From contig JAWCNV010000010.1 of assembly GCA_038848185.1 (NCBI GenBank), positions 1,361-65,360 of the forward strand: a DNA stretch of 64,000 nt, written 5' to 3'. This DNA is from Thermoproteota archaeon (GTDB lineage Archaea > Thermoproteota > EX4484-205 > JAAOZP01). Shown piece by piece: positions 1 through 64,000 of this stretch. Numbering within the stretch: position 1 is the first letter of the stretch; the number at the start of each line of letters is the position of its first letter. A model generated the notes under the pieces. That model did no database searches. It worked only from the letters and a program-made list of their open reading frames with translations, and was not told the origin of the DNA. The position numbers were made by a program, and so were the translations under genes.

Positions 1-112
1 TGAAATCGTTAGGGAGATAGTATATTCGGGTGGAATGGTTCTTTCAGTAAACGTTGTCCATCCCTCTCTCGAGGAAGTTTACTTGAAGCTGGTTAAGGAG
101 GGGTCAGCTTGA
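1..112 (+). CDS. ABC transporter ATP-binding protein, C-terminal fragment (gene begins upstream of window)
   Basis: Open frame from the window edge (frame 2) ending ...HPSLEEVYLKLVKEGSA*, a typical ABC ATPase C-terminus; its stop TGA 110-112 overlaps the TTG start of the downstream ABC-2 permease. Confidence 0.5.
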   Translation, partial: EIVREIVYSGGMVLSVNVVHPSLEEVYLKLVKEGSA

Positions 113-933
113 GGTTAAACAGGGTTATGCTCGTATTCAAGAAGGATTGGCTTGAGATAAAGAGGAACCGAGAGGTGTTGCTTCCCATAATTATCATACC
201 TCTTCTTTTCTCCATAGGCGTTCCATTGATATTTATGGTTGGCACCATGGTGACTCCTGAATCCTCCTCACCAATGGAGGATCTTGAAAACTTGGTCAGA
301 AGCCTGCCTGAACATGAGAGAAACGAGGTGCTTCAAATGACTGTCCCGCAAGCAGCCGTATATGTCATTACTCTATACATGTTCGCTCCGTTCTTCCTGA
401 TAATCCCGGTTATGGCTTCCAGCGTGATAGCGTCAGACAGTTTTGCAGGGGAGAAGGAGAGGAGGACTATTGAGGCCCTTCTAGCAACACCAATATCGGA
501 CTCTGAACTGTTTTTAGGAAAGGTACTGGTTTCCTTCATCCCGTCTTTTACAGTTACAATAATTTCTTTTACAACGTATTCTATTTTAGTAGATGTTCTC
601 TCCTTCAGCATTTTCAACGGCAGGCTTCTGCTTCCCAACTTGGTTTGGATCATGCTGATATTTTGTCTTTCGCCAGCGATGGCGTTTACAAGTATTTGCC
701 TGACAGTCCTAGTTTCAGCCAGGGTTAAGGGCTTCAGGGAGGCTCAGCAGATTAGTGGGGTGTTGCTTCTTCCAATAATAATGTTAATGTTCGGACAGAT
801 TTCCGGGGTGGTTATGTTTGGACCCGTGGTTATCGGAATCTTAACGATATTTTTTATACTTATCGACTACGTGATACTGCGCTTAAGTGTAAGAGCATTT
901 AAACGGGAGGAAGTTCTATCGAAACTTGTGTAA
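109..933 (+). CDS. ABC-2 family transporter permease (6 TM)
   Basis: 274 aa hydrophobic protein with about 6 predicted TM segments, immediately downstream of and overlapping the ATPase fragment; classic ABC-2 exporter arrangement. Alternative ATG start at 127. Confidence 0.65.
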   Translation: MRLNRVMLVFKKDWLEIKRNREVLLPIIIIPLLFSIGVPLIFMVGTMVTPESSSPMEDLENLVRSLPEHERNEVLQMTVPQAAVYVITLYMFAPFFLIIPVMASSVIASDSFAGEKERRTIEALLATPISDSELFLGKVLVSFIPSFTVTIISFTTYSILVDVLSFSIFNGRLLLPNLVWIMLIFCLSPAMAFTSICLTVLVSARVKGFREAQQISGVLLLPIIMLMFGQISGVVMFGPVVIGILTIFFILIDYVILRLSVRAFKREEVLSKLV

Positions 934-1059
934 ATACTGGGGATGTCGAGCTGTAAACTCAGTAATGAGGGTTGATGGAGTGAAACTGGTTAAATCCTTT
1001 TCTATGGGTTCGATAGGCTGAAGAAATATAAGAAGGATGCTTCACTTTTAACATGATGA

Positions 1060-1482
1060 ATGTTGAAAATCTTTGAGAGTGAACTTGGAATTAGGACGAA
1101 AGGTGAATCAGATATTGTTGACATTACTGGTGAGGTTGAGCGAATCGTTTCAAAGACAGGTATTAGAAACGGTATTGTTAACATTTTCGTACCTGGGTCA
1201 ACTGGTGCTGTAACCACGATAGAGTACGAGCCTGGTTTATTGAAAGACTTGCCGAATGCATTGGAGAAGATTGCACCTAAGAATGCTTATTACGAGCATG
1301 AGAAGATGTGGCATGATGGAAACGGTCATTCACATGTCAGGGCGTCAATACTTGGTTCAAGCATAACGATCCCGGTCAAAGATGGTGGTCTGAGGCTCGG
1401 CACTTGGCAGCAGCTGGTTTTCTTAGAACTGGATGTGAGGCCGAGGAGCAGAACTCTCGTTGTAACCTGCTTAGGAGAATGA
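1060..1482 (+). CDS. YjbQ/UPF0047 family protein (secondary thiamine-phosphate synthase-like)
   Basis: 140 aa; family-typical segments DITGEV, VNIFVPGSTGAVTTIEYEPGL and HDGNGHSHVRASILG...LGTWQ (all read from the ORF track). Confidence 0.8.
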   Translation: MLKIFESELGIRTKGESDIVDITGEVERIVSKTGIRNGIVNIFVPGSTGAVTTIEYEPGLLKDLPNALEKIAPKNAYYEHEKMWHDGNGHSHVRASILGSSITIPVKDGGLRLGTWQQLVFLELDVRPRSRTLVVTCLGE

Positions 1483-1491
1483 TTATGGAAA

Positions 1492-2838
1492 ATGGTTGAT
1501 GTAAAGATAAGCATTATAGGAGCTGGCAGCGCCGTTTTCTCCATAAGTCTGATTAAAGACCTGTGTTTAACCCCCAACCTGTCGGGAAGCACCATAAGCC
1601 TAATGGACATAAACCGGGAGAGGCTGGACGCAGTATACTCAATCTGCACCAGGTATGCTGAGGAGACAGGCATTAAGCTGAGGCTGGAGAAGACGCTAAA
1701 CCGAAAGGAATCTCTTAAAGACGCTGATTTCGTCGTTAACACGGTGCTTACAGCCAGCTACGAGAGGCTTAGAGAAGGCTGGTCGATAGCGCGGAAGCTG
1801 GGCTACAGGTTTGGCGGAAGCTACCACATTATGCATGATGAAGCATTCTGGATAAACTTCTACCAGTTCAAATTCTTCGACTCGCTGATGAGAGACATTC
1901 TTGAAATCTGCCCGAACGCATGGTATATTCAGCTTGCAAACCCTGTTCTAGCAGGTGTAACATATCTCGGTAGAAAGTATGGGAACGTTAAAACTATTGG
2001 TCTCTGCCACGGTTTCAGTGGAATCTACAATGTAGTCAGGGTTCTAGGGCTTGAGAGCAGCAAGGTTAGTTTCAAGATACCTGGGGTAAACCATTTCATC
2101 TGGCTGACAAGCTTCACCTACAAGGGGGAGAATGCTTTTCCGCTTTTAGACGATTGGGTTGCTAGAGACGCTGAAAAATACTGGGAGAAAATTAACCCAA
2201 GCAGCGATTTAGGCCCTAAGGCAGTTGACCTCTATAAGAGATTCGGAGTTTTTCCGATTGGTGATACTTGTACTCCTGGAGGAGGCTCATGGCCATGGTG
2301 GTACCATACTGATAAGGAAACTGAAAGAAGGTGGAGGGAGAATCCTGAGGCATGGTGGGAAGGCTTCTTCTCATATGGTCGGAGGACTGTGGAGGAGATA
2401 ATGAGGCTATCCGGAGATACTAGGAGGGTTACAGAAGTTTTCCCGGCTGAGAAATCCGGCGAGATGATCGTGCCCATAATAGAGTCTATAGCCTGCAATA
2501 TTCCAAGGGTTTTCCAGGTTAACATAATTAATTCAGAAGGCTTCGTGCCGGGGGTTCCAGCAGATTTCGAGGTTGAAGTGCCAGCCGAAGTAAGCAGAAG
2601 AGGAGTTCAAGGAATTAGGGTCAACGGTTTACCGAAGCCTTTGGTCGCCTATATTCTTAGGGACCGGGTGGCACCTGTAGAGGTAGAGCTTGAAGCATAT
2701 AAGAATGGTAGCAGGGATAGACTGTTAGAGCTTATAGAGATGGATCCTTGGACAAAGTCCGAAGAGCAAGCGAGAAGCTTACTGAACAAAATACTCTCAT
2801 TACCTCATCATGAAGAAATGCGTCAACATTATAAATAG
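1492..2838 (+). CDS. aglA: Glycoside hydrolase family 4, NAD(+)/Mn-dependent alpha-glucosidase (AglA-like)
   Basis: N-terminal Rossmann motif KISIIGAGSAVFSISLIKDLC...LSGSTISLMDI, CHGF Cys motif and GVNHFIWL. Strong resemblance (from memory) to Thermotoga maritima AglA over the whole N-terminal half. Confidence 0.85.
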   Translation: MVDVKISIIGAGSAVFSISLIKDLCLTPNLSGSTISLMDINRERLDAVYSICTRYAEETGIKLRLEKTLNRKESLKDADFVVNTVLTASYERLREGWSIARKLGYRFGGSYHIMHDEAFWINFYQFKFFDSLMRDILEICPNAWYIQLANPVLAGVTYLGRKYGNVKTIGLCHGFSGIYNVVRVLGLESSKVSFKIPGVNHFIWLTSFTYKGENAFPLLDDWVARDAEKYWEKINPSSDLGPKAVDLYKRFGVFPIGDTCTPGGGSWPWWYHTDKETERRWRENPEAWWEGFFSYGRRTVEEIMRLSGDTRRVTEVFPAEKSGEMIVPIIESIACNIPRVFQVNIINSEGFVPGVPADFEVEVPAEVSRRGVQGIRVNGLPKPLVAYILRDRVAPVEVELEAYKNGSRDRLLELIEMDPWTKSEEQARSLLNKILSLPHHEEMRQHYK

Positions 2839-2923
2839 AGAAGTTGAACGAGTTCAATGAATTTGTTATTTCATTAAACAGGCAGATGGAAAAGTTTTAA
2901 AAACGCTGGCTGGTCGAGACTTC

Positions 2924-3727
2924 ATGAAAATCAATAATCATATTCACACTACGTTCAGCGATGGTTCCTCCAGCATACTGGATTACTGTGAGGCTGCGAT
3001 CCGGAAAGGATTTGGGGAAATAGCTTTCACAGACCATTTAACTATTCATCCAGATGGTTCAGCGGAGCCACACTCCTTAAACATGCTTAAACTGGAGAGT
3101 TATGTGAGAGAGGTGGAAAAGGTTTCAGAGGAATATAGGGATAAGTTAACCGTGAGACTTGGTGTAGAAGTCGACTATATTCCTGGAAATGAGGAGCTGG
3201 TGGAGAAAGTCCTAGGACGCTATGATTTTGACCTTATAATAGGCAGCGTGCACTTCGTCGAGGGAATCTGCATAGATTCTCGGAGGCAGAGGACTTTAAT
3301 GGAGAATGAAATAAGTAAGAATGGTTTTGACAGCTTCTATTCTAAATACCTCTATCTGGTTGGAAAAGCAGTGGAAACAGGTTTCTTCAATATTGTTGGC
3401 CACATGGATCTTGTGAGAATATGGGGGTTTAACCCTAGTAACGGTTTCTCCGAGGAGCAGAAAGTATTAAGCCTTGTCAAGCAGCATGGAACGTGTCTAG
3501 AAGTGTCTTCAAGAGGGTTGCGGCAACCTATTAACTCAATATATCCTTCTCGTAGAATCATGAGAAAGGCTCGTGAACTAGATATACCTGTAACAATAGG
3601 TACTGACGCCCATTCTGTTGAAGAGATAGATTATGCTTACGATTTTTTAAAGAGCTACATAAAAACGTTTGACTACGGCAGTATCGCTACCTTCAGTAAA
3701 CGGAGCATTGTAGAGAAAAAGCTCTGA
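2924..3727 (+). CDS. PHP-domain phosphoesterase (histidinol-phosphatase HisJ-like family)
   Basis: PHP motifs HIHTTFSDG (HxH...D) and FTDH, GSVHF, GHMD and TDAH His-rich metal-ligand motifs; 267 aa. Confidence 0.65.
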   Translation: MKINNHIHTTFSDGSSSILDYCEAAIRKGFGEIAFTDHLTIHPDGSAEPHSLNMLKLESYVREVEKVSEEYRDKLTVRLGVEVDYIPGNEELVEKVLGRYDFDLIIGSVHFVEGICIDSRRQRTLMENEISKNGFDSFYSKYLYLVGKAVETGFFNIVGHMDLVRIWGFNPSNGFSEEQKVLSLVKQHGTCLEVSSRGLRQPINSIYPSRRIMRKARELDIPVTIGTDAHSVEEIDYAYDFLKSYIKTFDYGSIATFSKRSIVEKKL

Positions 3728-3777
3728 ACAATGTTTCAGATGGAAGCTGTGGAAATTAGAGTTTAAGACTATGTCCG

Positions 3778-3990
3778 TTAAGAAAAGCCCTTGAGGTGTT
3801 CCTTAAGTTTCTTAACGTTCTCTTCATTTTTAGATCTCCTTCTGAGATCTACTGGTAGTCCAAGCCTCTTAGCCTGATTAACTGTTAAACCCGCCTCTTT
3901 CAATTCTCCTAAGGAAAAGCCTCTTGCCCCCCTCCAGGATAAGGTGATTCCTCTTCTCCTCTTAGCCAAGGGTAAGATTTCATCACTCAT
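3778..3990 (-). CDS. rpl13e: 50S ribosomal protein L13e
   Basis: 70 aa; RGARGFSLGELKEAGLTVNQAKRLGLPVDLRRRSKNEENVKKLKEHL matches the conserved core of eukaryotic/archaeal L13e (GRGFSLEEL...GI.VD.RRRN). TATA-like AAATAAAATTTAAAAG about 30-40 nt upstream on the minus strand. Confidence 0.8.
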   Translation of the reverse strand: MSDEILPLAKRRRGITLSWRGARGFSLGELKEAGLTVNQAKRLGLPVDLRRRSKNEENVKKLKEHLKGFS

Positions 3991-4128
3991 TTCAAATCAT
4001 ATGATTCCTAATAACTCTTTTAAATTTTATTTCAAGCCCGTTAGCTTCGATAAGGAAAAGCCGTTTTTTCTCGATGTACATTATTAGAAAGAATAATGAA
4101 ATGAAATTTCAATGTAGAGTGAGAGGCT

Positions 4129-5148
4129 CTATTCTAAATACTCGTATAGCTCCCTTGGCTGAAGCTCTTTTAACCTGTCTGTTTGTTGAACAATATGCCT
4201 CCTTATGTCTATGCAGAGGTGACATTTAGAGATGTATCCTTCATCTTTCTCCTTGTAGCTGAATTCTTTTACGGCAAAATCATAAAGACTCCGGATGCTT
4301 GTGGTAAGTGCACGTAATATAGGTTTATCCTGAAGAGTTATTCCTTGGGTTAAAGAACTTATGTCTCTAGCATCTCCAAGAGATATTCCGCCGCAATATC
4401 CAGTCATATAGTTAAAGTAGTTGTCTATATGGATATGCCAGTTCCTTGTTAACTCACGTATGCAGGACTCGTTGAAGAACTCTTCAGCGGGATGCTTTAC
4501 GAAAAGATTCTTAAGCTTATAGCACGCTCTTCCCATCGGGAGAAGCTCAGCGTATCGCAATGCCTCCTTGTCTTTTTCCAAATATTTTTCCAAGGTTAGG
4601 GTGCCTTTAATATTGAGGCTTTTAAATCGACGGTAATATGTTTCCTGGTATATCATAGCATTTTCGCCGAAAACTTCCCTACCTATCCTAATGGCTCTTT
4701 CAGTTTGCTCAAAAGGAACCTGCTCCAGTATGAAGGGGTTTACGCTAATCAATATCCCTTTTAACCCTGCCTCCTTCAAAACGGTAAGCTTCTCTTTAAC
4801 ATGTTCTTCGCTTGTGCACCAGAAGCAATTGGTTTCAACAAATGTAGATGGGATTTTAAGCCTGTTCGCAATCTTAACCGCGTCCAGTAGAAGATTGAAG
4901 TTCAGGAAAGGTTCTCCACCAGTGAAATGTAATCCATGGTTTACACTTACATCCTCACGGCCATAAGGGCTTGGCTTGATCCGAGGGGCTAACTGCTTTA
5001 AAATCAACTCGACACCATTCTTAGTAAGCCAGTCTGCTCTCCAAAAAGGTGAACAGGCATACATGCAATGCTTGCACGTGCCTCCACACTTATAGGAAAG
5101 GATTAGTCCTGCCGAGATCGGCTCAGGTATGTGAAGCCGGTTCACCAA
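4129..5148 (-). CDS. Radical SAM domain protein (function unknown; extra C-terminal Cys motifs)
   Basis: N-terminal CGGTCKHCMYAC (CxxxCxxC), SAM-binding FTGGEPFLNF, additional C-terminal cysteines (GYCGG, KCHLC). Starts only 22 nt after the GH5-like gene stop, so likely co-transcribed. Confidence 0.75.
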   Translation of the reverse strand: MVNRLHIPEPISAGLILSYKCGGTCKHCMYACSPFWRADWLTKNGVELILKQLAPRIKPSPYGREDVSVNHGLHFTGGEPFLNFNLLLDAVKIANRLKIPSTFVETNCFWCTSEEHVKEKLTVLKEAGLKGILISVNPFILEQVPFEQTERAIRIGREVFGENAMIYQETYYRRFKSLNIKGTLTLEKYLEKDKEALRYAELLPMGRACYKLKNLFVKHPAEEFFNESCIRELTRNWHIHIDNYFNYMTGYCGGISLGDARDISSLTQGITLQDKPILRALTTSIRSLYDFAVKEFSYKEKDEGYISKCHLCIDIRRHIVQQTDRLKELQPRELYEYLE

Positions 5149-5170
5149 TTCTTCATACTACCGGTTTTTC

Positions 5171-7955
5171 TCATCTTTCGAAAACTATCTCATACCAGAT
5201 TGTCCTGAACTCTGACCCGATAGTGAAAGACTTGTAGGAGCCTTCGCTGGATACTGGTACCTCCATGACCCTGTTTCCAAGGTTATCCAGTCCCCAAACC
5301 TTCATCCCCGCCTCAGTTTTGATCTTGATTGTTGCAGGAACCCCCTCAACCAAGGTTGGTGCGGAACCCCAGTCTCTGCCGCATGTTATCCGACCATTAA
5401 ATATCTCAATCTCAGTGAGTTCATTAGCCTCCCACTTTAACAGCTCTCTGCTACCATTATAGTCTCTGAGGGCCATACCCGTGTTTGTCACATAGCCGGC
5501 AGCCACTAGGAGCGCTTTTTCACAATGTTCCAGGTTCTCGCCATCGAGCGACGAGAATGCTATGACGCTCCAGCCATCCAATAGTGAATCACCCGGCTCA
5601 ACAATAATCGTTCCAAAGTCGAATAGTCTCCCCCCTCCGAAGCCTATGATGCCAATACTCTTCGGCGTGTTCACCGTAATAACTCCCCTACCTGCATTCG
5701 ACGTGTCCCATGTCACCTCCTCATTGTCCGACCTGTAGGTTGATCCAGAAACCCTTATGTCGCTGAAGTTGCTGAATTCAGTGCCCCAGACATCTATCTC
5801 CGTCCTATGCAGCAGAGATAACAGGGGGTTCAGCCCTACGTGTTTAGCGTCTGGCAGACCCCAAGCCCAGACCTGCCTATTAAGCAAGTTCATCTCGTCC
5901 TCCCTAGTCAGCTTCGCGACAACAAGCTTGTTTGCTGGCTTAACATCTCCTCTAACAAATATTAGGTGTGCAGGTATCAGCATGGCCATGTGGATAGGGT
6001 GCTGATCCATGTCGAAGAACCCTCTTATCTTCGAGGAGTTCCAATTGCCCCTGCTACCGTAGGCGAACATGAATACTCCATCCCAATCCTGTAGAGCAGC
6101 ATAAGTAGCTATAGTCAAGACTGCTTCAGCATCATACATGTTTGGCGCAGGATGACCATACTCTGTTACGAAATGAGGCTTGTTCAGAACGTTCTTTACG
6201 GCTAAGCCAACTATTGTGCTATCCCTAGGGTTGTTCACCATCGGCTTGTTTTCCACATACCAGTTTACTGGATCCCAAGAAGTACCGGGAAACTGCGGGT
6301 GCTGCCAGTAGGCGTGAGTATCAACTATATCCATTTCCGACATTATGCTCGGTGGGCTGCAGCTGCTGCTGATCGTCCCTATGACGAGTGCTTTTGATCG
6401 TAATTCCTCCTTTATGAAATTGCGCATATTTAGGAAGAACTCCTCCTCCAAGTAGTAGAGAAACTCTAACCAATCGCTGTCGGCATAGGTTCTTCGACGG
6501 TTCACCCAATCTTCGAAGGATACTATCTCAACCGTACCCTGCTCAAGACTCTCCCCCTCCCTGAGGGAGCCCCAAGTGCTTCTAAGGAAGTTTGTGGACC
6601 CATACTTTAATAGGAGATAATTGTTCCACTTGTCCCTCAGCCTGCTCTTGAAAACTTCTGGAAGCTTATCTAGAACGCCCATAAGCCAGGAGTTTATGAG
6701 CCCCTGCTCGTTAACTATCTCGACAAAAGCTATCGCCGGGTCCTCAGCATAGGTCATGCCGGTATAGGGGTTGAAATGGGTAAGAAGTTGTTCAGCATAT
6801 TCCTTCTCAAGATTCTCGATCTCTTCCATGAAGAATCCTAGGGCCTGATGATCCTTCCATTCTATGGACTCAATTTCTCTTGGCAAGCCGTCCTCGGGCG
6901 TAAACCTCCTCGCTACGAGCAGGTTGAGGTCTACATATATCCCGTTCTCCTTAAGCTGGTATATGAAGTAGTCTAGTTTGTCAAGTGCCTCCTCGCTCAG
7001 GAGCCTAGTGCCCAGGAGAGGCTTTAGAGCCCCCCAGCTCGTCCACCCTTGGGAATCCTTCTCGAAATCGAAGATGGGGGTAAAGGCTTGGCTGTTTGGA
7101 TCAGACCATCCAAAAGCGTCTATATAGAAGTTGCCGCTCCACTCCCTACCCGTCCACTCTCCAACTATAACTCCTACTGCTTTCACTCTGGTAGGGTCGC
7201 ATTTGGGAAAGCCTATTTGAGATGGGGGGTTGACGCTCAGATCCCAGCTTAATTGAACCCATTGGTCGCCCTTGCTGCTGAAGCTAGTTATGTCTGGGCC
7301 AGCGTCCCCCCAGTTCCATTTATCGTCCATTATGAATATCTTAGCCTGAATATTTATGGTTGCAGCCTCCTCTGGAACCTTCATCCAAACCGATAGCTTC
7401 TTGTTGCTCAAGTCCATTGGGGTGTCGAGGATGACTTGTACCCCTCCAGTATCGCCCAAGCTGCGGTTGAAGTAGAGTTTAAGGCTTCCTGAGCCATGGT
7501 ATGCTTCAGCAACCGTTTGGGAAACGCCGCCAACTTCAAAAATGTTGTATTCCCAGTTCGCGTCTAAACCATGAAAGCGCACAGCATTAACTCCAAACTT
7601 GGCTAGCCTCGCAGCAATCTTCTCAGCCTCATCCTTCTCCGGGAAACAAGCACCTCCTCCAATATTAACACCTAGGAACTTTATTCTTTTTCCATCGACG
7701 TAAAGATGGCTGTCACTCCCCACCGTTACGTAACCAAGATTCCCAGCAGGCTTTTCGAGTCTCTCACTAAGGCTAACCACCGTTTTACTATAATCATCCC
7801 ATGGAAGGTGAAACGGAAAAATTCTGCTTCCGACTACTATCGGTTCTGGCGTCGTTTGGGTTCCTAGTTTAGGCATGCTTTTGAGAAGGATTAAAAATAA
7901 GATAAAGATTATGATTGCACCCAATACGGTAATGACTGAAACTTCCTTTTTCATT
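5171..7955 (-). CDS. Membrane-anchored extracellular clan GH-A (GH5-like) glycoside hydrolase with inserted CBM-like beta-sandwich domain
   Basis: Start trimmed to MKKEVSVITVLGAIIIFILFLILLK (N-terminal TM/signal anchor; ATG rc at 7953-7955). TIM-barrel motifs FLGVNIGGG, GVNAVRFHGL, GIYVDLNL, acid/base VEIVNEQG (NEP-type) and nucleophile HFVTEYGHP (TE[YF]G). A roughly 155-aa domain (AYHGSGSLKLYF...FYIDAFGW) is inserted after beta-2 and is homologous to the CBM-like module of the 558-aa protein at 33529-35205. Confidence 0.7.
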
Positions 7956-8156
7956 GGGTTTCCTACCTCATGGGAGAAAAATAAACATTGCGGGCATAAG
8001 TGAGGACATTCTAAGTATTCGGATGAGAATTTTCTCCATACGCTATTAGCCGAAAAGATTACATGTTTAGCCTTCACCGCGCAACATCCAGAATGTCCTT
8101 GAAAACTAGCATAATTTAGGTTTATTAGTGCCGTCAAGTCTAAGATAACTTGGAAA

Positions 8157-8864
8157 ATGAAGACGCGTAACTCGGTTTCAGATAAAGATCGAGAGATAAT
8201 CAGGCGCTTAATGGAGGTTCGCACCTCTGACGTGATAGACGCTTTAGACAGGTATAATGTCCACGGTTCAACAATAGTTTCAGAGGAGATAAAGCCTCTT
8301 TTCAACGATATAAAGATGGCTGGGGTTGCATTAACCCTACGCCTCCTTAAGACAAAGGAGCCGATTCCAACAATGACTCCAGAAGAGTATGAACAGTATG
8401 TTGCAGACTGGTATGGTAAAAGAAACAATGCTGAACTCTTCCTAAAGATAGCTGAGCCTGGGCATGTTCTGGTTGCTGACGCAGGCGGATACACTCAAGT
8501 CGGCTTCTGGGGGTCCCTCATAGCATTAATAGCTAGGGATAAGGGTATAACTGGTCTGGTTATAGATGGTGGCTGCAGAGACGTTGGGGAGATTAGAAAG
8601 GAGAGGTTTCCTGTTTTCTGCAGAGGAGTTGGACGTACAGAAACCATTGGCAGACAGGAGCTTCGCCCTGAGGACATTAACATACCTGTTACTATCGGAG
8701 GGGTTCTAGTTGAGCCCGGGGACTTCATAATGGGTGACGATGATGGTGTTGTCGTCATACCTAGAAATCTGGCTGAGGCTGTGTCCCAAAGAGCCTTAAA
8801 ACAGTTTCAGGAGGACCGTAGAAATCAAAAGCCTTATCTTGAAAAATTCGGAATCCGGCTCTAA
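8157..8864 (+). CDS. RraA family protein (RraA/DlpA-like; 4-hydroxy-4-methyl-2-oxoglutarate aldolase / demethylmenaquinone methyltransferase-like fold)
   Basis: 235 aa; VLVADAGG, GGCRDVGEI, FIMGDDDGVVVIP motifs typical of the RraA-like family. Confidence 0.65.
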   Translation: MKTRNSVSDKDREIIRRLMEVRTSDVIDALDRYNVHGSTIVSEEIKPLFNDIKMAGVALTLRLLKTKEPIPTMTPEEYEQYVADWYGKRNNAELFLKIAEPGHVLVADAGGYTQVGFWGSLIALIARDKGITGLVIDGGCRDVGEIRKERFPVFCRGVGRTETIGRQELRPEDINIPVTIGGVLVEPGDFIMGDDDGVVVIPRNLAEAVSQRALKQFQEDRRNQKPYLEKFGIRL

Positions 8865-8878
8865 GGGAGGCTGAAAGA

Positions 8879-9325
8879 ATGGAGTACTGGGAAACCCGAT
8901 TAGGGAGAATAATCGTCTTCAGGTGCGACAGGGGAGAGGACCTTTTAAAAACTATTGAGAAAGTTGCTAACGAGAATAATGTTGTTAACGGAGTCATTGT
9001 CTCGGCGATAGGCACCCTTGGAAAATGCCGTATACACCGAGTTACCTCAAAAGGTCTGCCTCCTGAGGAAGCGTATATTGAGATAGATGGGCCGCTAGAA
9101 GTCAACTCTGTTGACGGGATTATTGCAAACGGGAAGCTTCATGCACATATCTCTGTTTCAGACAGTAAGGCAACTTATGGAGGCCACTTGGAACCCGGAA
9201 GCCCAGTCCTATATTTAGCTGAGATAGTTTTAGCTGAGATGATCGGTGTCTTTTTCAACCGTGAATTCGATGAGAAAACCCGTCTAAGCCTCTTGAAAGA
9301 GGCTTCAAAGGGGAAAGATGATTAG
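8879..9325 (+). CDS. PPC (DUF296) domain protein
   Basis: 148 aa; IVFRCDRGEDLL...GVIVSAIGTL...HAHISVSD pattern of the plants-and-prokaryotes-conserved PPC domain. Confidence 0.5.
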   Translation: MEYWETRLGRIIVFRCDRGEDLLKTIEKVANENNVVNGVIVSAIGTLGKCRIHRVTSKGLPPEEAYIEIDGPLEVNSVDGIIANGKLHAHISVSDSKATYGGHLEPGSPVLYLAEIVLAEMIGVFFNREFDEKTRLSLLKEASKGKDD

Positions 9326-9419
9326 GACTGTCTACTCAAAGTGAATTATTGCCCACCAGTGTCCTGCAAACATTGTATGAAAAACTATTTAATTAGCTTT
9401 TAAAGAGAACCAACGTAGC

Positions 9420-9773
9420 ATGGTTAACTACATTCAGGTTTTTACATGTACTGAAAAGAAGGAGGATGCTGAAAAGATTGCTAGAACACTGTTAGAGAGG
9501 AGACTGGCAGGTTGCATTCAGATAATTGGTCCAGTATCAAGCTTATACTGGTGGAAAGGGAAAATCGAGGAGGCTGAGGAATGGCTCTGCATAATAAAAA
9601 GTGAGAAAAGCCTTTACGAGGAGCTTGAGAAAACGATTAAGGAGAATCATCCGTATGCTGTTCCGGAAATAATAAGTATTCCAATCATTACTGGGAGTAA
9701 AGAATATCTTAATTGGCTTAGTGATATACTTTTAAGTCAAAATAAAGGAAGTGGTGAAGATAATAGCTATTGA
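9420..9773 (+). CDS. cutA: Divalent-cation tolerance protein CutA
   Basis: 117 aa; VFTCTEKKEDAEKIARTLLERRLAGCIQIIGPVSSLYWWKGKIEE...PYAVPEIISIPI matches the CutA1 family signature. Confidence 0.85.
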   Translation: MVNYIQVFTCTEKKEDAEKIARTLLERRLAGCIQIIGPVSSLYWWKGKIEEAEEWLCIIKSEKSLYEELEKTIKENHPYAVPEIISIPIITGSKEYLNWLSDILLSQNKGSGEDNSY

Positions 9774-9862
9774 AGAAACCATGTTAAGAAATATGCTGCT
9801 CCAAAAACATAATGGTGAAAGCAGCATCACATACTATAAGGCTCTTTCCATTTCTTTCTATT

Positions 9863-11056
9863 CTAAACAGTATGCTTCTTCTTTCTTCGAACATAAAGGA
9901 TTATTATTACGAGTATTACTACAACTATTATTGGAAGCGCCAATTGAAGGATCCTGCTTGTCATACCTCCACTATTCTCCGCTTCCTCGGCTTCTTTCAT
10001 AATGTTTAAAGATTCGCTCAACAAGCTTCTCGCTCCCTCAATATCTCCAACCATTATTTTATCGAAAGCGGAATGCGCTTTTAGATAAGCTTCACGAGCA
10101 AGGTTCTTGGCAGAGGAGTCTTTATACGAGGCTATGGCGTTTCTCGCAGAATCCTCCGCCTTTCCTAGTTCAACAATAAGGTCTATCATGTCCTTGTTTC
10201 CCTCGTAGCCTCCTAGACCATGTATATAGAGTGCAATCCTAAGGGTCTTAGAATCGCCCTTCTTCATCGCACCTTTACCGAAATCAGTTAGCCTGAAATG
10301 TGCATTGTAATTAGTGTATGTCTCGTTACTCCCCCTGTTATCGCCTATGCCAAAACCTTTGAATAGGGATGGAGCTATGTTTATCATGGTTATTCCTTCA
10401 CCCAGAGTGCTGAAATCCATCCAGTAGGTCATTCGGCTAGTGTCGTAAAGAGATATATTAGGGTCATATTCAGCCGGAAGATTCACTCTTACTACGGTAT
10501 TCTCTCTAAAGACTTCTGCATAACTACCTCCAAAAAGGCTTACGGGGAACTCCCAGAATCCCCAGCCTACCCTGTTTATATCGCTCGAGTCTTCAACAGC
10601 CGTTAGATTTGAATCTATAAGTATCAAACCATTTTTTGAAACCGTTATCTTTGTGACGATATCTAGAACATGGACATTGTATCTGCCGAAAAACGTTGCT
10701 GTCACGTAATCAGGCTTTTCCTCTACAATTGGTGAAGCAGTTGCATTAGATCCATAAACCTGTTGCCAGTCGCCCTCCCAAATAAACCATCCTCCCGCGC
10801 CAGTGAAATTTATCTGCGATATTGCTATGCTAGAAATGCCTCCGTTGCTATTGATCGTTATTTTAAATTCCTCCGCGGTTCCACTTATAACGGTTATGGT
10901 AACGTTTGTCTCACCGGCCACGACTAAAAGCCTCTTGGCTTCTTGCACATACGGGTTCAAAACTTTAGCAAGTTGTGGAGATGCAAACCCGATTAGAGGA
11001 TTCAGCGTGAGAATAATCAGGAAAACCAGCATTAACACTGCAAACTTGTTCTTCAA
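9863..11056 (-). CDS. Secreted protein with C-terminal TM anchor (signal peptide ... IIVVVILVIIILYVRRKKKHTV); member of a three-paralog surface-protein family in this window
   Basis: N-terminal signal MKNKFAVLMLVFLIILTL, C-terminal hydrophobic helix plus basic tail. Paralogous to 32106-33263 and to the N-terminal domain of 33529-35205 (shared NGGI...KNGLILI and LYIHGxGGYEGNK blocks). Divergently transcribed from cassette A. Confidence 0.7.
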   Translation of the reverse strand: MKNKFAVLMLVFLIILTLNPLIGFASPQLAKVLNPYVQEAKRLLVVAGETNVTITVISGTAEEFKITINSNGGISSIAISQINFTGAGGWFIWEGDWQQVYGSNATASPIVEEKPDYVTATFFGRYNVHVLDIVTKITVSKNGLILIDSNLTAVEDSSDINRVGWGFWEFPVSLFGGSYAEVFRENTVVRVNLPAEYDPNISLYDTSRMTYWMDFSTLGEGITMINIAPSLFKGFGIGDNRGSNETYTNYNAHFRLTDFGKGAMKKGDSKTLRIALYIHGLGGYEGNKDMIDLIVELGKAEDSARNAIASYKDSSAKNLAREAYLKAHSAFDKIMVGDIEGARSLLSESLNIMKEAEEAENSGGMTSRILQLALPIIVVVILVIIILYVRRKKKHTV

Positions 11057-11360
11057 GGGTCAATATAAAGCTTTGACACAATAGTATAAAAACTTTATCT
11101 CGTCACTTAGCTAATTCACCATGTAACAGTGAAGGTTCTAACCGCTGGAGGAGGAAAAAGACATGATGATTGCTATAATGTCAGCAAACTAATTATTTTT
11201 GCAGGTGGGGCAATGGTATTTCAATGATATAGAGCATTTATCGCCTTCTATGAAGCTAATAACCACTGGACAGTTACCTGATGATTCTTTTCATGCTCCT
11301 TTTCTCCTGAAAGGTATCTGGAAGCGGGGGAAAGTATTTCAGGAAGTGTTTAACGAGTTA

Positions 11361-11371
11361 AGCTTATAAAC
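11361..11371 (+). promoter_or_regulatory. TATA box (CTTATAAA) for cassette A first gene
   Basis: TTATAAA centred about 30 nt upstream of ATG 11397, typical archaeal promoter spacing; an imperfect inverted repeat TTAACGAGTTAA lies immediately upstream (BRE-proximal). Confidence 0.45.
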
Positions 11372-11396
11372 CGCGTCTTATATCTAACCTTAAACA

Positions 11397-14300
11397 ATGC
11401 GCCACATATCGTTTACCGGTCTCAGGACCCCCCTGATACTTTCACTATTGGTCTTGATGCTTTTAACGCAGCTGACTTTCGTAACAGGATCCGTATCTTC
11501 GAGCAAAAGTAGTCCAGTCCAAATAAGCGATATTGGTAGTTTGAGCTTTGAAAACATCTTGGGGCATGTTGAAACCCTATCAGGATTCGGTTCCCGTGTT
11601 GTCGGTTACGATGGTTTCTTTGAGGCTGCTGACTATATTAAAGCATACTGGTCCTCTTTAGGCTTTGAGGTACGTGAAGAGAAATTTGACATGGTGACGC
11701 CTATCGTTGAAGACTGCTCTATAAAAGTAGAGACGGGTGATGGAACCATATTAGAGTTTGAGGCTTATCCACTTTGGCCTAATCACGTAAATCCTTGTCC
11801 CTACACAAGTCCTGAAGAGGGAGACAGGCTCATATACGTTGAAGGAGGGATTCCGGAAGATTTTGACGGCTCAAACCCGAAGGAAGCATTCGTCCTAATG
11901 GAATTTAATAATCGTTGGTATTGGAAGAACGCTGCTCTATTCGGTGCAAAAGGCATAATATTTCTTGAACCGGAAGAAACTACCGGTATCCAAGCTATTC
12001 AAAAAGTGTTCAGTATTCCAATAAACTTCCCTCGCCTATATGTAAGAGGCCAAACCGCCTCATATCTGAAGAATCTTGTAAAGCAAAGAGGAGAAGTCAA
12101 GATATGGGTAAACTCCAAGATGAAATGGGAACAGAAGAAAGTATCCAACATAATCGCAGTCATAGAGGGTTCTAACCCTGATACGAGAGACAAAGTGGCT
12201 GTCATAGGTGCTTACTATGATTCCTGGTCGATTGTGCCACAGCTTTCACCAGGTGCCACAGACTCCATAGGGATATCTTTCCTGTTAGAGCTTGGCAGGC
12301 TTTTAAAGGATACTCCTCCGGAAAGAACTGTCTGGCTAGTAGCTTTCGCAGGGCATTATCAAGGTTTGGCAGGTGGCAGGGAATTCATGGAGAAACATTT
12401 TGACGAGTTAGCTAGTAAACTTGAGATGATGTTAAGCGTTGACTTGGCGAGTGAGAGCGATATTTTAGCTGTTTACGCAACCGGTTCAATGTATGGGTAC
12501 TTGCAGCCACAGACGCTTTTAGCCAGATACAGTAGGTGGTTAGGTGATATCTTTTCAAAGTGGAAACCTGCTATTGAGAGTGCTATGGGTGAGGAGTATC
12601 ATGTGATAAACGGGGTCACTTGGTCAGACCCGAATTGGATAAGAAGTTCTCGCCCCTTCGAGCCTTTTCCAATATACTTCGAAGCCGAGATTTTCACCGA
12701 AGCCTGTTACGGTGGTGGTTTAGGTTTCGTTACAACGAACACCTTCAAAATATACCAGTATACGCCGTTAGACACAGTCGACAAGTTGATTCAAGATAAT
12801 ATTAGGAAACAAGTAAGCTTCCTGTGGCCAATACTGTACAATTGCGTTAACATGGAGGTAACTTACTTCCTTGCTCCAAAAAGGATAGCAACTGACTGGG
12901 GGTTAATCACTCTAACGATTCAGCTGGCTACGTATGATAAGATTACCGACTGGTTTAGAAGCTACTATCATGAGGATGCGATTTTTCTGGTTTCTGTTAG
13001 TGGGATTTCGTCTTCTCAGCAGCAAGTGGTTTACGCAGGTTTCTCAGCCCCCTCTTCAATAGGCTCTTTAAGAAGTGCTGTGGTACAGGGTGTGACAGTT
13101 GGACTGTTTGCCTCCTCTTCTGGTGTAAGCCAAGGGCAGGTTCAGCAGGGTTCGCTTGCAACCCCTCTTGGGTTCACCATGGTTGCTAAGCCTGATGCTC
13201 AAGGGCAGGTAGTTATTAAAGGAATAAGGCCTTTAACAGGTATTGACGTGCAAGCATACGTTATTGATCCGGAAACTGGAAAAATATTATGTGCAACAGA
13301 CACCGGGCCATTTGGAACCACCAAACTTAGGTATGGTGGTCTTTTCGGACAAGCCGCTGCAGCCGCAGCACCAACCCTTACCGCAGGTATGGAGGCACTA
13401 GTTTATCTCGCAGCATCAGGTGAGGGCGCTCGCTCTTTTAACCTCTTTGCCCCGCCATGGTGGCGATACGTTCCAATCATTAACGTTTCGTCGATCGCGA
13501 TATTAGGGCTTATTGATCCAGTTAACATTAAGGATGCGGCAGGACTGACACTAGAGGTCTACAACTTCATTTCTCACAGCTACCTTATTTGGAGAGATAC
13601 TCTTTCACCATGGCCAGAAACCATGGCTTTCATTCAACCAGATGTTCCTGTCGAAATCTTGATAAAAAGCGGAGGACGAATAGTGGCTATTTTAAACAAT
13701 GCCTCCAGCAAGTATCCTGAGGGTCAAGGCTACCTGCTTAAGCATGGTGAGACAAAAATCTTAACGATGTTTGATGCTGTAGATAGTGTGTTTTATCTTG
13801 CTCAGGCTAGAGCCGGCTTTTTGATGGAAAGAATGTCAGCAAATCCGAAGCTTGTACTCCATCTTGAGAAGATGAACAGTTTCAGAAAAGCCTCGGAAGA
13901 AGATCTGCAGAATGGGAAACTAGGTGAGTTCTACTCCCTATCTATTGCCTGCTGGCAATATGCGTTGCATGCTTACCTTTCTTCCTTCGAGCTAACATAT
14001 GACGTTGTTAATACAGCGTCTTTCTTCTTCTTCCTATCGGCCGCCTTCATAATTCTGGTTGCTAGGTTAATCGCAAGAAGAGAAGCCGGGGTAAAGCGTA
14101 TGATGTATATAATCGCTTTATTCTTAGTGGTAAATGTGCTTTTAGGATTAATTCATCCTGGTTACGCTATTTCATCAAATATCTGGATGCTTATAAATGG
14201 GTTGGCCATAATCCTGTTCTCAATCCTCTTGGTTTACGTTGTGATAGATGAGTTTAATGATGCTGTGAAAAGCATAAGCCAATCAATCCTTGGCTATCAT

Positions 14301-16055
14301 AAATCTGACATTGAGAGAAACAGCTTCATATTCTCCGCTTTCTCCATCGGTGTGGAAAACCTCAAAAAGAGGTATATTAGAACTGCTTTAACATTATCGA
14401 CCATCATAATAACCGTCCTTGCAATGACCATGTTCACAACTATGGGTTTAGTCGTTACGTCATATAAGACAGAGTTAGGCACGATGCCTGCTTACACAGG
14501 TTTCCTCATAAAGAAACCATTGCCTGACATCATTAATGTTCCCCTATCCGAGCTTTATATGATGGGAATAAATGATATTGCGTCACAAGGGCTCGGAGAA
14601 TTCCAAGCTTGCCCAAGAACTTGGATATATCCTCCGGGCATGAAGATGTTTGTAACATGGGCTAATGCGACGAAGTCAAGCATTAGGGCAATATTAGGAA
14701 TCACTCCAGAGGAGGCTAAATTATTAGAGCCTGCGCTTTCCTCTGGCACTACTTTCATGGAAGGTGCGGAGCGAGTAGCTTTGGTTAGTAGCGGTCTCGC
14801 CAGCCAGCTGAGTGAAGACCTTGGTATAGAGGTTAAGGTTGGTACTTCGATTAGTATTTACGGTATGCCTGTCACAGTCGTAGGGATCCTAGACGATGAG
14901 TTAAGCAAATCTGTTTTCAAAGACTTGGATGGTGGCGATTTTGTGCCCCTCAACCCAACCTCCTCACTTACGAGCGGAGCGCCGGTTTACCTCGATGTTA
15001 AAGAGGTACTAATTGTTCCCTATGATTTTGCAAGAAATGTCTTCAACGCTCAGCCTAACATCATCGTTTTACACTCCGGCACATCTATTAAAACTGAGGA
15101 TTTGGGTCAGCGTGCTTATGACTTGGCTTTGATACTACCCTTTGACATCTTCTTCGGCTCAATGCAGCATGAGTCCTCAGGCAAGGTTGCAACCAGAGAT
15201 GTATACTTAATCAGTGGAACTGAAAACATGCTGGTGCCTTTAACAATCTCTGCCTTAACGATTTTATCAATGATGCTGAGTGCAGTTTACGAAAGAACAA
15301 AGGAGATTACGACGCTTAGTACTCTAGGGCTTTCGCCACGCCACATCGGGTCAATCTTCCTAATAGAGTCAATAGCACTGGCTTTTATCGGCAGCTTCAT
15401 CGGCTATATAACGGGGGCAGGAGTAATGACTCTCTTATGGAGGCTGAACATGTTTCCCAAAGAATTGATTCCGAATGTGTCTTCAGGAGTAATAATTATA
15501 GTCATGGGTGTGATAATATTAGTTACGGTACTATCATCTGTTTACCCAATAGTTAGAGCCTCAAAACTAGCAACCCCGTCGTTACTGAGAAAGTGGCAGA
15601 TCGGAAGCAAACCGGTTGAAGACAGGTGGAGCGTAGCTTTACCCTTCAACGCTACTACCTCAGAGACGCTAGGGGTCTTAGAGTTTCTAGCTGAGTATTT
15701 TGAGGCTTCGTCTTCCACAAGCGGGAGGGCAGGACTCTTCATCCTCCTTAAGCCTGCAGAAATAATACAGGAGGATAATAGAAAAATCTTGAAAGTGCAG
15801 TTACAACTATCACCATTTGACGCTGGAATAATTCAAAATCTTGAAGTAGTTTGCCAGAGGATTGGTACCGATAGATATGGCTTCGGAATCCTGATAAATA
15901 GACTATTGGGCACGGAAAACCTTTGGGTTACGGCCAACAAGAACCTTCTCAGCGAACTTCGTAAACAGTTCCTATTCTGGAGGGCTCTTGGCGTAAGTGA
16001 TAAGGCAAAGTATATAGAGCGAGGGGAACGGAGGCAGAGCACTAGTAAGGAGTGA
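11397..16055 (+). CDS. Giant membrane protein: signal peptide, PA domain, degenerate M28-peptidase-like ectodomain, 3 TM, MacB/FtsX-type permease unit, conserved non-ATPase cytoplasmic C-terminal domain (cassette A, 'L' subunit)
   Basis: 1552 aa. Signal MRHISFTGLRTPLILSLLVLMLL. PA-like GDRLIYVEGG...AALFGAKGIIFLEPEE. M28-like VAVIGAYYDSWS...PGATDSIGISFLLELGR with metal ligands substituted (H to Y; DD to TD; EE to GH). MacB-type TM1 LKKRYIRTALTLSTIIITVLAMTMFT (around 14360-14460). FtsX core AVYERTKEITTLSTLGLSPRHIGSIFLIESIALAFIGSFIGY (around 15280-15400). About 170-aa C-terminal tail, no Walker A. Confidence 0.7.
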   Translation: MRHISFTGLRTPLILSLLVLMLLTQLTFVTGSVSSSKSSPVQISDIGSLSFENILGHVETLSGFGSRVVGYDGFFEAADYIKAYWSSLGFEVREEKFDMVTPIVEDCSIKVETGDGTILEFEAYPLWPNHVNPCPYTSPEEGDRLIYVEGGIPEDFDGSNPKEAFVLMEFNNRWYWKNAALFGAKGIIFLEPEETTGIQAIQKVFSIPINFPRLYVRGQTASYLKNLVKQRGEVKIWVNSKMKWEQKKVSNIIAVIEGSNPDTRDKVAVIGAYYDSWSIVPQLSPGATDSIGISFLLELGRLLKDTPPERTVWLVAFAGHYQGLAGGREFMEKHFDELASKLEMMLSVDLASESDILAVYATGSMYGYLQPQTLLARYSRWLGDIFSKWKPAIESAMGEEYHVINGVTWSDPNWIRSSRPFEPFPIYFEAEIFTEACYGGGLGFVTTNTFKIYQYTPLDTVDKLIQDNIRKQVSFLWPILYNCVNMEVTYFLAPKRIATDWGLITLTIQLATYDKITDWFRSYYHEDAIFLVSVSGISSSQQQVVYAGFSAPSSIGSLRSAVVQGVTVGLFASSSGVSQGQVQQGSLATPLGFTMVAKPDAQGQVVIKGIRPLTGIDVQAYVIDPETGKILCATDTGPFGTTKLRYGGLFGQAAAAAAPTLTAGMEALVYLAASGEGARSFNLFAPPWWRYVPIINVSSIAILGLIDPVNIKDAAGLTLEVYNFISHSYLIWRDTLSPWPETMAFIQPDVPVEILIKSGGRIVAILNNASSKYPEGQGYLLKHGETKILTMFDAVDSVFYLAQARAGFLMERMSANPKLVLHLEKMNSFRKASEEDLQNGKLGEFYSLSIACWQYALHAYLSSFELTYDVVNTASFFFFLSAAFIILVARLIARREAGVKRMMYIIALFLVVNVLLGLIHPGYAISSNIWMLINGLAIILFSILLVYVVIDEFNDAVKSISQSILGYHKSDIERNSFIFSAFSIGVENLKKRYIRTALTLSTIIITVLAMTMFTTMGLVVTSYKTELGTMPAYTGFLIKKPLPDIINVPLSELYMMGINDIASQGLGEFQACPRTWIYPPGMKMFVTWANATKSSIRAILGITPEEAKLLEPALSSGTTFMEGAERVALVSSGLASQLSEDLGIEVKVGTSISIYGMPVTVVGILDDELSKSVFKDLDGGDFVPLNPTSSLTSGAPVYLDVKEVLIVPYDFARNVFNAQPNIIVLHSGTSIKTEDLGQRAYDLALILPFDIFFGSMQHESSGKVATRDVYLISGTENMLVPLTISALTILSMMLSAVYERTKEITTLSTLGLSPRHIGSIFLIESIALAFIGSFIGYITGAGVMTLLWRLNMFPKELIPNVSSGVIIIVMGVIILVTVLSSVYPIVRASKLATPSLLRKWQIGSKPVEDRWSVALPFNATTSETLGVLEFLAEYFEASSSTSGRAGLFILLKPAEIIQEDNRKILKVQLQLSPFDAGIIQNLEVVCQRIGTDRYGFGILINRLLGTENLWVTANKNLLSELRKQFLFWRALGVSDKAKYIERGERRQSTSKE

Positions 16056-16061
16056 TAAGGA

Positions 16062-17942
16062 ATGGAAGAAGTCAAGCAGAAGGGGCTTACATGGAGGGCT
16101 GTTCTAGCAATCATATTCGTAGTGTTCGTCATAGAGCCAGCGATAGTTTACAACTGGCTGGTCAGTGGTCTTTGGGGGCTACCTCTTCAAAGCTGGGCAG
16201 TCATATTGCTATGGATTGGCTTGGCAAGGCTTCTAGGCTCCTCATTAAGCTCCAAGGAGATTTTTGTCATAAGAATGGTGGAGACAACAGGTCTAATGTT
16301 CACCGGCTACTACTTTGCATACTTACTGCGTAACCAGTATTTCGCAAATTCTGAAATAGCAGCACTGTTTGGCATGCAGGATCAAATACCCCCGTTCTTC
16401 TCGCCTCTTGGAGAGTTCGCCCAGAGATCCATGCTACAAAGGACATTTTTCGACTTTGCTTGGGCTCTGCCCATACTGGTCTCCGTTGTTATACCTGTAG
16501 TGCTCGTCGCAGTCGCCAATTATGTGCTTGGTCTGCTTGCCTTCAGACTCTACGTGCAGGAGGAGAAGCTGGAGTTTCCACTAGCCTCATGGGACGCTAG
16601 GACGATGAAAGCCTTCGGTGAAAGAGACAAAAGCCTGATCAAATATATTGCTCTCTCCATAATGGGTGGATTCCTTTACTCTGTAATGAGCCAAGGGCTC
16701 ACTACCATACTGGGGGTACCCCTGTTTCCACGCTATACCATAGATCTAACCAACATAGTTGAGACTATGCTTCCGGGGGCCTCGTTCTCCTTCAGCCTAG
16801 ATTTGTTATCTTATATAACTGGCTTCATCCTACCGATTCAATTTACAGCTGCGCAATTCATATCTTCAGTTGCACTATCTATTTTCGGAAACTATTACGT
16901 GACAGTTAACGATTTATGGCCTGCTGAGAGCAAATGGCAGGCTGGCCAAGGTTATCTCTGGATCTACCAGAGGTCTTCACTCTACTTCTGGAATAGCTTC
17001 ACAATAGGGTGGGGCATAGCAATGGCTGTAATTCCACTCTTGATAAGGTATAAGTCAGTCGTCAGAGCATTTACAAGAGTTGGTAGTGGTCTCGGAAAAA
17101 CGGAGAAAGGCAGTAGACTGCTTTCCAGCAAATTCCTTATTCTTATATACTTGGCTACTGCAGGAGCATCCATACTCATCACGAAGATTCTCATACCTGA
17201 CTTTCCTCTATGGGTCCTCGTGCTCTTCACGCTAGGAATCTCGTTTGTGATGACTCTGCTACAAACACACTCTGCAGGGATCACCGCCGGGTTTAGCGTC
17301 CCCTATCTTAGGGAAACCATGATATACTTTAGCGGTTACGATAGGATTGACATATGGTTCGCACCACCTGACATGATGCTTTTCCTCGGAGGATCAGGTA
17401 TAGCTCAACAGCTTAAGCAAGCATCTATGCTGGGCGTGGAAATAGAGGAGTATACTAAAGCGTATTTCCTAATGGTCTTCCTTGGGCTCTTGGGAAGCTT
17501 TATATTCGTTTCTCTCTTCTGGAGCCTCAGCCCTATACCCGGGTGGGCATACCCCTACACGATTTCAGCATGGCCTGTGGAAGCATTGAACTTCTGGAGG
17601 TGGCAAACCTGGCTCTGGTCTGGTTATCTCTTTAGAAGAGAAATGATGTTAACAGGTATTGGTGTCTCTACTGTGCTCTACCTGATATCGGACCTTGTTT
17701 TCCACATGCCTTCTTTCCCGATTGCAATGATGTCCGGAATGCTGATGGTTCCAAACATAGCTCTATCACAATTCCTGGGTTCCGTAATATCTGTAGGCAT
17801 AAGCAGGTTTTTAGGTAAGAAACTATGGGATGAAAACAAAGGGTTCTTTGTGATAGGTTTATCACTCGGAGACGGTCTCTTTTCCACAATTTTAAGGGTC
17901 CTAACATTGATAGGCAGGTCAGTATGGCTTAAGCCCTACTAA
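16062..17942 (+). CDS. Polytopic Trp-rich membrane protein, subfamily P1 (cassette A)
   Basis: 626 aa, 12 or more hydrophobic segments; homolog of 41143-43107 (GLTWRAVLAIIFVVFVIEPAIVYNWLVSG vs GLTWKTVLAIIFSSFIIQPAVIYLYLVSG); contains EKLEFPLAS motif; starts 7 nt after the upstream stop. Confidence 0.65.
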   Translation: MEEVKQKGLTWRAVLAIIFVVFVIEPAIVYNWLVSGLWGLPLQSWAVILLWIGLARLLGSSLSSKEIFVIRMVETTGLMFTGYYFAYLLRNQYFANSEIAALFGMQDQIPPFFSPLGEFAQRSMLQRTFFDFAWALPILVSVVIPVVLVAVANYVLGLLAFRLYVQEEKLEFPLASWDARTMKAFGERDKSLIKYIALSIMGGFLYSVMSQGLTTILGVPLFPRYTIDLTNIVETMLPGASFSFSLDLLSYITGFILPIQFTAAQFISSVALSIFGNYYVTVNDLWPAESKWQAGQGYLWIYQRSSLYFWNSFTIGWGIAMAVIPLLIRYKSVVRAFTRVGSGLGKTEKGSRLLSSKFLILIYLATAGASILITKILIPDFPLWVLVLFTLGISFVMTLLQTHSAGITAGFSVPYLRETMIYFSGYDRIDIWFAPPDMMLFLGGSGIAQQLKQASMLGVEIEEYTKAYFLMVFLGLLGSFIFVSLFWSLSPIPGWAYPYTISAWPVEALNFWRWQTWLWSGYLFRREMMLTGIGVSTVLYLISDLVFHMPSFPIAMMSGMLMVPNIALSQFLGSVISVGISRFLGKKLWDENKGFFVIGLSLGDGLFSTILRVLTLIGRSVWLKPY

Positions 17943-17955
17943 AACAGGCATCTGA

Positions 17956-17990
17956 ATATTTTTTTCCTAGTTTTTGATTATTGTTTTCAT
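17956..17990 (+). terminator. T-tract terminator candidate (ATATTTTTTTCC...TTTTTGATTATTGTTTTC)
   Basis: T7 run beginning 16 nt after the stop of the 626-aa gene; archaeal terminators are oligo-T tracts. Confidence 0.4.
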
Positions 17991-18003
17991 TATATGCTAG
18001 TAA

Positions 18004-18014
18004 AACTTATATAC
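18004..18014 (+). promoter_or_regulatory. TATA-like element (ACTTATATACT) for the 683-aa gene
   Basis: Centred about 34 nt upstream of ATG 18044. Confidence 0.35.
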
Positions 18015-18043
18015 TTCCAAACATCCTATTAGACGATGGTAAA

Positions 18044-20032
18044 ATGGCTGAAGAAGTTAAAAGTGCTTTAACACCCAAAATGTGGATATTCCTAATAGCG
18101 CTCTCGGTTTTGATGAGCCTTATCGGAGTATCGGCAGCGCCTTTCGCACCCTCATGGGCTTGGTCAACAGTCATGGGTTCTTTCACAGGTCCGATCGTAG
18201 TTCTGTTCATACTACTACTACTCTCTAAGGCTCTTAAGCTGCAGGGTTTAGGTCTTCAGAAGCTTGGTCTAGTATACACGGTATCATCAATATCCCTAAT
18301 CTTCTGCTGGAGCATGATTCCCTATGGTATACTCCACAACTCAGCAAACATGCGCATGGTAACATACGACCCATACACCACAGCACTTGCAGACCAGTTT
18401 GTTTTCGGACCGCGTGCAGAGGTAGCTTCCCAAATCCAGACGGGTGGCGCACTACACCTCGTAGGCGAATGGGCCCCCTGGATGGGATGGTGGTCAGCTT
18501 ACGCCATACTGTGGCTGGTGTTCTGGGTCGGATGGCTAGCATTGCTCCACGAGAGATGGATAGAGGTGGAGAAGCTACCTTTCCCGGCTGCTCTAACTGG
18601 AACACTGCAGATACAGCTGATAGCTGGTCCTGAAAAGGACGGCCGGCTCAAATACTTCCTAGTGGGTGTTGCGATAGGCGCATTAGTCATATTGCCGATA
18701 GTAGTACATGCACTCTACCCCGCCTTCCCCGACATATATGGTTGGACGGCTGACCCATATCTTCCATGGTGGATGGGCACGCTGAACCTTGCCGGAGTGC
18801 CTGCCGCATCAGCAATCCCTGTTATGAGCTTCCTTCCAGTGAACCCGATGGCTTACGCACTTTTCCTACTGTTCCCAACGAAAATACTCTTCTCAATATG
18901 GATATTCAGTCTACTAGGCGTGATCATACCGGCACAGATAGCGTGGTACATGGGCTACTACTCTGGAATACAAACGGCTGGTTGGAGAGCTGACTACCTG
19001 CTGTACCAAGAGCCGTTCAAGTATGGTGGCATATGGGTAGGCGCATTCGTAGGACTAGCCTTAATCTGGTTCGTTCTTAACGTACCCTACATGAAGAGCC
19101 TGTTCTCAAAATCTGTCGACGTCAGTAAAAAGGCTATTGCCCCCATGATGGGATGGATTATGATAATAGTGTCCACCATAGGGCTAATCGCTCTACTAAT
19201 CGTAGCAGGTGCTAATCCACTCGGCTCAATACTGATAGTTGTATCCATGTGGCTACTCTACATGGGTACGATGAGAGTATACGGCTTCGGCAGCATCGCT
19301 GGCTCAGCTTGGACCTCGCCCATAGACTGGCGTCAATTCCCGTGGATTACGAAGTATGTTTGGCACCCGGGAATGACGGCGGAGATGCTTAGCGCTAACC
19401 CGGCACTGGCCAAAGAATACTGTACGACCATGATGCTTACCAACAGGTTCACCGGAGAAATGATGGGTGAGATCAACACTCAATTCGGAATGTTATTCGC
19501 CATGCCGCTGTGCTACAAGGTTGGATACGATACTGGGACACATCCAAGAGACATAACTATGCTGATGCTGGTTTCAGGCATAATCTCAGCTGTGATAGGT
19601 TTCACACTATCTGTCGTGTTCGACTACGCTGCAGGGACAGCTAACACTCCCATGGGCATGTACGACGCTTGGTGGATATGGGTCTTTGCAGTACCAGGAA
19701 CCGTTGAGACCATACCTACAAGCGAACCTTTCTGGCCGTACCTATTAGCCGGTATCATCCTTTCTGCAGTACTGAGCTTCCTCAACTTCCGCTTCGCATG
19801 GTGGCCACTGGATCCTGCGGGTGTATGCGTTGCCCTTGGAGCAGGACCCGGAGGATGGATGCTTCCTGCGTTAGTCGGGTGGATCATTAAGACTGTGGCT
19901 GTGAGAATGGGTGGCTCTAAGCTTCACGACAACGTCATCATACCTATCGCCGTAGGGGTACTGGTTGGCTACTGGTTCCTCTGGTTCCTAGGGTCAATCA
20001 TAGGGCTCATAAAGTTCTTCATCCCTGCATAA
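18044..20032 (+). CDS. Polytopic Trp-rich membrane protein, subfamily P2 (cassette A)
   Basis: Start moved to MAEEVKSALTPKMW (ATG 18044) by homology to MAEEAAEVPS start of paralog 36020-37993. The ORF-track TTG at 17981 lies within the terminator/promoter region. Contains EKLPFPAAL motif; C-terminal GGSKLHDNVIIPIAVGVLVGYWFLWFLGSIIGLIKFFIP conserved with paralog. Confidence 0.65.
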   Translation: MAEEVKSALTPKMWIFLIALSVLMSLIGVSAAPFAPSWAWSTVMGSFTGPIVVLFILLLLSKALKLQGLGLQKLGLVYTVSSISLIFCWSMIPYGILHNSANMRMVTYDPYTTALADQFVFGPRAEVASQIQTGGALHLVGEWAPWMGWWSAYAILWLVFWVGWLALLHERWIEVEKLPFPAALTGTLQIQLIAGPEKDGRLKYFLVGVAIGALVILPIVVHALYPAFPDIYGWTADPYLPWWMGTLNLAGVPAASAIPVMSFLPVNPMAYALFLLFPTKILFSIWIFSLLGVIIPAQIAWYMGYYSGIQTAGWRADYLLYQEPFKYGGIWVGAFVGLALIWFVLNVPYMKSLFSKSVDVSKKAIAPMMGWIMIIVSTIGLIALLIVAGANPLGSILIVVSMWLLYMGTMRVYGFGSIAGSAWTSPIDWRQFPWITKYVWHPGMTAEMLSANPALAKEYCTTMMLTNRFTGEMMGEINTQFGMLFAMPLCYKVGYDTGTHPRDITMLMLVSGIISAVIGFTLSVVFDYAAGTANTPMGMYDAWWIWVFAVPGTVETIPTSEPFWPYLLAGIILSAVLSFLNFRFAWWPLDPAGVCVALGAGPGGWMLPALVGWIIKTVAVRMGGSKLHDNVIIPIAVGVLVGYWFLWFLGSIIGLIKFFIPA

Positions 20033-20052
20033 ATCGTTCGTATAAAAACCCG

Positions 20053-20080
20053 GATATTTTTTTCCTCATGTCTTTTCAAA
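20053..20080 (+). terminator. T-tract terminator candidate (GGATATTTTTTTCCTCATGTCTTTTC)
   Basis: Same ATATTTTTTTCC motif as at 17956, beginning 21 nt after the stop of the 683-aa gene. Confidence 0.4.
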
Positions 20081-20143
20081 ACCAGAATCACTATTAAATT
20101 TAATAACTGCCAGCGGACAATAAGGATAGTTGGAGTGAAGTTA

Positions 20144-20154
20144 AATTTATAAGT
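20144..20154 (+). promoter_or_regulatory. TATA box (AAATTTATAAG) for the 485-aa gene
   Basis: Centred about 29 nt upstream of ATG 20178. Confidence 0.45.
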
Positions 20155-20177
20155 AAGAGTCTCCTCCCCGTGTCTTC

Positions 20178-21635
20178 ATGAAAAACTCGTTTAACCACGT
20201 GAAAGGCTTTCTCCTTGCAATCATACTCATAATGTCTCTGAACATTCTGCTTCTAACGCCTCAGACCGAATACGTTTACTATGGTGTTATTCCAGAAAGA
20301 ATCTATGATTATGACCCCATCCAAGAAACAGACTTATCAAAAGGCTGGAGACTAGTACAGGCGACCGTAGCCACGCAAGGCTACATCTCTATCCTTGCTT
20401 CGCAGGACGGTACTCAGGTGAGAGTCTACACTCTTCCAGGAAAGGAGCTTGTCTCAGAATTCTCACTTAACTCTATGGAGAAGCGTTACGTTCCTCTTCC
20501 GAACGGAACCATGTTCAAGGTTGTTTCGAACAAGCTGGTTTCAGTCCTGCTAATATCTCCACCACCCAGAGGAATCCCGGGAGTTAACGCTACGGAGGGA
20601 CCTATTACAACAGGCTTCTACCTTTCTGTTGAGGGAGCATACGTTGGCAAGGAGTTCGTGATAGAGACTTCACAGGGGCTCTTAGGGCTTCTCCACACCA
20701 TATTTGCCGTGGAGGATGCTGAGGTAACGTTGACCGCTGAAGACGGAACTACACAAACCTTCAAGCTTAAGGCAAACACGTACAGAGAGTTGCAGCCTAA
20801 GCCTCTGAAAGCCTACAGGATAACCTCAACCGGAAACATAATGATTCAAGGCGGTTATATGGATGTTACAGGAACCAATATGCCGAGAAGCTTCTTCATA
20901 CCTTCAGCCGAAGGCGGCTTCGTAGGCAGAAGATTCTACTCCGGTGCCAGTGACACATCCGATGAAGGAATTTTACAGGAGGAAAACTGGTTCGTCATAT
21001 CTGCCTTGGAGGACGCTAAGGTCACAGTCTGGGACCTCTATAACCAGAAGGCTGCTACAGAGATCACTGTTAAGGCTGGGGAGCAGGCTTACGTTAAATG
21101 GGTCGAGATTAAAGTGTTTGAGGAAATAGCATTTGACAGTGATAAGCCGATAACTGTTCAGTTCCTCCACAGCGGCAGCATTAAAAGAGGCTATGGTATA
21201 GCCACTGGTGCAGGCTTCACCTACATGTGTATTAGGCCTAACGAGGATACTCCGTTCGTCCTACCGACAAACTCCACCATCTACGCATACCTCTTCACCA
21301 GTGAGGACGCTAACATCGTGGTCGACGACGTACCAATGACCCTCAGGCCAGACGAGCCCTGGATACTATCCACCCCGGGGCCTCACACAGTCAGGTCGAA
21401 CAAGAACCTGGTTCTCCTCCTGCTGCACTACCCGCTAATACCTCCAAACCAAGGCATAAACGGCTTCGGTGTTCCGGTACCGTGCGTTCAAACAGTTAGC
21501 GTAACTCCAAGCGTCACCCTGCGCCCACTGGGAGGAGAGGGGGCAGCAATCCCGACAAACTACATAATCATAATAGTGGTGGTAGTGGTCATAGTCGTGG
21601 TCGTCGCCGTCTTAATGAGAAGAAGAAAGAAGTAA
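20178..21635 (+). CDS. Secreted beta-rich protein with C-terminal TM anchor (…IIIIVVVVVIVVVVAVLMRRRKK), cassette A-specific
   Basis: 485 aa; N-terminal signal/TM MKNSFNHVKGFLLAIILIMSLNILLL; C-terminal poly-I/V helix plus RRRKK; no recognisable catalytic motifs. Confidence 0.6.
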   Translation: MKNSFNHVKGFLLAIILIMSLNILLLTPQTEYVYYGVIPERIYDYDPIQETDLSKGWRLVQATVATQGYISILASQDGTQVRVYTLPGKELVSEFSLNSMEKRYVPLPNGTMFKVVSNKLVSVLLISPPPRGIPGVNATEGPITTGFYLSVEGAYVGKEFVIETSQGLLGLLHTIFAVEDAEVTLTAEDGTTQTFKLKANTYRELQPKPLKAYRITSTGNIMIQGGYMDVTGTNMPRSFFIPSAEGGFVGRRFYSGASDTSDEGILQEENWFVISALEDAKVTVWDLYNQKAATEITVKAGEQAYVKWVEIKVFEEIAFDSDKPITVQFLHSGSIKRGYGIATGAGFTYMCIRPNEDTPFVLPTNSTIYAYLFTSEDANIVVDDVPMTLRPDEPWILSTPGPHTVRSNKNLVLLLLHYPLIPPNQGINGFGVPVPCVQTVSVTPSVTLRPLGGEGAAIPTNYIIIIVVVVVIVVVVAVLMRRRKK

Positions 21636-21644
21636 CCAACAGTA

Positions 21645-21660
21645 ATCTTTTTCTTTAATC
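21645..21660 (+). terminator. T-tract terminator candidate (ATCTTTTTCTTTAATC)
   Basis: Pyrimidine/T-rich tract 12 nt after the stop at 21635. Confidence 0.35.
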
Positions 21661-21715
21661 AGTATTTAAAGCCTAGGTTGCTAAGTGCTAGGGGAAAAAT
21701 TTTTAAGGGTTAGCA

Positions 21716-24700
21716 ATGGGGCTTTCCTTCATGCCGGTAAAAGCGAGGATACTTATGCTGGTTTATCTGCTTATTATTCTTTTTGCACTTTTCTCCATGA
21801 AAGTGAACGCTACTCCCGATAGCCTGATAGAAGTCTACGGCAGAGTTCTTAATGCTATGGATGGAAGCCCGGTTGAAGGAGCCACTGTTCTCATCCGGGA
21901 TGTTTCAGACCCGTCGATAAACCCTGTTCCGGGAGCAGGAATTTATATCACGGATGAGAAGGGGTCTTACGTGGCAGCTTCCCCTTATATTCGGATTGGT
22001 CACTACTATAGGATTTATGCTTTCAGAGGGGAGCTTCCACAGGGGCCTTTTGACTATGTTCCATCTAAACCCTTAACGTTAAAAATTGAAGAGGGTAAGA
22101 GTTTAAACATTTCTTTCAGGCTGGTTCCCGCTGCCTGCCTTATACTTGAAGGGGACATAATGTATGTTGAGGCCACTGGAACTGCCTTCAGGACCTCGGT
22201 AAGTATTGTTGACCCGTATACGGGAAGCCCGCCAGAAGTGTATGGTGCAGATTATGTTTCAACCTATTGGGCTTCTTCAGACTCTTGGTTCCTAGGCTTA
22301 GCTGAGAGGGTTGTTGTAATACCTGCCAATAAGAAGGTTTACTTAAGGGCAGACTCTTGGTTTCGAGTTGGAACCTACCTAAAGGCTTTCTCCTTCCTCA
22401 TTGATAATAATGGAGAAGGTTTCTCACTGCCTCAAGGTGGCATGCAAAATGTCAGTATCTGGGAGTACCCTTTAAGGAGAAGTTTAGAAATGGTGAGGGA
22501 TGTGCATTCAGAGGTTCTGCAGAAAACCGAGGATTTCTCTAGGTCTGGTTTCATAGTGTTTGATGAGCGGCAACGGCTTGAAGCTGCACGCCAAAAGTAT
22601 TTAGAGTCTCAAGGCCTAATTTATAGTAATCCTAGGGAAAGCTGGTATTCCATGAGAGAGGCTTATACGGAGATTTTGGCGGTTGATAATACTTTGAACT
22701 TCATGAAGTTCGCAGTAGCCACGGAAGCAGTAAGGCTTCCTATTTTTCTATCGGTTATGGCGGTTACGCTGGGCTTCTTTTCTTTTGAAGAAATTAGGAG
22801 AAAATTCTTATCCACATTAATATTTTATCTACTGCTCATATTTTTAATATTCCTGATATATCCTGGTGTTAGTACTTTCAGTAATGAGGATGTTAGAAAC
22901 TTCGTGATCTCGTCACTCATATCAATCTCAATTACTCTGGTTATTGTTTTCTTAATACCGAGGGTTTGGAGAGAACCCAGGGTTGAGGGGGAGGTTTCTC
23001 TTAGAAGTGTATTGAGCATCATTTTTTCAATGTCGAAGAGACAGGTGAGGAAAAGAAGGCTTAGAAGTATTTTCACTTTCCTGAGTCTCTGTATAATGGT
23101 TATGACATTTACTGCACTAACTTCCTTTGGAACAGTTTATGGGCTTAAGTATGAGACCACACCATTTACTAGTTCTAAAAGCGGGTTCCTAGTAAGGATG
23201 AGCAATATGGGTAATCTAACTTTCACCCCTATATCACCATCCGATCTTTCAGTTTTGAATGAAACGAATGAGTTATCTTATATTTCACCTAAGGTGGAAA
23301 GCTTAGGAGACGATCAGGCACTTGGAGAGTTGCTGTCGAGCTCGGGGCACCTCTTAAAGTTTTACGGGATCCTTGGAATAGACTTTAGCAATGAATGGAG
23401 ATATGTTGATGTAACGAATGCAATAACCGGAGACCTGCCTGCAGGGGGTAGTTCTGAAGAGATTGTAGTAAGCTCGCCAATGGCTGATGCATTAGGCATA
23501 AGTATTGGCGATTATGTAAATATATATGTGCGTGGAATAAATGAGCCGATAGAAACCGCTAAAGTTGTCGGTATCTTCAGCGAGTCAACTATAGGGTCAC
23601 TCACAGATCTCGGAGGTGGTAACTACCTGCCCCTGAGGTTTCTTAAGGTTGATGATAGGGTGACGGCTCGGCCATGTAATGCGAGCGACATATTTCTTAT
23701 GGATTGGAGAGGACTGCTCAGCTTGCAGTCTAAAGTGGAGTCTTTGCAACCTAGCGGTACACTTCAACTAGCAGCTATTTCAAGGGTGGCTTTCTCACTT
23801 AGGGAAGATGTGGATGTCGATCTTTCAAAACTAGTTAGACGGTTGACTTTTGTCTTCGGTTATGTTGTGAATATTGTGGGGCAAAACCAGGTTGAAACAT
23901 ACTCTCTAGGGTATTTCTACGAGACTAAGGGTATTGGCGAGATGATAATACCGATCATAATGGTCATGCTTAATACCGGTTCCATAATGCTCAATGTAGT
24001 GTATGAAAGACATAGGGAGATGAAGACTCTGACACTCTTAGGACTGAATCCTGTCCATATCGGATTGATTTTTGTGGCTGAAGCAATCATAATTGGTCTA
24101 ATAGGCGGGGGAATTGGATACGTTGTTGGATTAGGCTTCCAAAGGGTTATAGTTCTTTTTGGACAAGACCTTATGGTGAAGTCTAAAATAGAATGGTGGT
24201 GGAGCTTCATAGGTCTAGCGCTTTCTCTGTTGGTGTCTGTGCTTTCTTCTTGGAGAGCGGCGGCAGTAGCCGTCAAGATATATACCCCCTCAATGGTCAG
24301 GAAAGTTAAGACAGGCAAAGAGGAGAAGAAAATTAGGGAAGAAGAAATATTCAGGATTTTCCAGGGTAGAGAAGTTTCTATGCCTATAAGACTGCATCCT
24401 GTCGAGGTCGACTTCTTCACTGGATATGTGATTACGCGTCTTTCAGAGATGAAGTTTGGGTTTGCTGATCGGGTGGAGGACTTGGAAGAGATGAAGCCCC
24501 AACAGTTTAAGGATGGAAGCGTCCATAAGGGAGTCCACTTTAAGTACTTAAACATGATAAAGGGTCAGCTTCTCGGAACCAAAAACAGGGTCCTCTGCAT
24601 ACAGGATCCTGGGAAAGACTTTTTCAGAGTTTCTCTCGTGTATGAGCCAACTGTGCCAGGGATTCCTGAAGCGGTGGTTAAAAGAGTGGTGGAAATAATC

Positions 24701-24760
24701 AAAGACATATGCTACTCGTGGGTTAAAGAAAAAGACAGGATAGTCGTAGGCTTCAAATAG
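21716..24760 (+). CDS. Large membrane protein: signal/TM, carboxypeptidase-regulatory-like ectodomain, 3 TM, MacB/FtsX-type permease unit, conserved non-ATPase cytoplasmic C-terminal domain (cassette A, 'M' subunit)
   Basis: 1014 aa. Ectodomain VYGRVLNAMDGSPVEGATVLIRD (CarbopepD_reg/prealbumin-like). MacB-type TM1 KRQVRKRRLRSIFTFLSLCIMVMTFTALTSFG (around 23040-23130). FtsX core VVYERHREMKTLTLLGLNPVHIGLIFVAEAIIIGLIGGGIGYVVGLGF (around 23995-24140). About 160-aa cytoplasmic tail homologous to the tail of 38108-41134, no Walker A. Confidence 0.7.
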   Translation: MGLSFMPVKARILMLVYLLIILFALFSMKVNATPDSLIEVYGRVLNAMDGSPVEGATVLIRDVSDPSINPVPGAGIYITDEKGSYVAASPYIRIGHYYRIYAFRGELPQGPFDYVPSKPLTLKIEEGKSLNISFRLVPAACLILEGDIMYVEATGTAFRTSVSIVDPYTGSPPEVYGADYVSTYWASSDSWFLGLAERVVVIPANKKVYLRADSWFRVGTYLKAFSFLIDNNGEGFSLPQGGMQNVSIWEYPLRRSLEMVRDVHSEVLQKTEDFSRSGFIVFDERQRLEAARQKYLESQGLIYSNPRESWYSMREAYTEILAVDNTLNFMKFAVATEAVRLPIFLSVMAVTLGFFSFEEIRRKFLSTLIFYLLLIFLIFLIYPGVSTFSNEDVRNFVISSLISISITLVIVFLIPRVWREPRVEGEVSLRSVLSIIFSMSKRQVRKRRLRSIFTFLSLCIMVMTFTALTSFGTVYGLKYETTPFTSSKSGFLVRMSNMGNLTFTPISPSDLSVLNETNELSYISPKVESLGDDQALGELLSSSGHLLKFYGILGIDFSNEWRYVDVTNAITGDLPAGGSSEEIVVSSPMADALGISIGDYVNIYVRGINEPIETAKVVGIFSESTIGSLTDLGGGNYLPLRFLKVDDRVTARPCNASDIFLMDWRGLLSLQSKVESLQPSGTLQLAAISRVAFSLREDVDVDLSKLVRRLTFVFGYVVNIVGQNQVETYSLGYFYETKGIGEMIIPIIMVMLNTGSIMLNVVYERHREMKTLTLLGLNPVHIGLIFVAEAIIIGLIGGGIGYVVGLGFQRVIVLFGQDLMVKSKIEWWWSFIGLALSLLVSVLSSWRAAAVAVKIYTPSMVRKVKTGKEEKKIREEEIFRIFQGREVSMPIRLHPVEVDFFTGYVITRLSEMKFGFADRVEDLEEMKPQQFKDGSVHKGVHFKYLNMIKGQLLGTKNRVLCIQDPGKDFFRVSLVYEPTVPGIPEAVVKRVVEIIKDICYSWVKEKDRIVVGFK

Positions 24761-24786
24761 ATACCTTAAGCATGTTTCTCATGCGA

Positions 24787-26031
24787 CTACTCTTTTTTCT
24801 TTCTAATCTCTTGAAGCAAAGTTAGGATTTCAATCATGGCTCTGCCATTGTGGTATGCCGCCTTCCAGATTCCAGCCTTGTTTCCAAAAGCCTTTCCGTT
24901 AGGCTTAACCACGCTATACCAATCTCCATTCTTCCAATCAACCTGATATTTCTCTATCCAGTCCAGCGTCTTTGCAAAGTATTTTAGGTAGGAAGGTTCT
25001 CCCGTTAGATGATACATGTAGGCTTCGCATACAAGTGCCTCAGCCTGAATCCACCAGACCTTATCCAACCTGTCTGCAGGCTTATTAATCGGTCCGCTTT
25101 CATAGACTCCTCCCTTCTTATTATCAAAACCGTATTTGGCAGAATAGGCGAAAACCGTTTTATAAAAGTCGGCGAGTACACTTTGGGGAATTTTTAACAG
25201 GTCACAGGCTTTTGCGACGAGCCAAATATTCTCCAAATTATGTCCATATGAGACTCGATCATGCCGGACTCCGTGAAGTGGCGTCCAATCTAAGTGGTGT
25301 GTTTCAGTGCATAAACCATTATTTTTCCGGAGGACCGAATTGCTAAGTATCAAGATTAATTCATGCAGCCGCTCTCTGGCCAACATGTCTCCAGTAGCTT
25401 TGTAAAGGGTTGTTAAAGCCTCAAGTAGGTGAAGATGAGTATTCATCGATTTAAATTCCGGAGGAAAGTAAAAACGCTTTCTTTCTATGGAAGTTGCAGT
25501 TGACCAGTCCTTAGGGAAGTACTCTTTGTACCCACCGTGTAAAGAATCATGTGAATGTTTCTCCATAAGATTAAAGAGGTTTAAAGCCATTTCTAATGCT
25601 TCCTGATCCTTACTGGCCATTGCAAACTCTGAGAGAGCATAGAGCCCGAAGGCTTGACCATACATGACCTTGTCGGGTTTAAGAACTTGGCCTTGATGAT
25701 CAACTTCCCAGAAAAAGCCCCCGTTCTCCAAGTCCCACATGTGGTCACGCAGGAACCGGTAGCCGTGCTTGGCGGCTTCTAGTTCTTCTTTACCGCCCCA
25801 ACCTGTGTTAAAGAGTTGGGAGAAATACCAGACCATGCGTGCCTGTGTCACAATCATTTTGGTTCCCTTACCTATCAGCTTACCATTTATATCGTGGTTC
25901 AGATAATAGCCCCCGTTTTCACTATCTATAGTTCTAGGATACCAGAACGGCTTAATGTTTTCATTCAGAATCTTTTCAAGCCTGTTTTCAACAGAGTCAT
26001 AAAACTTTTCAACATCCTTTATTTCCGACAT
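24787..26031 (-). CDS. N-acylglucosamine 2-epimerase (AGE) superfamily protein, possibly cellobiose/mannobiose 2-epimerase
   Basis: 414 aa, no signal peptide; (alpha/alpha)6-barrel AGE-family hallmarks by eye (Trp/His-rich repeats, overall size); sits in a beta-glycan hydrolase cluster. Confidence 0.5.
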   Translation of the reverse strand: MSEIKDVEKFYDSVENRLEKILNENIKPFWYPRTIDSENGGYYLNHDINGKLIGKGTKMIVTQARMVWYFSQLFNTGWGGKEELEAAKHGYRFLRDHMWDLENGGFFWEVDHQGQVLKPDKVMYGQAFGLYALSEFAMASKDQEALEMALNLFNLMEKHSHDSLHGGYKEYFPKDWSTATSIERKRFYFPPEFKSMNTHLHLLEALTTLYKATGDMLARERLHELILILSNSVLRKNNGLCTETHHLDWTPLHGVRHDRVSYGHNLENIWLVAKACDLLKIPQSVLADFYKTVFAYSAKYGFDNKKGGVYESGPINKPADRLDKVWWIQAEALVCEAYMYHLTGEPSYLKYFAKTLDWIEKYQVDWKNGDWYSVVKPNGKAFGNKAGIWKAAYHNGRAMIEILTLLQEIRKKKE

Positions 26032-26212
26032 TTCCCTTCGAGGAGCCTTCTTATTGGTTTTTAAAAAATCTTTTGGCGTGTCAATACGTTACTCCAGAAA
26101 TTATTTCTTCGCTGCGGAAATTAATGGGAATAGTGGGAATTCTTGAAACACGTTAACAAGGCAATAACACATATACAGATTTCAACTACACTTCTTTAAA
26201 CAGGATTTGGCA

Positions 26213-27295
26213 CTACTTCTCTAAAAAGCTACGTATCAAGTTGAATAGCTCTCTGTCAAGCCTGTCGCCATTGGGAAGCTTCTCTGTCAAGAATTCCTCT
26301 CTACCGGTTTCGATGATTCCAAAGGGGCCTCTTAGGTTCCATTGCGCCCAACCTATTCCATGCTCAGAAAGAATACTTAAGACATCCCTATACCAGTTTA
26401 GCATAGACCTTCTGTTAACCCTAACTGGGAAAATACCAAGTTCGCCACAGTGTACGAATATCCCTTTCTCCTTAAGCTTCAAATAGGGCTTCATCCATTT
26501 TTCAAGCCAAGCCTTATCAACATAGACCCCTTTCCACTTCAGAAAAGCATCTCGGTAAGGAGAATCTACATAGTTATCGAGATTTGGGGCTTCACCAGGA
26601 TACTCGGGCTGCTCCTGATACATGTAATACGGGTAAACCCAGATAGCGCCTAGATGGGTCAGCCAACTGGGCTCATACATATGGAAGCTCTGCCCGAAAA
26701 AGGGGTCATCTATGCTTGGGACAGGCTGATATCCTTCTTCAGTTATGAGACCGTCAGCTATCACTAGACGATCTTCATCAATATCTCTTATGGCCTGCAA
26801 CATTCTCTTACAGAAATCGCGGTAATTGTCTATGCTTGTTGCCTTAGGGTCCCTAGAAGAATCTCCTGCAACAGGCTCATTCACAAGGTTAAAGCTCAGA
26901 TAACGGTTTTCATAATCCTTATACCGTTTAGCGAAAATCCTCCAATGGTATTCGCAGGCATCTGCAGCTTCCTTATCTCTCCAGAGACTTAATGGTTCAA
27001 GAGGCCAGTTAATACAGTACCCGGGTGCCCTATGGAAGCAGATGTTTACATGCACCCCGTATTTCTTACCGAATTCCACAGCCTGATCTATCTCTTTCAA
27101 AACCTTCTCGTTTATATTATAGAAGTTTCCATTGACAATCCAGCATCTATAGTCCATGGGGAGACGCACAAAGTCAAAACCCCATTCCGCCATCCTCTGA
27201 AAATCCAGCTCTAGGAAGGGCTTGTTTCCATGCACCCCAAACTTCTCTAACAGGTTGAATCCTCGCAGATGTCCGAAACGATATATTTCCGCCAT
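26213..27295 (-). CDS. Glycoside hydrolase family 5 (intracellular cellulase/mannanase-type)
   Basis: 360 aa, no signal peptide; acid/base FNLVNEP, nucleophile FVHCGELG, HMYEP motif; starts 4 nt after the upstream GH42-like stop (operon). Confidence 0.8.
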   Translation of the reverse strand: MAEIYRFGHLRGFNLLEKFGVHGNKPFLELDFQRMAEWGFDFVRLPMDYRCWIVNGNFYNINEKVLKEIDQAVEFGKKYGVHVNICFHRAPGYCINWPLEPLSLWRDKEAADACEYHWRIFAKRYKDYENRYLSFNLVNEPVAGDSSRDPKATSIDNYRDFCKRMLQAIRDIDEDRLVIADGLITEEGYQPVPSIDDPFFGQSFHMYEPSWLTHLGAIWVYPYYMYQEQPEYPGEAPNLDNYVDSPYRDAFLKWKGVYVDKAWLEKWMKPYLKLKEKGIFVHCGELGIFPVRVNRRSMLNWYRDVLSILSEHGIGWAQWNLRGPFGIIETGREEFLTEKLPNGDRLDRELFNLIRSFLEK

Positions 27296-27299
27296 TTCT

Positions 27300-29354
27300 C
27301 TACATCCTCCTTAGAAGGTAAGCTGCTCCACGGAAGCTCGGTAGCCTGACTTTAAATCTTACTGCCCCTCCCTGAATCTTCATATCAACAGGACTTTCGC
27401 TAACAAACTCTGTAAGACTATACTTGTTTCCTCCGAGTTTTTGATTTACACATATCTCTGTTTCAGAAGGCTCGTTTAAATGGTTAATAGCTAGAATAAT
27501 GCTTCTGTCCTTTCCTTTCCAAACAGCTGTCTCTACGTCAGGATTGCTTGACTCTGCGGGCGGATCAACTCCAAAACCCTTAAGGGTTCCAGAGATAAAC
27601 AGCCTCACAGCCTCGTTTCGTCTAATGCGAAACGGAAACATTACCGCTAAGTCGTAGTGGCCAGGGTAATTAGAATAGTCCCAACCTATGAGGCTTCCTA
27701 TCTTGACAACCGAGCCTTTTCCATCTCTAAATTGGATGATTGCAGGATCACCATTCTCAAACTTAGCTAGCATCTTCGAGTCTGAAGGTGCCTTCAGCTT
27801 CTCGCATTTGTTTCCCACCGGTACTATTGTTTTAAGCAATCCCATGGACCGTGAAACATTTTCGTCGAAAAAATAGACAACGTAGTCGGCTGAAGGCTTT
27901 TCAACAAGCTCCGGGTATACTGATTTAAAACCTCCTTCCTCTTCTCCAGAATAATCAGTCAGTAAAATGCCTCCATTGTTAACGAAACGCTTGATTTCTG
28001 AGGCGACATTCTCAGGCAGTACTGGGGCACCTATTGTGCAAATCACTTTATAACCGCGTTCCTTCAAAATCCCGTTTACAACCTGTTCTTCAGAGATTAT
28101 ATCAACCGGAAAACCGCTTCTCACAAGCGCCATGTAGAAAAGCAGGTTATCCATGTTATAAGCGTCATCGGCCTTAAGCTCCATGCTTGTCCAAGGATAT
28201 AATAGCGCCACATCTGCCTTGCTTAACTCATAGTCTTTCAGCACTTTGACAAGCCTGTTGAACTCTTCATTAGGTTGAGTTGTCTTACGCCAAAGCTCAA
28301 GGTTCTTCCAGTCTACCCACCATACTATGCCCAGAGCCCCGTGGGCTAGTGTGGAGTAGACCTGTTCAGACATGCTTTCAACAGGAACCTTGTAGCCAAG
28401 CCACGAGTTGAAGGCTTGACCATTAGCTGTGTAAATCTTATCGAAACCCATCGCGGTTCTCAAAATATCCTTAATATATTCGAAGACGTAGATGACGTAA
28501 CGATGGTCAAACTCCAGCGGGTACATGTCCTCGTGGCCCACATCTATTACGCGTGCCATCCTCCATATATCGTTACCAGAGTAAACACATTGATAACTGC
28601 AAGGGTAAAAATCGTTCACCTCGTGTGTAGATAATAGGGGGACTATGCTTTTAGCATATGTAATGAGTTCTCGGAGAAAATTCGGGATTATTTCAGCATG
28701 GTAATCAAACCATTCTTTCCAAAGTGAAACGTTACTCGGTTCCCTCGGCGGCTCTAAACTCATCCAACCAGCGAAACTTGTTCCGTGTTTACGGTTGAAC
28801 TCTCTAATATCACCATATTTTTCAGTCATGCTCCTCCTGAAGCCTTCTACGCAATGTTTACAGTAGCAGCAGGGTTTCAACGGGCCTCCTCCGAACTCTG
28901 GAACCTCCGTCCTATAATATGCTTCATGGATGAAACTCATTAACGGGAGACCGCCTATTCTGTAGAGAGCAGGATGCGAACCATATTTTCTCAGAAACTC
29001 TCCGATCCGCATTTTGCTTTCCTCGAGCAAGTAGGGATGGTTAAAACAACCTATATTTGACCAGCGAGGATCATCTGAAGTCGAGCCGTCTGCGCACACT
29101 ACTTTAACCTCAGGATGCTCCTTTATTGATATGATTGGCATGAATACCGGAACTATTTTGATACCTTGCTCCTCAGCCTTTGTGAAGAAATAGTTTAACT
29201 TCTCATCCTCCACATACAGTACGAAGAGCCATACATTATTTGCATTAGCTTTCTTCATCTCTTTCAAATACTCTTCTATCTGCTGATTACTAGTCTCCTT
29301 TGAATAGTAGAAATATGCTCCTACGATCGGCTCGCGTAAATATTCTTCTCTCAT
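27300..29354 (-). CDS. GH42-like beta-galactosidase family protein
   Basis: 684 aa; Cys cluster C...PCCYCKHC resembling the Zn site of GH42 beta-galactosidases; C-terminal GATase1-like trimerisation-type region (KVICTIGAPVLP...GGILLTDYSGEE); family assignment tentative. Confidence 0.55.
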   Translation of the reverse strand: MREEYLREPIVGAYFYYSKETSNQQIEEYLKEMKKANANNVWLFVLYVEDEKLNYFFTKAEEQGIKIVPVFMPIISIKEHPEVKVVCADGSTSDDPRWSNIGCFNHPYLLEESKMRIGEFLRKYGSHPALYRIGGLPLMSFIHEAYYRTEVPEFGGGPLKPCCYCKHCVEGFRRSMTEKYGDIREFNRKHGTSFAGWMSLEPPREPSNVSLWKEWFDYHAEIIPNFLRELITYAKSIVPLLSTHEVNDFYPCSYQCVYSGNDIWRMARVIDVGHEDMYPLEFDHRYVIYVFEYIKDILRTAMGFDKIYTANGQAFNSWLGYKVPVESMSEQVYSTLAHGALGIVWWVDWKNLELWRKTTQPNEEFNRLVKVLKDYELSKADVALLYPWTSMELKADDAYNMDNLLFYMALVRSGFPVDIISEEQVVNGILKERGYKVICTIGAPVLPENVASEIKRFVNNGGILLTDYSGEEEGGFKSVYPELVEKPSADYVVYFFDENVSRSMGLLKTIVPVGNKCEKLKAPSDSKMLAKFENGDPAIIQFRDGKGSVVKIGSLIGWDYSNYPGHYDLAVMFPFRIRRNEAVRLFISGTLKGFGVDPPAESSNPDVETAVWKGKDRSIILAINHLNEPSETEICVNQKLGGNKYSLTEFVSESPVDMKIQGGAVRFKVRLPSFRGAAYLLRRM

Positions 29355-29607
29355 TTGTCTTTCAACCCCTTAGCAAGCTTCTAATTTTTATGAGTCTGTT
29401 AATAAAGAAGATTACTGACAAAACAATCACAGCTAAAAATTGCATGGTAAATAACCAACAAAACTTTTCTAAACAACTTTCATGCATAACTGGCATCTGA
29501 CGTACCTATCGATATCGATGGAAGCTTGTTAGTCATTGAAATATTTGTTGAAGATTCGCCGAACCTAATAAGTTTTTTAAACGAAGTTTTTAAAGGCTGA
29601 AAAACTG

Positions 29608-29617
29608 TTAAATATTA
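29608..29617 (+). promoter_or_regulatory. TATA box (TTAAATATTA) for the GH3 gene; divergent promoter region shared with the GH42-like operon
   Basis: Centred about 33 nt upstream of ATG 29646; a second TATA-like element (rc CATAAAAATTA at about 29384-29394) sits 30-40 nt upstream of the minus-strand start at 29354. Confidence 0.4.
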
Positions 29618-29645
29618 CTGATTCATAATTGAACTGTGTTTAAGC

Positions 29646-31955
29646 ATGGGAGAAAGACCAGTTTACCTAGATCCTTGCGCTCCTGTTGAACTTAGGGTAA
29701 AGAGCCTCTTAGAGCGAATGACTCTTGAGGAGAAGATTGCTCAACTCCAATCAGTCTGGCCCAGCATGGTTATTAAAGAAGCATTGACTGAGGAAAAGCT
29801 TAAGGAATTTCTAAGCATTGGAATAGGGGAAATAACACGAGTCTCCGGGGCGTTAGAAGTTAAGCCAGGTGATGGAGCAAGAATAGCCAACGATATACAG
29901 AAGTTCCTTATGGAGAAAACTCGGCTACGAATACCTGCCATAATTCACGAGGAGTGTTTAACAGGCTTCATGGCTAGGGGGGCTACAGTCTTTCCACAGG
30001 CCATAGGCTTAGCCAGCACGTGGGATCCTGAACTCGTTGAGAAAGTGGCATCAGTCATCAGAAGGCAGATGAGGACTTCAGGAGCACATCAGGGTCTTGC
30101 ACCCGTTCTCGACGTGGTTAAGGATCCGAGGTGGGGTAGGACTGAAGAGACATACGGCGAGGACCCCTATCTAGTTGCACGCATGGGAGTAGCTTATGTC
30201 AAGGGTCTTCAGGGTAAGGATTTAAAGACAGGCATCATAGCTACGGTAAAGCATTTCGCAGCCCATGGTTTTCCGGAAGGAGGAAGAAATTGTGCCCCTG
30301 TTCATGTCTCACCCCGAGAGCTCAGAGAGGTTTTCCTGTTTCCGTTTGAAGCAGCAGTAAAGCTCGGAGGAGTATTATCGCTTATGAATGCTTACCATGA
30401 GGTTGATGGTGTACCATGTGCATCCTCAAAGATACTTCTAACAGACATCTTGAGAGGTGAATGGGGTTTCAAAGGCTTCATCGTATCTGACTATTTTGCA
30501 GTTAGAATGCTGGAGAACTTTCATCATACCGCTCTCGACGCTAAAGATGCTGCTACACAGGCCCTCAGCGCTGGGATAGATATCGAGCTCCCCCATATAG
30601 ACTGCTACGGTGGCCCTTTACTTGAGGCTTTAAAAAATGGAGCAATATCTGAAGAGTTTTTGGATTTAGCCGTCTCAAGAGTTTTAAGCGCGAAGTTTCT
30701 CCTAGGTCTTTTTGAAAATCCCTATGTGGATCCAGAATCGGCTAAAAGCCAGTTTGACACTGAAGCTGATAGGGAGCTTGCTCTCAGGGCAGCCAGGGAG
30801 TCCATAGTCCTTTTGAAAAATGATGGTGTTCTTCCATTAAAGGCTGTTAAATCCATCGCCGTCATAGGGCCTAACGCAAATAGCAAGAGGAATCTTCACG
30901 GCGACTACAGTCTCACGGCTCATATGGATAGCGATCAGAATCGCCCTAGTTATGGGGAGGTGTTCAGAGAGGGGGCTGTGAAAACCGTCAGCATACTGGA
31001 GGGCATTAGGAATAGGGCACCCGAAGGGCTAGTCATTAAATATTCACTTGGTTGCGACATTGCCACCGAGTCAAAAGATGGGTTTAAGGAGGCTTTGGAA
31101 ATCGCCTCAAAATCAGACATAATAATAGCAGTGGTGGGCGAGAAATCAGGGCTATTCGGAACCGGGACATCAGGAGAGGGTTGCGATACACCTTCCCTTA
31201 GACTTCCGGGCGTTCAGGAGGATTTGGTTAAGGAACTCTGCGATACTGGAAAACCTGTTGTACTCATCCTGGTGAATGGCAGACCCATTTCGCTCGGTTG
31301 GATGGCTGAACGGTGCTCAGCAATAATAGAGGCATGGTATCCTGGCGAGGAAGGCGGGAACGCCGTTGCAGACATACTATTTGGGTACTATAATCCGGGG
31401 GGAAAGCTTCCCATCACCTTCCCCCGTGACGTTGGTCAGATTCCATTGAATTATAATATGAAGCCTTCTTCATTCAGAAACTATTTAACCATGGACGCCA
31501 AGCCTTTGTTTCCATTTGGCCATGGGTTGAGTTACACAAGCTTTGAATACAGTGCTCTCAAGATAGAACCAGAGAAAACAAGCACAACTGGACAAGTCAA
31601 GATATGCTTCAAGGTTAAGAATGCTGGAGAATATGCGGGAGACGAGGTTGTTCAGCTTTATGTAAAAGATATTGTGGCCAGTGTCTCTAGACCAGTTATG
31701 GAGCTTAAAGGTTTCAAAAGGATTAGTCTTGAAGCCGGGGAAACAAAGGAGGTTGAGTTCACACTCTTCACTGAACAGCTCGCCTTCTATGATCAATACA
31801 TAAGGTTGATTGTCGAACCCGGGATGTTCGAGGTGATGGTAGGGCGCTCTTCTGAAGACATAAGACTTAGAGGAGAATTCAATATTGCCGGGGAGACGAA
31901 GGTTATTAATAGGAGAACCATCTTCTTCAGCAAAGTAGAAGAATTTAAAGTCTGA
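29646..31955 (+). CDS. Glycoside hydrolase family 3 beta-glucosidase (BglX-like) with C-terminal Fn3-like domain
   Basis: 769 aa; GH3 N-terminal domain motifs, nucleophile-containing GFKGFIVSDY, KHFAAHG, C-terminal beta-sandwich; no signal peptide. Confidence 0.85.
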   Translation: MGERPVYLDPCAPVELRVKSLLERMTLEEKIAQLQSVWPSMVIKEALTEEKLKEFLSIGIGEITRVSGALEVKPGDGARIANDIQKFLMEKTRLRIPAIIHEECLTGFMARGATVFPQAIGLASTWDPELVEKVASVIRRQMRTSGAHQGLAPVLDVVKDPRWGRTEETYGEDPYLVARMGVAYVKGLQGKDLKTGIIATVKHFAAHGFPEGGRNCAPVHVSPRELREVFLFPFEAAVKLGGVLSLMNAYHEVDGVPCASSKILLTDILRGEWGFKGFIVSDYFAVRMLENFHHTALDAKDAATQALSAGIDIELPHIDCYGGPLLEALKNGAISEEFLDLAVSRVLSAKFLLGLFENPYVDPESAKSQFDTEADRELALRAARESIVLLKNDGVLPLKAVKSIAVIGPNANSKRNLHGDYSLTAHMDSDQNRPSYGEVFREGAVKTVSILEGIRNRAPEGLVIKYSLGCDIATESKDGFKEALEIASKSDIIIAVVGEKSGLFGTGTSGEGCDTPSLRLPGVQEDLVKELCDTGKPVVLILVNGRPISLGWMAERCSAIIEAWYPGEEGGNAVADILFGYYNPGGKLPITFPRDVGQIPLNYNMKPSSFRNYLTMDAKPLFPFGHGLSYTSFEYSALKIEPEKTSTTGQVKICFKVKNAGEYAGDEVVQLYVKDIVASVSRPVMELKGFKRISLEAGETKEVEFTLFTEQLAFYDQYIRLIVEPGMFEVMVGRSSEDIRLRGEFNIAGETKVINRRTIFFSKVEEFKV

Positions 31956-32105
31956 ATTAGAAGAAATGCTTAAAGGACGCATCAAGTAGCTTTTTATACT
32001 GTCTTTTTATGAGGAAACGTAAAGTAATGTTTTAAAGGTTTTTTCAGGAAGCAATATTTAAATCTCCTGAAGAGGTTGTATCTTTATATGGGGCATGAAA
32101 GCGGA

Positions 32106-33263
32106 ATGAGGATGGGAGTAAAACCTTTTGCCGTGGCCTGCATATTCTTGCTACTAGTGTTAAAGTCATATTCTATTCTGATTAGCGCACAATTAGAAGG
32201 CATGTTCCAAGTAACTGAGGAAGATAATGAAGTAGAGGTGGCTTATCTTGAAGCCGGTCTAGAGAAATTCAAGGTCATTATAAACAAGAATGGAGGTATC
32301 ACAGAGGTTCAGGTATCTAACATACCATACACCAGTGTCGCCGGCACACAAGTTTGGAGCCTATGGGAGCAGACATGGAACACTGATCCAATGGCACCCC
32401 CAGTTGTTGTGAACAAGGGTGACTACGTTGAAGCAAGGTTTTACGGGAAGTACCGGACCGCTGAACTCTATGTGAAAACCAATTACACTATTTCGAAGAC
32501 TGGATTAATCCTCGTCTCATCCATCATCGAGGCTAAGAGGGATGAGCCATTAATTATGCAGACAGCATGGATGGTCTACTTCTCAACACCTATCTTTGCA
32601 AACGAAAAGGCTTATATCAAGTTTGAGAAAGAGGTAACGGAAGTGCAGCTTCCTGCATCTGTGACTAGTGGCTCATTCTATGGCGGTCAAGATGTCGTCT
32701 ACTGGGTTGACTTCAGCAAGCCCACTGCGGGAATTGCCTTCATAAATATGGCTCCAGGCTCTGAAGATTGGTATGAAACCACTGTGAGAGATGAGAGGCA
32801 ATATGGATACCATGATGTCTACTCCGTATACTTTGCCCACACCGCCTATGGAGAGGGAGCCATGTCCATGGGTGACAAAAGGGTCTCAAAGGTTGCCCTA
32901 TACATTCACGGTCAAGGAGGCTACGAAGGTAACAAGGAGATTCTAGATCTAATATCGGATATTGCTAGTACAAGTGTTGAATGCGAGAAAGCTCTTAAAA
33001 ACGTTGGGGAGAATACTGAAGCTGGGCGGCTGGCTTCCCAAGCAATGGAAAACGTTAACTCGGGACTTGAAAAACTCCTTAAGGGCGACTTCGAAGGTTC
33101 TGAGACTGACCTTGGAAACGCCAAGAAACTGCTTGAAGAAGTCAAGGGCATCGGTGGAGTGTTTGAGAAATCACTTCCTGCAATCGTAGGAGTGATAGTA
33201 ATCGTCGTCATAATAGTGGTGATAGTTACTCGACGTAGAAAAGCAAAGAAAACAATTTCTTAA
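32106..33263 (+). CDS. Secreted protein with C-terminal TM anchor (…IVGVIVIVVIIVVIVTRRRKAKKTIS); paralog of 9863-11056
   Basis: Start chosen at ATG 32106 (MRMGVKPFAVACIFLLLV; the ORF-track TTG at 32076 overlaps the TATA element TCTTTATATGG). Shares NGGITEVQVSNI, KTGLILVSS and VALYIHGQGGYEGNKEILDLI blocks with the paralog. Confidence 0.65.
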   Translation: MRMGVKPFAVACIFLLLVLKSYSILISAQLEGMFQVTEEDNEVEVAYLEAGLEKFKVIINKNGGITEVQVSNIPYTSVAGTQVWSLWEQTWNTDPMAPPVVVNKGDYVEARFYGKYRTAELYVKTNYTISKTGLILVSSIIEAKRDEPLIMQTAWMVYFSTPIFANEKAYIKFEKEVTEVQLPASVTSGSFYGGQDVVYWVDFSKPTAGIAFINMAPGSEDWYETTVRDERQYGYHDVYSVYFAHTAYGEGAMSMGDKRVSKVALYIHGQGGYEGNKEILDLISDIASTSVECEKALKNVGENTEAGRLASQAMENVNSGLEKLLKGDFEGSETDLGNAKKLLEEVKGIGGVFEKSLPAIVGVIVIVVIIVVIVTRRRKAKKTIS

Positions 33264-33283
33264 ATCCTTCTTCCTTAAACTAT

Positions 33284-33294
33284 TGTTTTTCTTC
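33284..33294 (+). terminator. T-tract terminator candidate (TTGTTTTTCTT)
   Basis: 20 nt downstream of stop 33263 in a convergent intergenic region. Confidence 0.35.
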
Positions 33295-33509
33295 AATAAT
33301 ATTCTATCCTTAATGCACATTATAGCAACACATCTAGAGAAGCGAGATGCCTGGTGTATACCTGTATCAAGAAGCTGAGACAAACTGTGTGAATTAAATC
33401 CATTGAGCGAGGCTCATAAGGTATTAATGAATATTAAAGATTTAACATTATGAAAAGAGTTCATGGTTTACGAATCACATGCCTATAATTAAGCCTTACG
33501 AATAGTAGA

Positions 33510-33522
33510 TTGATAAAAAACA
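33510..33522 (-). terminator. T-tract terminator candidate (minus-strand TTTTTT)
   Basis: A6 run at 33515-33520 on the plus strand gives T6 on the minus strand about 10 nt after the stop at 33529. Confidence 0.3.
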
Positions 33523-33528
33523 GGAAGT

Positions 33529-35205
33529 TTATTTCTTCCTCTTATTCTTATAGATAATCCCTACGATCATCATGACCACTATGAGTAACAGCCCGATTAT
33601 AGCGTATTGCATGGGTGTTGGAGCTGGTGTCGGTGTAGGAGTTGATGTGGGAGTGGGAGTCGGGGTTGAAGTTGGTGTGGAAGTAGGTGTCGGTGTTGGT
33701 GTGACTGTTGGCGCCGAAGTAGTAAAGTAGTCTATGTAGAGATCGCCGCTCCACGCCGCAACATTCCACTGACCTATTTGAACACCCAGTTTTCTCACAG
33801 CATTTTCCCAAGTAATGTCTTCTCCACCGAGGTCCCAAGTAACTTGAGTCCAGCTTCCTCCAGCTAGGTTTATCGCTGCACTATTCTTCCAGTCCCAGGT
33901 GGCGCTCTGCATGAATATTTGTGCTTTAGCATCTTGCGGAACCCAGACCCATACGGAGAGTAGCTTATCCTGAAAATCTGCTAGGTTGCCCTCAGCAAAA
34001 TATACACATACTCCACCAGCAGCACCGTTTGATGCATCGAAATATGTCTTTAAGCACCCAGCTCCATGATATGCCTTCTCAACGGTCCACATAGCTGAAG
34101 TAAGAGCACCTTGCCCGACGTTTGGGTCGACATCCCAGCCCTGAGTATCTGTCTCAAAATCAAACAGCACCTCCCCAAATACCGGGGTTGGTGTAGGGGT
34201 AGGGGTGGGTTTAGGCGTCGGAGTAGAAGTGGGGATGGGTGTTGGCGATGGAGTAACAGTTGGTAAACCCAAAACTTCTCTTATTGCATTCTCCACCTCA
34301 ACGGTGTATCCTCCATATTGCTGGTAGACCTCTAAGACCCGTTCCACGATATTGGTGTAGGGTTCATAACCGCCAGTGCCATGGAAGAAAAGTGCCATCT
34401 CAGTTACTCTTTCCTCGTTTTCAAGCATAGCGCCCTGTCCCCATCCACCGTGCCAGAAGGTTACGATGAATTTCAGTTCATCCCAGCCTCTTCCATCCTG
34501 TACTATAAAGGCAAGGTTAGCCTCAGGGTTAAGGTTCATAAGGGTGACACCGCCCTCATTCACGCTTAGGTCTACCCAGTTTGGCGGAGGTTTGATAATT
34601 TGAGTGACATCTTGATTTATAAATGTGGATGGTAGGTTTAATTCTTCGGTGCCCCACAAATAATTAATATATATGTTTTTACCGGAATACTCCTCTGTCT
34701 TTAACTTGACAACCCAGCCTGTTGTCCTTATGTTAGGGGCTCCTCCAGATGGTGCTCTCATCGTCAGCCTTATGAATACGAAGCCGAACTTAGTTACCGT
34801 CACCTCCGTAACCAAACTGACAAGATGGGTTTTCGTCTGACTGTAACACGTTATTTTGGTATAGGTATCCCTCTCCTCTATTGTTGGTTCATCGACAACT
34901 GTTCCCCATGTCTGTTCCCAGTCATCCATCCAAATGAAGCCTGCTGCTCTTTCAGCAACCTCTACTCCTCGGCTTCTAAGCATGTTTATTCCACCAGTTT
35001 TCCAGAGCTCGATGTAGAAGAGTTCATTATCCTGAGGATCATAAACCCAGACATCTATTATATTACCGGTTTCACGTGGCTGAACCACGATTTTATTTTC
35101 CTCCTGCGCATAAACTTGAATCGGAAAAGGTTGGAAACAAAGCTGTATAAAGTTTAGACAGACGAACATTACTAGAATCATTATTGTTTCCTTCCTCTTG
35201 ATCAT
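33529..35205 (-). CDS. Modular surface protein: signal peptide, surface-paralog domain, Pro/Thr linker, CBM-like beta-sandwich, Pro/Thr linker, C-terminal TM anchor (cassette B terminal gene)
   Basis: 558 aa. Domain 1 homologous to the 397/395-aa paralogs (LWKTGGINML...TKFGFVFI; ALFFHGTGGYEPY). Linker 1 PTVTPSPTPIPTSTPTPKPTPTPTPTP (about 34198-34282). Domain 2 FDFETDTQGW...EKAYHGAGCLKTYF...LSVWVWVPQDA...LYIDYF homologous to the insert of the GH5-like enzyme at 5171-7955. Linker 2 PTVTPTPTPTSTPTSTPTPTPTSTPTPTPAPTP (about 33613-33717). C-terminal TM IIGLLLIVVMMIVGIIYKNKRKK. Confidence 0.75.
   Translation of the reverse strand: MIKRKETIMILVMFVCLNFIQLCFQPFPIQVYAQEENKIVVQPRETGNIIDVWVYDPQDNELFYIELWKTGGINMLRSRGVEVAERAAGFIWMDDWEQTWGTVVDEPTIEERDTYTKITCYSQTKTHLVSLVTEVTVTKFGFVFIRLTMRAPSGGAPNIRTTGWVVKLKTEEYSGKNIYINYLWGTEELNLPSTFINQDVTQIIKPPPNWVDLSVNEGGVTLMNLNPEANLAFIVQDGRGWDELKFIVTFWHGGWGQGAMLENEERVTEMALFFHGTGGYEPYTNIVERVLEVYQQYGGYTVEVENAIREVLGLPTVTPSPTPIPTSTPTPKPTPTPTPTPVFGEVLFDFETDTQGWDVDPNVGQGALTSAMWTVEKAYHGAGCLKTYFDASNGAAGGVCVYFAEGNLADFQDKLLSVWVWVPQDAKAQIFMQSATWDWKNSAAINLAGGSWTQVTWDLGGEDITWENAVRKLGVQIGQWNVAAWSGDLYIDYFTTSAPTVTPTPTPTSTPTSTPTPTPTSTPTPTPAPTPMQYAIIGLLLIVVMMIVGIIYKNKRKK
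33600..33720 (-). repeat. Low-complexity coding repeat (GGTGTnGGn)n encoding Pro/Thr-rich linker
   Basis: Visible in sequence as tandem GGTGTTGGAGCTGGTGTCGGTGTAGGAGTTGATGTGGGAGTGGGAGTCGGGGTTGAAGTTGGTGTGGAAGTAGGTGTCGGTGTTGGTGTG; a second copy at about 34190-34285. Confidence 0.8.
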
Positions 35206-35388
35206 TTCAACATCGAGAGGAAAAAATGTTTTTCCAATATATTAAGCTTTTGAAGCGCTTACTATACCCGAATTTTTTAAAAAAGCCTTTTAAGGGAAAT
35301 CACTAAGAAAGCTAGGTAAACTTGGGTTAACAATCTTTCAGATTAGAAAGTAAGGGCGAAATAATCAGTTAGCTGAAGCCAATTTATT

Positions 35389-36060
35389 CTAACCTGTAGG
35401 ACGCTTAGCTACTGATTCAATAGCCTTCTTGCCTAGTGAAATGATGATCCTCCATACTTCTAGCCAAGCGGCTAGTAATGTAAATATGAGGCCAATCCCA
35501 GATATGAAAATGCCTAGACTCCATTGTGATTTTAGGAAACTGCTATCATAAGATGTTTCGCTTGATGGTGGCGGAAGCCCGCTGAAGACTGTTATCCGCG
35601 TCCAGCCTTGGACGAAGACACCTAAACATATCATCATCAGCGTCGTCCCAATGGTTAAGCCCAAGGCTCTTTTCGTCCAGGTTTTTGCTAAAGCACTAAT
35701 GATAATTATTATAATGGCAATGGGCTGTAGAGTAAGAACACTAGATGTAGGCGGTTTATCCCATCGCCCAGAAAAGACGAGTTTCAGAGTGGTCTCATCA
35801 TACTGTTGCCATAGAGGGTAGACTTTCCACTGCACCTCTCTACCATCTAAGTTACCGTTTAACTCGTACCAAGGAAGGAATAAGCTTACTGTGAGCAGTG
35901 CTCCGGCGATAAGCCCCAGACTGTTTCTACCGCCTTCCAATGGGTCGGGTCGACGCTGACTGTTTATAAAACTAACTCTTAAGCATGATGCATAGAGAAA
36001 AAGAAATAGGGTTTTCCTCTTAGAATGGGAAGAAGAATCTGATGATGCCGAGTACAGCAC
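35389..36060 (-). CDS. Small multi-TM membrane protein, cassette B-specific
   Basis: ORF-track GTG start at 36060 overlaps the upstream gene by 41 nt; an in-frame TTG at 35940 (…PDP-L-EGGRNSLGLIAGALLTVSLFLPWY) would give a 183-aa, non-overlapping protein with about 4 TM. Start uncertain. Confidence 0.45.
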   Translation of the reverse strand: MLYSASSDSSSHSKRKTLFLFLYASCLRVSFINSQRRPDPLEGGRNSLGLIAGALLTVSLFLPWYELNGNLDGREVQWKVYPLWQQYDETTLKLVFSGRWDKPPTSSVLTLQPIAIIIIIISALAKTWTKRALGLTIGTTLMMICLGVFVQGWTRITVFSGLPPPSSETSYDSSFLKSQWSLGIFISGIGLIFTLLAAWLEVWRIIISLGKKAIESVAKRPTG

Positions 36061-37993
36061 TGAGGAATAGCGCTAGGTTCCAGCCAACCATTATTCCAAC
36101 TGCAAGTGGAAGCCCCTTGTTCTCCCAGAGCGGGACTCCGCCTACTCTGAATGTTATCTTCTTGAGTACGTATGCGATCGTCCAGCTTGTTAGCATGAAG
36201 GTGTTGACTCCTGCCACACCGGCCCATACTCCTATGGGGTCGAGTGGGAACTTGAACCATAGCATTCTTGCTAAGTATATGACAACTATTACTATTCCGC
36301 CAGCTATAGCTGACCAGACCCAATTCCAGTCGGGCGACGGGTACTGCTGCATCCTAGTGGGATCATGGAGCATGTACATCCACCATCCATCCGTAGTTAG
36401 GCTCCTGTAGAGTTTTGATCCAAACATGTGTCTGAGCTGGAGTGCGAGTGGGAATGAGACTATTGCGGAGACCACCATTGAAATGGTCATTGCTATAGCT
36501 ATATCGCGGAGGTTCGTGCCAGTAGCCTTTGCTATTCTGAATGTAATCATGACGTCAGAGTTATTTGTCCAGTTGAGAACGTTCTGGGGTCTATTTATCA
36601 TAAGGTAGTCATTCACCATAGGTGCCGTAACCTTGCTTGCAGTTACACCCGTATACATCCAGTTGATCCAGCCTGGAGACTCCATCCAGTCGCCGAGCCA
36701 TGGGCCTCCGTAACCAGCGCTTCGCGCACGTACGCTCCCATGAAGGAAATGCACGAAAATTATCATGCCTGCCCCTAGGAGGCTGGTTGCACCTATTTCG
36801 ACATTTGCAACAAATAGGAGCACTATTGCCACAAAAAATATGATGCAGCTGAACCTGAAGGGTATCGGTTCTTGAGCATCCACCTTAGGGTCAGGTTTAC
36901 GAGCCCACTTTAATGTTTGAACAAGGTAACGCCAGTTTAAGACAATCCATGTCAATATTATTGCGGTAACCATGCCGTATGATGCCATGGCATAGAAGTA
37001 GAATGGTGCTCCCTGTCCCAGCACATCTCGCTTGGTAGTTACCTCCGAGACTGTTAAGGCAGTCGAGTAGTAGCCAAAGTAATAAGCTATCTGAGGAAGG
37101 ACGATCATGAATACTATGTTAGAGATAATTCCTGAGAGCAGTATATCCGTAGGTATCAGGTAGGCGAAAGCTATTGCTGAAGGATTGAACTGTAAGCCGT
37201 TCAGACCTACCAGCGTCTCCTTAAGTGGCGTTTTAGTAGTATCTATAGTGAAGAGAGCCCAAGATATCCAGGGGTCCTTTCCCAAACCATATATGTCTGG
37301 GAACCATGGGAACACATATTTCAAAGCCTGCGGCAGGAATATCAGAAAGCCTATTATACCGCCTATCAAGAGAAGTAGCCTCCTTCCCTTCCTTTCCTCA
37401 GCCTTTGAAAGGTCCATAATAAGTTCAGTGCCCGTGTATGAGGAAGGATATGGAAGCGCTTCCACATCCATCCATTGGCGCCTATAAATACTCATTAGAC
37501 TGAGCATGAAGACCCACCATAGTATTGAAAGCAGTATCCATCCTGAGAGCGCAGGCAGATATTCTCCCCACGGTACTTCAACTCCTCCTTTAAGCTGGAG
37601 ACGTGCAATATCCAATGTTGGACCCCAGAGCATTGAGAACCATTGCCTCCACTGGGGGTTGTATAATCTTGAAGTCAACATGTTATCAAGTATACCCATG
37701 GGGACATTTCCATAGGAGTACATGACCGTGACTGTGAATGTAGCCCAGAGTACTGTGAGAAGCTTCGCATTTATCTTCTTCAGCCTCGGGAGCCCCTCCC
37801 CCAGAAGTAGAAGTATACTTAGGATTATCAGGCCTATGTTTCCAGGGCTGAAAGTACTGCCTCCCACCCAGCTTGGGCTGAAAGCGGTCACCGTTATGCT
37901 GAATGCTGAGAGAATTGCTGCTATAATCGCTGTGATAACCATCATCAAAGGAGTCATTATTCTTGAGGGAACTTCAGCCGCTTCTTCGGCCAT
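36020..37993 (-). CDS. Polytopic Trp-rich membrane protein, subfamily P2 (cassette B)
   Basis: 657 aa; MAEEAAEVPS start; VEALPYPSSYTG motif; C-terminal GGVPLWENKGLPLAVGIMVGWNLALFLSAVLGIIRFFFPF homologous to 18044-20032. Confidence 0.65.
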   Translation of the reverse strand: MAEEAAEVPSRIMTPLMMVITAIIAAILSAFSITVTAFSPSWVGGSTFSPGNIGLIILSILLLLGEGLPRLKKINAKLLTVLWATFTVTVMYSYGNVPMGILDNMLTSRLYNPQWRQWFSMLWGPTLDIARLQLKGGVEVPWGEYLPALSGWILLSILWWVFMLSLMSIYRRQWMDVEALPYPSSYTGTELIMDLSKAEERKGRRLLLLIGGIIGFLIFLPQALKYVFPWFPDIYGLGKDPWISWALFTIDTTKTPLKETLVGLNGLQFNPSAIAFAYLIPTDILLSGIISNIVFMIVLPQIAYYFGYYSTALTVSEVTTKRDVLGQGAPFYFYAMASYGMVTAIILTWIVLNWRYLVQTLKWARKPDPKVDAQEPIPFRFSCIIFFVAIVLLFVANVEIGATSLLGAGMIIFVHFLHGSVRARSAGYGGPWLGDWMESPGWINWMYTGVTASKVTAPMVNDYLMINRPQNVLNWTNNSDVMITFRIAKATGTNLRDIAIAMTISMVVSAIVSFPLALQLRHMFGSKLYRSLTTDGWWMYMLHDPTRMQQYPSPDWNWVWSAIAGGIVIVVIYLARMLWFKFPLDPIGVWAGVAGVNTFMLTSWTIAYVLKKITFRVGGVPLWENKGLPLAVGIMVGWNLALFLSAVLGIIRFFFPF

Positions 37994-38107
37994 TTTTTAC
38001 ATCGTTGATAAAAAATGACTTGCTGTATATAAAACTTACCTTCGTGAAATATTTATGTTCGCTTCATTCAGCGGATTGCAATATTACGTTTAAACTAGGT
38101 TGAGGTT

Positions 38108-41100
38108 TTACATTCTCGGAGGTGCTTTATGAGCCGAGGGTCTTCTTTTAGTCCAATCTATCGCGATATCATAGACTAGTTTCATCACTCTTTCTCTTAT
38201 TACCTCAGGCATACCTTCCTGCTCAGCTGTTGAATGGAGATACATTCTGAACCATTCTTCACCCGGCTTACACTCCAACCTTATCTTATTAGACATAGAG
38301 AAGGTTTTGCCTCTCTGTACAAACACGTACCTGAAGCCGAGCAAATACATTTCAGTTCCATCCGGTGTCTTCACGTTCTCTATTTGACCCAGATCCTCTA
38401 CCCTCTCAGAGAATCCTCCAGTGCGTTCCTTAAGCCTGTCTTGAAGATGACCCGTTAGGAACTCAACTTCCTCCCTCCTAGCCTTTATGGGTATGGAGAG
38501 CACACGTTCACCATATGCCTTGTATATCTCCTCATGTCTCTTAACTTCCTCCTCTGGAGTTAGCTTAACCTTTCTCTTAAGCGAAGGCACAGCTAGGCTT
38601 GCTGCTTTCAAGGATGGTGGTATTGCGGAAGCTACGGATATGAGTAGACCCACTACAATGCTTAGCATACTGGCCTCCCAATGGAGGTTCTCAGAAATAC
38701 CGACTTGGATAAATCTTGAAACATAACTCATGGTTCTGAAGAAGCTTAAGCCCAACAAGTATCCGAAGCCTCCACCTAATAGGCCCATGGTTGCAGACTC
38801 CGCGATAAAGACTAGGGCTATGTGCATCGGGTTGAAGCCGAGAGTAGTATAGATGAATATCTCTCTCCGTCTCCTGTCAACGACATCATACATAAGCCTC
38901 ATTAAAAACATCATTAAGATTATTAGCGGTGGAAGTATGTCTAGGAACCGTATCTCAATCATCGTCCCCAGATAATAGTGTAGAATTTTACCTTCATGAC
39001 TAAGCCACACGTGGAATCCTCTTGCCCATGCTTGGGTTTGAATGAAACTCGTCACAGATGCATCTTCAGGATTATTGAATTCGATTATCAATCTCGAGAT
39101 TGAGATCGGTAGTGAATAGGGTTTTGACGAAAGCTCAAGTGCCTTTTGCAAGCTTAAGATTATCACTTGGGAGGCATTGCAATACGCTAACTTGCCCTCA
39201 ACAATGACTCTAGGAGTATAAGGTTCACCGTTTAACTCCTTCTTGTTGTTAAACTCATCATCGTTGAACACGCCGGCAACTTTCACTGGGACTTCGAATA
39301 CAAAGCCTCCGGAAGAGAACTTGAGCGTAACATTGTCGCCAGGTTTTACACGAAGGGTTTGAGCAGTAATATAGGAAACCATTATGGAATAATCGTTACT
39401 AATGTAACTTCCACTAGCCAGCTCAAGGCTAACATACTTCGTATCCAGCTCGGGGTTTATACCTATCATCCCGAGTAGCGAGGCCCTCCCGTTTTCAGAT
39501 ATGAGCTGAACGGAATATTGACCAATCGTGGGTAGTGACTCCATTTTCGGAGAAACAGACTTCACATTTGTCTCATTTCTAATCTGTGCCATAGTGATAA
39601 TGTCGATTGGTACAAATAAACCCTCTGTTTCTCCAATGTTCTTCATAAACACCCATTCTTCAGAAGAGCTTCCGACAGTCTCAGAGTTTAAGCCGAATAT
39701 TGAGGTTACTGACGTTAAAGTCGTGGCCATCGAGATAAGTATACAGATCGACACTATGATCAGGGTGGAACTGAACCTTCTGAGCTTCACATACCTCTTA
39801 CCAAGCGTGAACGCTACTGCTAGTGCAGACCTTAACGGGACCTTCGTTGGAGAACTTGCCTCGTGAATGATTTTTTGAAACAAAGACATGAATAGTAACC
39901 CGGAAAGGAATGCTGCTGAAACCGATAAGTAGAATAAGTTTGAGAACCTGGTTAGTATCAAAGGTATTCCTGGATAGAGATAGTAGAAGCATGCATTAAT
40001 TATTGTGAATGACAGGATGAAGAGGGGCAATCTAATTGTTAGCTTGCTTTTCTCCGTGATGAAGAGGGTAAGCATGATGGAAAACACGGTTAAGAATATG
40101 GGTAGGAGCAAGGCGCCTTTCTCAGCAATATTCTTCATGCCTTCAATCTCGTTAACAATATATCTTGTAGCATAGACATATGCTTCCCTAAGTTTTCCCT
40201 GAAGTTCAACCGATATTTCACCGTAATTTATCTTTTCTCTGGCTTCCACTATCCTATCATCAACCTTTTCCTTAGCATCACCCTTAAGAGACGATAAGAA
40301 GAAACCGAATCTCTCAGCCTCATATATTTTCTCCCACATTAATTTGGAGGCTTCTTCAACTTTTGACAAAGACCATGAGTATGCAGATATTGTTATGTCA
40401 ATACTCTCAAGAGCACCCTGGTGCAGGGTGAAGGGCTTGTCACCATTCCTTACGATGAAGGTTTGGTCAATAACTCCAGGTTGTGAAGCGATCACTCTAA
40501 GCTCGATAGGTCTATTCGCAGGGACGATAACTATTGTCCAGTAGCTGGTTGAGATCACTGGGCTGAGCCAGTTGGGGTTAACGAAGTATGATGTAACATT
40601 GTCCCCGTAGAATGGAGTATAATCTCCAATATTGGGGTCTATTGCGCTGTTAAGAACCTCGCCACTCTCTGGGTCGATAACCTGAACTTTCAGAGAAGTC
40701 GAGTACCTTGCCGTGAAAATGTTCCATGCCTCGCCAGTTATGTTTAAGGCTGCTCCAGGTACAAGCCTTAAGTCTAACTCTATCGTTTCTCCAGGCTCCG
40801 GGAAAAGGGTTTTTTCTACGGTGGATGGTGCAAAAACCATGAACCCGTTCTCCTCCTTGTATGCATATACTCTGTATGAATGTGGAAAGCCTGATTCAAC
40901 CTCCAGCTCATAGTATCCTGCGGAGTCTGTCTCCAGAACGGCGAGCAGTCTCTGCCGATACCAGTCTATTATCACTACGGAAACGCTTGACAGAGCATTC
41001 CCATTAACATCGGTTACTCTTCCACGTAGAACTGCTGTTTCACCCCCTGTCTGGGCTGAGACGCCTATTAACATGGTTCCGAGGAATAGGTAAAATGTCA

Positions 41101-41134
41101 GGATGGCTATTGTTCTTTTTCTCATTACTAACAC
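38108..41134 (-). CDS. Large membrane protein: signal/TM, carboxypeptidase-regulatory-like ectodomain, 3 TM, MacB/FtsX-type permease unit, non-ATPase cytoplasmic tail (cassette B 'M' subunit)
   Basis: 1008 aa; AVLRGRVTDVNGNALSSVSVVIID...AGYYELE (CarbopepD_reg-like); MacB TM1 KRYVKLRRFSSTLIIVSICILISMATTLTSV; FtsX core MYDVVDRRRREIFIYTTLGFNPMHIALVFIAESATMGLLGGGFGYLLGLSF; tail VEFLTGHLQDRLKE...FSERVEDLGQ homologous to VDFFTGYVITRLSE...FADRVEDLEE of 21716-24760. Confidence 0.7.
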   Translation of the reverse strand: MLVMRKRTIAILTFYLFLGTMLIGVSAQTGGETAVLRGRVTDVNGNALSSVSVVIIDWYRQRLLAVLETDSAGYYELEVESGFPHSYRVYAYKEENGFMVFAPSTVEKTLFPEPGETIELDLRLVPGAALNITGEAWNIFTARYSTSLKVQVIDPESGEVLNSAIDPNIGDYTPFYGDNVTSYFVNPNWLSPVISTSYWTIVIVPANRPIELRVIASQPGVIDQTFIVRNGDKPFTLHQGALESIDITISAYSWSLSKVEEASKLMWEKIYEAERFGFFLSSLKGDAKEKVDDRIVEAREKINYGEISVELQGKLREAYVYATRYIVNEIEGMKNIAEKGALLLPIFLTVFSIMLTLFITEKSKLTIRLPLFILSFTIINACFYYLYPGIPLILTRFSNLFYLSVSAAFLSGLLFMSLFQKIIHEASSPTKVPLRSALAVAFTLGKRYVKLRRFSSTLIIVSICILISMATTLTSVTSIFGLNSETVGSSSEEWVFMKNIGETEGLFVPIDIITMAQIRNETNVKSVSPKMESLPTIGQYSVQLISENGRASLLGMIGINPELDTKYVSLELASGSYISNDYSIMVSYITAQTLRVKPGDNVTLKFSSGGFVFEVPVKVAGVFNDDEFNNKKELNGEPYTPRVIVEGKLAYCNASQVIILSLQKALELSSKPYSLPISISRLIIEFNNPEDASVTSFIQTQAWARGFHVWLSHEGKILHYYLGTMIEIRFLDILPPLIILMMFLMRLMYDVVDRRRREIFIYTTLGFNPMHIALVFIAESATMGLLGGGFGYLLGLSFFRTMSYVSRFIQVGISENLHWEASMLSIVVGLLISVASAIPPSLKAASLAVPSLKRKVKLTPEEEVKRHEEIYKAYGERVLSIPIKARREEVEFLTGHLQDRLKERTGGFSERVEDLGQIENVKTPDGTEMYLLGFRYVFVQRGKTFSMSNKIRLECKPGEEWFRMYLHSTAEQEGMPEVIRERVMKLVYDIAIDWTKRRPSAHKAPPRM

Positions 41135-41142
41135 CTCTTAAA

Positions 41143-43107
41143 CTAGTATGGCAATAGCCATACCGATCTTCTCATTAGGAAGATTGCTGAATATAGAGTA
41201 TTCATCATACCATCCCCTAGCATAACTCCGATCACCATCATGTTTCGATACCTGTACCAACGATCCTTACCAATTATTTGCGAAAACAGTCTGCTGCCAA
41301 GTAGCGACCCTATTAGAAGCGCTTGCGACCATGCTATCGGATTTACTCCGCCAGCGTTCCACCAGAACCCGCCGCTTATGAAGGAAATTAGGAACCAAGG
41401 TGCGCGAAGCACCAAGTCCATCACCGCGTAAACTATTGAGCCTACAGCAAATGAGCCAAGGATGAGTTTATCGTCGAAGAAGCGTCCTGTCCATGTCCAT
41501 TGAAGATTTCTAACAAACTCTGCAGCCTCCGTGACCCATCCAGTAACAGTATAGGGGTACGCTTGCGACGGAAACGGCTGTATCGACCAGAACAGGTTGA
41601 CAAATAGGAAGCTGCTAAGCAGGCCCAATACAGCTACAAGTATAAACGCCTTAACATAGTTGCTGTGTCTGACTCCACAGATATCTGCCCCCCTAAGGGC
41701 CTGAGCTATATCCCCACCGCCTTGAAAGACCTGTATCGGTGCGAAAAGGATAAGTTGACTGGTAAACCCTGAATAGTGAACTATTAGTTCCTTCTGATAG
41801 GGGATGTTGAGGCTACCGTAGGTAACACCTGCTGAGAAGGTTGCTACAAATGATGCGAAGAAAGACCATCCCATAGTATATGCTATGATTAAAGGCAGGA
41901 TACCTATGAGATCAGGCACAAGTATAAGGTTCAGCCCTATAGAGCCCACGGTTGCAAGGAAGAAGATGCCGAGCAACAAGTAGGGGCTCGGCATTTTTCC
42001 ACCTATCTCGCCAACCGCCCTCATCTCCTTCAGAGTGTTGACGAGCCTCTTGAATACCGTTGGATGCAGGAGAAATGGTATGACTATAGTTGCAAGAGAC
42101 AGGCCTATGTGGATGCTTATGAAGAAGTAGATGACAGACCTGTCAAGTATTTGCCAGCTTTCCCAACTCTTTATTGCCTGAATATTAACTTCTGGTGGCC
42201 AAAGGTTCATGGCGGTGAACAAGTGTGTTCCAACAAAGTAGTATGCAAGAGAACCAAGAAACTGGGCTACGGCAACGCCCGGCGGGAGTAGGAAGCCCGC
42301 TACGTAATGCACCGGGTTGATCGAGACTGTGTAGGTTGCCCCTGGGAATAGATCCACTAGAAACCTTGTGAGGTCTATAGCCTGAGGTATTGAGGTGCCG
42401 CCTCCCCCAAGTATGTTGTAAATTACGTTTGGGATAAAGCTCCTAACAGTGTTTATAAGCACTCCCGCGACCGCGGACAGCATAAGGACTCTGAGCGTTG
42501 TCGGTTCCCTCTCTGCTAGGGTCAGCACTGTCCTAGCTTCAGCTGTGGCAGCTGGGAACTCTAGCTTTTGTACTCTAACATAGAGGGCGTAGGCGAAGTA
42601 TCCGATTGAAATATTCGCCATAACGTTGAATGTTATCGTGAGAACATTGAGGAGTATAGGTATTAGTAGGGCGGAGTCAAGCAGCACCCAGCTCTCCAAG
42701 TAGAGTCGGGATGCTAAAGAAGGGCTTGGAGCCCACCAGTCAGGTATTATGTTGGCTAAGCCGTATATTAAAGGGTATTCTGTGCTCCTAATGTACGTGT
42801 ATCTGATTGGAGCTAGGAAAGTCATGGGCAGGGCTCCCCACCAACCGGTGATCCCGCCGAGGGCACCTGTTATCCCTCCCAGAGCAGTTATGATGAAAGT
42901 TTCCTCCTTAGTAAGCGGGGAGCCCAGAAGCCTAGCTAACTGTGTCCATAGGAGTATGACTATCCACGCTTGGAACGGTAGCCATTGCCCGCTAACAAGG
43001 TATAGGTAAATTACTGCAGGCTGAATTATGAAGGAGCTGAAGATTATTGCTAGAACAGTCTTCCATGTTAATCCTTTTCCAAGCGCTTCTTGTTTCTCTT
43101 GAGCCAT
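41143..43107 (-). CDS. Polytopic Trp-rich membrane protein, subfamily P1 (cassette B)
   Basis: 654 aa; homolog of 16062-17942; QKLEFPAATAEART motif; C-terminal MLGDGMMNTLYSAIFLMRRSVWLLPY vs LSLGDGLFSTILRVLTLIGRSVWLKPY. Confidence 0.65.
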   Translation of the reverse strand: MAQEKQEALGKGLTWKTVLAIIFSSFIIQPAVIYLYLVSGQWLPFQAWIVILLWTQLARLLGSPLTKEETFIITALGGITGALGGITGWWGALPMTFLAPIRYTYIRSTEYPLIYGLANIIPDWWAPSPSLASRLYLESWVLLDSALLIPILLNVLTITFNVMANISIGYFAYALYVRVQKLEFPAATAEARTVLTLAEREPTTLRVLMLSAVAGVLINTVRSFIPNVIYNILGGGGTSIPQAIDLTRFLVDLFPGATYTVSINPVHYVAGFLLPPGVAVAQFLGSLAYYFVGTHLFTAMNLWPPEVNIQAIKSWESWQILDRSVIYFFISIHIGLSLATIVIPFLLHPTVFKRLVNTLKEMRAVGEIGGKMPSPYLLLGIFFLATVGSIGLNLILVPDLIGILPLIIAYTMGWSFFASFVATFSAGVTYGSLNIPYQKELIVHYSGFTSQLILFAPIQVFQGGGDIAQALRGADICGVRHSNYVKAFILVAVLGLLSSFLFVNLFWSIQPFPSQAYPYTVTGWVTEAAEFVRNLQWTWTGRFFDDKLILGSFAVGSIVYAVMDLVLRAPWFLISFISGGFWWNAGGVNPIAWSQALLIGSLLGSRLFSQIIGKDRWYRYRNMMVIGVMLGDGMMNTLYSAIFLMRRSVWLLPY

Positions 43108-43123
43108 TTCATCCTCCTCCTGT

Positions 43124-46100
43124 TTAAGCCTCCTTCTGTAATAGTTCCCCTAATTTTTCACCCTCCTTAATATAGTGTTCTCTCAGGCTTGGAGGCATTG
43201 TCCTCCATATGAGAAGCTGTCTGCGCTGAGTATCTATGAACGCTTTGTTAGAGGTTATCCAGTTCTTCGTAATGCCGCTTCTTCTAACGAAGTATAGGGT
43301 CAAAGTATATCTTTTCATCTGGGACACGGCTTCCACATCAAAATCCTCCACTATTGCAAGGTCGAACGGTGCAAGCCTTATTCTAGAGTGTAGCCTTTTA
43401 ACCACTTTATCGCCCTCCCTCTGCTCGCTGAAACTTATTTCCTCAGGTGCAAATAGCCCTGTCTTCTCAAGACCGCTATAGGCTTGGAGAAACTCTTTTA
43501 TGAATGCAAGTATACCCATTAGTTCCCTTTCACTTGTAGCCACGAAGGGAAGCGGCACGGTCCAGTAGTCACCAACCGGCTCCGGGATTTTCCATTTACG
43601 TTCAAGACTGGGTGTCACAAGCTGCCACGCTTTTAAAGCGGGATAAAGCGTCGCCACAAGTTGTATAAAGATGGCGAGCAATATGACGATGAATATGAAG
43701 GATGAAGCGAAATTGGGGAAGAACTCAGTAAAATTATAGAAGCCAAGCCTTGTCATCGCCGATATGCCGACGATTCCAAACACGTAGCCAAGTACACTGC
43801 TCAACAAGCCATAGACAATGGATTCTGACAGGAATATTCCTGCTGTCTGGCTTGGAGAAGCCCCGACCACGACGTAGACCGAAACCGATTTTATTCTTTC
43901 ATAGAGTGTTCCAATTGTTATGTTCAGTATTGATATCCCAGCTATTATTAGAGGTATGATAAGGGTCTCAGCACCCATGAAGGTAAACCAAGACCTAGCT
44001 GTAAGCTCCCAAACATCCCCCATGGTCCAGCCCTCTAGGCTGGTATACTTAGTTAAACCATAGATGATATATGTGTCGAGCCTATAGACGAGTTCACGTG
44101 CAAAAGGCTCTATTTCAGAATCGTTGAAAGGTTTAATTGCGATACTCATAAGCTGTAGGGAGGATGGACCGAATAATTTTATAGCGAGGTCGAACGGTAT
44201 GATGGTGACCTCGTCGCCAAGCAGGTGTGGCGGGACTGCCCCTATGCCTGTCCCGATTACAATAGGGTCCTTAGGTGTTATTGGCTCCCCATCCAAATCT
44301 ATAAGCCCGCTGGTAAAACCCATCTCTTCGGCACCACCACCGTAGAGCGCGCTACCGTCAAACAGCCCTATTACAGTGAGATTAAGCCCCCAGATTGCTA
44401 TCTGGCTTCCCGGCCCTATCGTAGAATTCAGTTCTTCAGAGAGCCTAGACGCCAATGATTGGCTTATGAGTATGGAGTATAGCTCTCCAGAGTAGAACCA
44501 TCTTCCTCTAACCCCTATTCTGCTCCATATCCCTGTAACTGATTGCTCTTCAGGAGCCATTGCAAGTACTGCATAGACTCTGGCTAATTGTTTGGAAGCG
44601 TTCCAGTATATGTAAGCCCTACCGCCTGATCCAGCTGGGGGATAATACCAGCCTCTCGGAACGACATAAGCCCTGTCACTTAGCTCATACTCCAGCTGGT
44701 ATAATAGTTCTATTGGTATAGCCGTCCAAGGTCTCTGTCTTACTAATATGCCGCTATAGGAGACAGGTATATCGACATTCTTCTCCATTCCCATGGGAGC
44801 GACCTTTCTAGGCTCCGCGACGGATGTTAGTGAGGTGAAAGTTATGAGGGCGAATGTTATTAGAGTTGTTGATGTTAACGTTAGTATTGTTCTAAAGGGT
44901 CTTTTCTTCATCCACTGCACACCTAAACCTAAAGCTGTTGTTAGGAGTGCGCTTGTTGTCGAGGCGGCTGCATGTACTCCTAAGATTTTTGAACTTACTA
45001 TTCTGGTGCTTGTTGAAGCCTCGGTGTATAGAAAGGTTAATAGGATGACTATAAGGGAAGCGACACCCAAGCTTATCAATATCATTAACAAGTTGTTTGC
45101 AAGATGAAAACTTGGATGAAATAAGAGTAGCAGTATAGTCAGCGCCATCGTAATTAATATTACTCCGCTTGCCCTCTTTAAACCCGAATACCCGAGTATG
45201 AGCCTTTCAAAGACGTATGCAAAGGGCAATAGTAGCAAGAAGAAGAGGGCTGTCGTGGCTATTACGTTTTCAACAAGAATTCTTGTTTCAGCATATGCCT
45301 TCTGCTCATAGCTCCAAACTGGGTATGATAAGCCGTATGCTTTCGAGTATTGATTCTCATTCAGTGAGACAAGGGCATCATCAAGGTATCTTTTTGAAAG
45401 ACTGTGGTAGAGAAGTATCATGGGGTTGATTACCCCATAGCTCATTGATGTTGAAACTCTAGCATCATTCAGGGAGAAGAGTCCCTCCGCGCATGCAAGC
45501 GGACCATAGTTTACTATGATTGCTTCCCCTTTCTCTCTAACCCTATACCCACTGAGGCTCCTCATATCCTTGCCAGTGAGATTAGCTAGAACACTCCAGA
45601 CCATTCCTGTTCCACTATGGTATATCACTATCTCTATTGGTTCTCCAACTTCTGTAAAGAATACGTGGTCTCCAAAGACGGTCGACCCTGTCCACTTGCT
45701 CCAACGCACAGGATAGCCATGGGAGAAAGCGTTGTAAGCTGTGGGATTTAACGAGCTAGACAGGTCCCTCGGGTTTAGCACACCCTGAAGCACGATTGAG
45801 CCGCATTCAAATAGGGGTGCGTAAGCCCAGATGTTAGAGGCAGTTATTGCAACATCTGTTCTAGCTATTCTTCCTCCCGCACCGAACCTGTAACCCCAGT
45901 CTAGGGCCATATAGACTGCTCCGTTAGACGAGTTAACGGCCAAGGCGAAGAAATAAGTCGGAGCATTCTGGCCTGTGTATGGCTTCAGACCCTTGATTGT
46001 TGCTACACCATTCTCATCAGGCTTCACTATTACTGAGAAGGTTCCGGTTGCCCCAGAACCTAGGCACTCGGTTCCTGTGGTAACCCCTTGGAAGGAGCCT

Positions 46101-47749
46101 GAGTAATAAACAATTATATCGCTCCACAGTTTCGGGTTCCTCTCCTCAGTTATCGGGTCTAAGAAGTCTGTGGTGAAGTTGTAGGTTGCAGCTATGATGT
46201 TAAGTGTTGAGAAACCCCACTCCGTTGAAAACCTTATAGCTCTTCCCGCCGATAATGGTAGGGCAGGTTCGTTGAGCAATGCATAGCTAATGCCTGTAAT
46301 AAAGTATACTTGCTTGAAAACATTATTGAAGTTAACCTTATCAAATGTGTCGAGTGGCGTCATGTGATATGTGAGAAGATCGTTGACTGTTAGTATTGTT
46401 AATCCTCCGCCACTAGCTGCTGCAGTGAATGGTTCAGAGTCGTAAGCTGTTGAACCGAATCTTACTGGTAGGGAGATGCGTGAAAACGGTGGAGTTGTGA
46501 GCTGGATTGCGTCATAGAAGTTGGCACCGTAAGTCGTATCATTAAGTGCCTTCCTTAAAGCAGGAAGGTAAAAGCTGAACACTCTTATGATAAGCGGAGT
46601 ATACTTAACGTTGAGGGATTGAATTATTGTATACGCGTAGGTTGAGCCTCTATTTACTATAGCTAGTTGATCAGAACCATAACTCAAATCTAGACTTATA
46701 AACAGTTTGATCTTGGTTCCTATCTCTTCGAAGTGTCTGTCAATGAACTCTCTTGCTCCCCATAGGGATTGGAAGTGTCCGGAGGTGAATAATAATATAA
46801 CTGATCTTTTAGGCCTGTTTTCAGCGAGAAACCTTGCAACCTCCAGCAAGACCGAGGGCCCTATGGATTCCGTAGCGCCGGGTGCTAACGCAGGTGTTAG
46901 AGAGTAGGAGTCATAATAGGCTGATAAGACAACGTATTCTCTACTTAGCTCTGGATCAGAGCCTTCTATAAGCCCAACAATATTCGGGACTTCCAGTCTC
47001 TCCCATGTCATTTTCGAATCTATCCAGATGGTTGTCTCACCACCTCTCTCTTCAACGTAGTCGACAAGCCTTCGCGAGTCCCTTGAGCTTAGGAGGTATT
47101 TCGGAAAACTTGTAGGGTTATTGTAAATCTTTTGAGAGGCTTCTTCTCTCACAGTATCCCTAGGGTAAGTATATACTACCCCCTTAGCTCCAAACATTAA
47201 AGCGTATCTGAAGAGCCATTTAGAGTTGAAATCCATTATTACGAATTTACCTGCAACATCCTTCTCATTGAAATCTTCAAAAGAGGTTCCGCCGACGTAA
47301 ATTGCCTTATCTCCCTCAGGGGGACTCTTATAGCTATTGGTGTTAAGGAAGTTCGGCTGGCACATGTAAGCTTTCAATTCTGTCCCGTCTTCAAGAGTTA
47401 TCTTCGCACCCCAGTCAACATATGATGTTAAAGTATAATACTCGTAGAAACTACTATTATTACCATATGGCTTAACACCTATAGTATTCAAATAATCAGC
47501 GATGTAGCTTGCTGCCTCTAGGAAACCAGAATGGCCCGGCATCCTTGATTCGAGGCTTGTGAAGTACTTTACATGGCTCATTATCAGATCTTGCCCCCCG
47601 TAATCCTTGAAGAATGTTGGCACTATACTTAGGTCGATCTCCTCTTCTTGAGCTAATGCTTTAGAATTAGGCAACAGGTAAAACGTTAGGAGAAACAGTG
47701 TCAATAGAGCCAATGGAAAACGCGTTTTACTTCCATACATCTGCCTCAT
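43124..47749 (-). CDS. Giant membrane protein: signal peptide, PA domain, degenerate M28-like ectodomain, 3 TM, MacB/FtsX permease unit, non-ATPase cytoplasmic tail (cassette B 'L' subunit)
   Basis: 1541 aa; signal MRQMYGSKTRFPLALLTLFLLTFYLL; M28-like YVVLSAYYDSYSLTPALAPGATESIGPSVLLEVARFL with the same ligand substitutions as 11397-16055; MacB TM1 MKKRPFRTILTLTSTTLITFALITFTSL; FtsX core YERIKSVSVYVVVGASPSQTAGIFLSESIVYGLLSSVLGYVFG; tail homologous to the tail of the 1552-aa paralog. Confidence 0.7.
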   Translation of the reverse strand: MRQMYGSKTRFPLALLTLFLLTFYLLPNSKALAQEEEIDLSIVPTFFKDYGGQDLIMSHVKYFTSLESRMPGHSGFLEAASYIADYLNTIGVKPYGNNSSFYEYYTLTSYVDWGAKITLEDGTELKAYMCQPNFLNTNSYKSPPEGDKAIYVGGTSFEDFNEKDVAGKFVIMDFNSKWLFRYALMFGAKGVVYTYPRDTVREEASQKIYNNPTSFPKYLLSSRDSRRLVDYVEERGGETTIWIDSKMTWERLEVPNIVGLIEGSDPELSREYVVLSAYYDSYSLTPALAPGATESIGPSVLLEVARFLAENRPKRSVILLFTSGHFQSLWGAREFIDRHFEEIGTKIKLFISLDLSYGSDQLAIVNRGSTYAYTIIQSLNVKYTPLIIRVFSFYLPALRKALNDTTYGANFYDAIQLTTPPFSRISLPVRFGSTAYDSEPFTAAASGGGLTILTVNDLLTYHMTPLDTFDKVNFNNVFKQVYFITGISYALLNEPALPLSAGRAIRFSTEWGFSTLNIIAATYNFTTDFLDPITEERNPKLWSDIIVYYSGSFQGVTTGTECLGSGATGTFSVIVKPDENGVATIKGLKPYTGQNAPTYFFALAVNSSNGAVYMALDWGYRFGAGGRIARTDVAITASNIWAYAPLFECGSIVLQGVLNPRDLSSSLNPTAYNAFSHGYPVRWSKWTGSTVFGDHVFFTEVGEPIEIVIYHSGTGMVWSVLANLTGKDMRSLSGYRVREKGEAIIVNYGPLACAEGLFSLNDARVSTSMSYGVINPMILLYHSLSKRYLDDALVSLNENQYSKAYGLSYPVWSYEQKAYAETRILVENVIATTALFFLLLLPFAYVFERLILGYSGLKRASGVILITMALTILLLLFHPSFHLANNLLMILISLGVASLIVILLTFLYTEASTSTRIVSSKILGVHAAASTTSALLTTALGLGVQWMKKRPFRTILTLTSTTLITFALITFTSLTSVAEPRKVAPMGMEKNVDIPVSYSGILVRQRPWTAIPIELLYQLEYELSDRAYVVPRGWYYPPAGSGGRAYIYWNASKQLARVYAVLAMAPEEQSVTGIWSRIGVRGRWFYSGELYSILISQSLASRLSEELNSTIGPGSQIAIWGLNLTVIGLFDGSALYGGGAEEMGFTSGLIDLDGEPITPKDPIVIGTGIGAVPPHLLGDEVTIIPFDLAIKLFGPSSLQLMSIAIKPFNDSEIEPFARELVYRLDTYIIYGLTKYTSLEGWTMGDVWELTARSWFTFMGAETLIIPLIIAGISILNITIGTLYERIKSVSVYVVVGASPSQTAGIFLSESIVYGLLSSVLGYVFGIVGISAMTRLGFYNFTEFFPNFASSFIFIVILLAIFIQLVATLYPALKAWQLVTPSLERKWKIPEPVGDYWTVPLPFVATSERELMGILAFIKEFLQAYSGLEKTGLFAPEEISFSEQREGDKVVKRLHSRIRLAPFDLAIVEDFDVEAVSQMKRYTLTLYFVRRSGITKNWITSNKAFIDTQRRQLLIWRTMPPSLREHYIKEGEKLGELLQKEA

Positions 47750-47974
47750 TCCGATAAATGGACAAGGTGAATTCTAGTAAATAAGTTTTATATCCCTTAA
47801 GTATCCCCATTTCGTCTAAGACTTTAATTTAATACGATGGATGCCTACTTGTTTTCTTAATACATTAAAAAGGCTTATAGAGCTGATTCATTGTTTAATG
47901 AAACTGTTAGGATCAGTATCGGCTAAACCCTGTAGGGAAAACATTAAATCTTGAGATGAACGCTTTCCCACTAA

Positions 47975-49258
47975 ATGGCCGAGGAACAGTTCTTCCAAAT
48001 GTTCCTTAACAGGCTACATGAATCAGTAGGCAGGCTGACTCCTCTGGAGCTTCACTCATCTCCCTTTAAAAACGCATATTTATCTAAGTGGAATGCTTGT
48101 GAAGAATCAGCTAAGCCTAGCGGCACAATAGTGGCATGTGACGGTAGTATTGGAGAGTCAAGTTTCTCAGGCGGCCTCGTAGTCTTGGTTGCCCGAGCCA
48201 TAGCCCACATCTACACTATAGAGGGAGGTCTCAAAAGCATCATGGAGGTTGATACTGCGGCGAATTATAGGCTACAAGGCAGGTCCCTGTTCATGAAGAC
48301 GCTGGAGCTGAGGGTTCTAAGAAAAGCTTTGGAGAAGGCTTTGCAGGAGCATGAAACTGCACTTGGCATATTTGACGGAAGCCTCTACCTTACTTTCCTC
48401 CACTACAGGGAACACCTTAGGAGAGTCTCATGGATATTTGAGAAGTATGTTAGGGAACTGGCTTCACTCCTTAAGTTGGCTGAGAAAAATGTTGCTATAG
48501 TAGGCCTGTCTAAAGATAGCGACATTAACTATCTTAGAGCTAAGGTCATGCTGGATATTGTTAAGAGCTTTGACGCTAATTTTATTCTTGAAGTCAAGCG
48601 TGGAAGAAGTATAAAGAAGATTCGTGAAAAGCTCGTGGAGAAGGCTGAGGATGAGTCCGAGGACTCTGTGCTCCAAGCATGCATAGAGGAGCTTGATAAG
48701 GATCTTTCTGATGAAGGAGTTTACAGCGAACTCGTGCCTAACCCCGGCTTCACGACGCCTTTGCTGCTAGCTCCACAGACCCTTTTCCTAACAGGAGAAT
48801 CAAAGACAAGAAGCTGGTGGGACACAAGCTTCAGGAGGCTTCTCGAAAAAGATGCCGCTTTAAAAAAGGTTCTCGAAGCGCTCGACGAGTACTTCTCCAT
48901 GCCCCCTATAGCGTTATCATACTGGAGACCTGCCGGAATGCTTGGAGTCTACAGGCTTGATGTTCCTTCAAGTCTACTGGGTTACAAAGGGTCTTGCGGA
49001 GACCTCTCGGACGATATGTTTATGGATGACGATGCTCCTTTAAGAAGGCTGAGGGAGACGATCAGTTTTTTAAACTGGATGAAGCATGGTCCTCATGTCG
49101 CATACCCGCTTGTGGAGGTCGACACCATAGCTAGGCTGGACAGAGAGCTTTACAAGAATGCTTACGAGCCAGTTATCGTGGATGAGCTTAAGAGGAGAGG
49201 CTTTAAAGTAAGCCCTAGGAGGAGAAGCATTAGGGACATGGTGTTGAGGGGATACTGA
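47975..49258 (+). CDS. nurA: NurA 5'-3' nuclease
   Basis: 427 aa; NurA catalytic motif IVACDGSIGE; first gene of a nurA-herA-mre11-rad50 cluster; stop TGA overlaps herA ATG by 1 nt (TGATG). Confidence 0.75.
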   Translation: MAEEQFFQMFLNRLHESVGRLTPLELHSSPFKNAYLSKWNACEESAKPSGTIVACDGSIGESSFSGGLVVLVARAIAHIYTIEGGLKSIMEVDTAANYRLQGRSLFMKTLELRVLRKALEKALQEHETALGIFDGSLYLTFLHYREHLRRVSWIFEKYVRELASLLKLAEKNVAIVGLSKDSDINYLRAKVMLDIVKSFDANFILEVKRGRSIKKIREKLVEKAEDESEDSVLQACIEELDKDLSDEGVYSELVPNPGFTTPLLLAPQTLFLTGESKTRSWWDTSFRRLLEKDAALKKVLEALDEYFSMPPIALSYWRPAGMLGVYRLDVPSSLLGYKGSCGDLSDDMFMDDDAPLRRLRETISFLNWMKHGPHVAYPLVEVDTIARLDRELYKNAYEPVIVDELKRRGFKVSPRRRSIRDMVLRGY

Positions 49259-50814
49259 TGGAGCCACTTGGAAGGGTAATAGAAGAGTCAACCCCATATG
49301 GGTTCGTTTTTAAAACAGGCATAGATAATCCGATAGCTCTCCACGACTATGTTTTCGCGGAGGTAAATAATTTTGCGGATGGAAAGTTGGAGAAGGTTAG
49401 GGTTTTAGCAGAGATCGTTGACCTAAGTTCTAAAAACCCTCTTGCGACGGAAAGGTTGACTGCTGAGCAGCAGGTGTCACCATATTCCTACAAGCTGGTT
49501 TCGGCAGAGGTAATAGGGTATCTTAAAGCCGGGAGGATCATGAGGCCGAAGGTTGCTCCAGACCCTAACACTCCTGTCTACAGGGCTGATGATGAGTTTC
49601 TCCAAGCATTCTTCTCAGGAGTAAAGAGGAGGATACCTCTGCATGTAGCTATGCTTCTTAACAGACCTATGGTTAAGGTTCCTATACATCTCCAGGATCT
49701 CCAGTTCCACCTAGGCGTTTTCGCAGCCACTAGAGCCGGGAAATCATATTTTGCCGGCAGGTTGATCGAGGAGATTCTTGTAAACACGCCTTTCCCAGTG
49801 GTCGTTATAGATATTCATGCGGACTACGTTATGATGGATAGGCTGGTTAAAGAAGGTAGACATGGTGACTTCAACATTGTTGTATACTATCCGCCTGGTG
49901 CTCCCAGAGTAGGCGGGGTGACTGCTGAGCAGAGGGAGCTCCAACTGAGCCCTGAGCATCTGACATACGAGGCGATAATCGCACTTCTCGGAACTACTCT
50001 TGGGGAAAGGCAGAAAATAGTTTTGAGAAACATTTTGAGGGGGCTTAAATCGGAAAAACGGCCTTTTGGGCTGGGGGATATAACTGCCTTAATCAGGAGT
50101 AAGCTGGAGGAAACCGATAATGATAGTAAGCCGGTGCTTAAGGGAGAGGACAGAGCGAGGTATGAGAGTCTTCTCGCTAGGTTGGAAGACTTGGGAGAAG
50201 AGGTTTCGCTTCCCCCAACCGGAATGAGTATTTCCGAGTTGCTGTCTCCAAAGACGCTAAGCGTCATCTGTTTAAACGGGTTGCGTTCAAAGGTTCAAGA
50301 CGCATATGCAAGTATAATCATAGATACCTTGTTCAGACACCAGGTTTCAAGCAAGAATGACGAGAAGAACTTTATCCCTGTCTTTCTCTTCATTGAGGAG
50401 GCTCATCGTATAGCTTCTGAGAAGAGCGGCGGGTATGCTGTCAAAACCATATCCACGGCGATAAGGGAGGGCGCTAAGTTTGGGCTCTTTATAACTCTGA
50501 TAAGTCAGCGTCCAAGAAACATAGACCCAGACATATTGAGCAATGTCGGGAATTACGCGGTGATGAGGATAACTAACCAGCAGGATCAGAACGTCATAGA
50601 GAATGCTAGTGAAAGCTTTTACCACAGGCTTATAGAAGACCTTCCAGGTCTAAACCAGGGAGAGGCTGTGCTCGTCGGGCCTTTCGTACCTCTTCCAGCA
50701 CACGTGAAAACTCTAGAGAGGAAGACAGTTCACCATGGTGTAACTCCTGAGCTAAGCAATATCATGGAGAGGATTAATGAGCAGCTTAAGCAAAGGGAAG
50801 CAGGCAAATGGTGA
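49258..50814 (+). CDS. herA: HerA bipolar DNA helicase (FtsK/HerA-type ATPase)
   Basis: 518 aa; P-loop GVFAATRAGKSYFAG, Walker B/DExH-like VFLFIEEAHRIA; genomic context between nurA and mre11. Confidence 0.75.
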   Translation: MEPLGRVIEESTPYGFVFKTGIDNPIALHDYVFAEVNNFADGKLEKVRVLAEIVDLSSKNPLATERLTAEQQVSPYSYKLVSAEVIGYLKAGRIMRPKVAPDPNTPVYRADDEFLQAFFSGVKRRIPLHVAMLLNRPMVKVPIHLQDLQFHLGVFAATRAGKSYFAGRLIEEILVNTPFPVVVIDIHADYVMMDRLVKEGRHGDFNIVVYYPPGAPRVGGVTAEQRELQLSPEHLTYEAIIALLGTTLGERQKIVLRNILRGLKSEKRPFGLGDITALIRSKLEETDNDSKPVLKGEDRARYESLLARLEDLGEEVSLPPTGMSISELLSPKTLSVICLNGLRSKVQDAYASIIIDTLFRHQVSSKNDEKNFIPVFLFIEEAHRIASEKSGGYAVKTISTAIREGAKFGLFITLISQRPRNIDPDILSNVGNYAVMRITNQQDQNVIENASESFYHRLIEDLPGLNQGEAVLVGPFVPLPAHVKTLERKTVHHGVTPELSNIMERINEQLKQREAGKW

Positions 50815-50820
50815 GACGCG

Positions 50821-52107
50821 ATGAAGATAGGAGTTTTCGCTGACACCCACGTAGGGAGGAGCATACCTAGGGAAGTCGGCGAACTTAGGAGAAACGCTTA
50901 CCGTCATGCTTTCACCCAGGCTATCAACATTTTCATAGAGGAGAAAGTGGAGTGCGTGATCCATGCAGGAGACCTCTTTGAGAAACGCAGTATGACGTCT
51001 GAGGACAGTGTTTTCGTCAAGGAAGAGTTGCAACGCCTAGTCAACTCTATTCGTGAGGAACATGGTAGAGAGGTATCCATATTCCTCATCAGAGGAAACC
51101 ATGATGGTGCCCCTGACAATAATGCTATAGATTTCGTGAAGCATCCTCTCGCAAAATATCTTAAGGTGGTAGGCGAGGCCACGATAAGAGGGGAGGAGGA
51201 ATCCTATTTTTTTAACGGCATCCGGTTAATAGGTCTACCTTACCATCCCTACATATTGCATGTTTTCAAGAACGTGAAGGATGTAATCCAGAGAGAGTTT
51301 AACAGGGAGGGGGAGATTAAGATTCTTACGATACACAGTTTTATTCAGAGTTATCACGAGATTCCTCCCGGAGTACCTCAGCACAACTATCTTACAGTAA
51401 GGGATTTCGACGAGCTTGGAGCTGATTTGGTTTTAGCCGGCCACTACCATGGAAAGGTTAATCCGATGGAGAGCAATAAGGTGCTTTTCCTAACACCCGG
51501 TGCAACTGAGGCGGTTGACCTGTCTGATGAGGGTCCTTTTGGCGTCTACGTGCTAGACGGGAGACAAGCAAAGTTCATACCGATAAAACCTCTGCATGAA
51601 ATACGCAACATCAAAGTAGATTCAAAGGGCTCTGTGAAACCCTATGAATGGTTTGTCGAGCAATCTGTTCGTGAGATAGATGCTTATTACTCTGATCTTC
51701 AGGCTAGGGGTGCTGATGGGATACTGCGCCTAGTTTTAAGCGGATCCACTGAGGATGATCCGCGTAACATAGACGTATCCCTCCGGAAGGAGGTTGCGAA
51801 GAGAACTGCCTCAACTAGGTTGCTGCATATTGACTTGGTTAACCGTGTTGAAGACATTAAGCAGAAAGCAGTATTTTCTAAGCTTGGTAGCGGACTTGAC
51901 TATGCGATGGAGATTTTGAAACCCCTTGGGGGAATGTCTGGGGAAGCGATGAAGATTGTGGAGGAGTTGAGTATAACTCTCGATGAAAAGGCAAGTCAGA
52001 GAACAGGGCTTCTCACAGACTCTGATAGGAGCCGTTTCATAAAACGCTGGATTCAGGTTTTGGAGAAGACGGGTGGTTGCGATGAGCGGCTTAATCGAAA
52101 CACTTAG
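50821..52107 (+). CDS. mre11: Mre11 DNA double-strand-break repair nuclease
   Basis: 428 aa; phosphoesterase motifs GVFADTHVG (D-x-H), HAGDLFE (GD), IRGNHDG (GNHD), GHYH. Confidence 0.85.
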   Translation: MKIGVFADTHVGRSIPREVGELRRNAYRHAFTQAINIFIEEKVECVIHAGDLFEKRSMTSEDSVFVKEELQRLVNSIREEHGREVSIFLIRGNHDGAPDNNAIDFVKHPLAKYLKVVGEATIRGEEESYFFNGIRLIGLPYHPYILHVFKNVKDVIQREFNREGEIKILTIHSFIQSYHEIPPGVPQHNYLTVRDFDELGADLVLAGHYHGKVNPMESNKVLFLTPGATEAVDLSDEGPFGVYVLDGRQAKFIPIKPLHEIRNIKVDSKGSVKPYEWFVEQSVREIDAYYSDLQARGADGILRLVLSGSTEDDPRNIDVSLRKEVAKRTASTRLLHIDLVNRVEDIKQKAVFSKLGSGLDYAMEILKPLGGMSGEAMKIVEELSITLDEKASQRTGLLTDSDRSRFIKRWIQVLEKTGGCDERLNRNT

Positions 52108-54073
52108 ACTCCGGAACCTGGAGCGTTATAGGAGGGTTGAGCTAGATTTCTCAGCTGGGCTCAACCTCATAAAAGGTAGGAATTCAACAGGTAAAACCAC
52201 TCTACTTAATGCGTTGACATTCGCGCTTTTCGGCGAGGTTCCGGAGGCTAGGCCAAGGCTACTGGTTTCAAAGCTACCGGGCTCGGGGGAGATGAGTGTG
52301 TACGTAAAGTTCAGAAGCCCAGTTAGCGGCCAGATTGTTGAAGTCGAGAGAAGAGGCAGTTTAGACAGGAATGGGGATTACAGGACTGGAGAACGATTAC
52401 TCCGGGTTGACGGTAAAAACATATCTCTGGAGAGCGAGGAAGATTTGAGGAGCAAGATTACTGAACTTCTCGGGATGAGTTTAAGGAAGTTTCTCAACCT
52501 AGTTTATATTAGACAGGGTAGGTTAACGGAAATACTGGAGCCGCAGAGAGAACACATGGACTCGGTGATGGGGATAACGCTGTTAAGAGAGCTGCGTGAA
52601 CAGCTGGATGAAGCACGAAGGGAGCTGGAGAGGTTTAACGGGAAGGATGTTGCAACCGAGATTCAGAATCTTGAGGGTCAAATGCCTGAGTTAGATTCAA
52701 GCCTCAAACAGGTTGACGAAGATATTAGCTGGTTGAATAAGGAGGTTCAGGAGCTTGAAAACCTTCTGAAGAAAGCTGAGTCAATTGAGTTAAGCGAGCT
52801 TCTCGACCATATTAAGAAGAGAGAGGAGGTTGAGGAGGAATTGAAGAAGTTTAACTCAAGGATACAGGAGCTTCTTGAAAATGCTGGTGCCTCTTCGGTT
52901 GAGGAGTTGGAGGCTAAAATAAGTTTAGGCGAGAAGGAGTTGGAGGCTTTGAAAGCTACCAGAGATAGTCTGAAGAAGGAGCTTGACGCCTCCATGGAGA
53001 AATGGTTAAACTTGAAAAGCAGTGTTTCAAACCTTGAGAAACAAATAAGGGAACACGAGTCCCTTGCCGGAAGCGGGGTTTCTAAATGCCCTACATGCGG
53101 CCAAGACCTGCAACCCTCTGTTATCCAAAGGCTCTTGGAGGAAGATCGTGACTTGTTAGCCAGAGTGAGGCTTGAGGAGGCTGAGGCGAAAAAGTTTTAC
53201 GACTTGAAAAACTCTGAGTTTCAAAACATTGTTGAAAAAATAAACGCGGCTGAAGGCGAGTGCTCAAGAATGAAAACTTTGAGAAACCGTTTAAGAGAAC
53301 ACTTGAATTCTACCGAAGCCTTCAGGAAAACAAGGGATAGCACCTTAGTTGCAATAAGTGAGAAGCTAGCCGTCCTCGGCCTACCTTTCACTTCCGAGGA
53401 TCCTGAGTTAAAGCTGAAACTAGCACAGCAACTCCCCCTTCAACCAGACGAATTGGCTAAAAGGAGAAGTGAACTTGCTGAGAAGAAGGGAAGCCTAGAA
53501 AGGAAGACAAGTATTAGAATGGAGACCCGCAAGAAGCTGGAGGAATATAGGCGGCTACTTAACGAGCTTAAACGAAGGATGGAGAAGGCTGGCCTCGCAC
53601 ACAGGCTCTCACAATCTTTCGACCAAGCTGTTGAAACTAGGAGGAGAGAGCTGATAAAACGCATAGAGTTCAGAGCATTAGAGTACTATAGGGCTATGAC
53701 AGATCAGCATGTTTACGACGCTATAATCATAAACCCAGAGGACTATTCCGTTTCAGTGCATCCGAAAGGGTTAACGGATCCTATTCCAGCAACCAGAGTA
53801 GGAGGAGGACACCAGACTATTCTCGCCCTGGCCATACGCCTCGCCCTCCTCAACGCTCTAAGCCTGAATTCACTACTAATACTTGACGAGCCTACCTACG
53901 GCGTTGACTCCGAAAACCTTCCTCAAGTTGCAAGCTATATAGGGGAAGCCTCCAAGCAACTCTCCCAGATGATGCTCGTAACCCACTACAATATTTGCGA
54001 GGAAGAGGCTTCAAACATCATAGAAGTAAGTGTTCAAGAAGACGGGTCGTCCAAAGCCGAGATTAAAACATAG
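52082..54073 (+). CDS. rad50: Rad50 ATPase (short-arm variant)
   Basis: ATG 52082 (MSGLIETLRLRNLERY; the ORF-track GTG at 52073 is also possible). Walker A GRNSTGKTT, zinc-hook CPTCGQDL, signature/Walker B LLILDEPTYGVD, D-loop. Only about 663 aa versus about 880 aa in characterised archaeal Rad50s. Overlaps the mre11 3' end by 26 nt. Confidence 0.85.
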   Translation: MSGLIETLRLRNLERYRRVELDFSAGLNLIKGRNSTGKTTLLNALTFALFGEVPEARPRLLVSKLPGSGEMSVYVKFRSPVSGQIVEVERRGSLDRNGDYRTGERLLRVDGKNISLESEEDLRSKITELLGMSLRKFLNLVYIRQGRLTEILEPQREHMDSVMGITLLRELREQLDEARRELERFNGKDVATEIQNLEGQMPELDSSLKQVDEDISWLNKEVQELENLLKKAESIELSELLDHIKKREEVEEELKKFNSRIQELLENAGASSVEELEAKISLGEKELEALKATRDSLKKELDASMEKWLNLKSSVSNLEKQIREHESLAGSGVSKCPTCGQDLQPSVIQRLLEEDRDLLARVRLEEAEAKKFYDLKNSEFQNIVEKINAAEGECSRMKTLRNRLREHLNSTEAFRKTRDSTLVAISEKLAVLGLPFTSEDPELKLKLAQQLPLQPDELAKRRSELAEKKGSLERKTSIRMETRKKLEEYRRLLNELKRRMEKAGLAHRLSQSFDQAVETRRRELIKRIEFRALEYYRAMTDQHVYDAIIINPEDYSVSVHPKGLTDPIPATRVGGGHQTILALAIRLALLNALSLNSLLILDEPTYGVDSENLPQVASYIGEASKQLSQMMLVTHYNICEEEASNIIEVSVQEDGSSKAEIKT

Positions 54074-54145
54074 ATGACCAGCCGCCTAGGTCTCCTAGGA
54101 TTCAGGTGTGAATATCTAGCTTGATTGACTTGTATTCTATATCAT

Positions 54146-55285
54146 TCAATCCCAAAGCGCATCTAGCTTGATCGACTTATTGGGTAGGATTGCTGTATAG
54201 TGATTCAATCCAACAGGGTCATCGAGCGAGAAGGGCCCTTGCCACTTATTATGGGTCGGAGCACCGAAACAGATCTCTGCTTTAAGTTCAGTTAAATTAT
54301 AAATTACTGAAAACAAGGTTCCGAAATAGTCGGTGTAGTAATGTCCGCAGACTCCTTCATATATTTCCTTGGAGAGTATGTCTCTGACTGTTTCTCTACT
54401 AATGTTGGGTGATGCCTGTGATAATCGTTTATCAATCAGTTCAAACCTCCTCTTGGAATTTCTCAGTATCCAATCGCCAGCGTATTCTTGATATTTCACC
54501 ATGTCTGGTAGGAAATAATGGTTGGTTGAAAACAAGAATCCTTCAGTTGAGTCTGGGCCTATTCTTTTAAACGAGCTTTTTCCATCAAAGAACTGTACCA
54601 AAGTAGCTTTATTGTTTTTATCTGTCACCAAGAAGCTCCAGTATCCGCCAACCGGCATTTTCTCCAAGTGTTCTACTGCCTCGTCTACTGTTCTACAATT
54701 CTCCAGCAGGGTCCTAACTACTAGGAAGAAGTTGAATCCTCTTTTCGCAGGCTCTCTTTTGAAGATTCCACATCCTGCGAATGTGACACACAGCCCGTGG
54801 GAGTTAATTCCATCATCTCGACCGAGAAAGTATTCTGAAAAACCCATGTGCTTCACCTTCCCCTTAATTCTGACGGTGCACAGGCGGAAATCATTCATCT
54901 CATGATGGTATTCATAGCTCCTCCCCACGTAGACATGTTTATCACGGGTTGATGAGGACAGCACAGCTATTTGGCTACAGTTACCAGGCTGGTATATTGG
55001 GGGATTATAGATTTGGAGTTTTTCAGGCCCGACTCCAATACTGTCAGCTAAACCCTGTATCTCCTCGGTAATGCCGGGGCAATTCTCCTCGTAGAAAGAC
55101 TGAAGATCCTCGAAGCTGCTGAAACCAAGCTTGCTTGCGTTGACCTCTGCGGAGGAGAACCATTTTGCTGCTTCCGGGCTCTGTCTCTTAAGAACTTCCC
55201 CCTGTTGCCATCCAACCTCGTAACTAGAACCTTCCAATACTAGGTGTTGAAATTCCTTCCTTATCATAGTGTAGTCTTGGCTCAA
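54146..55285 (-). CDS. Peptidase C45 / acyl-CoA:6-aminopenicillanic acid acyltransferase-like Ntn-hydrolase
   Basis: 379 aa; internal GNCSQIAV, a candidate autoproteolytic Gly-Cys N-terminal nucleophile site as in the C45/choloylglycine hydrolase superfamily. Confidence 0.5.
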   Translation of the reverse strand: MSQDYTMIRKEFQHLVLEGSSYEVGWQQGEVLKRQSPEAAKWFSSAEVNASKLGFSSFEDLQSFYEENCPGITEEIQGLADSIGVGPEKLQIYNPPIYQPGNCSQIAVLSSSTRDKHVYVGRSYEYHHEMNDFRLCTVRIKGKVKHMGFSEYFLGRDDGINSHGLCVTFAGCGIFKREPAKRGFNFFLVVRTLLENCRTVDEAVEHLEKMPVGGYWSFLVTDKNNKATLVQFFDGKSSFKRIGPDSTEGFLFSTNHYFLPDMVKYQEYAGDWILRNSKRRFELIDKRLSQASPNISRETVRDILSKEIYEGVCGHYYTDYFGTLFSVIYNLTELKAEICFGAPTHNKWQGPFSLDDPVGLNHYTAILPNKSIKLDALWD

Positions 55286-55444
55286 TTATACTCCTTCTCC
55301 ATGTTCTTAGCACTATTAGACCTTATAAGACTTCTATAAACCGTCGAGAAGCAGGTCTAGCCCTAATGACTATATCCCGCTCCATGTAACCTAAATAATC
55401 GAGACAAAAGTTATATTTCTGAGCATGCTGTTGATTACGGTTGG

Positions 55445-55930
55445 TTGAGCATGAGGGTGTTGATAACCTACTACTCAAAAACTGGGAACACAGAAAGAAT
55501 GGCACGAGCTGTAGTGGCTGGGGTGAAGGAGGCTAAAGGGGTCATTGTTAAGCTTAAACGAGTTGAGAAAACTTCCTTGAAAGACCTGCTTGAGTCGGAC
55601 GTTATAATAGTAGGGTCTCCAACCTACTACGGGTTAATGGCTGCTCCTGTGAAAAGACTTTTGGATGAAAGCGTTAAGATACATGGGAAGCTTGAAGGAA
55701 AGGTTGGAGGTGCATTCACATCCTCGGGAGGAAGTGCAACAGGGGCTGAAACAACACTCATGTCGATATTGCAAGCCCTACTTGTCCACGGCATGATTAT
55801 CCAAGGGAATCCGGAGGACAAGCATTATGGGGTTGCTTGTGTGGGGAAACCGGGCAAGAAGGATCTTGAACAATGTATGAGGCTCGGTAAAAGACTTACT
55901 GTGCTAGCCTTACGTTTGATTAAAACCTGA
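55445..55930 (+). CDS. Flavodoxin-like FMN-binding protein (WrbA/NAD(P)H-quinone oxidoreductase-like)
   Basis: 161 aa; VLITYYSKTGNTERMA (flavodoxin phosphate-binding loop T/S-x-T-G-x-T), VIIVGSPTYYG. Confidence 0.8.
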   Translation: MSMRVLITYYSKTGNTERMARAVVAGVKEAKGVIVKLKRVEKTSLKDLLESDVIIVGSPTYYGLMAAPVKRLLDESVKIHGKLEGKVGGAFTSSGGSATGAETTLMSILQALLVHGMIIQGNPEDKHYGVACVGKPGKKDLEQCMRLGKRLTVLALRLIKT

Positions 55931-55943
55931 TTCTTTCTAAGCA

Positions 55944-56390
55944 TTATTTTCCAACAAGCTTTTCAGCAACTATTCTCGCAACTTCTTCGAGTAACAGTTT
56001 ATCCTCGTCGCTGAACGCATTTAAAAGATCACTGTCTACATCTATCTCTCCCATCACCCTCTCTCCGAAAACTATTGGGACAACAATTTCAGACTTGGTG
56101 GAGAGGAAGCACGCAATATATCTAGGTTCCTTACTAACATCAGGGACTATGACTGTTTCCCCTATTCGAGCAGCCAAGCCACAGATGCCCTCCCCCATCT
56201 TTATCCTAACATGCTCCGTCTCCTGCTCCCCGGAGAAAGCCCGCAAAACTAGGAAACCATCTTCCACCATGTATATCCCTACCCAAGAATAGTGTTTTCT
56301 AGATTCCCTAAGTATGTCTACAACCTTCTTCAGAAACTCGTCGTCCCTCTCAATGAATAACCCCCGGATCCTTTGTGTGACGCTGAACAT
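55944..56390 (-). CDS. GAF-domain protein (free methionine-(R)-sulfoxide reductase-like)
   Basis: 148 aa; GAF-type GEGICGLAARIGETVIVPDV and conserved Cys residues. Confidence 0.6.
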   Translation of the reverse strand: MFSVTQRIRGLFIERDDEFLKKVVDILRESRKHYSWVGIYMVEDGFLVLRAFSGEQETEHVRIKMGEGICGLAARIGETVIVPDVSKEPRYIACFLSTKSEIVVPIVFGERVMGEIDVDSDLLNAFSDEDKLLLEEVARIVAEKLVGK

Positions 56391-56513
56391 ACTATTCGTA
56401 TGAATGCTAACGTAGAAAAATCTTTTTTATCGAAGCTCTTTTCGTCTGTTCAATGCGTTTAAGCTCTTTGAGTAACCCTTATCGCTGAAGTGGATTCTAC
56501 ACTATGCCTTGTG

Positions 56514-56696
56514 CTAAATCTTCGATGCTTGTTCTCCCCGAGTCCCCCAGTTGCTTCTCGGCACATCATGAATAATTATGTTAAGCCATTCGGGTTTCAC
56601 GCCGATTTCCTCAAATGCTCTCGTTATGCCCTTTATGAGTTTCTCCTTCTGCTCCTCCGTGCGTCCCTCCCACATTTCAACTATGACAACAGGCAT
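56514..56696 (-). CDS. 4-oxalocrotonate tautomerase family protein
   Basis: Start trimmed to MPVVIVEMWEGRTEEQKEKLIKGITRAFEEIG (Pro-1 tautomerase hallmark MP.I.V...EGRT); 60 aa, the typical 4-OT size. The ORF-track N-terminal extension of 21 aa is not supported. Confidence 0.7.
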   Translation of the reverse strand: MPVVIVEMWEGRTEEQKEKLIKGITRAFEEIGVKPEWLNIIIHDVPRSNWGTRGEQASKI

Positions 56697-56793
56697 TTCA
56701 ACCACTGTATTTTTAATCTGCCACGACCGTATTAAAGGTTTGCGATTTACGCTAATCATTCTCCAGAATTTTAAAACTCTTAACGAGGACTTT

Positions 56794-57627
56794 TTATTGC
56801 ACTGAGATCGTTAATGTGCACGCATACCTTGTTTCACTCCATTCCGCATAGGGGAAATAGGCTTCGATAATGTAGATGCCGCTTTTTTCGAACACATAGT
56901 TATATTCTGCGTGAATCGTATTGCCTGGCATTAAAGTACGGGTTTGAACAACTTGAATGCATGATTTTTCGAAGTCTTGATCTGTTGGGAAAAGTTCAAT
57001 CCTCTCATTGTTTGGAGTCTGAAGATATACTTTGAAATCCGGAGAGCATGGCGTTGGAGATACATATGAGAAATTCTTCTGCATGGGATTCATAGCTGTT
57101 GGGAATATTTTCAGTGTTTCACCCCTGTTAACAACCAGCTTATCCGTCTTGAGATAAAACATTATCTCCCAGCAGCCTGATGCAAAACTATTCACTCCAC
57201 GCAATAGGCTAATGAAATACGCGAGTTCCTTAGGTGGTTCTCCACTAACATCCGTCCAGTAATAGGTTACCGTCCTACCATTACTATAAATACTCAGGTT
57301 GTAGATGAAGTAGTCCGCTCCACCTGTTGGTTCCAGTTTTAAGCCGTCGGGGTATGCTTTAAGAAGCAGGGTCATCCTACCTGCCAGTTCATCCAATAGT
57401 GGGCGAGGTATTACCGTGGAATTCTCCACATTTCTAGCTAGATCGCTGAAAACAACGCTACCGTTTGCATAACACTCAAATCTCTCCATCCTCGCCCAGA
57501 AACCGCCGGAAACAACCAGCTCCATGATTTTTCCACGATCTTTTTGAAAGCTGAATATCATTATGACTACTGCTCCAATCAGAATCATCACTGTTAAAGC
57601 CAAGAGATAGAGGTATGTTTTCATCAT
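56794..57627 (-). CDS. Hypothetical membrane-anchored (N-terminal TM) exported protein
   Basis: 277 aa; MMKTYLYLLALTVMILIGAVVIMIF anchor; no recognisable motifs. Confidence 0.45.
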   Translation of the reverse strand: MMKTYLYLLALTVMILIGAVVIMIFSFQKDRGKIMELVVSGGFWARMERFECYANGSVVFSDLARNVENSTVIPRPLLDELAGRMTLLLKAYPDGLKLEPTGGADYFIYNLSIYSNGRTVTYYWTDVSGEPPKELAYFISLLRGVNSFASGCWEIMFYLKTDKLVVNRGETLKIFPTAMNPMQKNFSYVSPTPCSPDFKVYLQTPNNERIELFPTDQDFEKSCIQVVQTRTLMPGNTIHAEYNYVFEKSGIYIIEAYFPYAEWSETRYACTLTISVQ

Positions 57628-57784
57628 ATTCGTGATAGTTCTTTCTCTTAAACAGTATTTATTACTATTCTTTAGAACAAGCTTAGGAAGAGTGTTCTAA
57701 AACTAGAACAGGCTCCTCTGTTAACTCTTTAGACACGCTTACTGCAAAAAACTTATTTTCTACCTGTGTATATCCCTCACTGGA

Positions 57785-58813
57785 TTGCTAGACATCCATC
57801 ATAAGGACGGGCTCCTGAAGGCTCTGGAAGGCTTTAAGACATTTACCTTAGAGAACGAGGCGGGGTCAACAGTTGTAACTGAATATGGGGCTAGAATACT
57901 GGGGGTATTTGCCGGAGGACGATCGAACCCGTTTTGGGTTCAAAGAAACCTGAGGGAGTTAGCCGGCAGAAAAGATTGGAATATTGGTGGCAACAGGCTT
58001 TGGATCTCTCCGGAAAGAAACTTCTTCTACAGGAAGCCAAGTAACTTTGAAGAATGGTTCTGCCAGCAATCACTTGACCCTGGCAGCTGGCGGGTCGAAA
58101 GCTCCAGCAAGAGTAGCGTTACGCTGGAGGAAGAGCTAGAGCTCGAAGACCTTTTCAACGAGACTAAGATTAGCCTCTCCTTATCTAGACAAGTTTCATC
58201 TTCAGGAATTAGGGTGAAGAAAGGTCTAGATTGCATCAAACTTAAGGTTAGGGAAGCAATGTTTGTAAGAGGCTGCCTCAAAAACGGTATAAACCTGTGG
58301 ACCCTTACGCAGATACGGCCAAGTGGCACAGTGTTAACACCGACGTGCCCAAAAGCTAAGCCGATACATTATTTTAGTAAGATACCTAGAGATAGGCTGA
58401 GGATCTCTCGAGACCATGTTTCATTCAAGATAGACGGGATGGCTGTCTACAAGCTTGGAATAATGCCGGAGAACATGGTTCAACCGGGCTCATCAAGCAT
58501 ACTTTACTACGTGGAGCATGGGGTTAACGATGTTTTCCTTATTTCGATGAAAACCATGATGGCTCCTGTGAGCCAAGAGGAGTGTCTGGATGTGGCTAGG
58601 GCTGATCCTTCAGGCCCAAGAGGATGCGTACAATCCTATAATTCTGGTTCAGACCTAGGATTCGGCGAAATTGAACTGCACTTCAAGCCTGCTGTAAAGG
58701 TTAAGGATTCCTGGATATCTTATGCTGACTATAATATAGATGTTTTCGCAGGCAAACGTGGAGAGGTATTGAGAATCTTGAGGAAAACTATTCCAAAGCC
58801 TTTCCTCTTCTGA
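57785..58813 (+). CDS. Hypothetical cytoplasmic protein
   Basis: 342 aa, long ORF with no recognised motifs; Ser-rich acidic linker (SSSKSSVTLEEELELED). Confidence 0.4.
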   Translation: MLDIHHKDGLLKALEGFKTFTLENEAGSTVVTEYGARILGVFAGGRSNPFWVQRNLRELAGRKDWNIGGNRLWISPERNFFYRKPSNFEEWFCQQSLDPGSWRVESSSKSSVTLEEELELEDLFNETKISLSLSRQVSSSGIRVKKGLDCIKLKVREAMFVRGCLKNGINLWTLTQIRPSGTVLTPTCPKAKPIHYFSKIPRDRLRISRDHVSFKIDGMAVYKLGIMPENMVQPGSSSILYYVEHGVNDVFLISMKTMMAPVSQEECLDVARADPSGPRGCVQSYNSGSDLGFGEIELHFKPAVKVKDSWISYADYNIDVFAGKRGEVLRILRKTIPKPFLF

Positions 58814-58848
58814 AGACCTCAGATTCCAGTTTGATGAGACTGTTTTAA

Positions 58849-59661
58849 TTATTGGCTGTTGAAGTCGTGCAAAACGTATTTTATCTCGTTTTTCTCAACC
58901 CAGCATTCGAGTAGGTTATTGTTCTTCAACGGAATCCAGTTTCCCATAAAAGTTTTCTCAGAAGCTACTGTAAGGTTATCCACATCAGGGTTGAAGCACA
59001 TTTCGAACACTGGAGAGTCCCCGTAGCATATGGATTTTCCAGGGTTAGTTAAATATCTCGTAAATGCGTAAAGCTTCTCCCCGTCTGAGAATATTGTGTT
59101 CAGACTAGTGAATGGGGCTTCGAACCTGCTAGGCTTCTCTTCTAGAAATATTTCCATCAAGGTTTTTTCAACAGTCCTGAAAGCAGTGACTATGTCTTTC
59201 TCCTTCTCGATTAAGCTGAGCAGTAGGTAGAAATATGCTTCACTATCATTATAGCTTTTTACCAGCCCCCCATAGGAGCCGAGTCTCTTAATCACTTCAT
59301 CAGGTATATTAATCGAACCATTATGCACCAAAAGATAGTTTAAATAATGGAATGGCTGAGAGTTCTCAGGCGATATCAATTTTTCACGCGGCAATCCTCT
59401 AGGGTTACTGGCCTTCCTCACATGGGCAATTATTATCCTGCCCCTGGTGGATTTAACAACCTCCTCAAACCTGTCTTCCTCCTCATATACTGCTTTTTCA
59501 GACTTGAATACGATGGGAACCCGCCCGGCGTAGAAACCTATTCCCCACCCGTCTGACTGCTTACCCTTAACCGCCTGCTTAAAAATAGCACACTCCGCCT
59601 CCAGCAGATGGTTTTCAACACTACCGGTTCCAACGAAAATCGCGCCTAGGAGCCTACACAT
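58849..59661 (-). CDS. Class II (Ntn) glutamine amidotransferase domain protein (YafJ/EgtC-like)
   Basis: 270 aa; N-terminal MCRLLGAIF (Cys-2 nucleophile after Met removal), GWGIGFY, HVRKAS motifs. Confidence 0.7.
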   Translation of the reverse strand: MCRLLGAIFVGTGSVENHLLEAECAIFKQAVKGKQSDGWGIGFYAGRVPIVFKSEKAVYEEEDRFEEVVKSTRGRIIIAHVRKASNPRGLPREKLISPENSQPFHYLNYLLVHNGSINIPDEVIKRLGSYGGLVKSYNDSEAYFYLLLSLIEKEKDIVTAFRTVEKTLMEIFLEEKPSRFEAPFTSLNTIFSDGEKLYAFTRYLTNPGKSICYGDSPVFEMCFNPDVDNLTVASEKTFMGNWIPLKNNNLLECWVEKNEIKYVLHDFNSQ

Positions 59662-59710
59662 AGCTCTGCATCTCTGTGAAACATTATTTATGCGTTTTCA
59701 CGAGGATTCT

Positions 59711-60385
59711 TCAAATTCTTCCAGACACCCACATGACCGCGTTCTTCAAAATTTTCAACACGTTTCTATTTCTGAAAGTAGGGTAAGTCTCGTGCCCAGG
59801 TCTAAAGTAGAAGACCCTGCCCTTCCCTACTTTCCATGTTAAACCCGATCTGAAAACCGCGCCGTCAGCTTCAAAAACCGAGATGAAAACCGTGTCCTGA
59901 GGCTTCGGCACTGCAAAGGGCTCACCATACATCTCCTCGCTTTTTAAAACAAAGTCTTTAATCCCTCTGGCTATAGGGTGCTTCCTGTTGAAGACATGTA
60001 TTAGCTCTGGTAAACCATCCTCCCTCCAGCTGCCTAAGCCACAGTCCGTGCCTAAGAGTGTCTTAAATGGCTTTGAGAAATGAGCTGAGTGCAAGGCTAT
60101 GAAACCCATCCCGTTCTCCCTAACTTTTTTAACAATATTTTCAACCTTATCATCATTCACCTCGCTATGCTTCATGTGACCCCACCATACAAGTACGTCC
60201 ACAGGCTTCAAGAGTTCTAGGCTAAGGCCCTGATCAGGATCGTTTAAACCGGATGCTCTTGCCTCCATCCCTTGAGAATTAAGGAAGGATGCGATAGCCC
60301 CATTTATGCCGTTTGGATAAGACTGTTCAGGCTCAGTCCTCTCAGACCATACTAGAACGCGTATTCTCCCTTTTTTAGACGGCAT
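59711..60385 (-). CDS. ThuA-like protein (GATase1-like fold, 'trehalose utilisation' family)
   Basis: 224 aa; RVLVWSE...DVLVWWGHMKHSEV...IALHSA pattern resembling the ThuA domain. Confidence 0.5.
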   Translation of the reverse strand: MPSKKGRIRVLVWSERTEPEQSYPNGINGAIASFLNSQGMEARASGLNDPDQGLSLELLKPVDVLVWWGHMKHSEVNDDKVENIVKKVRENGMGFIALHSAHFSKPFKTLLGTDCGLGSWREDGLPELIHVFNRKHPIARGIKDFVLKSEEMYGEPFAVPKPQDTVFISVFEADGAVFRSGLTWKVGKGRVFYFRPGHETYPTFRNRNVLKILKNAVMWVSGRI

Positions 60386-60448
60386 GGTTAAGCCTGTCTT
60401 AACTTGGTAAAAAGTTTTTTGGAAACATTTGCTCTTCTCTGCTCTAAT

Positions 60449-62392
60449 CTACTTGCTTAGGGGAGACAAGTGGGCTACGTAACCTCCGCCTGAAGCCATC
60501 TTCGCCACGAGCATATCTTTAGAAGATACTTCAAGCTTATACTTGCGGACTCTGTCAGGATAATCATCTGCGTCTGGAGCATCTTCAAAAATAAGTGCAA
60601 CATACCTAGCGTCATCGAGGAAACTCAATGGTATTTTGAGGGTTCTAGCCTCCCAGTTGGTCATGCTTCCTATGAACCAGTCTGAGCCATGCTTTCTTGC
60701 AATAGTTATGTACTCGCCGACCTCGCCGTTTATGACCTTAGTTTCATCCCATGTAGTTGGAACTATCTTCAGAAACTCTAGACCTGGTTGGCCTCGATAA
60801 TTATAGGGTGAGTCGCAGAGGACCTGAAGCGGGCTCTCATATACGACTAGCATTGCCAGCTGATGGCAGCGTGTACCCATTACGAATGGAGCTGTGCTCT
60901 GAGGCTTGAAGGTTGTCTTAGTTGCGTGGCGGAAACCACCCGGAGTAAAATCCATGGGTCCTGCCAGCATTCTTGTAAAAGGTATTGTCGCAGTATGTTC
61001 GGGAGTGACAAGGTCACTCCACTTGTTATACTCATTACCCAAAACTCCTTCACGCGTTATCAGATTGGGGTATGTTCTTCGAAAGCCGTCAGGCTTATAC
61101 GCACCGTGAAAATCTACGATCAGGTGGTGTTCAGCAGCCTTTCTAACAACCCTATGGTAGAAGTTTACCATCTCCTGGTCATCGCGATCCATGAAGTCTA
61201 TCTTAACCCCAGCAATTCCCCATTTCTCGTAGAGCGGAAATGCTTCATCAATCTTTCTCTCAATATCTTTCCAGTAGAGCCAGATTAGTATTCTAACATT
61301 CCTTTTCCCAGCAAACCTGATGAGTTCATTAAGATCTAGCTCTGGAATACTTTTCGTGACGTCTGCATTCGGGTTATTAGGCTCACCGTACCATCCTGCG
61401 TCTACAAGCGTGTATTCAAAACCCATTTCGGCAGCAAACTCCACGAAATACTTCATTGTTTCAGTATTCATCCCTATTTTGAACTTCGCGTCAGGAATAT
61501 AGCCGCCGCACCACCAATCCCACGTTGCCCTACCGGGCTTAATCCAAGAAACATCTTTTATTGCGCATGGCTCGTTGAGGTTCAGGATAATGTTGGACTC
61601 TATGAGGTCACCGGGCTTCTGCCCAATCATGATTACTCTCCACGGCGAGTAGCGGGGTGTTGTTGAACGCACTAAAACCCCTGGCTCATCCAGACGAGGT
61701 GAAAGAGTTGAAACAAGAGCGTAGGGTTTAACACCTGTCCCCGCAAGATACATTCCCGCCCAGTCAGTTATGTTTGCCTCAGCTATCGCAACCCATCTAG
61801 TCTCATCCACTTTAATAAGCAATGGTAATCCTATTATTGAAGAAGGCAGTATTTGACTCAGAGTCTTCTTCTCGAAAACAGCCTCCTGAGAAGAAATGTA
61901 GGAACCGTAGTTTGCCATCCAAACAGCGTGGTTTGATGCGAAATGGAATTCTGAACGCTCGTTGACAAGCCTGAAAACCTCCATCCCCGGCTGCTTCGGA
62001 AGAAAATAGCGGAAAGCTACCCCATCGTTATAGGCACGGAAAAACAGCTCTAGGCTTCTATTAGGCTCCTCTTCCTCCTTAAGCCAGAGATGCAGCTCAT
62101 TACACAGGTTTAAGACGTTTCTACACTTACCATGGACTGTCTGCCAACTCTCGTTTACTGCCCTCCTCTCCTCTTTCACCAAGACTAGGTTTCTAGCTAA
62201 AGGCGGCGAATCCTTGAAATCCACACCGAGCGGAGAGTCTAACAGTATCTCCTTATCCTTGAAGACAATCGAGTAGTATAGACGCTTACCAGAAGGATAA
62301 GGTTCAATCCTTTCTCTCAAAGAAATGTTAACTTTCACCTGTTCATCAGGAGATGAAACACTTGTTGATTGCAAACCTGGAGCCTGCTTCAT
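60449..62392 (-). CDS. Glycoside hydrolase family 97-like alpha-glycosidase
   Basis: 647 aa; central TIM-barrel with FEYTLVDAGWY and GVKIDFMDRDDQEMVNFY (resembling the GH97 KVDFM.RDDQ block, recalled from memory), REGVLGNEY; first gene of the GH97 - ThuA-like - GATase II operon. Confidence 0.55.
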   Translation of the reverse strand: MKQAPGLQSTSVSSPDEQVKVNISLRERIEPYPSGKRLYYSIVFKDKEILLDSPLGVDFKDSPPLARNLVLVKEERRAVNESWQTVHGKCRNVLNLCNELHLWLKEEEEPNRSLELFFRAYNDGVAFRYFLPKQPGMEVFRLVNERSEFHFASNHAVWMANYGSYISSQEAVFEKKTLSQILPSSIIGLPLLIKVDETRWVAIAEANITDWAGMYLAGTGVKPYALVSTLSPRLDEPGVLVRSTTPRYSPWRVIMIGQKPGDLIESNIILNLNEPCAIKDVSWIKPGRATWDWWCGGYIPDAKFKIGMNTETMKYFVEFAAEMGFEYTLVDAGWYGEPNNPNADVTKSIPELDLNELIRFAGKRNVRILIWLYWKDIERKIDEAFPLYEKWGIAGVKIDFMDRDDQEMVNFYHRVVRKAAEHHLIVDFHGAYKPDGFRRTYPNLITREGVLGNEYNKWSDLVTPEHTATIPFTRMLAGPMDFTPGGFRHATKTTFKPQSTAPFVMGTRCHQLAMLVVYESPLQVLCDSPYNYRGQPGLEFLKIVPTTWDETKVINGEVGEYITIARKHGSDWFIGSMTNWEARTLKIPLSFLDDARYVALIFEDAPDADDYPDRVRKYKLEVSSKDMLVAKMASGGGYVAHLSPLSK

Positions 62393-62504
62393 CTACCGCT
62401 CATCATGCTGGACGTATTCAAAACCTGTATTAAAATCTAAGCCACTCAACAAATTACTTTAAAACAGTAAGTTTTTATATGCCGGCATCAGTTTTACAAA
62501 TATC

Positions 62505-62771
62505 ATGGTTGAGCTTGTATCTATAGTAGGGCTGATAATAGGGGTTGCAATAGGCTACGTTATAGCGAAGGCTCTTAAAGTCGCCATCATAGTCGGGCTG
62601 ATAATAGTTGTTTTAGCATACTTGGGGGTCACGGTTGTTTCGAGAAGCCAGTTTGAAGACTTCCTAAGAATCATAATGCCAGCACTCGAATGGATCAAGG
62701 CCTTCATAGAGTCGTCGCAATTGTTTGCAATAGGCCTGTTAATCGGGTTCGCAATCGGGCTTCTAAAGTAA
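62505..62771 (+). CDS. Small membrane protein (3 TM), unknown function
   Basis: 88 aa hydrophobic ORF with Gly/Ile/Ala-rich helices. Confidence 0.4.
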   Translation: MVELVSIVGLIIGVAIGYVIAKALKVAIIVGLIIVVLAYLGVTVVSRSQFEDFLRIIMPALEWIKAFIESSQLFAIGLLIGFAIGLLK

Positions 62772-62888
62772 AAATAAACATCATTTGATTAAGACATATT
62801 TCCAAGCATCGGGTTTTAGTTTAAGCAGTTTCTAAAAACCTCAGACTACACTGCTTTATGACGGTGTGCATACTCATAGCCATTTGGC

Positions 62889-62906
62889 AGCACATTATAA
62901 TGTGCT
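62889..62906. promoter_or_regulatory. 18-bp perfect palindrome AGCACATTATAATGTGCT (candidate dimeric regulator operator)
   Basis: Read directly; its reverse complement is identical; lies in a 325-nt intergenic region about 190 nt upstream of the 63097 gene. Confidence 0.35.
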
Positions 62907-63096
62907 ACTCTGGTTTAAGCACTTAATGTTTATATGTTTATTAAACAAGTGAATGTCGGAATTCGACGTTTAATCTTCTATTTAAACATATCTTTCAGAA
63001 TCATTTCAGAATTGTTTCTGAAAGGTCCAGACCCATAGACCATCACAACACTTATATCTCTCTAACGGGAGAACCCCGAGGGGTGATGTTAGGGAT

Positions 63097-63471
63097 ATGA
63101 ATATGAGGGTTGAAAACCCTGATAAGAATTACAGGAGAAGAATAATGGTGACAGTGCTACTGATCAGCATTATCTTCTCCTTAAGCGTAATAATTGTCAT
63201 AGCTGTTCACCTTTCTGAACGCAAGGAAGCAACTAGTGCCCGCGGAGTATGGCGTTACGCGTCTGTAAGTGCGGACAGAGGAGCAGACGGGAAATTGTAT
63301 AACATTTACCATGGGTATGGTTACGCTCCGCCCTGCACACCTATGCCAGTCCAACAGTTACCCAGCTACAATCATACTTCAACATATGCATGGACAAGAC
63401 AGCGTATTAAAGTATATATTAATAATCAGTGGGTAGATGATCCTCCTGAGCTATACGTAGACATACCTTGA
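63097..63471 (+). CDS. Hypothetical protein with N-terminal TM anchor
   Basis: 124 aa; MVTVLLISIIFSLSVIIVIAV anchor; Tyr/Trp-rich C-terminal region. Confidence 0.4.
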   Translation: MNMRVENPDKNYRRRIMVTVLLISIIFSLSVIIVIAVHLSERKEATSARGVWRYASVSADRGADGKLYNIYHGYGYAPPCTPMPVQQLPSYNHTSTYAWTRQRIKVYINNQWVDDPPELYVDIP

Positions 63472-63518
63472 GGACTCAGCTTCTCCTTCTTCTTTTTTTA
63501 TTTTTCTCGTTGCTCTTA

Positions 63519-64000
63519 ATGTCGCCTGAGCGTTCCAGTGCCCAGGTCAGGTTTGACTGGATTAAACCAGGCTCCTACGCAGTCTACGAGTTGAGCACCC
63601 TCTTCCTCGTCAAGCTTAATGAAACCAGTTACTGGTATTATCTTTCTTCTGAGGATTTGCGCGAGCTTTATCCTGAGGCCACTATTGCCCACTACGGCTT
63701 CGAGATTCTTGAGGTTGAAGATGGGTATGCCCTGCTCAGAGTCTGGCTTAACGAGAGCATTGTGCTGCCACGGATATTCAACACCTCCAGCTTAAGCTGC
63801 CTAGTCTGGGTTGACATTGAAACCAGGGATCTTGTTGACAGGGAGACTGGCGAGGTCTGGGGTAAGTGCCCCTTCTGGATCTACCCGGATGAGGCTGGGA
63901 GGAAGGATGTGGTAGCTTTAACAGACTTCCTGGGGAAGAGGATAGTGTGGGACAACATAACGATATGGAGCGAGTGGGCTAAGAGCCACGGAGTAAAGGA
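63519..64000 (+). CDS. Hypothetical protein, 5' fragment (continues beyond window)
   Basis: ATG 63519 opens a 160-codon frame with no stop to the window end (MSPERSSAQVRFDWIKPGSYAVYELSTLFLV...). Confidence 0.35.
   Translation, partial: MSPERSSAQVRFDWIKPGSYAVYELSTLFLVKLNETSYWYYLSSEDLRELYPEATIAHYGFEILEVEDGYALLRVWLNESIVLPRIFNTSSLSCLVWVDIETRDLVDRETGEVWGKCPFWIYPDEAGRKDVVALTDFLGKRIVWDNITIWSEWAKSHGVK

Follow-up and report, generated by a model that had tools for sequence, protein, structure and literature searches.

Does this archaeal locus encode a GH5-type hydrolase with a CBM lodged inside its TIM barrel, and is the radical SAM protein encoded next to it the maturase of that enzyme? Both ideas stem from an initial annotation of the window (the whole stretch of DNA that was analysed, 64,000 nt). 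The reading that we consider quite probable keeps part of this picture: the gene would specify an extracytoplasmic, anchored or secreted, retaining endo-β-glycanase of family GH148 that has lost its CBM4 and gained a permuted PF21253-type module, with the radical SAM gene unrelated to it. The features on which the argument draws all lie on the minus strand:

5171-7954 (-): GH148-family gene, 927 aa, stop codon at 5171-5173; delimited by the open reading frame and start codon
7880-7939 (-): hydrophobic stretch near the N-terminus, aa 6-25, either a signal anchor or a signal peptide; from sequence reading and an AF2 helix at 2-26
7535-7822 (-): segment with R126, H128 and D131; invariant or near-invariant columns, AF2 pLDDT >90
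7010-7534 (-): inserted β-sandwich module in the β2-α2 loop, aa 141-315, 175 aa; PF21253 (Mann_GBD_bact)-like CBM fold, circularly permuted
7010-7075 (-): displaced module strands β1-β2, aa 294-315 (IFDFEKDSQGW TSWGALKPLLG), C-terminal to the module core
6035-7009 (-): remaining barrel, aa 316 to ~640, with α2 at 321-336, β3 at 340-344, β4 at 408-412 and β7 at 594-600; AF2 pLDDT mostly >90
6707-6709 (-): E416, predicted acid/base, in VEIVNEQG (aa 411-418); invariant column, equivalent to EngU E239
6161-6163 (-): E598, predicted nucleophile, in VTEYGHP (aa 596-602); invariant column, equivalent to EngU E581
6566-6571 (-): canonical insertion site of the GH148 family, empty here, between aa 462 and 463; most members have a CBM4 of ~160 aa at this point
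5174-6034 (-): C-terminal β-rich domains, aa ~641-927; AF2 strands with pLDDT >90, conserved family-wide
4129-5148 (-): radical SAM gene, 339 aa; PF04055 at 31.5 bits, judged to lie outside the GH148 system
33724-34173 (-): canonical, non-permuted copy of the module in a 558-aa protein, aa 345-494; PF21253 at 34.1 bits

The gene had originally been drawn from 5171 to 7955. Its stop end stands, while the start has to be moved to the ATG at 7954, upstream of which lie GAGGT and a T-rich box. The protein is known from a Thermoproteota MAG as a hypothetical protein (100 % match), and 492 homologues were found. The membrane anchor proposed earlier corresponds to the hydrophobic segment at aa 6-25, which may equally be a signal peptide and is followed by a Thr/Pro-rich linker; a comparable hydrophobic N-terminus is present in every homologue of the family alignment. 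At the other end, the alignment with all homologues runs through to the terminal residues (…TIWYEI…). In the full-length AF2 model the mean pLDDT is 84, and the core exceeds 90 (AF2 models were assessed through summary statistics).

Sequence comparison assigns the protein to GH148, the EngU family of clan GH-A retaining-type glycosidases, and not to GH5, so that the initial annotation was right about the clan but not about the family. The homologues recovered at E = 1e-186 to 0 include Fervidibacter proteins, one from Latescibacteria DG_63 and the “CenC domain protein” of Ignisphaera aggregans, and the best matches of EngU named in the GH148 paper come from Fervidibacter, Ignisphaera and Latescibacteria taxa (PMC5725463). 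EngU itself was compared via ten peptides back-translated from published mutagenic primers, all of which match the P0099/P0092 rows of a family alignment (A1). Placement of the peptides around D123 (VRFHHM[D]MQEFPN), E239 (F.EINN[E]NGLVHA) and E581 (KPFSVT[E]YNHSAP) maps these residues to D131, E416 and E598 of the window protein. In EngU the corresponding mutants retain 3 % (D123A), 0 % (E239A) and 0 % (E581A) of the activity, and the enzyme has a predicted signal peptide and requires its C-terminus for activity (PMC5725463). The two motifs already singled out in the initial annotation, VEIVNEQG and VTEYGHP, are present, and the columns of their glutamates are invariant across 91 homologues; E416 on β4 would be the acid/base and E598 on β7 the nucleophile. 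The barrel thus has the acid/base Glu after β4 and the nucleophile Glu after β7 that are characteristic of clan GH-A, and the conserved C-terminal domain of GH148 follows it.

The likeness to EngU (PMC5725463) and to Fsa04715Cel of Fervidibacter sacchari, whose architecture has been typed as GH148+CBM4+GH148 (PMC11535203), extends over the full length including the C-terminal β domains and the clan GH-A barrel. EngU and GH148 at large also share with the window protein the catalytic glutamates within the motifs NE(N/Q)G and VTEY, a signal or anchor at the N-terminus, an origin in thermophile-associated uncultured lineages and a CBM-fold module embedded in the catalytic module. Foldseek matches the barrel to GH5, GH42, GH50 and GH35 structures. 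A GH5 assignment was rejected: PF00150 gives no match at E<=0.1, and the similarity to GH5 mannanases is weak and local (just 21-24 bits, aa 319-419), being confined to β3-β4 of the barrel. GH42 was likewise rejected, PF02449 giving no match on the window protein. Some distant members of the family carry a precomputed partial PF02449 match.

The second peculiarity of the protein is the module inside the barrel. The initial annotation had located it after β2 and not N-terminal to the barrel, and both the family alignments and AF2 agree. Between “NIFE” (aa 137-140) and “TRLL” (from aa 316) there are ~174 residues in the window protein and in one homologue, P0002, as against 4-5 in every other member; in the AF2 model the insert lies between β2 (aa 124-128) and α2 (aa 321-336), and its flanks are modelled at pLDDT >90. 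Its limits had been given as nt 7055-7523, or ~155 aa, which is the right location but slightly short of the actual extent (7010-7534, 175 aa), because the insert includes the C-terminal piece IFDFEKDSQGW TSWGALKPLLG. P0002 is 80 % identical to the window protein and the sole other carrier in the GH148 alignments.

With just two sequence clusters containing it, the insert might be suspected to stem from a chimeric assembly, a mobile element or something intein-like, and to be absent from the mature enzyme. However, it is in frame and occurs in assemblies made independently of one another (NCBI, Logan and ENA), and it is 80 % identical between its two carriers, with a dN/dS against P0002 of 0.14 (0.09 for the remaining protein), which shows purifying selection. 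No similarity to inteins or transposases was found in the Pfam search, and AF2 folds the insert confidently as a β-sandwich when it is modelled alone with 21 module rows (pLDDT 87, pTM 0.84). The low values in the full-length model (pLDDT 30-75) arise because just two alignment rows cover the insert. Independent assemblies, selection and a confident fold together effectively refute the artefact, whose probability we regard as negligible.

What kind of module is it? The insert is homologous to a segment of an anchored surface protein of 558 aa encoded elsewhere in the window (33529-35205, minus strand), as had been noticed earlier: BLASTP gives 36 % identity over 137 aa with E=2e-20. In the 558-aa protein, which has no recognisable enzyme domain and holds the sole other copy of the module within the window, PF21253 matches at 34.1 bits over aa 348-492, profile positions 1-142. 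On the native insert the same profile scores 23.2-23.3 bits, against a gathering threshold of 27 bits, and misses its first positions. When the C-terminal 22-26 residues of the insert are moved to the front, the score rises to 33.9 bits and the match begins at profile position 1. The sequence order of the insert therefore indicates a PF21253-type β-sandwich in circularly permuted form, running from β3 to the last strand, through a 10-residue linker, and then to β1-β2, the reverse of the order in the 558-aa protein. A doubled canonical module aligns with the insert in one contiguous HSP (q5-165) that spans the junction, and doubling raises the scores of P0242 from 157 to 169 bits and of the 558-aa module from 87 to 100. 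Two-piece matches in reversed order were obtained with P0242, P0243, P0249, P0256, P0259 and P0263.

An exhaustive HMMER search with the insert was used to collect relatives of the module. The same permuted module, 70 % identical, is N-terminal in a GH12 enzyme (P0241), and a Trp-rich stretch, DDKWNWGDAGPDITSF, is identical in the two. Compared with PF21253 as found in the alkaline mannanase of Bacillus sp. JAMB-602 (PDB 1wky) and with the copy in the 558-aa protein, the insert appears to belong to the same β-sandwich family; it differs in that β1-β2 have moved to the C-terminus and in being internal instead of terminal. The likeliest origin of the permuted form would be a frame-shifted excerpt from a tandem array of PF21253-type modules. 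A literature search on permuted CBMs returned nothing pertinent, which does not prove that none has been described.

The initial annotation had regarded an inserted CBM as uncommon. Since an internal CBM is an already published hallmark of GH148 (PMC5725463), the insertion is not new as such; unusual are the loop that is used, the absence of CBM4 and the permutation. EngU and its relatives have a CBM4 (PF02018) between β4 and α4, whereas the window protein is devoid of it and has its PF21253-like permuted module in the β2-α2 loop. PF02018 is present in most homologues, and the GH148 family profile matches the CBM4 structures 1gui, 3p6b, 3k4z and 1k42 at the canonical site. On the window protein the Pfam search gave no PF02018 match, and its row in the second family alignment (A2) shows a gap of 186 columns at that position. 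According to the 2017 report, GH148 proteins never occur without an insert at the β4 site (PMC5725463). In contrast to this statement, the window protein, P0003 and many members of ~750 aa have none there. P0003, the closest relative outside the pair of P0002 and the window protein, is altogether free of inserts, as are many of the ~750-aa members.

These distributions suggest an order of events. P0002, P0003 and the window protein form a monophyletic group nested in a CBM4-bearing clade (NJ bootstrap 100/100). An ancestral GH148 lineage would have had a CBM4 between β4 and α4 and lost it; a different CBM-fold module would then have been gained in the β2-α2 loop, on the same face of the catalytic barrel. 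Distance trees and parsimony are consistent with this sequence of loss and gain. A bolder formulation, whose chances we judge evenly balanced, is that we have here a natural instance of a CBM being replaced by loop-hopping within a TIM-barrel enzyme: the ancestral CBM4 was discarded, and a permuted CBM of another family came to occupy another of the active-site loops. The permutation, which probably derives from a tandem-module array, would have created a self-contained unit that may be used internally (GH148) or terminally (GH12).

β-Sandwich binding modules in TIM-barrel loops are also described, in excerpts of the respective reports, for the GH26 enzymes BcWH2_GH26/BuGH26 (PMC13357471), for the GH13 enzyme SusG with its CBM58 and for GH10 examples. 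They involve other GH families, other CBM families and other loops, and the same excerpts report no permuted CBM. What sets the window protein apart is the combination of a missing CBM4 after β4 with a different, permuted module in the β2-α2 loop. For CBMs embedded in a catalytic barrel GH148 serves as the textbook example; two of its enzymes have been characterised, and no structure has been solved. The present variant shows that the CBM4 insert is dispensable in this family, having apparently been lost several times, that a second loop of the barrel can take a whole domain, and that nature has used a circularly permuted CBM for such an insertion. This is of interest for how domain insertions originate and for engineering thermostable glucanases that have a binding module built in. 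Still, no new kind of biology is opened here; the extra appeal of the locus came from the proposed radical SAM maturase, which does not hold (see below).

Does the insert bind carbohydrate? It would hold a polysaccharide chain beside the active-site cleft and may, in doing so, take over the role of the lost CBM4. Its best Foldseek matches are CBM44/30, the CBM of the 1wky mannanase (TM 0.57) and CBM22/11/16/28. An alternative that we consider unlikely is a structural, lid or oligomerisation domain that shapes the pocket or mediates assembly or anchoring without binding carbohydrate. The precedent is subdomain H of GH42, to which the GH148 paper likens the inserts of the family (PMC5725463). 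Like the insert, subdomain H of the Thermus A4-β-Gal (cited in PMC5725463) is an additional element that sits in a β-to-α loop at the catalytic face of a clan GH-A barrel; unlike the insert it comes after β4, lacks the CBM fold and serves trimer formation. A non-binding role would also agree with the sub-threshold PF21253 score of the native insert, with P0003 and the many ~750-aa members that manage without any insert, and with the presence of the module on a surface protein without any recognisable enzyme domain. However, the folds that match best are those of bona fide CBMs, the permuted module on the GH12 glucanase occupies a terminal, hence classic, CBM position, and the identity of DDKWNWGDAGPDITSF in P0241 fits a conserved binding surface. 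We therefore favour a binding module. If binding proves true, the module could become the founding member of a CBM family that is permuted by nature and provide a template for engineered internal CBMs.

As to the substrate, analogy with the characterised relatives, 40-48 % identical in the core, makes β-glucans (mixed-linkage glucan, xyloglucan or amorphous cellulose) the most likely choice and suggests the activity itself. EngU prefers mixed-linkage β-glucan (PMC5725463), and Fsa04715Cel is active on β-glucan, gellan and xyloglucan (PMC11535203). The enzyme could instead be a β-mannanase or act on glucomannan, in view of the GH5 mannanases 8gf3, 3pz9, 6tn6 and 4qp0, which are the sole PDB sequence matches of the barrel and also stand at the top of the Foldseek list; moreover, the family of the insert is named for a galactose-binding-domain-like module of a mannanase, and 1wky is its second-best fold match. 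At E 1e-4 to 1e-5 and 12-17 % identity, however, the PDB matches are weak and mirror membership of a common clan; the substrates of the two characterised GH148 enzymes are β-glucans or xyloglucan, and the closest copy of the module sits on a GH12 enzyme. GH12 comprises endoglucanases and xyloglucanases. A mannan-directed activity is accordingly improbable, and β-glucans remain the preferred substrates.

The remaining question concerns the radical SAM gene, which indeed starts on the same strand 22 nt downstream of the GH148 stop codon (25 nt with the GTG start used by NCBI). The initial annotation raised the possibility that the two are co-transcribed and that an anSME-like or SPASM-type maturase acts on the exported protein; the target in such a functional pair would be the hydrolase or its insert. 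The radical SAM protein does contain a CX3CX2C motif and four invariant C-terminal cysteines, which could hold an auxiliary cluster but do not follow the SPASM pattern, and what weak similarity it has is to the peptide-modifying enzyme YydG. With YydG and the SPASM and anSME maturases it shares the CX3CX2C core and the extra conserved cysteines in the C-terminal half; it differs from them in that the similarity is restricted to the generic core, and in standing alone, with no conserved adjoining substrate gene. The suggested Pfam search on 4129-5148 gave Radical_SAM (PF04055) at 31.5 bits and a weak Fer4_12 match only. The best NCBIfam match, YydG, reaches 51 bits against a cut-off of 300 and covers just the N-terminal core, as does the YydG match in a PDB profile search; neither Pfam nor NCBIfam gave a SPASM, twitch or anSME match. 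Moreover, the hydrolase appears to lack a sulfatase-type Cys/Ser motif and a leader peptide.

Comparison of loci argues in the same direction. The radical SAM proteins form a family of uniform length (~339 aa) and 58-75 % identity that is widespread in archaea, occurring in Brockarchaeota, Bathyarchaeia, Methanocellales and Asgard archaea (Thor-, Frey- and Jordarchaeia). At the locus of the only other GH148 with the insert (L006), the radical SAM gene lies ~2 kb away, with three genes in between, two of which are encoded on the opposite strand, and is divergent from RraA. At L001 the distance is 2.3 kb, again with three genes between. A GH148 gene is present without a radical SAM gene nearby at L003-5, L007 and L008, and the reverse holds for L009 and L010, where the radical SAM neighbourhoods vary. 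Gene order thus shows no conservation of the adjacency, not even among the closest relatives, and the radical SAM gene is apparently independent of the GH148 gene. It would be a housekeeping-type archaeal gene that became a neighbour through local rearrangement, and not the maturase of the GH148 enzyme; a functional pair seems to us highly improbable. Within the 22-nt gap there is no recognisable terminator, and a scan for sigma-70 promoters and intrinsic terminators stayed at chance level, this bacterial-type model being inapplicable to archaea. Given the short gap and the lack of an obvious terminator, transcripts of the GH148 gene may read through into the radical SAM gene at this locus.

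Other sugar-related genes around the GH148 genes provide a further lead on the substrate. A GH4 gene lies nearby in the window and at L007 and L008, GH3 genes occur at L001 and L002, and L001 in addition has a gene for a PfkB-type sugar kinase.

The 927-aa protein is a new architectural variant of a known glycoside hydrolase family, GH148, in which the CBM4 module has been lost and a permuted PF21253-like module occupies the beta2-alpha2 loop; it should be of moderate interest to specialists in CAZymes and protein evolution. Its gene lies within a minus-strand ORF (5171..8494), where translation from an internal ATG at 7954, with GAGGT and a T-rich box upstream, gives the 927-aa product; the initial annotation had placed this start one base away, at 7955. 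A hydrophobic stretch of 20 residues (aa 6-25) at the N-terminus is followed by a Thr/Pro-rich part. The two catalytic motifs recognized earlier, VEIVNEQG and VTEYGHP, are found at aa 411-418 and 596-602. E416 and E598 are invariant across 91 aligned homologues, among which D131 is nearly so (at least 90 %). The original observation is confirmed, with small corrections to the coordinates.

The family assignment had to be changed. Pfam contains no glycoside hydrolase family matching the protein, its sole match being a sub-threshold one to PF21253 ‘Mann_GBD_bact’ (aa 129-241), and a sequence search of the PDB gave weak local similarity to GH5 mannanases alone, stopping at the NE motif. The proposed GH5 membership is thus not borne out, and the family is GH148; the earlier interpretation was half right, in that the enzyme does belong to clan GH-A and does have a CBM-like module inside it. 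A search of a large protein collection yielded 492 relatives, including a 100 % identical hypothetical protein from a Thermoproteota MAG, many proteins of ~905 aa with PF02018 (CBM_4_9) and others of ~750 aa without it. Among those named are the Ignisphaera aggregans ‘Carbohydrate-binding CenC domain protein’ and a Latescibacteria DG_63 protein, and further relatives come from Brockarchaeota, Bathyarchaeia, Armatimonadota and Fervidibacter. The best matches of EngU, the founding GH148 enzyme, were reported in the same taxa (PMC5725463), and Fsa04715Cel of Fervidibacter sacchari has been typed GH148+CBM4+GH148 (PMC11535203). EngU was compared through peptides translated from the published mutagenic and cloning primers rather than through its full sequence.

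EngU peptides derived from primers
VRFHHM[D123]MQEFPN
ALDRL[D151]YLIAQ
ADGLPK[E183]IEQL
PAIAFV[E235]INNE
EINN[E239]NGLVHA
KPFSVT[E581]YNHSAP
NTYSS[E593]AFLLL
YAALQ[D605]WDAIYAF
GEEMLRNANF

These peptides match two rows of the family alignment A1 (P0099/P0092, Fervidibacter and Armatimonadota) almost exactly, which ties the protein to GH148 and sets the residue equivalences: E416 corresponds to EngU E239 (acid/base), E598 to E581 (nucleophile) and D131 to D123. In EngU, E239A and the E581 mutant retain 0 % activity and the D123 mutant 3 %.

With the 91-sequence alignment as input, AF2 gives a model (mean pLDDT 84, core mostly >90) in which the elements come in this order.

Elements of the AF2 model
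aa 93-99, beta1
aa 107-119, alpha1
aa 124-128, beta2
aa 141-313, low-confidence stretch
aa 321-336, alpha2
aa 340-344, beta3
aa 408-412, beta4
aa 594-600, beta7
C-terminal, beta domains

Since the low-confidence stretch falls between beta2 and alpha2, the insert had rightly been located after beta2 and ahead of the next helix. In TIM-barrel glycosidases, the beta2-alpha2 loop is part of the C-terminal, catalytic face. Foldseek matches in the PDB (GH5 mannanases, GH42 beta-galactosidase, GH50 agarases and GH35 glucosaminidases) all belong to clan GH-A; neither Foldseek nor a family-profile search found a GH148 structure among the PDB matches.

The module is, as had been stated, common to the GH148 protein and to the anchored 558-aa surface protein encoded at 33529..35205 (-) (BLASTP, 36 % identity, E=2e-20). 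The order of its segments differs between the two: in the 558-aa protein, ‘LFDFETDTQGW’ (aa 347-357) comes ahead of the core at aa 374-494, and in the GH, ‘IFDFEKDSQGW’ (aa 294-304) comes after the core at aa 147-281. Three tests support a circular permutation of the insert. When the C-terminal piece is placed in front and PF21253 is rescored, the score rises from 23.2 to 33.9 bits and coverage of the profile from positions 17-113 to 1-113; the module of P0241, a GH12 protein, goes from 21.0 to 30.9 bits. In phmmer searches against module homologues, single-module proteins give two-piece matches in reversed order, while tandem-module proteins give contiguous ones. Finally, BLASTP against a tandemly doubled canonical module produces a single HSP across the junction (169 vs 157 bits, 100 vs 87 bits). 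The insert thus runs from beta3 to its final strand, continues through the 10-residue linker SDPNSQAFTP into beta1-beta2, and rejoins the barrel at T316-R317.

The module is rare, with 25 matches at E<=1e-3 in 1.84 billion representative proteins, and among these the permuted arrangement is common only to the window protein, P0002 (another GH148) and P0241. The latter (533 aa) consists of a signal peptide, directly followed by a permuted module 70 % identical to the insert, a Thr/Pro linker, the GH12 domain and, at the C-terminus, a membrane anchor. P0241 and the insert agree in every residue of the stretch DDKWNWGDAGPDITSF. Modelled with 21 module rows, the insert reaches pLDDT 87 and pTM 0.84 (about 82-91 in the C-terminal piece), and its best fold matches in the PDB are CBM44/CBM30, the CBM of alkaline mannanase 1wky, CBM22, CBM11, CBM16 and CBM28. 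In the comparison with P0002, the window protein shows a dN/dS of 0.14 in the insert (0.12 in its displaced strands) and of 0.09 elsewhere, making the insert a selected part of the protein. A purely structural role is a less likely, rival reading of this insert, against which stand the fold matches to carbohydrate-binding modules. The insert begins 10 residues after D131, which corresponds to a residue that matters for EngU activity.

In EngU and close relatives, CBM4 sits between beta4 and alpha4 (PMC5725463). The canonical insertion appears in alignments A1 and A2 as a block of ~160 residues between window residues 462 and 463, present in most members, and there the family profile hits crystal structures of CBM4 (1gui, 3p6b, 3k4z and 1k42). 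The window protein has nothing inserted at this site in either alignment; it and P0002 (80 % identical) instead carry ~174 residues after ‘NIFE’, where all other members have 4-5. P0003, with neither insert, is 76 % identical in a BLASTP local alignment and 73 % across the whole alignment. NJ trees based on 675 core columns in common place these three proteins in one clade nested among the CBM4-bearing P0005-P0020 (100/100 bootstraps); its parsimonious history would be loss of CBM4 and, later, acquisition of a new module in a different loop. Other insert-less proteins (P0032, P0050, P0044/48/49/62, P0067) likewise branch from within CBM4 forms, implying repeated loss of CBM4, and there is a deep clade of ~750-aa enzymes without any insert. 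Consequently, the claim made in 2017 that every GH148 has an insert at the beta4 site (PMC5725463) no longer holds. Many family members of ~730-760 aa have no insertion in the catalytic module (P0032, P0044, P0048, P0050, P0062, P0067, P0089-P0120 in A1/A2), and P0065 (1410 aa) fuses two complete insert-less GH148 units in tandem in one polypeptide.

The window enzyme is most likely an extracellular retaining endo-beta-glycanase, whose module would probably bind a glycan chain beside the cleft in place of the lost CBM4. The closest copy of the module is on a GH12, a family of endoglucanases and xyloglucanases. EngU prefers mixed-linkage beta-glucan (PMC5725463), and Fsa04715Cel is active on beta-glucan, gellan and xyloglucan (PMC11535203). 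Mannan is a rival substrate, with the name of the PF21253 profile and the local GH5 mannanase similarity on one side and these GH148 activities on the other. Nearby glycoside hydrolase genes are GH4 (window and contigs L007/L008) and GH3 (L001 and L002), L001 also having a PfkB-type sugar-kinase gene.

The radical SAM ORF (4129..5148 (-), 339 aa) indeed starts 22 nt past the GH stop codon on the same strand, or 25 nt with the GTG start of the NCBI annotation. Its product has a CX3CX2C motif (C21, C25, C28); C32, C229, C252, C309 and C312 are invariant in alignment A4 and C111 nearly so, and its description as having a Cys-rich C-terminus is accurate. The suggestion that it may mature the GH is not supported: none of the SPASM, twitch and anSME models hits the protein, its only similarity is to the generic YydG core, and the adjacency is not conserved in the related contigs compared. 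C229, C252, C309 and C312 are not a SPASM motif; the protein belongs to an uncharacterised, highly conserved archaeal family of which curated models cover the generic core alone. The uniform length (~339 aa) and 58-75 % identity across Thermoproteota, Brockarchaeota, Bathyarchaeia, Methanocellales and Asgard lineages point to a conserved cellular role.

Gene order around GH148 and radical SAM genes
Window: CutA1, PCC, RraA, then GH148, radical SAM, PHP
L006: CutA1(-), PCC(-), RraA(-), radical SAM(+), small ORF(+), Pur_DNA_glyco(-), PHP(-), GH148(+)
L007 and L008 (P0003/P0004): GH148 adjoins RraA, GH4 near, no radical SAM
L001: GH148 and radical SAM 2.3 kb apart, three genes between
L003-5: no radical SAM
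L009 and L010: radical SAM homologues, unrelated neighbours

L006 encodes P0002, the only other GH148 with this insert; in this contig, a divergent intergenic region belongs to the radical SAM gene itself, with the GH gene at another place. Judged from gene order, the adjacency in the window is a local rearrangement; read-through transcription from the GH148 gene into the radical SAM gene is possible, and a functional link is not supported. A loosely syntenic block (RraA-like, PCC, CutA1, radical SAM, PHP, Pur_DNA_glyco, GH4) recurs in the window (1492-3727 (+), 8157-9773 (+)), L001, L006 and L007. GH148 occupies another position within it in every case, a hint that the gene has been moved locally more than once.

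The window also contains two paralogous multi-gene clusters.

Features of the clusters and adjoining genes
11397-24760 (+), first cluster
11397-16055, giant ~1550-aa Peptidase_M28 + FtsX-type permease fusion
17981-20032, DUF6785/DUF6784 protein
36020-47749 (-), second cluster
36020-37993, DUF6785/DUF6784 protein
43124-47749, second ~1550-aa fusion
9863-11056 (-), 397-aa protein
33529-35205 (-), 558-aa protein

MacB_PCD matches only the first-cluster fusion. Each cluster further encodes an FtsX protein of ~1010 aa and one of ~626/654 aa that matches nothing in Pfam. In contigs L003-L005, the GH148 homologue has a cluster of this kind immediately upstream. One member of a paralogous pair, the 397-aa and 558-aa proteins (25 % identity over 300 aa, E=2e-26), adjoins each M28/FtsX cluster. 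Both members have a signal peptide and a C-terminal membrane anchor; the canonical PF21253-like module is in the 558-aa copy only, between two Thr/Pro linkers.

Follow-up and report, generated by a model that had tools for sequence, protein, structure and literature searches.

Duplicated cassettes of FtsX-type and OPT-like membrane proteins flanking a sugar-enzyme island in a hot-spring archaeon: a possible oligosaccharide-uptake module

What could two sets of very large membrane proteins, placed on both sides of an island of sugar enzymes, be doing in a hot-spring archaeon? In the window, i.e. the whole 64-kb stretch of DNA analysed here, cassette A (11397-24760, + strand) and cassette B (47749-33529, - strand) lie in opposite orientation. 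All their ORFs are present with the predicted coordinates and sizes (Table 1; the 223 aa of B_m refer to its longest ORF), and the gene order is permuted between the copies, being L-P1-P2-S-M in A and L-P1-M-P2-m-S in B. At the sequence level four components are confirmed by BLASTP to be paralogous pairs, well above chance, with 31% identity across 1568 columns for L (E = 0), 37% for P1 (E 6e-119), 28% for P2 (E 2e-55) and 29% for M (E 1e-86). The original prediction of two opposed cassettes with four homologous pairs in permuted order is thus borne out by the ORF coordinates and BLASTP, although its by-eye estimate of 35-50% identity was too high. It was also right in calling the duplication ancient, since copies A and B group apart in the NJ trees of L and P1, each in a clade that also contains orthologues of other MAGs.

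Table 1. Predicted features of the two cassettes, the island between them and the nearby surface or secreted proteins
Feature	Position	Strand	Description	Evidence
up927	5171..7954	-	secreted 927-aa protein (gene call; longest ORF extends to 8494), Mann_GBD + weak GH5 endo-beta-mannanase-like segment	gene call, Pfam, PDB
up397	9863..11056	-	C-terminally anchored surface protein, mid395 paralogue, divergent from A_L	BLASTP, alignment
A_L	11397..16055	+	1552-aa duplicated type VII ABC (MacB/FtsX-type) permease	Pfam FtsX 59.5, Peptidase_M28 44.7, MacB_PCD 38.5 bits; TM map, AF2, Foldseek
A_P1	16062..17942	+	626-aa divergent OPT-superfamily transporter, starting 6 nt 3' of A_L	
A_P2	17981..20032	+	683-aa DUF6785 + DUF6784 membrane protein, OPT-like (662 aa from the gene callers' start, 18044)	Pfam DUF6784 39.8, DUF6785 28.5 bits, both exceeding cut-off
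A_S485	20178..21635	+	485 aa; signal peptide, beta-propeller-like repeats, C-terminal TM anchor, RRRK tail	TM map, family alignment
A_M	21716..24760	+	1014-aa second duplicated FtsX-type permease, 1+3+1+3 TM	Pfam FtsX 49.1 bits
AGE-family epimerase	24787..26031	-	cytoplasmic, cellobiose/mannobiose 2-epimerase-like	Pfam GlcNAc_2-epim 174 bits
GH5	26213..27295	-	cytoplasmic, nearest bifunctional endomannanase/endoglucanases	Pfam Cellulase
GH42-like protein	27300..29354	-	cytoplasmic	Pfam Glyco_hydro_42 46.7, 42M 33.1 bits
GH3	29646..31955	+	cytoplasmic, beta-glucosidase-type	Pfam Glyco_hydro_3 280, GH3_C 202, Fn3-like 89 bits
mid395	32076..33263	+	signal peptide, ~300-aa domain, coiled segment, C-terminal TM anchor	BLASTP, alignment
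B_S558	33529..35205	-	558 aa; mid395-type N-domain, Thr/Pro linkers, Mann_GBD (mannanase galactose-binding-like), C-terminal TM anchor	Pfam Mann_GBD_bact 34.1 bits (cut-off 27)
B_m	35389..36060	-	small 4-TM protein, 183-223 aa	TM map
B_P2	36020..37993	-	657-aa DUF6785/DUF6784 OPT-like membrane protein	Pfam DUF6785 90.7 bits, E 1e-25
B_M	38108..41134	-	1008-aa duplicated FtsX-type permease, A_M paralogue	Pfam FtsX 36.2 bits
B_P1	41143..43107	-	654-aa OPT-like transporter, A_P1 paralogue	BLASTP; P1 HMM E 9e-221
B_L	43124..47749	-	1541-aa M28-like + duplicated FtsX permease, A_L paralogue	Pfam M28 48.6, FtsX 40.9 bits; BLASTP

None of the components had been recognised as a known transporter in the original prediction, and this does not hold. 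Our analysis shows that L is a single-chain "dimer-in-one" type VII ABC permease of the MacB/LolCE/FtsX type with very large ectodomains, as is M where it occurs. A_L has a 1+3+1+3 TM topology; its first ectodomain consists of a PA domain with an M28-fold pseudo-aminopeptidase, beta-sandwiches and a helical stalk, and the second one is a MacB_PCD domain. In Foldseek searches the AF2 model of residues 1-880 (pLDDT 87) matches PA-M28 aminopeptidases, TfR and GCPII with E 1e-19 to 1e-24, and that of residues 851-1552 (pLDDT 82) matches LolCDE, MacB, YtrEF, YbbAP and BceAB. NCBIfam adds lolCE/ADOP matches for the FtsX-type components, the one to the orphan duplicated FtsX family ADOP (TIGR03434) being weak. 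M is a distant paralogue of L (23% identity, E 6e-13 by BLASTP; the HMM of the L C-terminal part matches A_M at E 3e-46), and A_M carries an N-terminal CarboxypepD_reg-like beta-sandwich ectodomain and a cytoplasmic C-terminal domain, a ~150-aa alpha+beta domain conserved in both L and M. Homologues of L are labelled "M28 family peptidase" in public databases and "antimicrobial peptide transport system permease" by JGI. The M28 catalytic positions are substituted in all 16 aligned L homologues: the His of HxD is Tyr in most, the catalytic EE is H[YWF] in all, and the last His ligand is an invariant Gln. With the first and last His ligands and both EE residues replaced family-wide, the ectodomain cannot be a canonical di-zinc aminopeptidase.

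The P1 and P2 proteins also have recognizable relatives. A_P1 itself has no Pfam match; four of 24 members of its family match OPT (PF03169), with best E 2e-19; P2 is a DUF6785/DUF6784 protein, and hhalign aligns the P1 and DUF6785 families with 98.9% probability (E 1e-17). The DUF6785 protein of another locus, L040, likewise matches OPT. These comparisons show P1 and P2, as judged from sequence profiles, to be paralogous polytopic proteins of the OPT superfamily, whose characterised members transport peptides or metal chelates rather than sugars (PMC3061005). The P1 family has 1138 representatives in a library of 1.84 billion proteins. B_m has no Pfam or NCBIfam match, and a homologue 66% identical to it occupies the same position in L036, a cassette-B orthologue.

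The four enzymes between the cassettes match glycan-active Pfam families and none has an N-terminal hydrophobic signal, in agreement with their description as intracellular. The epimerase matches cellobiose 2-epimerases in PDB (E 1e-47 to 1e-62) and the GH5 enzyme matches 1vjz (E 6e-61) and Man5B (3w0k, E 4e-52), and the beta-galactosidase matches of the GH42-like protein are weak. The secreted up927 has only weak matches to GH5 mannanases in PDB (E 6e-5 to 5e-4) and is a candidate extracellular depolymerase; a homologue with 58% identity lies beside the cassette in L036. Together with the Mann_GBD surface proteins, and with TrmB or GH130 in relatives, these enzymes point to beta-manno/gluco-oligosaccharide use. 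The Pfam scan, which covered window ORFs of 150 aa or more, found no CUT1/CUT2-type sugar ABC importer, and no operator motif common to the intergenic regions of the window was found. The resemblance to a polysaccharide-utilisation locus, proposed earlier, stands: the window holds a secreted GH5-mannanase-like protein, Mann_GBD surface proteins and cytoplasmic oligosaccharide enzymes but no canonical sugar ABC importer. The original prediction also put paralogous, C-terminally anchored surface proteins at the cassette ends, which is true of up397, mid395 and the first 300 aa of S558 (25-33% identity, E 1e-24 to 8e-58; mid395 against up397 E 8e-58, against S558 E 8e-25) but not of S485 and S558, between which no homology is detectable. 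No PDB or Pfam match was found for mid395. The S485 profile matches the designed 8-blade propellers Tako8/Ika8 (E 4e-12) and WD40 proteins, and in 9-10 loci S485 homologues adjoin an A-type cassette.

As a gene set the cassette is real and conserved. In each of the 28 related archaeal loci P1 directly follows L, the two genes overlapping or lying only a few nucleotides apart, and P2 is near L-P1 in every archaeal locus with enough flanking contig. L and P1 give congruent trees (r = 0.98 across 300 pairwise distances), and the within-genome paralogues (A/B and L025/L037) separate together in both, showing that L and the OPT-like gene have been inherited and duplicated as a unit. The set is not confined to archaea: in two Armatimonadota genomes DUF6785 lies directly upstream of L. 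Proximity to glycoside hydrolase genes is not general either, being limited in our sample to the window and a GH130 clade (three loci), outside of which the link to sugars consists of TrmB regulators, adjoining the cassette in eight loci, and sugar-catabolic enzymes. The neighbour census is headed by xylose-isomerase-like TIM barrels, Gfo/Idh/MocA, UxuA, PfkB and MFS proteins, and the 25 families that it lists include none of peptidases or of amino-acid catabolism. Within 10 kb, the search seeds used recognise no sugar gene in roughly half of the loci.

We tentatively propose, at a probability of about 40%, that the cassettes are an oligosaccharide-uptake module in which the OPT-like permeases translocate the substrate and the FtsX-type proteins capture it or hand it over. 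In the window the substrates would be beta-1,4-manno/gluco-oligosaccharides, which the secreted GH5-like enzyme would release from glucomannan or galactomannan and the anchored binding proteins (S558 with its Mann_GBD, the up397/mid395 family and the propeller-like S485) would hold at the surface. P1/P2 would form the translocation path, driven by the proton motive force. L and M would conduct no substrate but pass conformational change to their ectodomains, as other type VII ABC proteins do, and these ectodomains might capture the substrate, or serve as docking sites for the surface binding proteins, and pass the substrate on to P1/P2. The Man5B-like GH5, the 2-epimerase, the GH3 and the GH42-like enzyme could then process the imported oligosaccharides in the cytoplasm. 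The two cassettes probably differ in substrate preference. We infer from synteny only that L, M, P1, P2 and the S proteins may physically interact.

How such a module would be powered is less obvious. No ABC ATPase gene is present in the window, in 22 of the 28 archaeal loci or in the two bacterial loci, and most relatives have none within 10 kb of L. One could hence suppose that L and M work without ABC coupling, as scaffolds or receptors for the surface binding proteins, with transport through P1/P2 driven by the proton motive force only and the conserved cytoplasmic C-terminal domain shared by L and M replacing the NBD as a regulatory element; ADOP provides a precedent, if a weakly matching one. 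We consider this unlikely. The L motif AVYERTKEITTLSTLGLSPRHI aligns with the coupling-helix region of YtrF/LolC, so that L conserves the signature which contacts the NBD in LolCDE and YtrEF, and the corresponding stretch of M looks similar by eye. The distant locus L005 keeps an ABC_tran-FtsX-ABC_tran arrangement directly upstream of L-P1-DUF6785, and ATPases encoded in trans or shared are common in ABC systems. In L030-L035 the sole nearby ATPases are of the DrrA type and, being next to ABC-2 permease genes, are probably part of a separate exporter. In the uptake module, L would probably draw its power from an ATPase of the LolD/FtsE type whose gene lies elsewhere in the genome, since the coupling-helix signature is kept.

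An alternative hypothesis could be that L and M work in envelope maintenance or export, acting at the membrane's outer face, with P1/P2 as auxiliary proteins and the sugar-enzyme island as a mere neighbour. They might extract or release lipid- or C-terminally anchored proteins, activate extracellular hydrolases or resist membrane-active compounds. Every solved structural relative of L is an outward-acting or mechanotransducing type VII system, e.g. YbbAP-TesA (bioRxiv 10.1101/2025.05.16.654284); the cassettes come with C-terminally anchored surface proteins, an ABC-2 exporter pair is found repeatedly near them, and the JGI label points the same way. We nevertheless regard this as improbable, as it leaves unexplained why L is so strictly paired with OPT-superfamily transporters in archaea and bacteria, as well as the TrmB and sugar-enzyme neighbourhoods, and the ATPase it requires is unlinked to L in most loci. 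Peptide acquisition, in which L binds or trims extracellular peptides with its M28/PA ectodomain, P1/P2 import them as members of a superfamily known for oligopeptides or metal chelates (PMC3061005) and the sugar genes are there by coincidence, agrees with that fold and with the public peptidase label but is quite improbable given the replaced ligands, the sugar regulators and enzymes among the neighbours, and the lack of any candidate importer other than the cassettes in a locus rich in cytoplasmic oligosaccharide enzymes.

Our literature search found no paper describing this gene set and none on DUF6785 or the L family. The "previously undescribed envelope machine" of the original prediction is thus right as to the set but not as to its parts, which belong to known transporter families. 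No known ABC importer with its ATPase nearby accounts for it, the window having no ATPase and the architecture not being that of a canonical importer. The gene set is an undescribed combination of known kinds, neither a categorically new machine nor archaea-specific, and may represent a new oligosaccharide-uptake route assembled from known transporter families. Among known systems, LolCDE, FtsEX, BceAB and YbbAP are the models if L and M act on the envelope, and the transferrin receptor, which like the L ectodomain has the PA and M28 aminopeptidase fold without the catalytic residues, is the model if they serve as membrane-anchored receptors without ATP.

The window carries two oppositely oriented cassettes, A (11397-24760, + strand, gene order L-P1-P2-S-M) and B (47749-33529, - strand, L-P1-M-P2-m-S), on the two sides of a glycoside hydrolase (GH) island. 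It lies within a metagenome-assembled Thermoproteota contig, JAWCPA010000009.1 (GCA_038870495.1), and the gene order is identical in GCA_038850895.1. The original prediction had named these open reading frames (ORFs) correctly in both coordinates and sizes, and the gene order is permuted between the cassettes as it stated. The four paralogous pairs that it proposed are related far beyond chance by BLASTP, but its estimate of 35-50% identity did not hold, the measured values being lower: 31% for the giant permeases L1552 and L1541 (E = 0), 37% for the P1 pair P626/P654 (E 6e-119), 28% for the P2 pair P683/P657 (E 2e-55) and 29% for the second permeases M1014 and M1008 (E 1e-86). A 212-aa antisense ORF lies wholly within the M gene of cassette A and is probably not a gene.

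L and M are recognizable, although the original prediction had recognised no component as a known transporter, secretion system or S-layer component: the FtsX domain (PF02687) scores 59.5, 40.9, 49.1 and 36.2 bits in the four proteins, each above the Pfam cut-off of 25.5. MacB_PCD is matched in the L of cassette A with 38.5 bits (cut-off 27) and recorded too in many L homologues, with no significant Pfam match in the L of cassette B or in M. NCBIfam gives sub-threshold lolCE and ADOP matches for L and M. The two proteins are distant paralogues of each other (BLASTP, E 6e-13), and their hydropathy indicates a layout of 1+3+1+3 transmembrane (TM) segments, i.e. two MacB-like halves per chain. 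We predicted the structure of residues 851-1552 of L using AlphaFold2 with a 41-sequence alignment (pLDDT 82), and the model has an alpha/beta domain between TM5 and TM6. Foldseek matched it to LolCDE, MacB, the pneumococcal MacB-like transporter, YtrEF, YbbAP and BceAB, with LolCDE and MacB at E 1e-11 to 1e-12. In the L of cassette A, the stretch AVYERTKEITTLSTLGLSPRHI aligns with YtrF and LolC where these form the coupling helix that contacts the NBD, between TM2 and TM3. The consensus of this motif, ERxREIxxYSxVGLSP, is conserved across the 41 L sequences. The coupling helix docks the NBD in the published MacB and LolCDE structures. The counterpart in the M of cassette A, VYERHREMKTLTLLGLNPVHI, resembles the L motif by eye, unaligned. 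At the C-terminus, L and M each carry a conserved cytoplasmic alpha+beta domain of ~150 aa, for which the structure search found no convincing relative. Alternatively, the cassettes could serve the envelope by acting outwards, as the solved structural relatives typically do, but we consider this unlikely.

The ectodomain of L, modelled as residues 1-880 (pLDDT 87, pTM 0.86), has a PA plus M28 aminopeptidase fold, then beta-sandwich domains and then long helices into the membrane. M28 (PF04389) scores 44.7 and 48.6 bits in the window L proteins. Foldseek ranks PA-M28 aminopeptidases, the transferrin receptor and GCPII highest (E 1e-19 to 1e-24), with the M28 structures 2ek8, 6hc6, 8acr and 3iib at E 1e-22 to 1e-24. 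Of the 16 aligned L sequences, 13 have lost the first His ligand (GAHxDS to GAYYDS) and three keep it. The catalytic/ligand pair EE is lost in all 16, being H[YWF] in 15 and HA in the distant locus L005, and the motif of the last His ligand has changed from YHTxxD to YQYTPxD with an invariant Gln472. The set of di-zinc ligands (His, Asp, Glu, Asp/Glu, His) and the catalytic Glu is thus no longer intact in the family, which makes the M28 domain of L a pseudo-peptidase that, by analogy with the transferrin receptor, likely has a binding or docking role.

P1 and P2 are OPT-like membrane proteins. In Pfam, the P2 of cassette B matches DUF6785 with 90.7 bits against a threshold of 25, and that of cassette A matches DUF6785 (28.5 versus 25) and DUF6784 (39.8 versus 26.4). 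None of the window P1 and P2 proteins matches PF03169 (OPT) in Pfam, P1 not even at E up to 1. Four of the 24 aligned members of the P1 family do match PF03169 (best E 2e-19), a DUF6785 protein in the related locus L040 matches OPT, and the P1 and P2 families align by hhalign with a probability of 98.9% over 483 columns. These matches in relatives and the profile alignment indicate membership at the superfamily level rather than in the family, and they support, as far as sequence comparison goes, that each cassette holds two paralogous polytopic proteins of the OPT superfamily. In a simple hydropathy scan, P1 and P2 have 7-12 segments of strong hydrophobicity, compared with about 16 TM in the OPT family, whose members take up oligopeptides or metal chelates by proton coupling. 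The P1 profile retrieved 1138 cluster representatives, 434 of them at E ≤ 1e-30, among 1.84 billion proteins. A second sugar-related cluster in the window includes a DUF6786 gene. The consecutive Pfam numbers of DUF6784, DUF6785 and DUF6786, together with the presence of all three in the window, suggest a shared biological context.

The gene set is conserved across 28 archaeal loci from species-representative genomes, all of them MAGs of Bathyarchaeia, Thermofilaceae or Thermoproteales. P1 is immediately 3' of L in all 28, either overlapping it or separated by a few nucleotides, and P2 is found in every case where the contig reaches far enough. M is accessory: besides the two window cassettes, it is present in L010, L011, L036 and L040. 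Our search with the L family gave 193 matches in Bathyarchaeia, Thermofilaceae, other Thermoproteota and Armatimonadota bacteria, and their public names are only 'M28 family peptidase', 'FtsX-like permease' or 'antimicrobial peptide transport permease'. The module is not archaeal only, for two Armatimonadota genomes encode DUF6785 directly upstream of L, without P1. L and P1 yield congruent neighbor-joining trees, the 300 pairwise distances correlating with r = 0.98. Copy A clusters with the L010-L029 clade and copy B with L036, L030-L035 and L040; L036 shares 74-87% identity with copy B and has the same order L-P1-M-P2-m. Two cassette types occur per genome elsewhere too, e.g. L025 and L037 in one MAG. 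The congruent trees and the presence of both types in other genomes indicate that the L-P1 unit is duplicated en bloc and that its genes diverge together; the separate A and B clades with other MAGs place the A/B split before the divergence of the sampled MAG lineages.

Some loci deviate in detail. L, P1 or P2 is broken into two or three consecutive ORFs in L028 (5283-11921), L012 (3168-5154) and L032 (4155-8850), which are either pseudogenes or assembly indels. In a Thermoprotei clade with GH130 (L006, L024 and L026), two tandem anchored proteins of ~510 aa at about 12200-15400 replace the S485-type protein; these match DUF4861 weakly and end in a coiled coil, and a 630-aa protein without a family match is 3' of P2.

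A known ABC importer with its ATPase nearby was looked for in the window and not found. When its six frames were searched for Walker A and LSGGQ, the sole match was the Walker A motif of Rad50; no frame has an ABC signature motif, and the window encodes no ABC ATPase. The NurA-HerA-Mre11-Rad50 DNA-end-resection operon adjoins cassette B and is divergent from its L gene. The flanks of L are free of ABC ATPase genes out to 10 kb in 22 of the 28 archaeal loci, and the two bacterial loci likewise have none. L005, the most distant of the loci found, encodes ABC_tran-FtsX-ABC_tran directly upstream of an L of 1882 aa, followed by P1 and DUF6785. These ATPases and the retained coupling-helix motif lead us to favour, as a yet unproven arrangement, a trans-encoded ATPase for L. 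An alternative hypothesis could be that the module is an ATP-independent receptor-transporter, which appears improbable to us.

The DrrA-like ATPases in L030-L035 and just upstream of the window were rejected as probable partners of L. The DrrA C-terminal domain is present in the L030 representative, and the DrrA-type ATPases in L030-L035 each adjoin an ORF of 249-251 aa, with which five ABC-2 permease matches in the Pfam census fit; on these grounds, the ATPase is probably part of a separate exporter. One such pair of DrrA-like ATPase and ABC-2 permease lies ~10 kb upstream of cassette A, and a similar one is beside L-P1-P2 in six Bathyarchaeia loci (L030-L035, about 1900-3700). The recurring pair probably forms an exporter of its own.

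By Pfam, the four proteins encoded on the island are an AGE-family epimerase, a GH5, a GH42-like protein and a GH3, and all of them lack an N-terminal hydrophobic signal, in line with the intracellular location originally predicted. The cytoplasmic GH5 is closest to the bifunctional endomannanase/endoglucanases of the Thermotoga TM1752 type (E 6e-61) and Caldanaerobius Man5B (E 4e-52), and the epimerase is closest to cellobiose 2-epimerases. Upstream of cassette A, up927 is a secreted protein of 927 aa in which a binding domain of the mannanase type accompanies a segment weakly resembling GH5 endo-mannanases. The longest ORF at this place has 1107 aa with a signal-like hydrophobic segment at residues 185-203, and it overlaps the start of an opposite-strand RraA-like gene at 8157. 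A GH4 gene at the left edge of the window adds to the contig-wide carbohydrate theme.

Of the anchored surface proteins predicted to be paralogous, up397, mid395 and the N-terminal domain of S558 are indeed related, but S485 and S558 are not homologous. The mid395 family has no match among PDB sequences in a profile search, and the S485-type propeller-like anchored family accompanies the A-type cassettes in 9-10 loci. S558 carries Mann_GBD (Pfam), flanked on both sides by long Thr/Pro-rich (TPTPTP) linkers at residues of about 300-345 and 495-535. Such linkers are typical of glycosylated stalks in surface proteins, and they account for the spurious NCBIfam matches of S558 to adhesins and S-layer proteins.

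Among the Pfam-scanned window ORFs of at least 150 aa, we found no CUT1/CUT2 importer (solute-binding protein, two BPD_transp_1 and a MalK-type ATPase), and the scanned window ORFs include no Pfam family of a SusC-like/SusD-like pair. In the related loci, TrmB sugar regulators adjoin the module in eight cases and GH130 in three. A Pfam census of 129 neighbouring ORFs is topped by xylose-isomerase-like TIM barrels, Gfo/Idh/MocA oxidoreductases, UxuA, PfkB and MFS, with no peptidase family among the 25 families listed. Peptide uptake by the module is very doubtful, weakened by both the dead M28 site and this sugar context. GH genes flank the module only in the window and the GH130 clade, and about half of the related loci have no sugar gene matched by the chosen seed families. 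A search for a TrmB-type operator in those intergenic regions that bear the promoters of the two cassettes and of the GH genes gave A/T-rich TATA-like words as the only shared elements. In Thermofilum adornatum, a GH3 (Cel25) is reported to lie with a transporter-like protein, TrmB and the extracellular hypothetical protein Cel30, which has weak glucanase activity (PMC6965361). The GH3 gene followed by mid395 (~395 aa) in the window mirrors the Cel25-Cel30 arrangement in gene order.

The best-supported reading, to which we give a probability of roughly 0.4, is that the cassettes are an oligosaccharide-uptake module. The anchored surface proteins and the ectodomains of L and M would capture beta-manno/gluco-oligosaccharides, and the OPT-like P1 and P2, possibly in a physical complex with L and M, would translocate them inwards. 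L and M would serve as type VII mechanotransducers or receptors rather than as channels, and the cytoplasmic enzymes encoded between the cassettes would complete the degradation. We speculate, more tentatively, that L and its OPT-like partners P1/P2, joined in some cases by M and anchored binding proteins, could be an unrecognised class of oligosaccharide import in Thermoproteota (Bathyarchaeia, Thermofilaceae and Thermoproteales) and some bacteria, in which OPT-superfamily secondary transporters carry glycans and are fed by a type VII mechanotransducer with a pseudo-peptidase receptor domain. The idea of an unrecognisable, categorically new envelope machine fails, since all the parts belong to known superfamilies and the genes are already generically annotated. 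We found no description in the literature of a pseudo-M28/type VII ABC permease paired obligately with OPT-like transporters, nor of a link of that pairing to sugar loci.

If true, the module would be the transport core of an archaeal equivalent of a polysaccharide-utilisation locus (PUL), and the OPT and the MacB/FtsX superfamilies would each gain a sugar-related role for the first time. It would widen the substrate range of the OPT superfamily, give type VII ABC mechanotransmission a new job, possibly with a trans-encoded or missing ATPase, and provide a function for DUF6785/DUF6784 and for the family named 'M28 family peptidase' or 'FtsX-like permease'. How uncultured hot-spring and sediment Thermoproteota including Bathyarchaeia import fragments of plant polysaccharides has mostly been deduced from canonical ABC importers, and a second widespread route would alter metagenome-based metabolic reconstructions. 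Even if the substrate is not a glycan, FtsX-type and OPT-like proteins are strictly paired, in a partnership that has not been described and lends itself to testing.

Coordinates of features in the window (L041 is the locus extending upstream of it)
Feature	Coordinates	Strand	Remark
ABC-2 exporter pair	109-933; L041 7683-9442		probably an independent exporter
GH4 family glycosidase (NAD-dependent)	1492-2838	+	left edge of window
up927	5171-7954	-	gene-caller start 7954 (927 aa)
Longest ORF at up927	5171-8494	-	1107 aa
up397	9863-11056	-	anchored surface protein, paralogue of mid395 and S558 N-terminal domain
Antisense ORF in M of cassette A	23917-24555	-	probably not a gene
GH3 then mid395	29646-33263		
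mid395	32076-33263	+	anchored surface protein, paralogue of up397
S558	33529-35205	-	Mann_GBD between Thr/Pro-rich linkers
NurA-HerA-Mre11-Rad50 operon	47975-54073		DNA-end resection
Second sugar-related cluster	57785-62392		
DUF6786	57785-58813	+	second sugar-related cluster
Class-II glutamine amidotransferase-like gene	58849-59661	-	second sugar-related cluster
ThuA	59711-60385	-	second sugar-related cluster
GH97	60449-62392	-	second sugar-related cluster

The window is similar to PULs, i.e. the Sus-like loci of Bacteroidota and the ABC-importer loci of Gram-positive bacteria and archaea such as the Caldanaerobius Man5A/Man5B cluster, in that a candidate secreted depolymerase, surface glycan-binding proteins, transport genes and cytoplasmic oligosaccharide enzymes are co-localised, the cytoplasmic set being a Man5B-like GH5, a cellobiose 2-epimerase and a GH3. 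It differs from the Bacteroidota loci in having no SusC/SusD and an archaeal host without an outer membrane, from the ABC-importer sugar loci in having no solute-binding-protein/CUT1 importer, and from both in having no regulator and in using FtsX-type and OPT-like proteins as the transport genes.

L and M share with the type VII ABC systems (MacB, LolCDE, FtsEX, YtrEF, YbbAP and BceAB) the FtsX four-helix TM bundle, the extracytoplasmic MacB_PCD inserted between TM1 and TM2, the long stalk helices and the coupling-helix motif, and with YbbP and BceB the fusion of two halves in one chain. However, they have 1+3+1+3 TM rather than 4+4 or 10 TM and an additional cytoplasmic C-terminal domain, and their archaeal host has neither an outer membrane nor peptidoglycan. 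L further differs in its first ectodomain of ~850 aa containing the PA-M28 pseudo-peptidase, in having no linked ATPase in most genomes and in its obligate synteny with OPT-like transporters. The ADOP family (TIGR03434) likewise has a duplicated FtsX-type permease without an adjacent ATPase and is weakly matched (E 6e-10), but the score of 37.8 bits is far under the family cut-off of 622 bits, and ADOP proteins have neither the M28 ectodomain nor the OPT-like partner.

The transferrin receptor and GCPII also display a PA plus M28 fold at the cell surface, and the former has lost its catalytic machinery as L has. In L this domain is fused to a type VII ABC permease instead of a single TM anchor, and the replacement pattern (EE to H-aromatic, His to Gln) is specific to the family. 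As for the OPT/YSL family (TC 2.A.67, PF03169), P1 and P2 are similar in length (620-680 aa) and polytopic, and their relatives score on PF03169. The window P1 and P2 themselves fall short of PF03169, and P2 corresponds to DUF6785 plus DUF6784 in Pfam. Their context is sugars rather than peptides or iron, and they are always paired with an FtsX-type protein.

Follow-up and report, generated by a model that had tools for sequence, protein, structure and literature searches.

What could be the function of an archaeal membrane protein in which an M28 aminopeptidase-like ectodomain with an altered active site is fused to a permease of the FtsX fold? We investigated this question in a 64,000-nt stretch of DNA from a Thermoproteota archaeon (assembly GCA_038848185.1, contig JAWCNV010000010.1, positions 1,361-65,360, forward strand), referred to below as the window, which encodes two such proteins, A and B (Table 1). 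They share 31% identity, and each has nearer relatives elsewhere, at 52-60% identity. The ORFs and motifs described in the initial annotation were found where it had placed them (11814-12450, corresponding to aa 140-351 of A, and about 46685-47332 in B). Both N termini resemble signal peptides, with sites between VTG and S or between ALA and Q, and hydropathy places the membrane anchor of both proteins C-terminal to the ectodomain. AF2 models of A were highly confident (ectodomain pLDDT 90.3 and pTM 0.90; second model pLDDT 90.6), with beta strands after the M28 core (model residues 474-760) and helices only as a stalk before the membrane. Pfam matched neither the beta-rich middle region of A, nor the 626- and 654-aa proteins, the 485-aa protein or a 223-aa ORF, and there were no tRNA or Rfam features within the 64-kb window.

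Table 1. Features of the window discussed in the text (positions are those of the window; blank cells, no basis given)
Feature	Position	Strand	Basis
ORF A, 1552 aa; from N to C terminus: signal peptide, PA/M28-like ectodomain, beta-rich domains, helical stalk, three TM helices, MacB-type TM1-PCD-TM2-4, C-terminal cytoplasmic domain	11397..16055	+	Pfam, hydropathy, AF2
A, signal peptide; hydrophobic core aa 4-22, putative cleavage between VTG and S	11397..11495	+	sequence, hydropathy
A, PA + M28-fold ectodomain, about aa 34-490	11496..12866	+	
A, PA insert, aa 126-240, limits approximate; includes GDRLIYVEGG and AALFGAKGIIFLEPEE	11772..12116	+	alignment to PA regions of 2ek8 and 6hc6
A, Y273-Y274-D275; Y273 in place of the His97-type ligand, D275 the invariant Asp99 equivalent	12213..12221	+	
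A, GATDSIG, aa 286-292; D289 the kept bridging-Asp (Asp117) equivalent	12252..12272	+	
A, AGHYQG, aa 318-323; H320 for catalytic Glu151, Y321 for ligand Glu152	12348..12365	+	
A, D349, kept Asp179-type ligand	12441..12443	+	
A, YQYTPLDT, aa 453-460; Y455 at the His256 ligand position	12753..12776	+	
A, beta-rich domains with two low-complexity loops, Ser/Gln-rich and Ala-rich (from 12999 and from 13347), then three-helix stalk	12867..14006	+	AF2 secondary structure and pLDDT
A, three extra transmembrane helices, aa 874-950	14007..14252	+	hydropathy; helices in second AF2 model
A, MacB/LolC/FtsX-type unit: TM1, extracytoplasmic PCD, TM2, coupling helix (YERTKEITTLSTLG), TM3, TM4	14373..15572	+	Pfam MacB_PCD and FtsX, Foldseek, profile matches
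A, C-terminal cytoplasmic alpha/beta domain, about 160 aa, highly conserved	15573..16052	+	no Pfam match; AF2 model
626-aa polytopic membrane protein, starting 6 nt past A; remote DUF6785/OPT-like homolog	16062..17942	+	hhalign 98.8% probability, E 9e-17; synteny
683-aa membrane protein, DUF6785 + DUF6784	17981..20032	+	
485-aa beta-rich surface protein, signal peptide and C-terminal TM anchor; recurrent neighbour	20178..21635	+	
1014-aa second MacB/FtsX-type protein, N-terminal CarboxypepD_reg-like domain	21716..24760	+	
657-aa DUF6785 + DUF6784 protein, cluster B	36020..37993	-	
1008-aa second FtsX-type protein, cluster B	38108..41134	-	
654-aa protein encoded directly downstream of B, paralogous to the 626-aa protein (37% identity)	41143..43107	-	
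ORF B, 1541 aa, paralog of A over its full length	43124..47749	-	
B, PA + first half of M28 domain; AYYDS (Y278), GATES (E294), SGHFQS (H325, F326), SLDLSY (D354)	46685..47332	-	
B, YHMTPLDT (M463)	about 46346-46369	-	

The M28 assignment made in the initial annotation agrees with Pfam: PF04389 scored 44.7 bits (E 1.6e-11) in A and 48.6 bits (E 1.1e-12) in B against a cut-off of 21.3, and both proteins combine M28 homology with the alpha/beta fold. The accompanying PA domain stood on structure, alignment and a homolog, but not on the scores of A and B themselves: a Pfam scan for PF02225 gave no PA match in A (only ZNRF3_ecto, E 0.06) and 16.4 bits in B, below the cut-off of 23.9, a threshold that the homolog P0092 passed with 26.6 bits. 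In Foldseek searches the AF2 ectodomain of A aligned over 470-495 columns with the PA-M28 aminopeptidases 2ek8, 3iib, BSAP and PaAP; a family profile covered residues 9-307 of 2ek8 (E 3.9e-15), and the PA motif of A aligned with 6hc6 and 2ek8. A PA fold is predicted to be inserted in the M28 core of A, an assignment made from structure and homologs, with a Pfam score for A itself that is not significant.

The closest structures are bacterial PA-M28 aminopeptidases and not TfR or PSMA, to which the ectodomain had at first been likened. TfR1 and GCPII/PSMA (M28B) are type II proteins anchored at the N terminus and end in a helical dimerisation domain, whereas A and B show neither feature, and HMMER and profile searches gave no sequence-level match of the A/B ectodomain to TfR. 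An orthologue of TfR/PSMA was rejected on the signal peptide, the beta strands that follow the M28 core and the closer relationship, in sequence and structure, to the bacterial PA-M28 aminopeptidases. GCPII is an active enzyme. NAALADase L, which the initial annotation had taken as an example of a binding-only homolog, has also been reported as an active aminopeptidase (PMC10794815).

To locate the active site we took the ligand columns from HMMER alignments to 3iib, 6hc6, 2ek8, 4twe and 4fbe. At the five zinc-ligand positions (His, bridging Asp, Glu, Asp, His), A carries Tyr, Asp, Tyr, Asp and Tyr, and B carries Tyr, Glu, Phe, Asp and Met. The equivalents of His97 are Y273 in A and Y278 in B, those of Asp117 are D289 and E294, those of Glu152 are Y321 and F326, those of His256 are Y455 and M463, and the Asp179 equivalent is kept in both (D349 and D354); the catalytic base Glu151 corresponds to H320 and H325. 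Thus, of the five ligands in A, two (both Asp) remain and three are replaced, as is the base. The columns bear out the substitutions read from AYYDS (for AH.DS) and AGHYQG (for EE), and B, at 31% identity, shares the altered state in AYYDS, GATES and SGHFQS. They do not bear out the claim that all catalytic metal ligands are substituted, as D289 and D349 are retained; GATDSIG (for GADDNASG), previously read as a ligand loss, contains in D289 the Asp117 equivalent. The GATDS motif of A is also that of glutaminyl cyclase. An active enzyme of the leucyl-aminopeptidase type was rejected, since both A and B lack the full set of five co-catalytic ligands and the general-base Glu.

Next, we asked how these positions vary across the family, using 238 sequences (one set of 120, and 118 representatives of 50%-identity clusters). 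Glu was never found at the Glu151 position (0/238), which is occupied by His in 215/238 (115/120 and 100/118), giving G-H-[YWF]-Q as the family signature at Glu151/Glu152. At Glu152 the residue is aromatic or varies, and at His256 there is no constraint, with T-P-x-D kept. Because the general-base Glu is never present, His being near-invariant in its place, and the Glu152/His256 half-site is gone family-wide, the M28 site is non-canonical, and on sequence grounds canonical co-catalytic aminopeptidase chemistry is ruled out for the M28 domain of the family. On the other side of the pocket, the Asp99 position is invariant, and 107/120 and 96/118 sequences have Asp at the Asp179 position. The full His/Asp/Asp half-site occurs in about half of the 50%-cluster representatives (61/118 with His at His97, Asp or Glu at Asp117 and Asp at Asp179), while some members have Phe in place of His97, and Asn, Ser or Gly also occur in place of Asp117.

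Among 460 ectodomain positions ranked by conservation, D275 was 1st, H320 13th and D349 30th; K203, R213, R328 and N129 are conserved as well. Few ectodomain positions are as conserved as the altered ones, so selection rather than decay is indicated, as originally proposed, and the pocket is under purifying selection, remodelled rather than simply dead. Calling the site 'dead' was too strong, given the two Asp residues kept and the complete His/Asp/Asp in about half of the wider family. Loss of the canonical catalytic residues might also be expected if the M28-like region were a decaying relic, a functionless spacer remnant. However, the altered residues are kept in at least 238 archaeal and bacterial sequences, the AF2 model is highly confident, and two paralogs as diverged as A and B have the same pattern; we consider a relic almost certainly wrong, the conservation data effectively refuting it. 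A wider search returned 511 representatives at E<=1e-30, and the best 150 of these were almost all 1,430-1,600 aa long and all of the same family, with no outgroup reached. Members come from Bathyarchaeia, Thermofilaceae, other Thermoproteota, Armatimonadota and Planctomycetota, and the Planctomycetota members retain AFAGHYQALAG. The altered site is as old as the origin of this large family, and predates the local A/B duplication by which its conservation had been framed.

Many members retain a His/Asp/Asp half-site and the general-base position holds an invariant His, a combination that a mononuclear enzyme would also show. Such an enzyme would use a remodelled metal site (His/Tyr273, Asp/Glu289, Asp349) with His320 as general acid/base to process a surface substrate (a peptide, glycopeptide or acyl-amide bond), and OPT-like transporters would import the products. 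Both the frequency of the half-site among cluster representatives and the near-invariance of H320 fit this idea; so does a published 'functional E151H' variant of the Aeromonas aminopeptidase, as worded in a title cited in PMC3426542 and PMC4320195, and so do the gene partners described below, which are OPT-like, OPT being an oligopeptide-transporter family. However, the remaining half-site in A and B is Tyr/Asp(Glu)/Asp, and the Tyr or Phe found at His97 and the variability at Asp117 imply that metal binding is not universal in the family. Glutaminyl cyclases, which have a mononuclear M28 fold, keep Glu-Glu and rely on the Asp/Glu/His half-site and a catalytic Glu, whereas the A/B family keeps the opposite half-site, has His for the catalytic Glu and has lost the cyclase half-site throughout. 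Genes for peptidases or amino-acid catabolism are not enriched nearby. We regard a new enzymatic activity as unlikely, although worth weighing.

In the membrane part, Pfam matched FtsX in both proteins and MacB_PCD in A, in line with the fusion to an FtsX-fold permease noted initially. Foldseek related the permease unit of A to MacB, LolCE and Spr0694-0695 (E 1e-10), with further matches to HrtB, YtrF and BceB, and profile matches likewise placed it with type VII permeases. A and B have the type VII fold, and the family shares with MacB, LolC/E, FtsX, HrtB, YtrF, BceB and YbbP the order TM1, extracytoplasmic Porter/Sabre-like core domain, TM2-4 and the coupling-helix motif. To this plan it adds an 840-aa N-terminal ectodomain, three TM helices, a conserved C-terminal cytoplasmic domain and coupling to OPT-like genes. 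The coupling-helix motif ERxxEI...G after TM2 is conserved, suggesting that it still serves as a docking site for a cytoplasmic partner. Every characterised type VII system relies on an ATPase (PMC5985334, PMC12646458), fused or adjacent, whereas the A/B family has none nearby. Neither Walker A nor LSGGQ motifs were found in six frames of the window, and an ABC ATPase within 10 kb was absent in 30/31 loci from Bathyarchaeia, Thermofilaceae, other Thermoproteota and two bacterial phyla; the single ATPase, at the remaining locus, is part of a separate Opp-type operon. The C-terminal cytoplasmic domain had no Pfam match and no nucleotide-binding motif, and gave weak SRPBCC-like fold matches alone (Foldseek, E 0.01-0.04). 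Orphan FtsX-type permeases are a known annotation category (NCBIfam ADOP).

The ATPase for the MacB-like unit could be encoded elsewhere in the genome. A and B would then be classical type VII ABC machines with an unlinked NBD, passing force to the ectodomain as in FtsEX, LolCDE and MacB for envelope work (S-layer or surface-protein handling, extraction or export of lipids or peptides), and the M28-like domain would serve as a partner-binding head. This would accommodate the fold matches (MacB, LolCE, FtsX, HrtB, YtrF, BceB), the conserved coupling helix, the ATPase of every characterised system and the existence of an orphan category, and the second FtsX-type protein of each cluster could pair with the first as a LolC/LolE-like heterodimer. 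It fits less well with the 30/31 loci that have no ATPase within 10 kb and a conserved, family-specific C-terminal cytoplasmic domain instead, and with tight coupling to OPT-like transporters rather than to envelope enzymes. Furthermore, the envelope of Planctomycetota and Armatimonadota differs from that of S-layer archaea, so the presence of the family in both argues against an envelope-specific role. In our judgement an ATP-driven envelope machine is quite unlikely.

The genes beside A and B point in another direction. Linked partner genes match PF20581 and PF20580, which places them in the OPT/DUF6785 superfamily, and 4/16 of the DUF6785 members had an OPT match (best E 2.4e-8). The 626-aa family is itself homologous to DUF6785 by profile comparison (hhalign probability 98.8%). 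The M28-FtsX gene is always linked to one or two OPT-like DUF6785 genes, often with overlapping reading frames. A DUF6785 gene adjoins it in most loci, bacterial ones included, and directly downstream lies a gene of the 626-aa family, at one Planctomycetota locus and at all archaeal loci whose sequence extends far enough; the locus scan used a 14-sequence alignment, which recovers closer relatives and two Planctomycetota loci only. No solved structure showed a sequence relationship to the DUF6785 or 626-aa families, and we found nothing relevant in the literature on DUF6784, DUF6785, DUF6786 or M28 with FtsX in archaea.

The wider surroundings are rich in sugar metabolism. Clusters A and B converge on an island with GH5, GH42, GH3, an epimerase and a mannanase-GBD protein, near which lie GH4, GH97 and more GH-like genes. 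The 143 neighbours include GH130 and TrmB, GH38, a fucose isomerase, 9 AP_endonuc_2 and 7-8 GFO/IDH/MocA proteins, although the excess of the last two may derive partly from genome-wide abundance and partly from the double-counted related loci L003 and L019. At several loci (L001, L002, L009) the sugar context is scant. No peptidase family appears in the 25 most frequent Pfam families listed for the neighbours.

Tentatively, and with slightly less than even confidence, we propose that A and B are non-peptidase receptor or scaffold subunits of an uncharacterised uptake complex. The ectodomain would act at the cell surface as a receptor or scaffold, in one membrane complex with the OPT-like proteins, for nutrient capture and uptake. 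The remodelled pocket, with its His, aromatic residue, Gln and Asp residues, is a candidate ligand- or partner-binding site. Genomic context suggests an oligosaccharide or glycan-derived substrate as the most likely nutrient, and the role of the MacB-like unit would be to couple or anchor the ectodomain, with no classical ATP-driven export cycle. A bolder version, which we think improbable, is that DUF6785, the M28-FtsX giant, the 626-aa DUF6785-like protein and sometimes the second FtsX protein form a new class of nutrient-uptake machine in archaea and bacteria. Here an ATPase-less type VII scaffold would be coupled to OPT-like secondary transporters running on the proton-motive force, and the pseudo-peptidase head would capture substrate, possibly oligosaccharides, and hand it over.

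The A/B family can be set against known systems with related domains. The aminopeptidases 2ek8 (Aneurinibacillus AM-1), 3iib (Shewanella), 6hc6 (Bacillus BSAP/YwaD) and 8ac7 (Pseudomonas PaAP) are active di-zinc enzymes, secreted in soluble form, that have every residue of the His/Asp/Glu-Glu/Asp/His set, whereas members of the A/B family have other residues at the catalytic Glu and at one half-site, and carry the domain as the head of a 1,550-aa membrane protein. GPAA1 (a GPI transamidase subunit), nicalin and nicastrin belong to eukaryotic ER/secretory-pathway complexes with unrelated membrane partners, and have neither a PA insert of the A/B type nor a MacB-type permease. In pseudoenzyme evolution the family is a counterpart among prokaryotes of TfR, GPAA1, nicalin and nicastrin. 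Its pattern is unusual: of the two metal half-sites one survives and one has been erased, and an invariant His has taken the place of the catalytic Glu.

Databases give the name 'M28 family peptidase' to hundreds of family members in Bathyarchaeia, Thermofilaceae, other Thermoproteota, Armatimonadota and Planctomycetota, and M28 counts serve as a sign of extracellular aminopeptidase potential in sediment metagenomes (PMC6752024). As the canonical catalytic machinery is missing, the family should be flagged as non-peptidase homologues. A MacB/FtsX-type permease for which no nearby ATPase was found and which is coupled to OPT-like proteins is at odds with the model of ATP-driven mechanotransmission for type VII ABC systems, and the family would offer a tractable case for how type VII scaffolds are energised.

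The M28-FtsX proteins A and B align end to end at 31% identity, and all the motifs quoted for them in the initial annotation are present. Apart from near-identical homologs of A (P0001, 100%; P0002, 90%), the closest homologs are P0003–P0008 for A (57–61% identity) and P0066, P0071 and P0122 for B (52–56%). Since A and B are each more similar to proteins of other organisms than to one another, they represent two old subfamilies rather than a recent duplication.

Coordinates of the features discussed (positions in the window, except for the last two rows, which refer to related Planctomycetota loci)
Feature	Position	Strand	Remark
ABC-2 type membrane protein	109-933
GH4 gene	1492-2838	+	near window start
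1107-aa mechanical ORF	5171-8494	-	overlaps RraA-like gene, 8157-8864 (+)
397-aa beta-rich secreted protein	9863-11056	-	C-terminal TM anchor, basic tail
Cluster A	11397-24760	+
ORF A	11397-16055	+	4,659 nt, 1552 aa
Flagged interval in A	11814-12450	+	aa 140-351
Ser/Gln-rich and Ala-rich loops of A	12999-13140, 13347-13390	+	low complexity
Cytoplasmic C-terminal domain of A	15573-16052	+	equivalent C terminus in B
626-aa polytopic membrane protein	16062-17942	+	remote DUF6785/DUF6784 homolog
485-aa beta-rich secreted protein	20178-21635	+	C-terminal TM anchor, basic tail
Second FtsX-type protein, ~1010 aa	21716-24760 (+), 38108-41134 (-)		one per cluster
Glycoside-hydrolase island	24787-35205
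Cluster B	35389-47749	-
654-aa polytopic membrane protein	41143-43107	-	remote DUF6785/DUF6784 homolog
ORF B	43124-47749	-	1541 aa, paralog of A
Equivalent of flagged interval in B	about 46685-47332	-
NurA, HerA, Mre11-like phosphoesterase, Rad50-like SMC ATPase operon	47975-54073	+	directly beside cluster B
DUF6786 protein	57785-58813	+	near GH97 gene
GH97 gene	60449-62392	-
M28-FtsX gene, L030	9455-15163
M28-FtsX gene, L031	8460-11243

In Pfam searches both A and B match Peptidase_M28 (44.7 and 48.6 bits; cut-off 21.3) and FtsX, and A also matches MacB_PCD. The PA domain proposed alongside M28 fell under threshold in A and B but over it in homolog P0092, and the PA insert of A is spanned by structural and profile alignments to PA-M28 enzymes. 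An AF2 model of the ectodomain of A (aa 31–880, on a 90-sequence family alignment; pLDDT 90.3, pTM 0.90) best matched the bacterial PA-M28 aminopeptidases 2ek8, 3iib, BSAP and PaAP (Foldseek, E 1e-25 to 1e-22, 470–495 columns). GCPII, GCPIII, TfR1 and NAALADase L came next (E about 1e-20). A 14-sequence family profile matched 2ek8 (E 3.9e-15, chain residues 9–307), NAALADase L (2e-5) and nicalin (2e-4); this search gave no match to TfR. The label ‘TfR/PSMA-like’ needs correction. Three features define TfR/GCPII, and A shows none of them: it has no type II anchor and no helical domain, and TfR/GCPII are not its nearest relatives. By homology, bacterial PA-M28 aminopeptidases are nearest to its ectodomain. 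The likeness to TfR, a non-enzymatic M28B relative (PMC10794815), is one of logic, and in logic GPAA1, nicalin and nicastrin are closer because they are M28-fold heads fixed to TM regions within membrane machines.

Ligand columns were read from HMMER alignments of A with 3iib, 6hc6, 2ek8 and 4twe and of B with 4fbe (Drosophila glutaminyl cyclase), which place the canonical M28 motifs clearly in both proteins. Canonical residues carry AAP numbering. The canonical site has one His and one terminal carboxylate per metal, plus a bridging carboxylate (PMC4320195). All metal ligands had been thought substituted; three of five ligands and the catalytic base are indeed changed, but two Asp ligands remain. 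The catalytic features by which active M28 enzymes are defined are lacking in the ectodomain of A. D289 of A is the D of GATDS, a motif also found in glutaminyl cyclase.

Canonical M28 positions in A, B and two sets of family sequences
Position	A	B	120 sequences of full-length search	118 further representatives
His97	Y273	Y278	Tyr 92, His 21, Phe 7	His 61, Tyr 46
Asp99	D275	D280 (from A-B alignment)	Asp 120	Asp 118
Asp117 (bridging)	D289	E294	Asp 84, Glu 26	Glu 69, Asp 43
Glu151 (general base)	H320	H325	His 115, Glu 0	His 100, Glu 0
Glu152	Y321	F326	mostly aromatic	W/Y/F 75, His 22, Asn 11, Glu 1
Asp179	D349	D354	Asp 107	Asp 96
His256	Y455	M463	unconstrained	unconstrained

A full-length search gave 191 clusters at 90% identity, and the best 120 of these are almost all proteins of 1,450–1,600 aa with M28 and FtsX (a few are partial). 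Their sources are Armatimonadota and Thermoproteota (Thermofilaceae, Bathyarchaeia), and databases name them either ‘FtsX-like permease’ or ‘M28 family peptidase’. When the ectodomain alone was used in an exhaustive search, 511 cluster representatives (50% identity) scored E<=1e-30, the top 150 being nearly all 1,430–1,600 aa long. When positions 40–500 of A were ranked by conservation, D275 came 1st, H320 13th, D349 30th, Q322 46th and Y273 58th, against 178th for the Glu152 position and 376th for His256. AFAGHYQALAG is still present in Planctomycetota members at about 24% identity. The bacterial members at loci L030 and L031 are longer (1903 aa), with a ~240-aa insertion directly after the GHYQ motif, and their genes neighbour one for a 1132-aa DUF6785-like protein.

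The family tallies, conservation ranks and Planctomycetota motif indicate that the family lost the general base and one metal half-site when it arose, that about half of the lineages retained the other half-site (with His replaced by Tyr in A and B), and that G-H-[YWF]-Q is a new signature under strong purifying selection. The pocket is remodelled, not decayed, which is compatible with binding or with a new catalytic role. The main alternative to binding is a mononuclear neo-enzyme, as suggested by the retained metal half-site, the invariant His and a published variant of AAP reported as ‘functional E151H’; the occurrence of Tyr, Phe, Asn, Ser or Gly where ligands would stand weakens it. We favor an ex-active site that would act as a pocket binding a ligand or partner.

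C-terminal to the M28 core, the model has beta-rich domains that carry two loops of low complexity and low confidence; a stalk of three helices follows. These Ser/Gln-rich and Ala-rich loops (pLDDT about 45–60) are gaps in the A–B alignment, missing in B. Hydropathy and the models together give a signal peptide, an ~840-aa extracellular ectodomain, three TM helices and a cytoplasmic linker, and a MacB-type unit (TM1, extracytoplasmic core domain, TM2–4 with a coupling-helix motif). A second model (aa 861–1552, pLDDT 90.6) matched MacB, LolC/E, Spr0694-0695, HrtB, YtrF, YbbP and BceB. The highly conserved ~160-aa cytoplasmic C-terminal domain has no Pfam match and weak SRPBCC/Bet v1-like fold matches; the domain (TPSLxRKW...PFD...RKQFLxWR) has many residues invariant or near-invariant family-wide.

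The membrane part truly matches the type VII permease fold, but the defining cognate ATPase was not found nearby. A six-frame motif scan of the 64-kb window detected no ABC ATPase signature, and only one of 31 related loci had an ABC ATPase within 10 kb of the M28-FtsX gene, as part of an Opp operon. The window does encode an ABC-2 type membrane protein. A second alternative is a conventional ATP-driven type VII machine (PMC5985334; PMC12646458) whose ATPase is encoded away from the locus, beyond the 10-kb flanks covered by the search. The cytoplasmic C-terminal domain may sit where an ATPase would normally dock.

A and B each head a cluster of four to five genes, and the clusters are paralogous, with products 28–37% identical pairwise. 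In cluster A, the gene for the 626-aa membrane protein begins 6 nt after that for A; the other products are a DUF6785/DUF6784 protein of 683 aa, the surface-anchored, beta-rich 485-aa protein and a second protein of FtsX type (1014 aa). Cluster B encodes B and proteins of 654, 1008 and 657 aa. The 626/654-aa family has no Pfam match but is homologous to DUF6785 (hhalign 98.8%, E 9e-17, 529 columns), whose members match the OPT oligopeptide-transporter family. Across the 31 loci (Bathyarchaeia, Thermofilaceae, Thermoproteales, Armatimonadota, Planctomycetota and one unclassified bacterium), the 626-aa family is the most constant neighbour: in all archaeal loci with sufficient sequence, as well as in a Planctomycetota locus, its gene comes directly after the M28-FtsX gene, and the two often overlap. 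Most loci, bacterial ones included, have an adjoining DUF6785 gene; no other neighbour family is conserved among them.

The second FtsX-type protein, found in only some related loci, begins with a CarboxypepD_reg-like domain and ends with a cytoplasmic one, and it also has a PCD and additional TM helices; with the M28-FtsX protein it could form a pair like that of LolC and LolE. Neither the 485-aa nor the 397-aa secreted protein has a Pfam match. In many loci of Bathyarchaeia and Thermofilaceae, one to four genes of the 485-aa family adjoin the M28-FtsX gene, making the family's members candidate surface binding proteins.

The two clusters run convergently towards an island of genes for a GlcNAc-2-epimerase-like protein, GH5, GH42, GH3, a 395-aa unknown and a mannanase-GBD protein, an arrangement resembling a polysaccharide-utilisation supercluster. 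GH4, GH97, another GBD protein and DUF6786, numbered consecutively in Pfam with DUF6784 and DUF6785, lie elsewhere in the window. The 1107-aa ORF is probably over-extended; an alternative start at 7954, with signal-peptide-like MKKEVSVITVLG, would shorten the product to about 927 aa and make it a secreted protein that bears a mannanase galactose-binding-like domain. The operon beside cluster B is an archaeal DNA end-resection set and confirms that the DNA is of archaeal origin. No tRNA genes or Rfam families were found in the window. Elsewhere among the related loci there are genes for GH130 together with TrmB, and for GH38, fucose isomerase and MFS proteins. The Pfam families seen most often in 143 other neighbours are AP_endonuc_2 (9) and GFO/IDH/MocA (7–8); the top 25 families listed include no peptidase family.

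Searchable literature yielded no description of the M28-FtsX fusion, DUF6784, DUF6785 or DUF6786. Altogether, the feature is real and conserved, and the core idea of the initial annotation holds in part, shorn of ‘all ligands gone’ and ‘TfR/PSMA-like’; the function we infer. A and B belong to a large family, across archaea and bacteria, of non-canonical M28 homologues whose ectodomain is fused to a MacB-type permease with no ATPase found nearby and whose genes are locked to those of OPT-like membrane proteins. Because the pocket has aromatic, His, Gln and Asp residues and the context is sugar-catabolic, our leading guess is a glycan-derived ligand. Together, the proteins of the module would form a complex for capture and uptake at the cell surface. 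The more interesting finding is the combination of a family-wide remodelled site and a type VII permease with no ATPase found nearby, coupled to OPT-like proteins.
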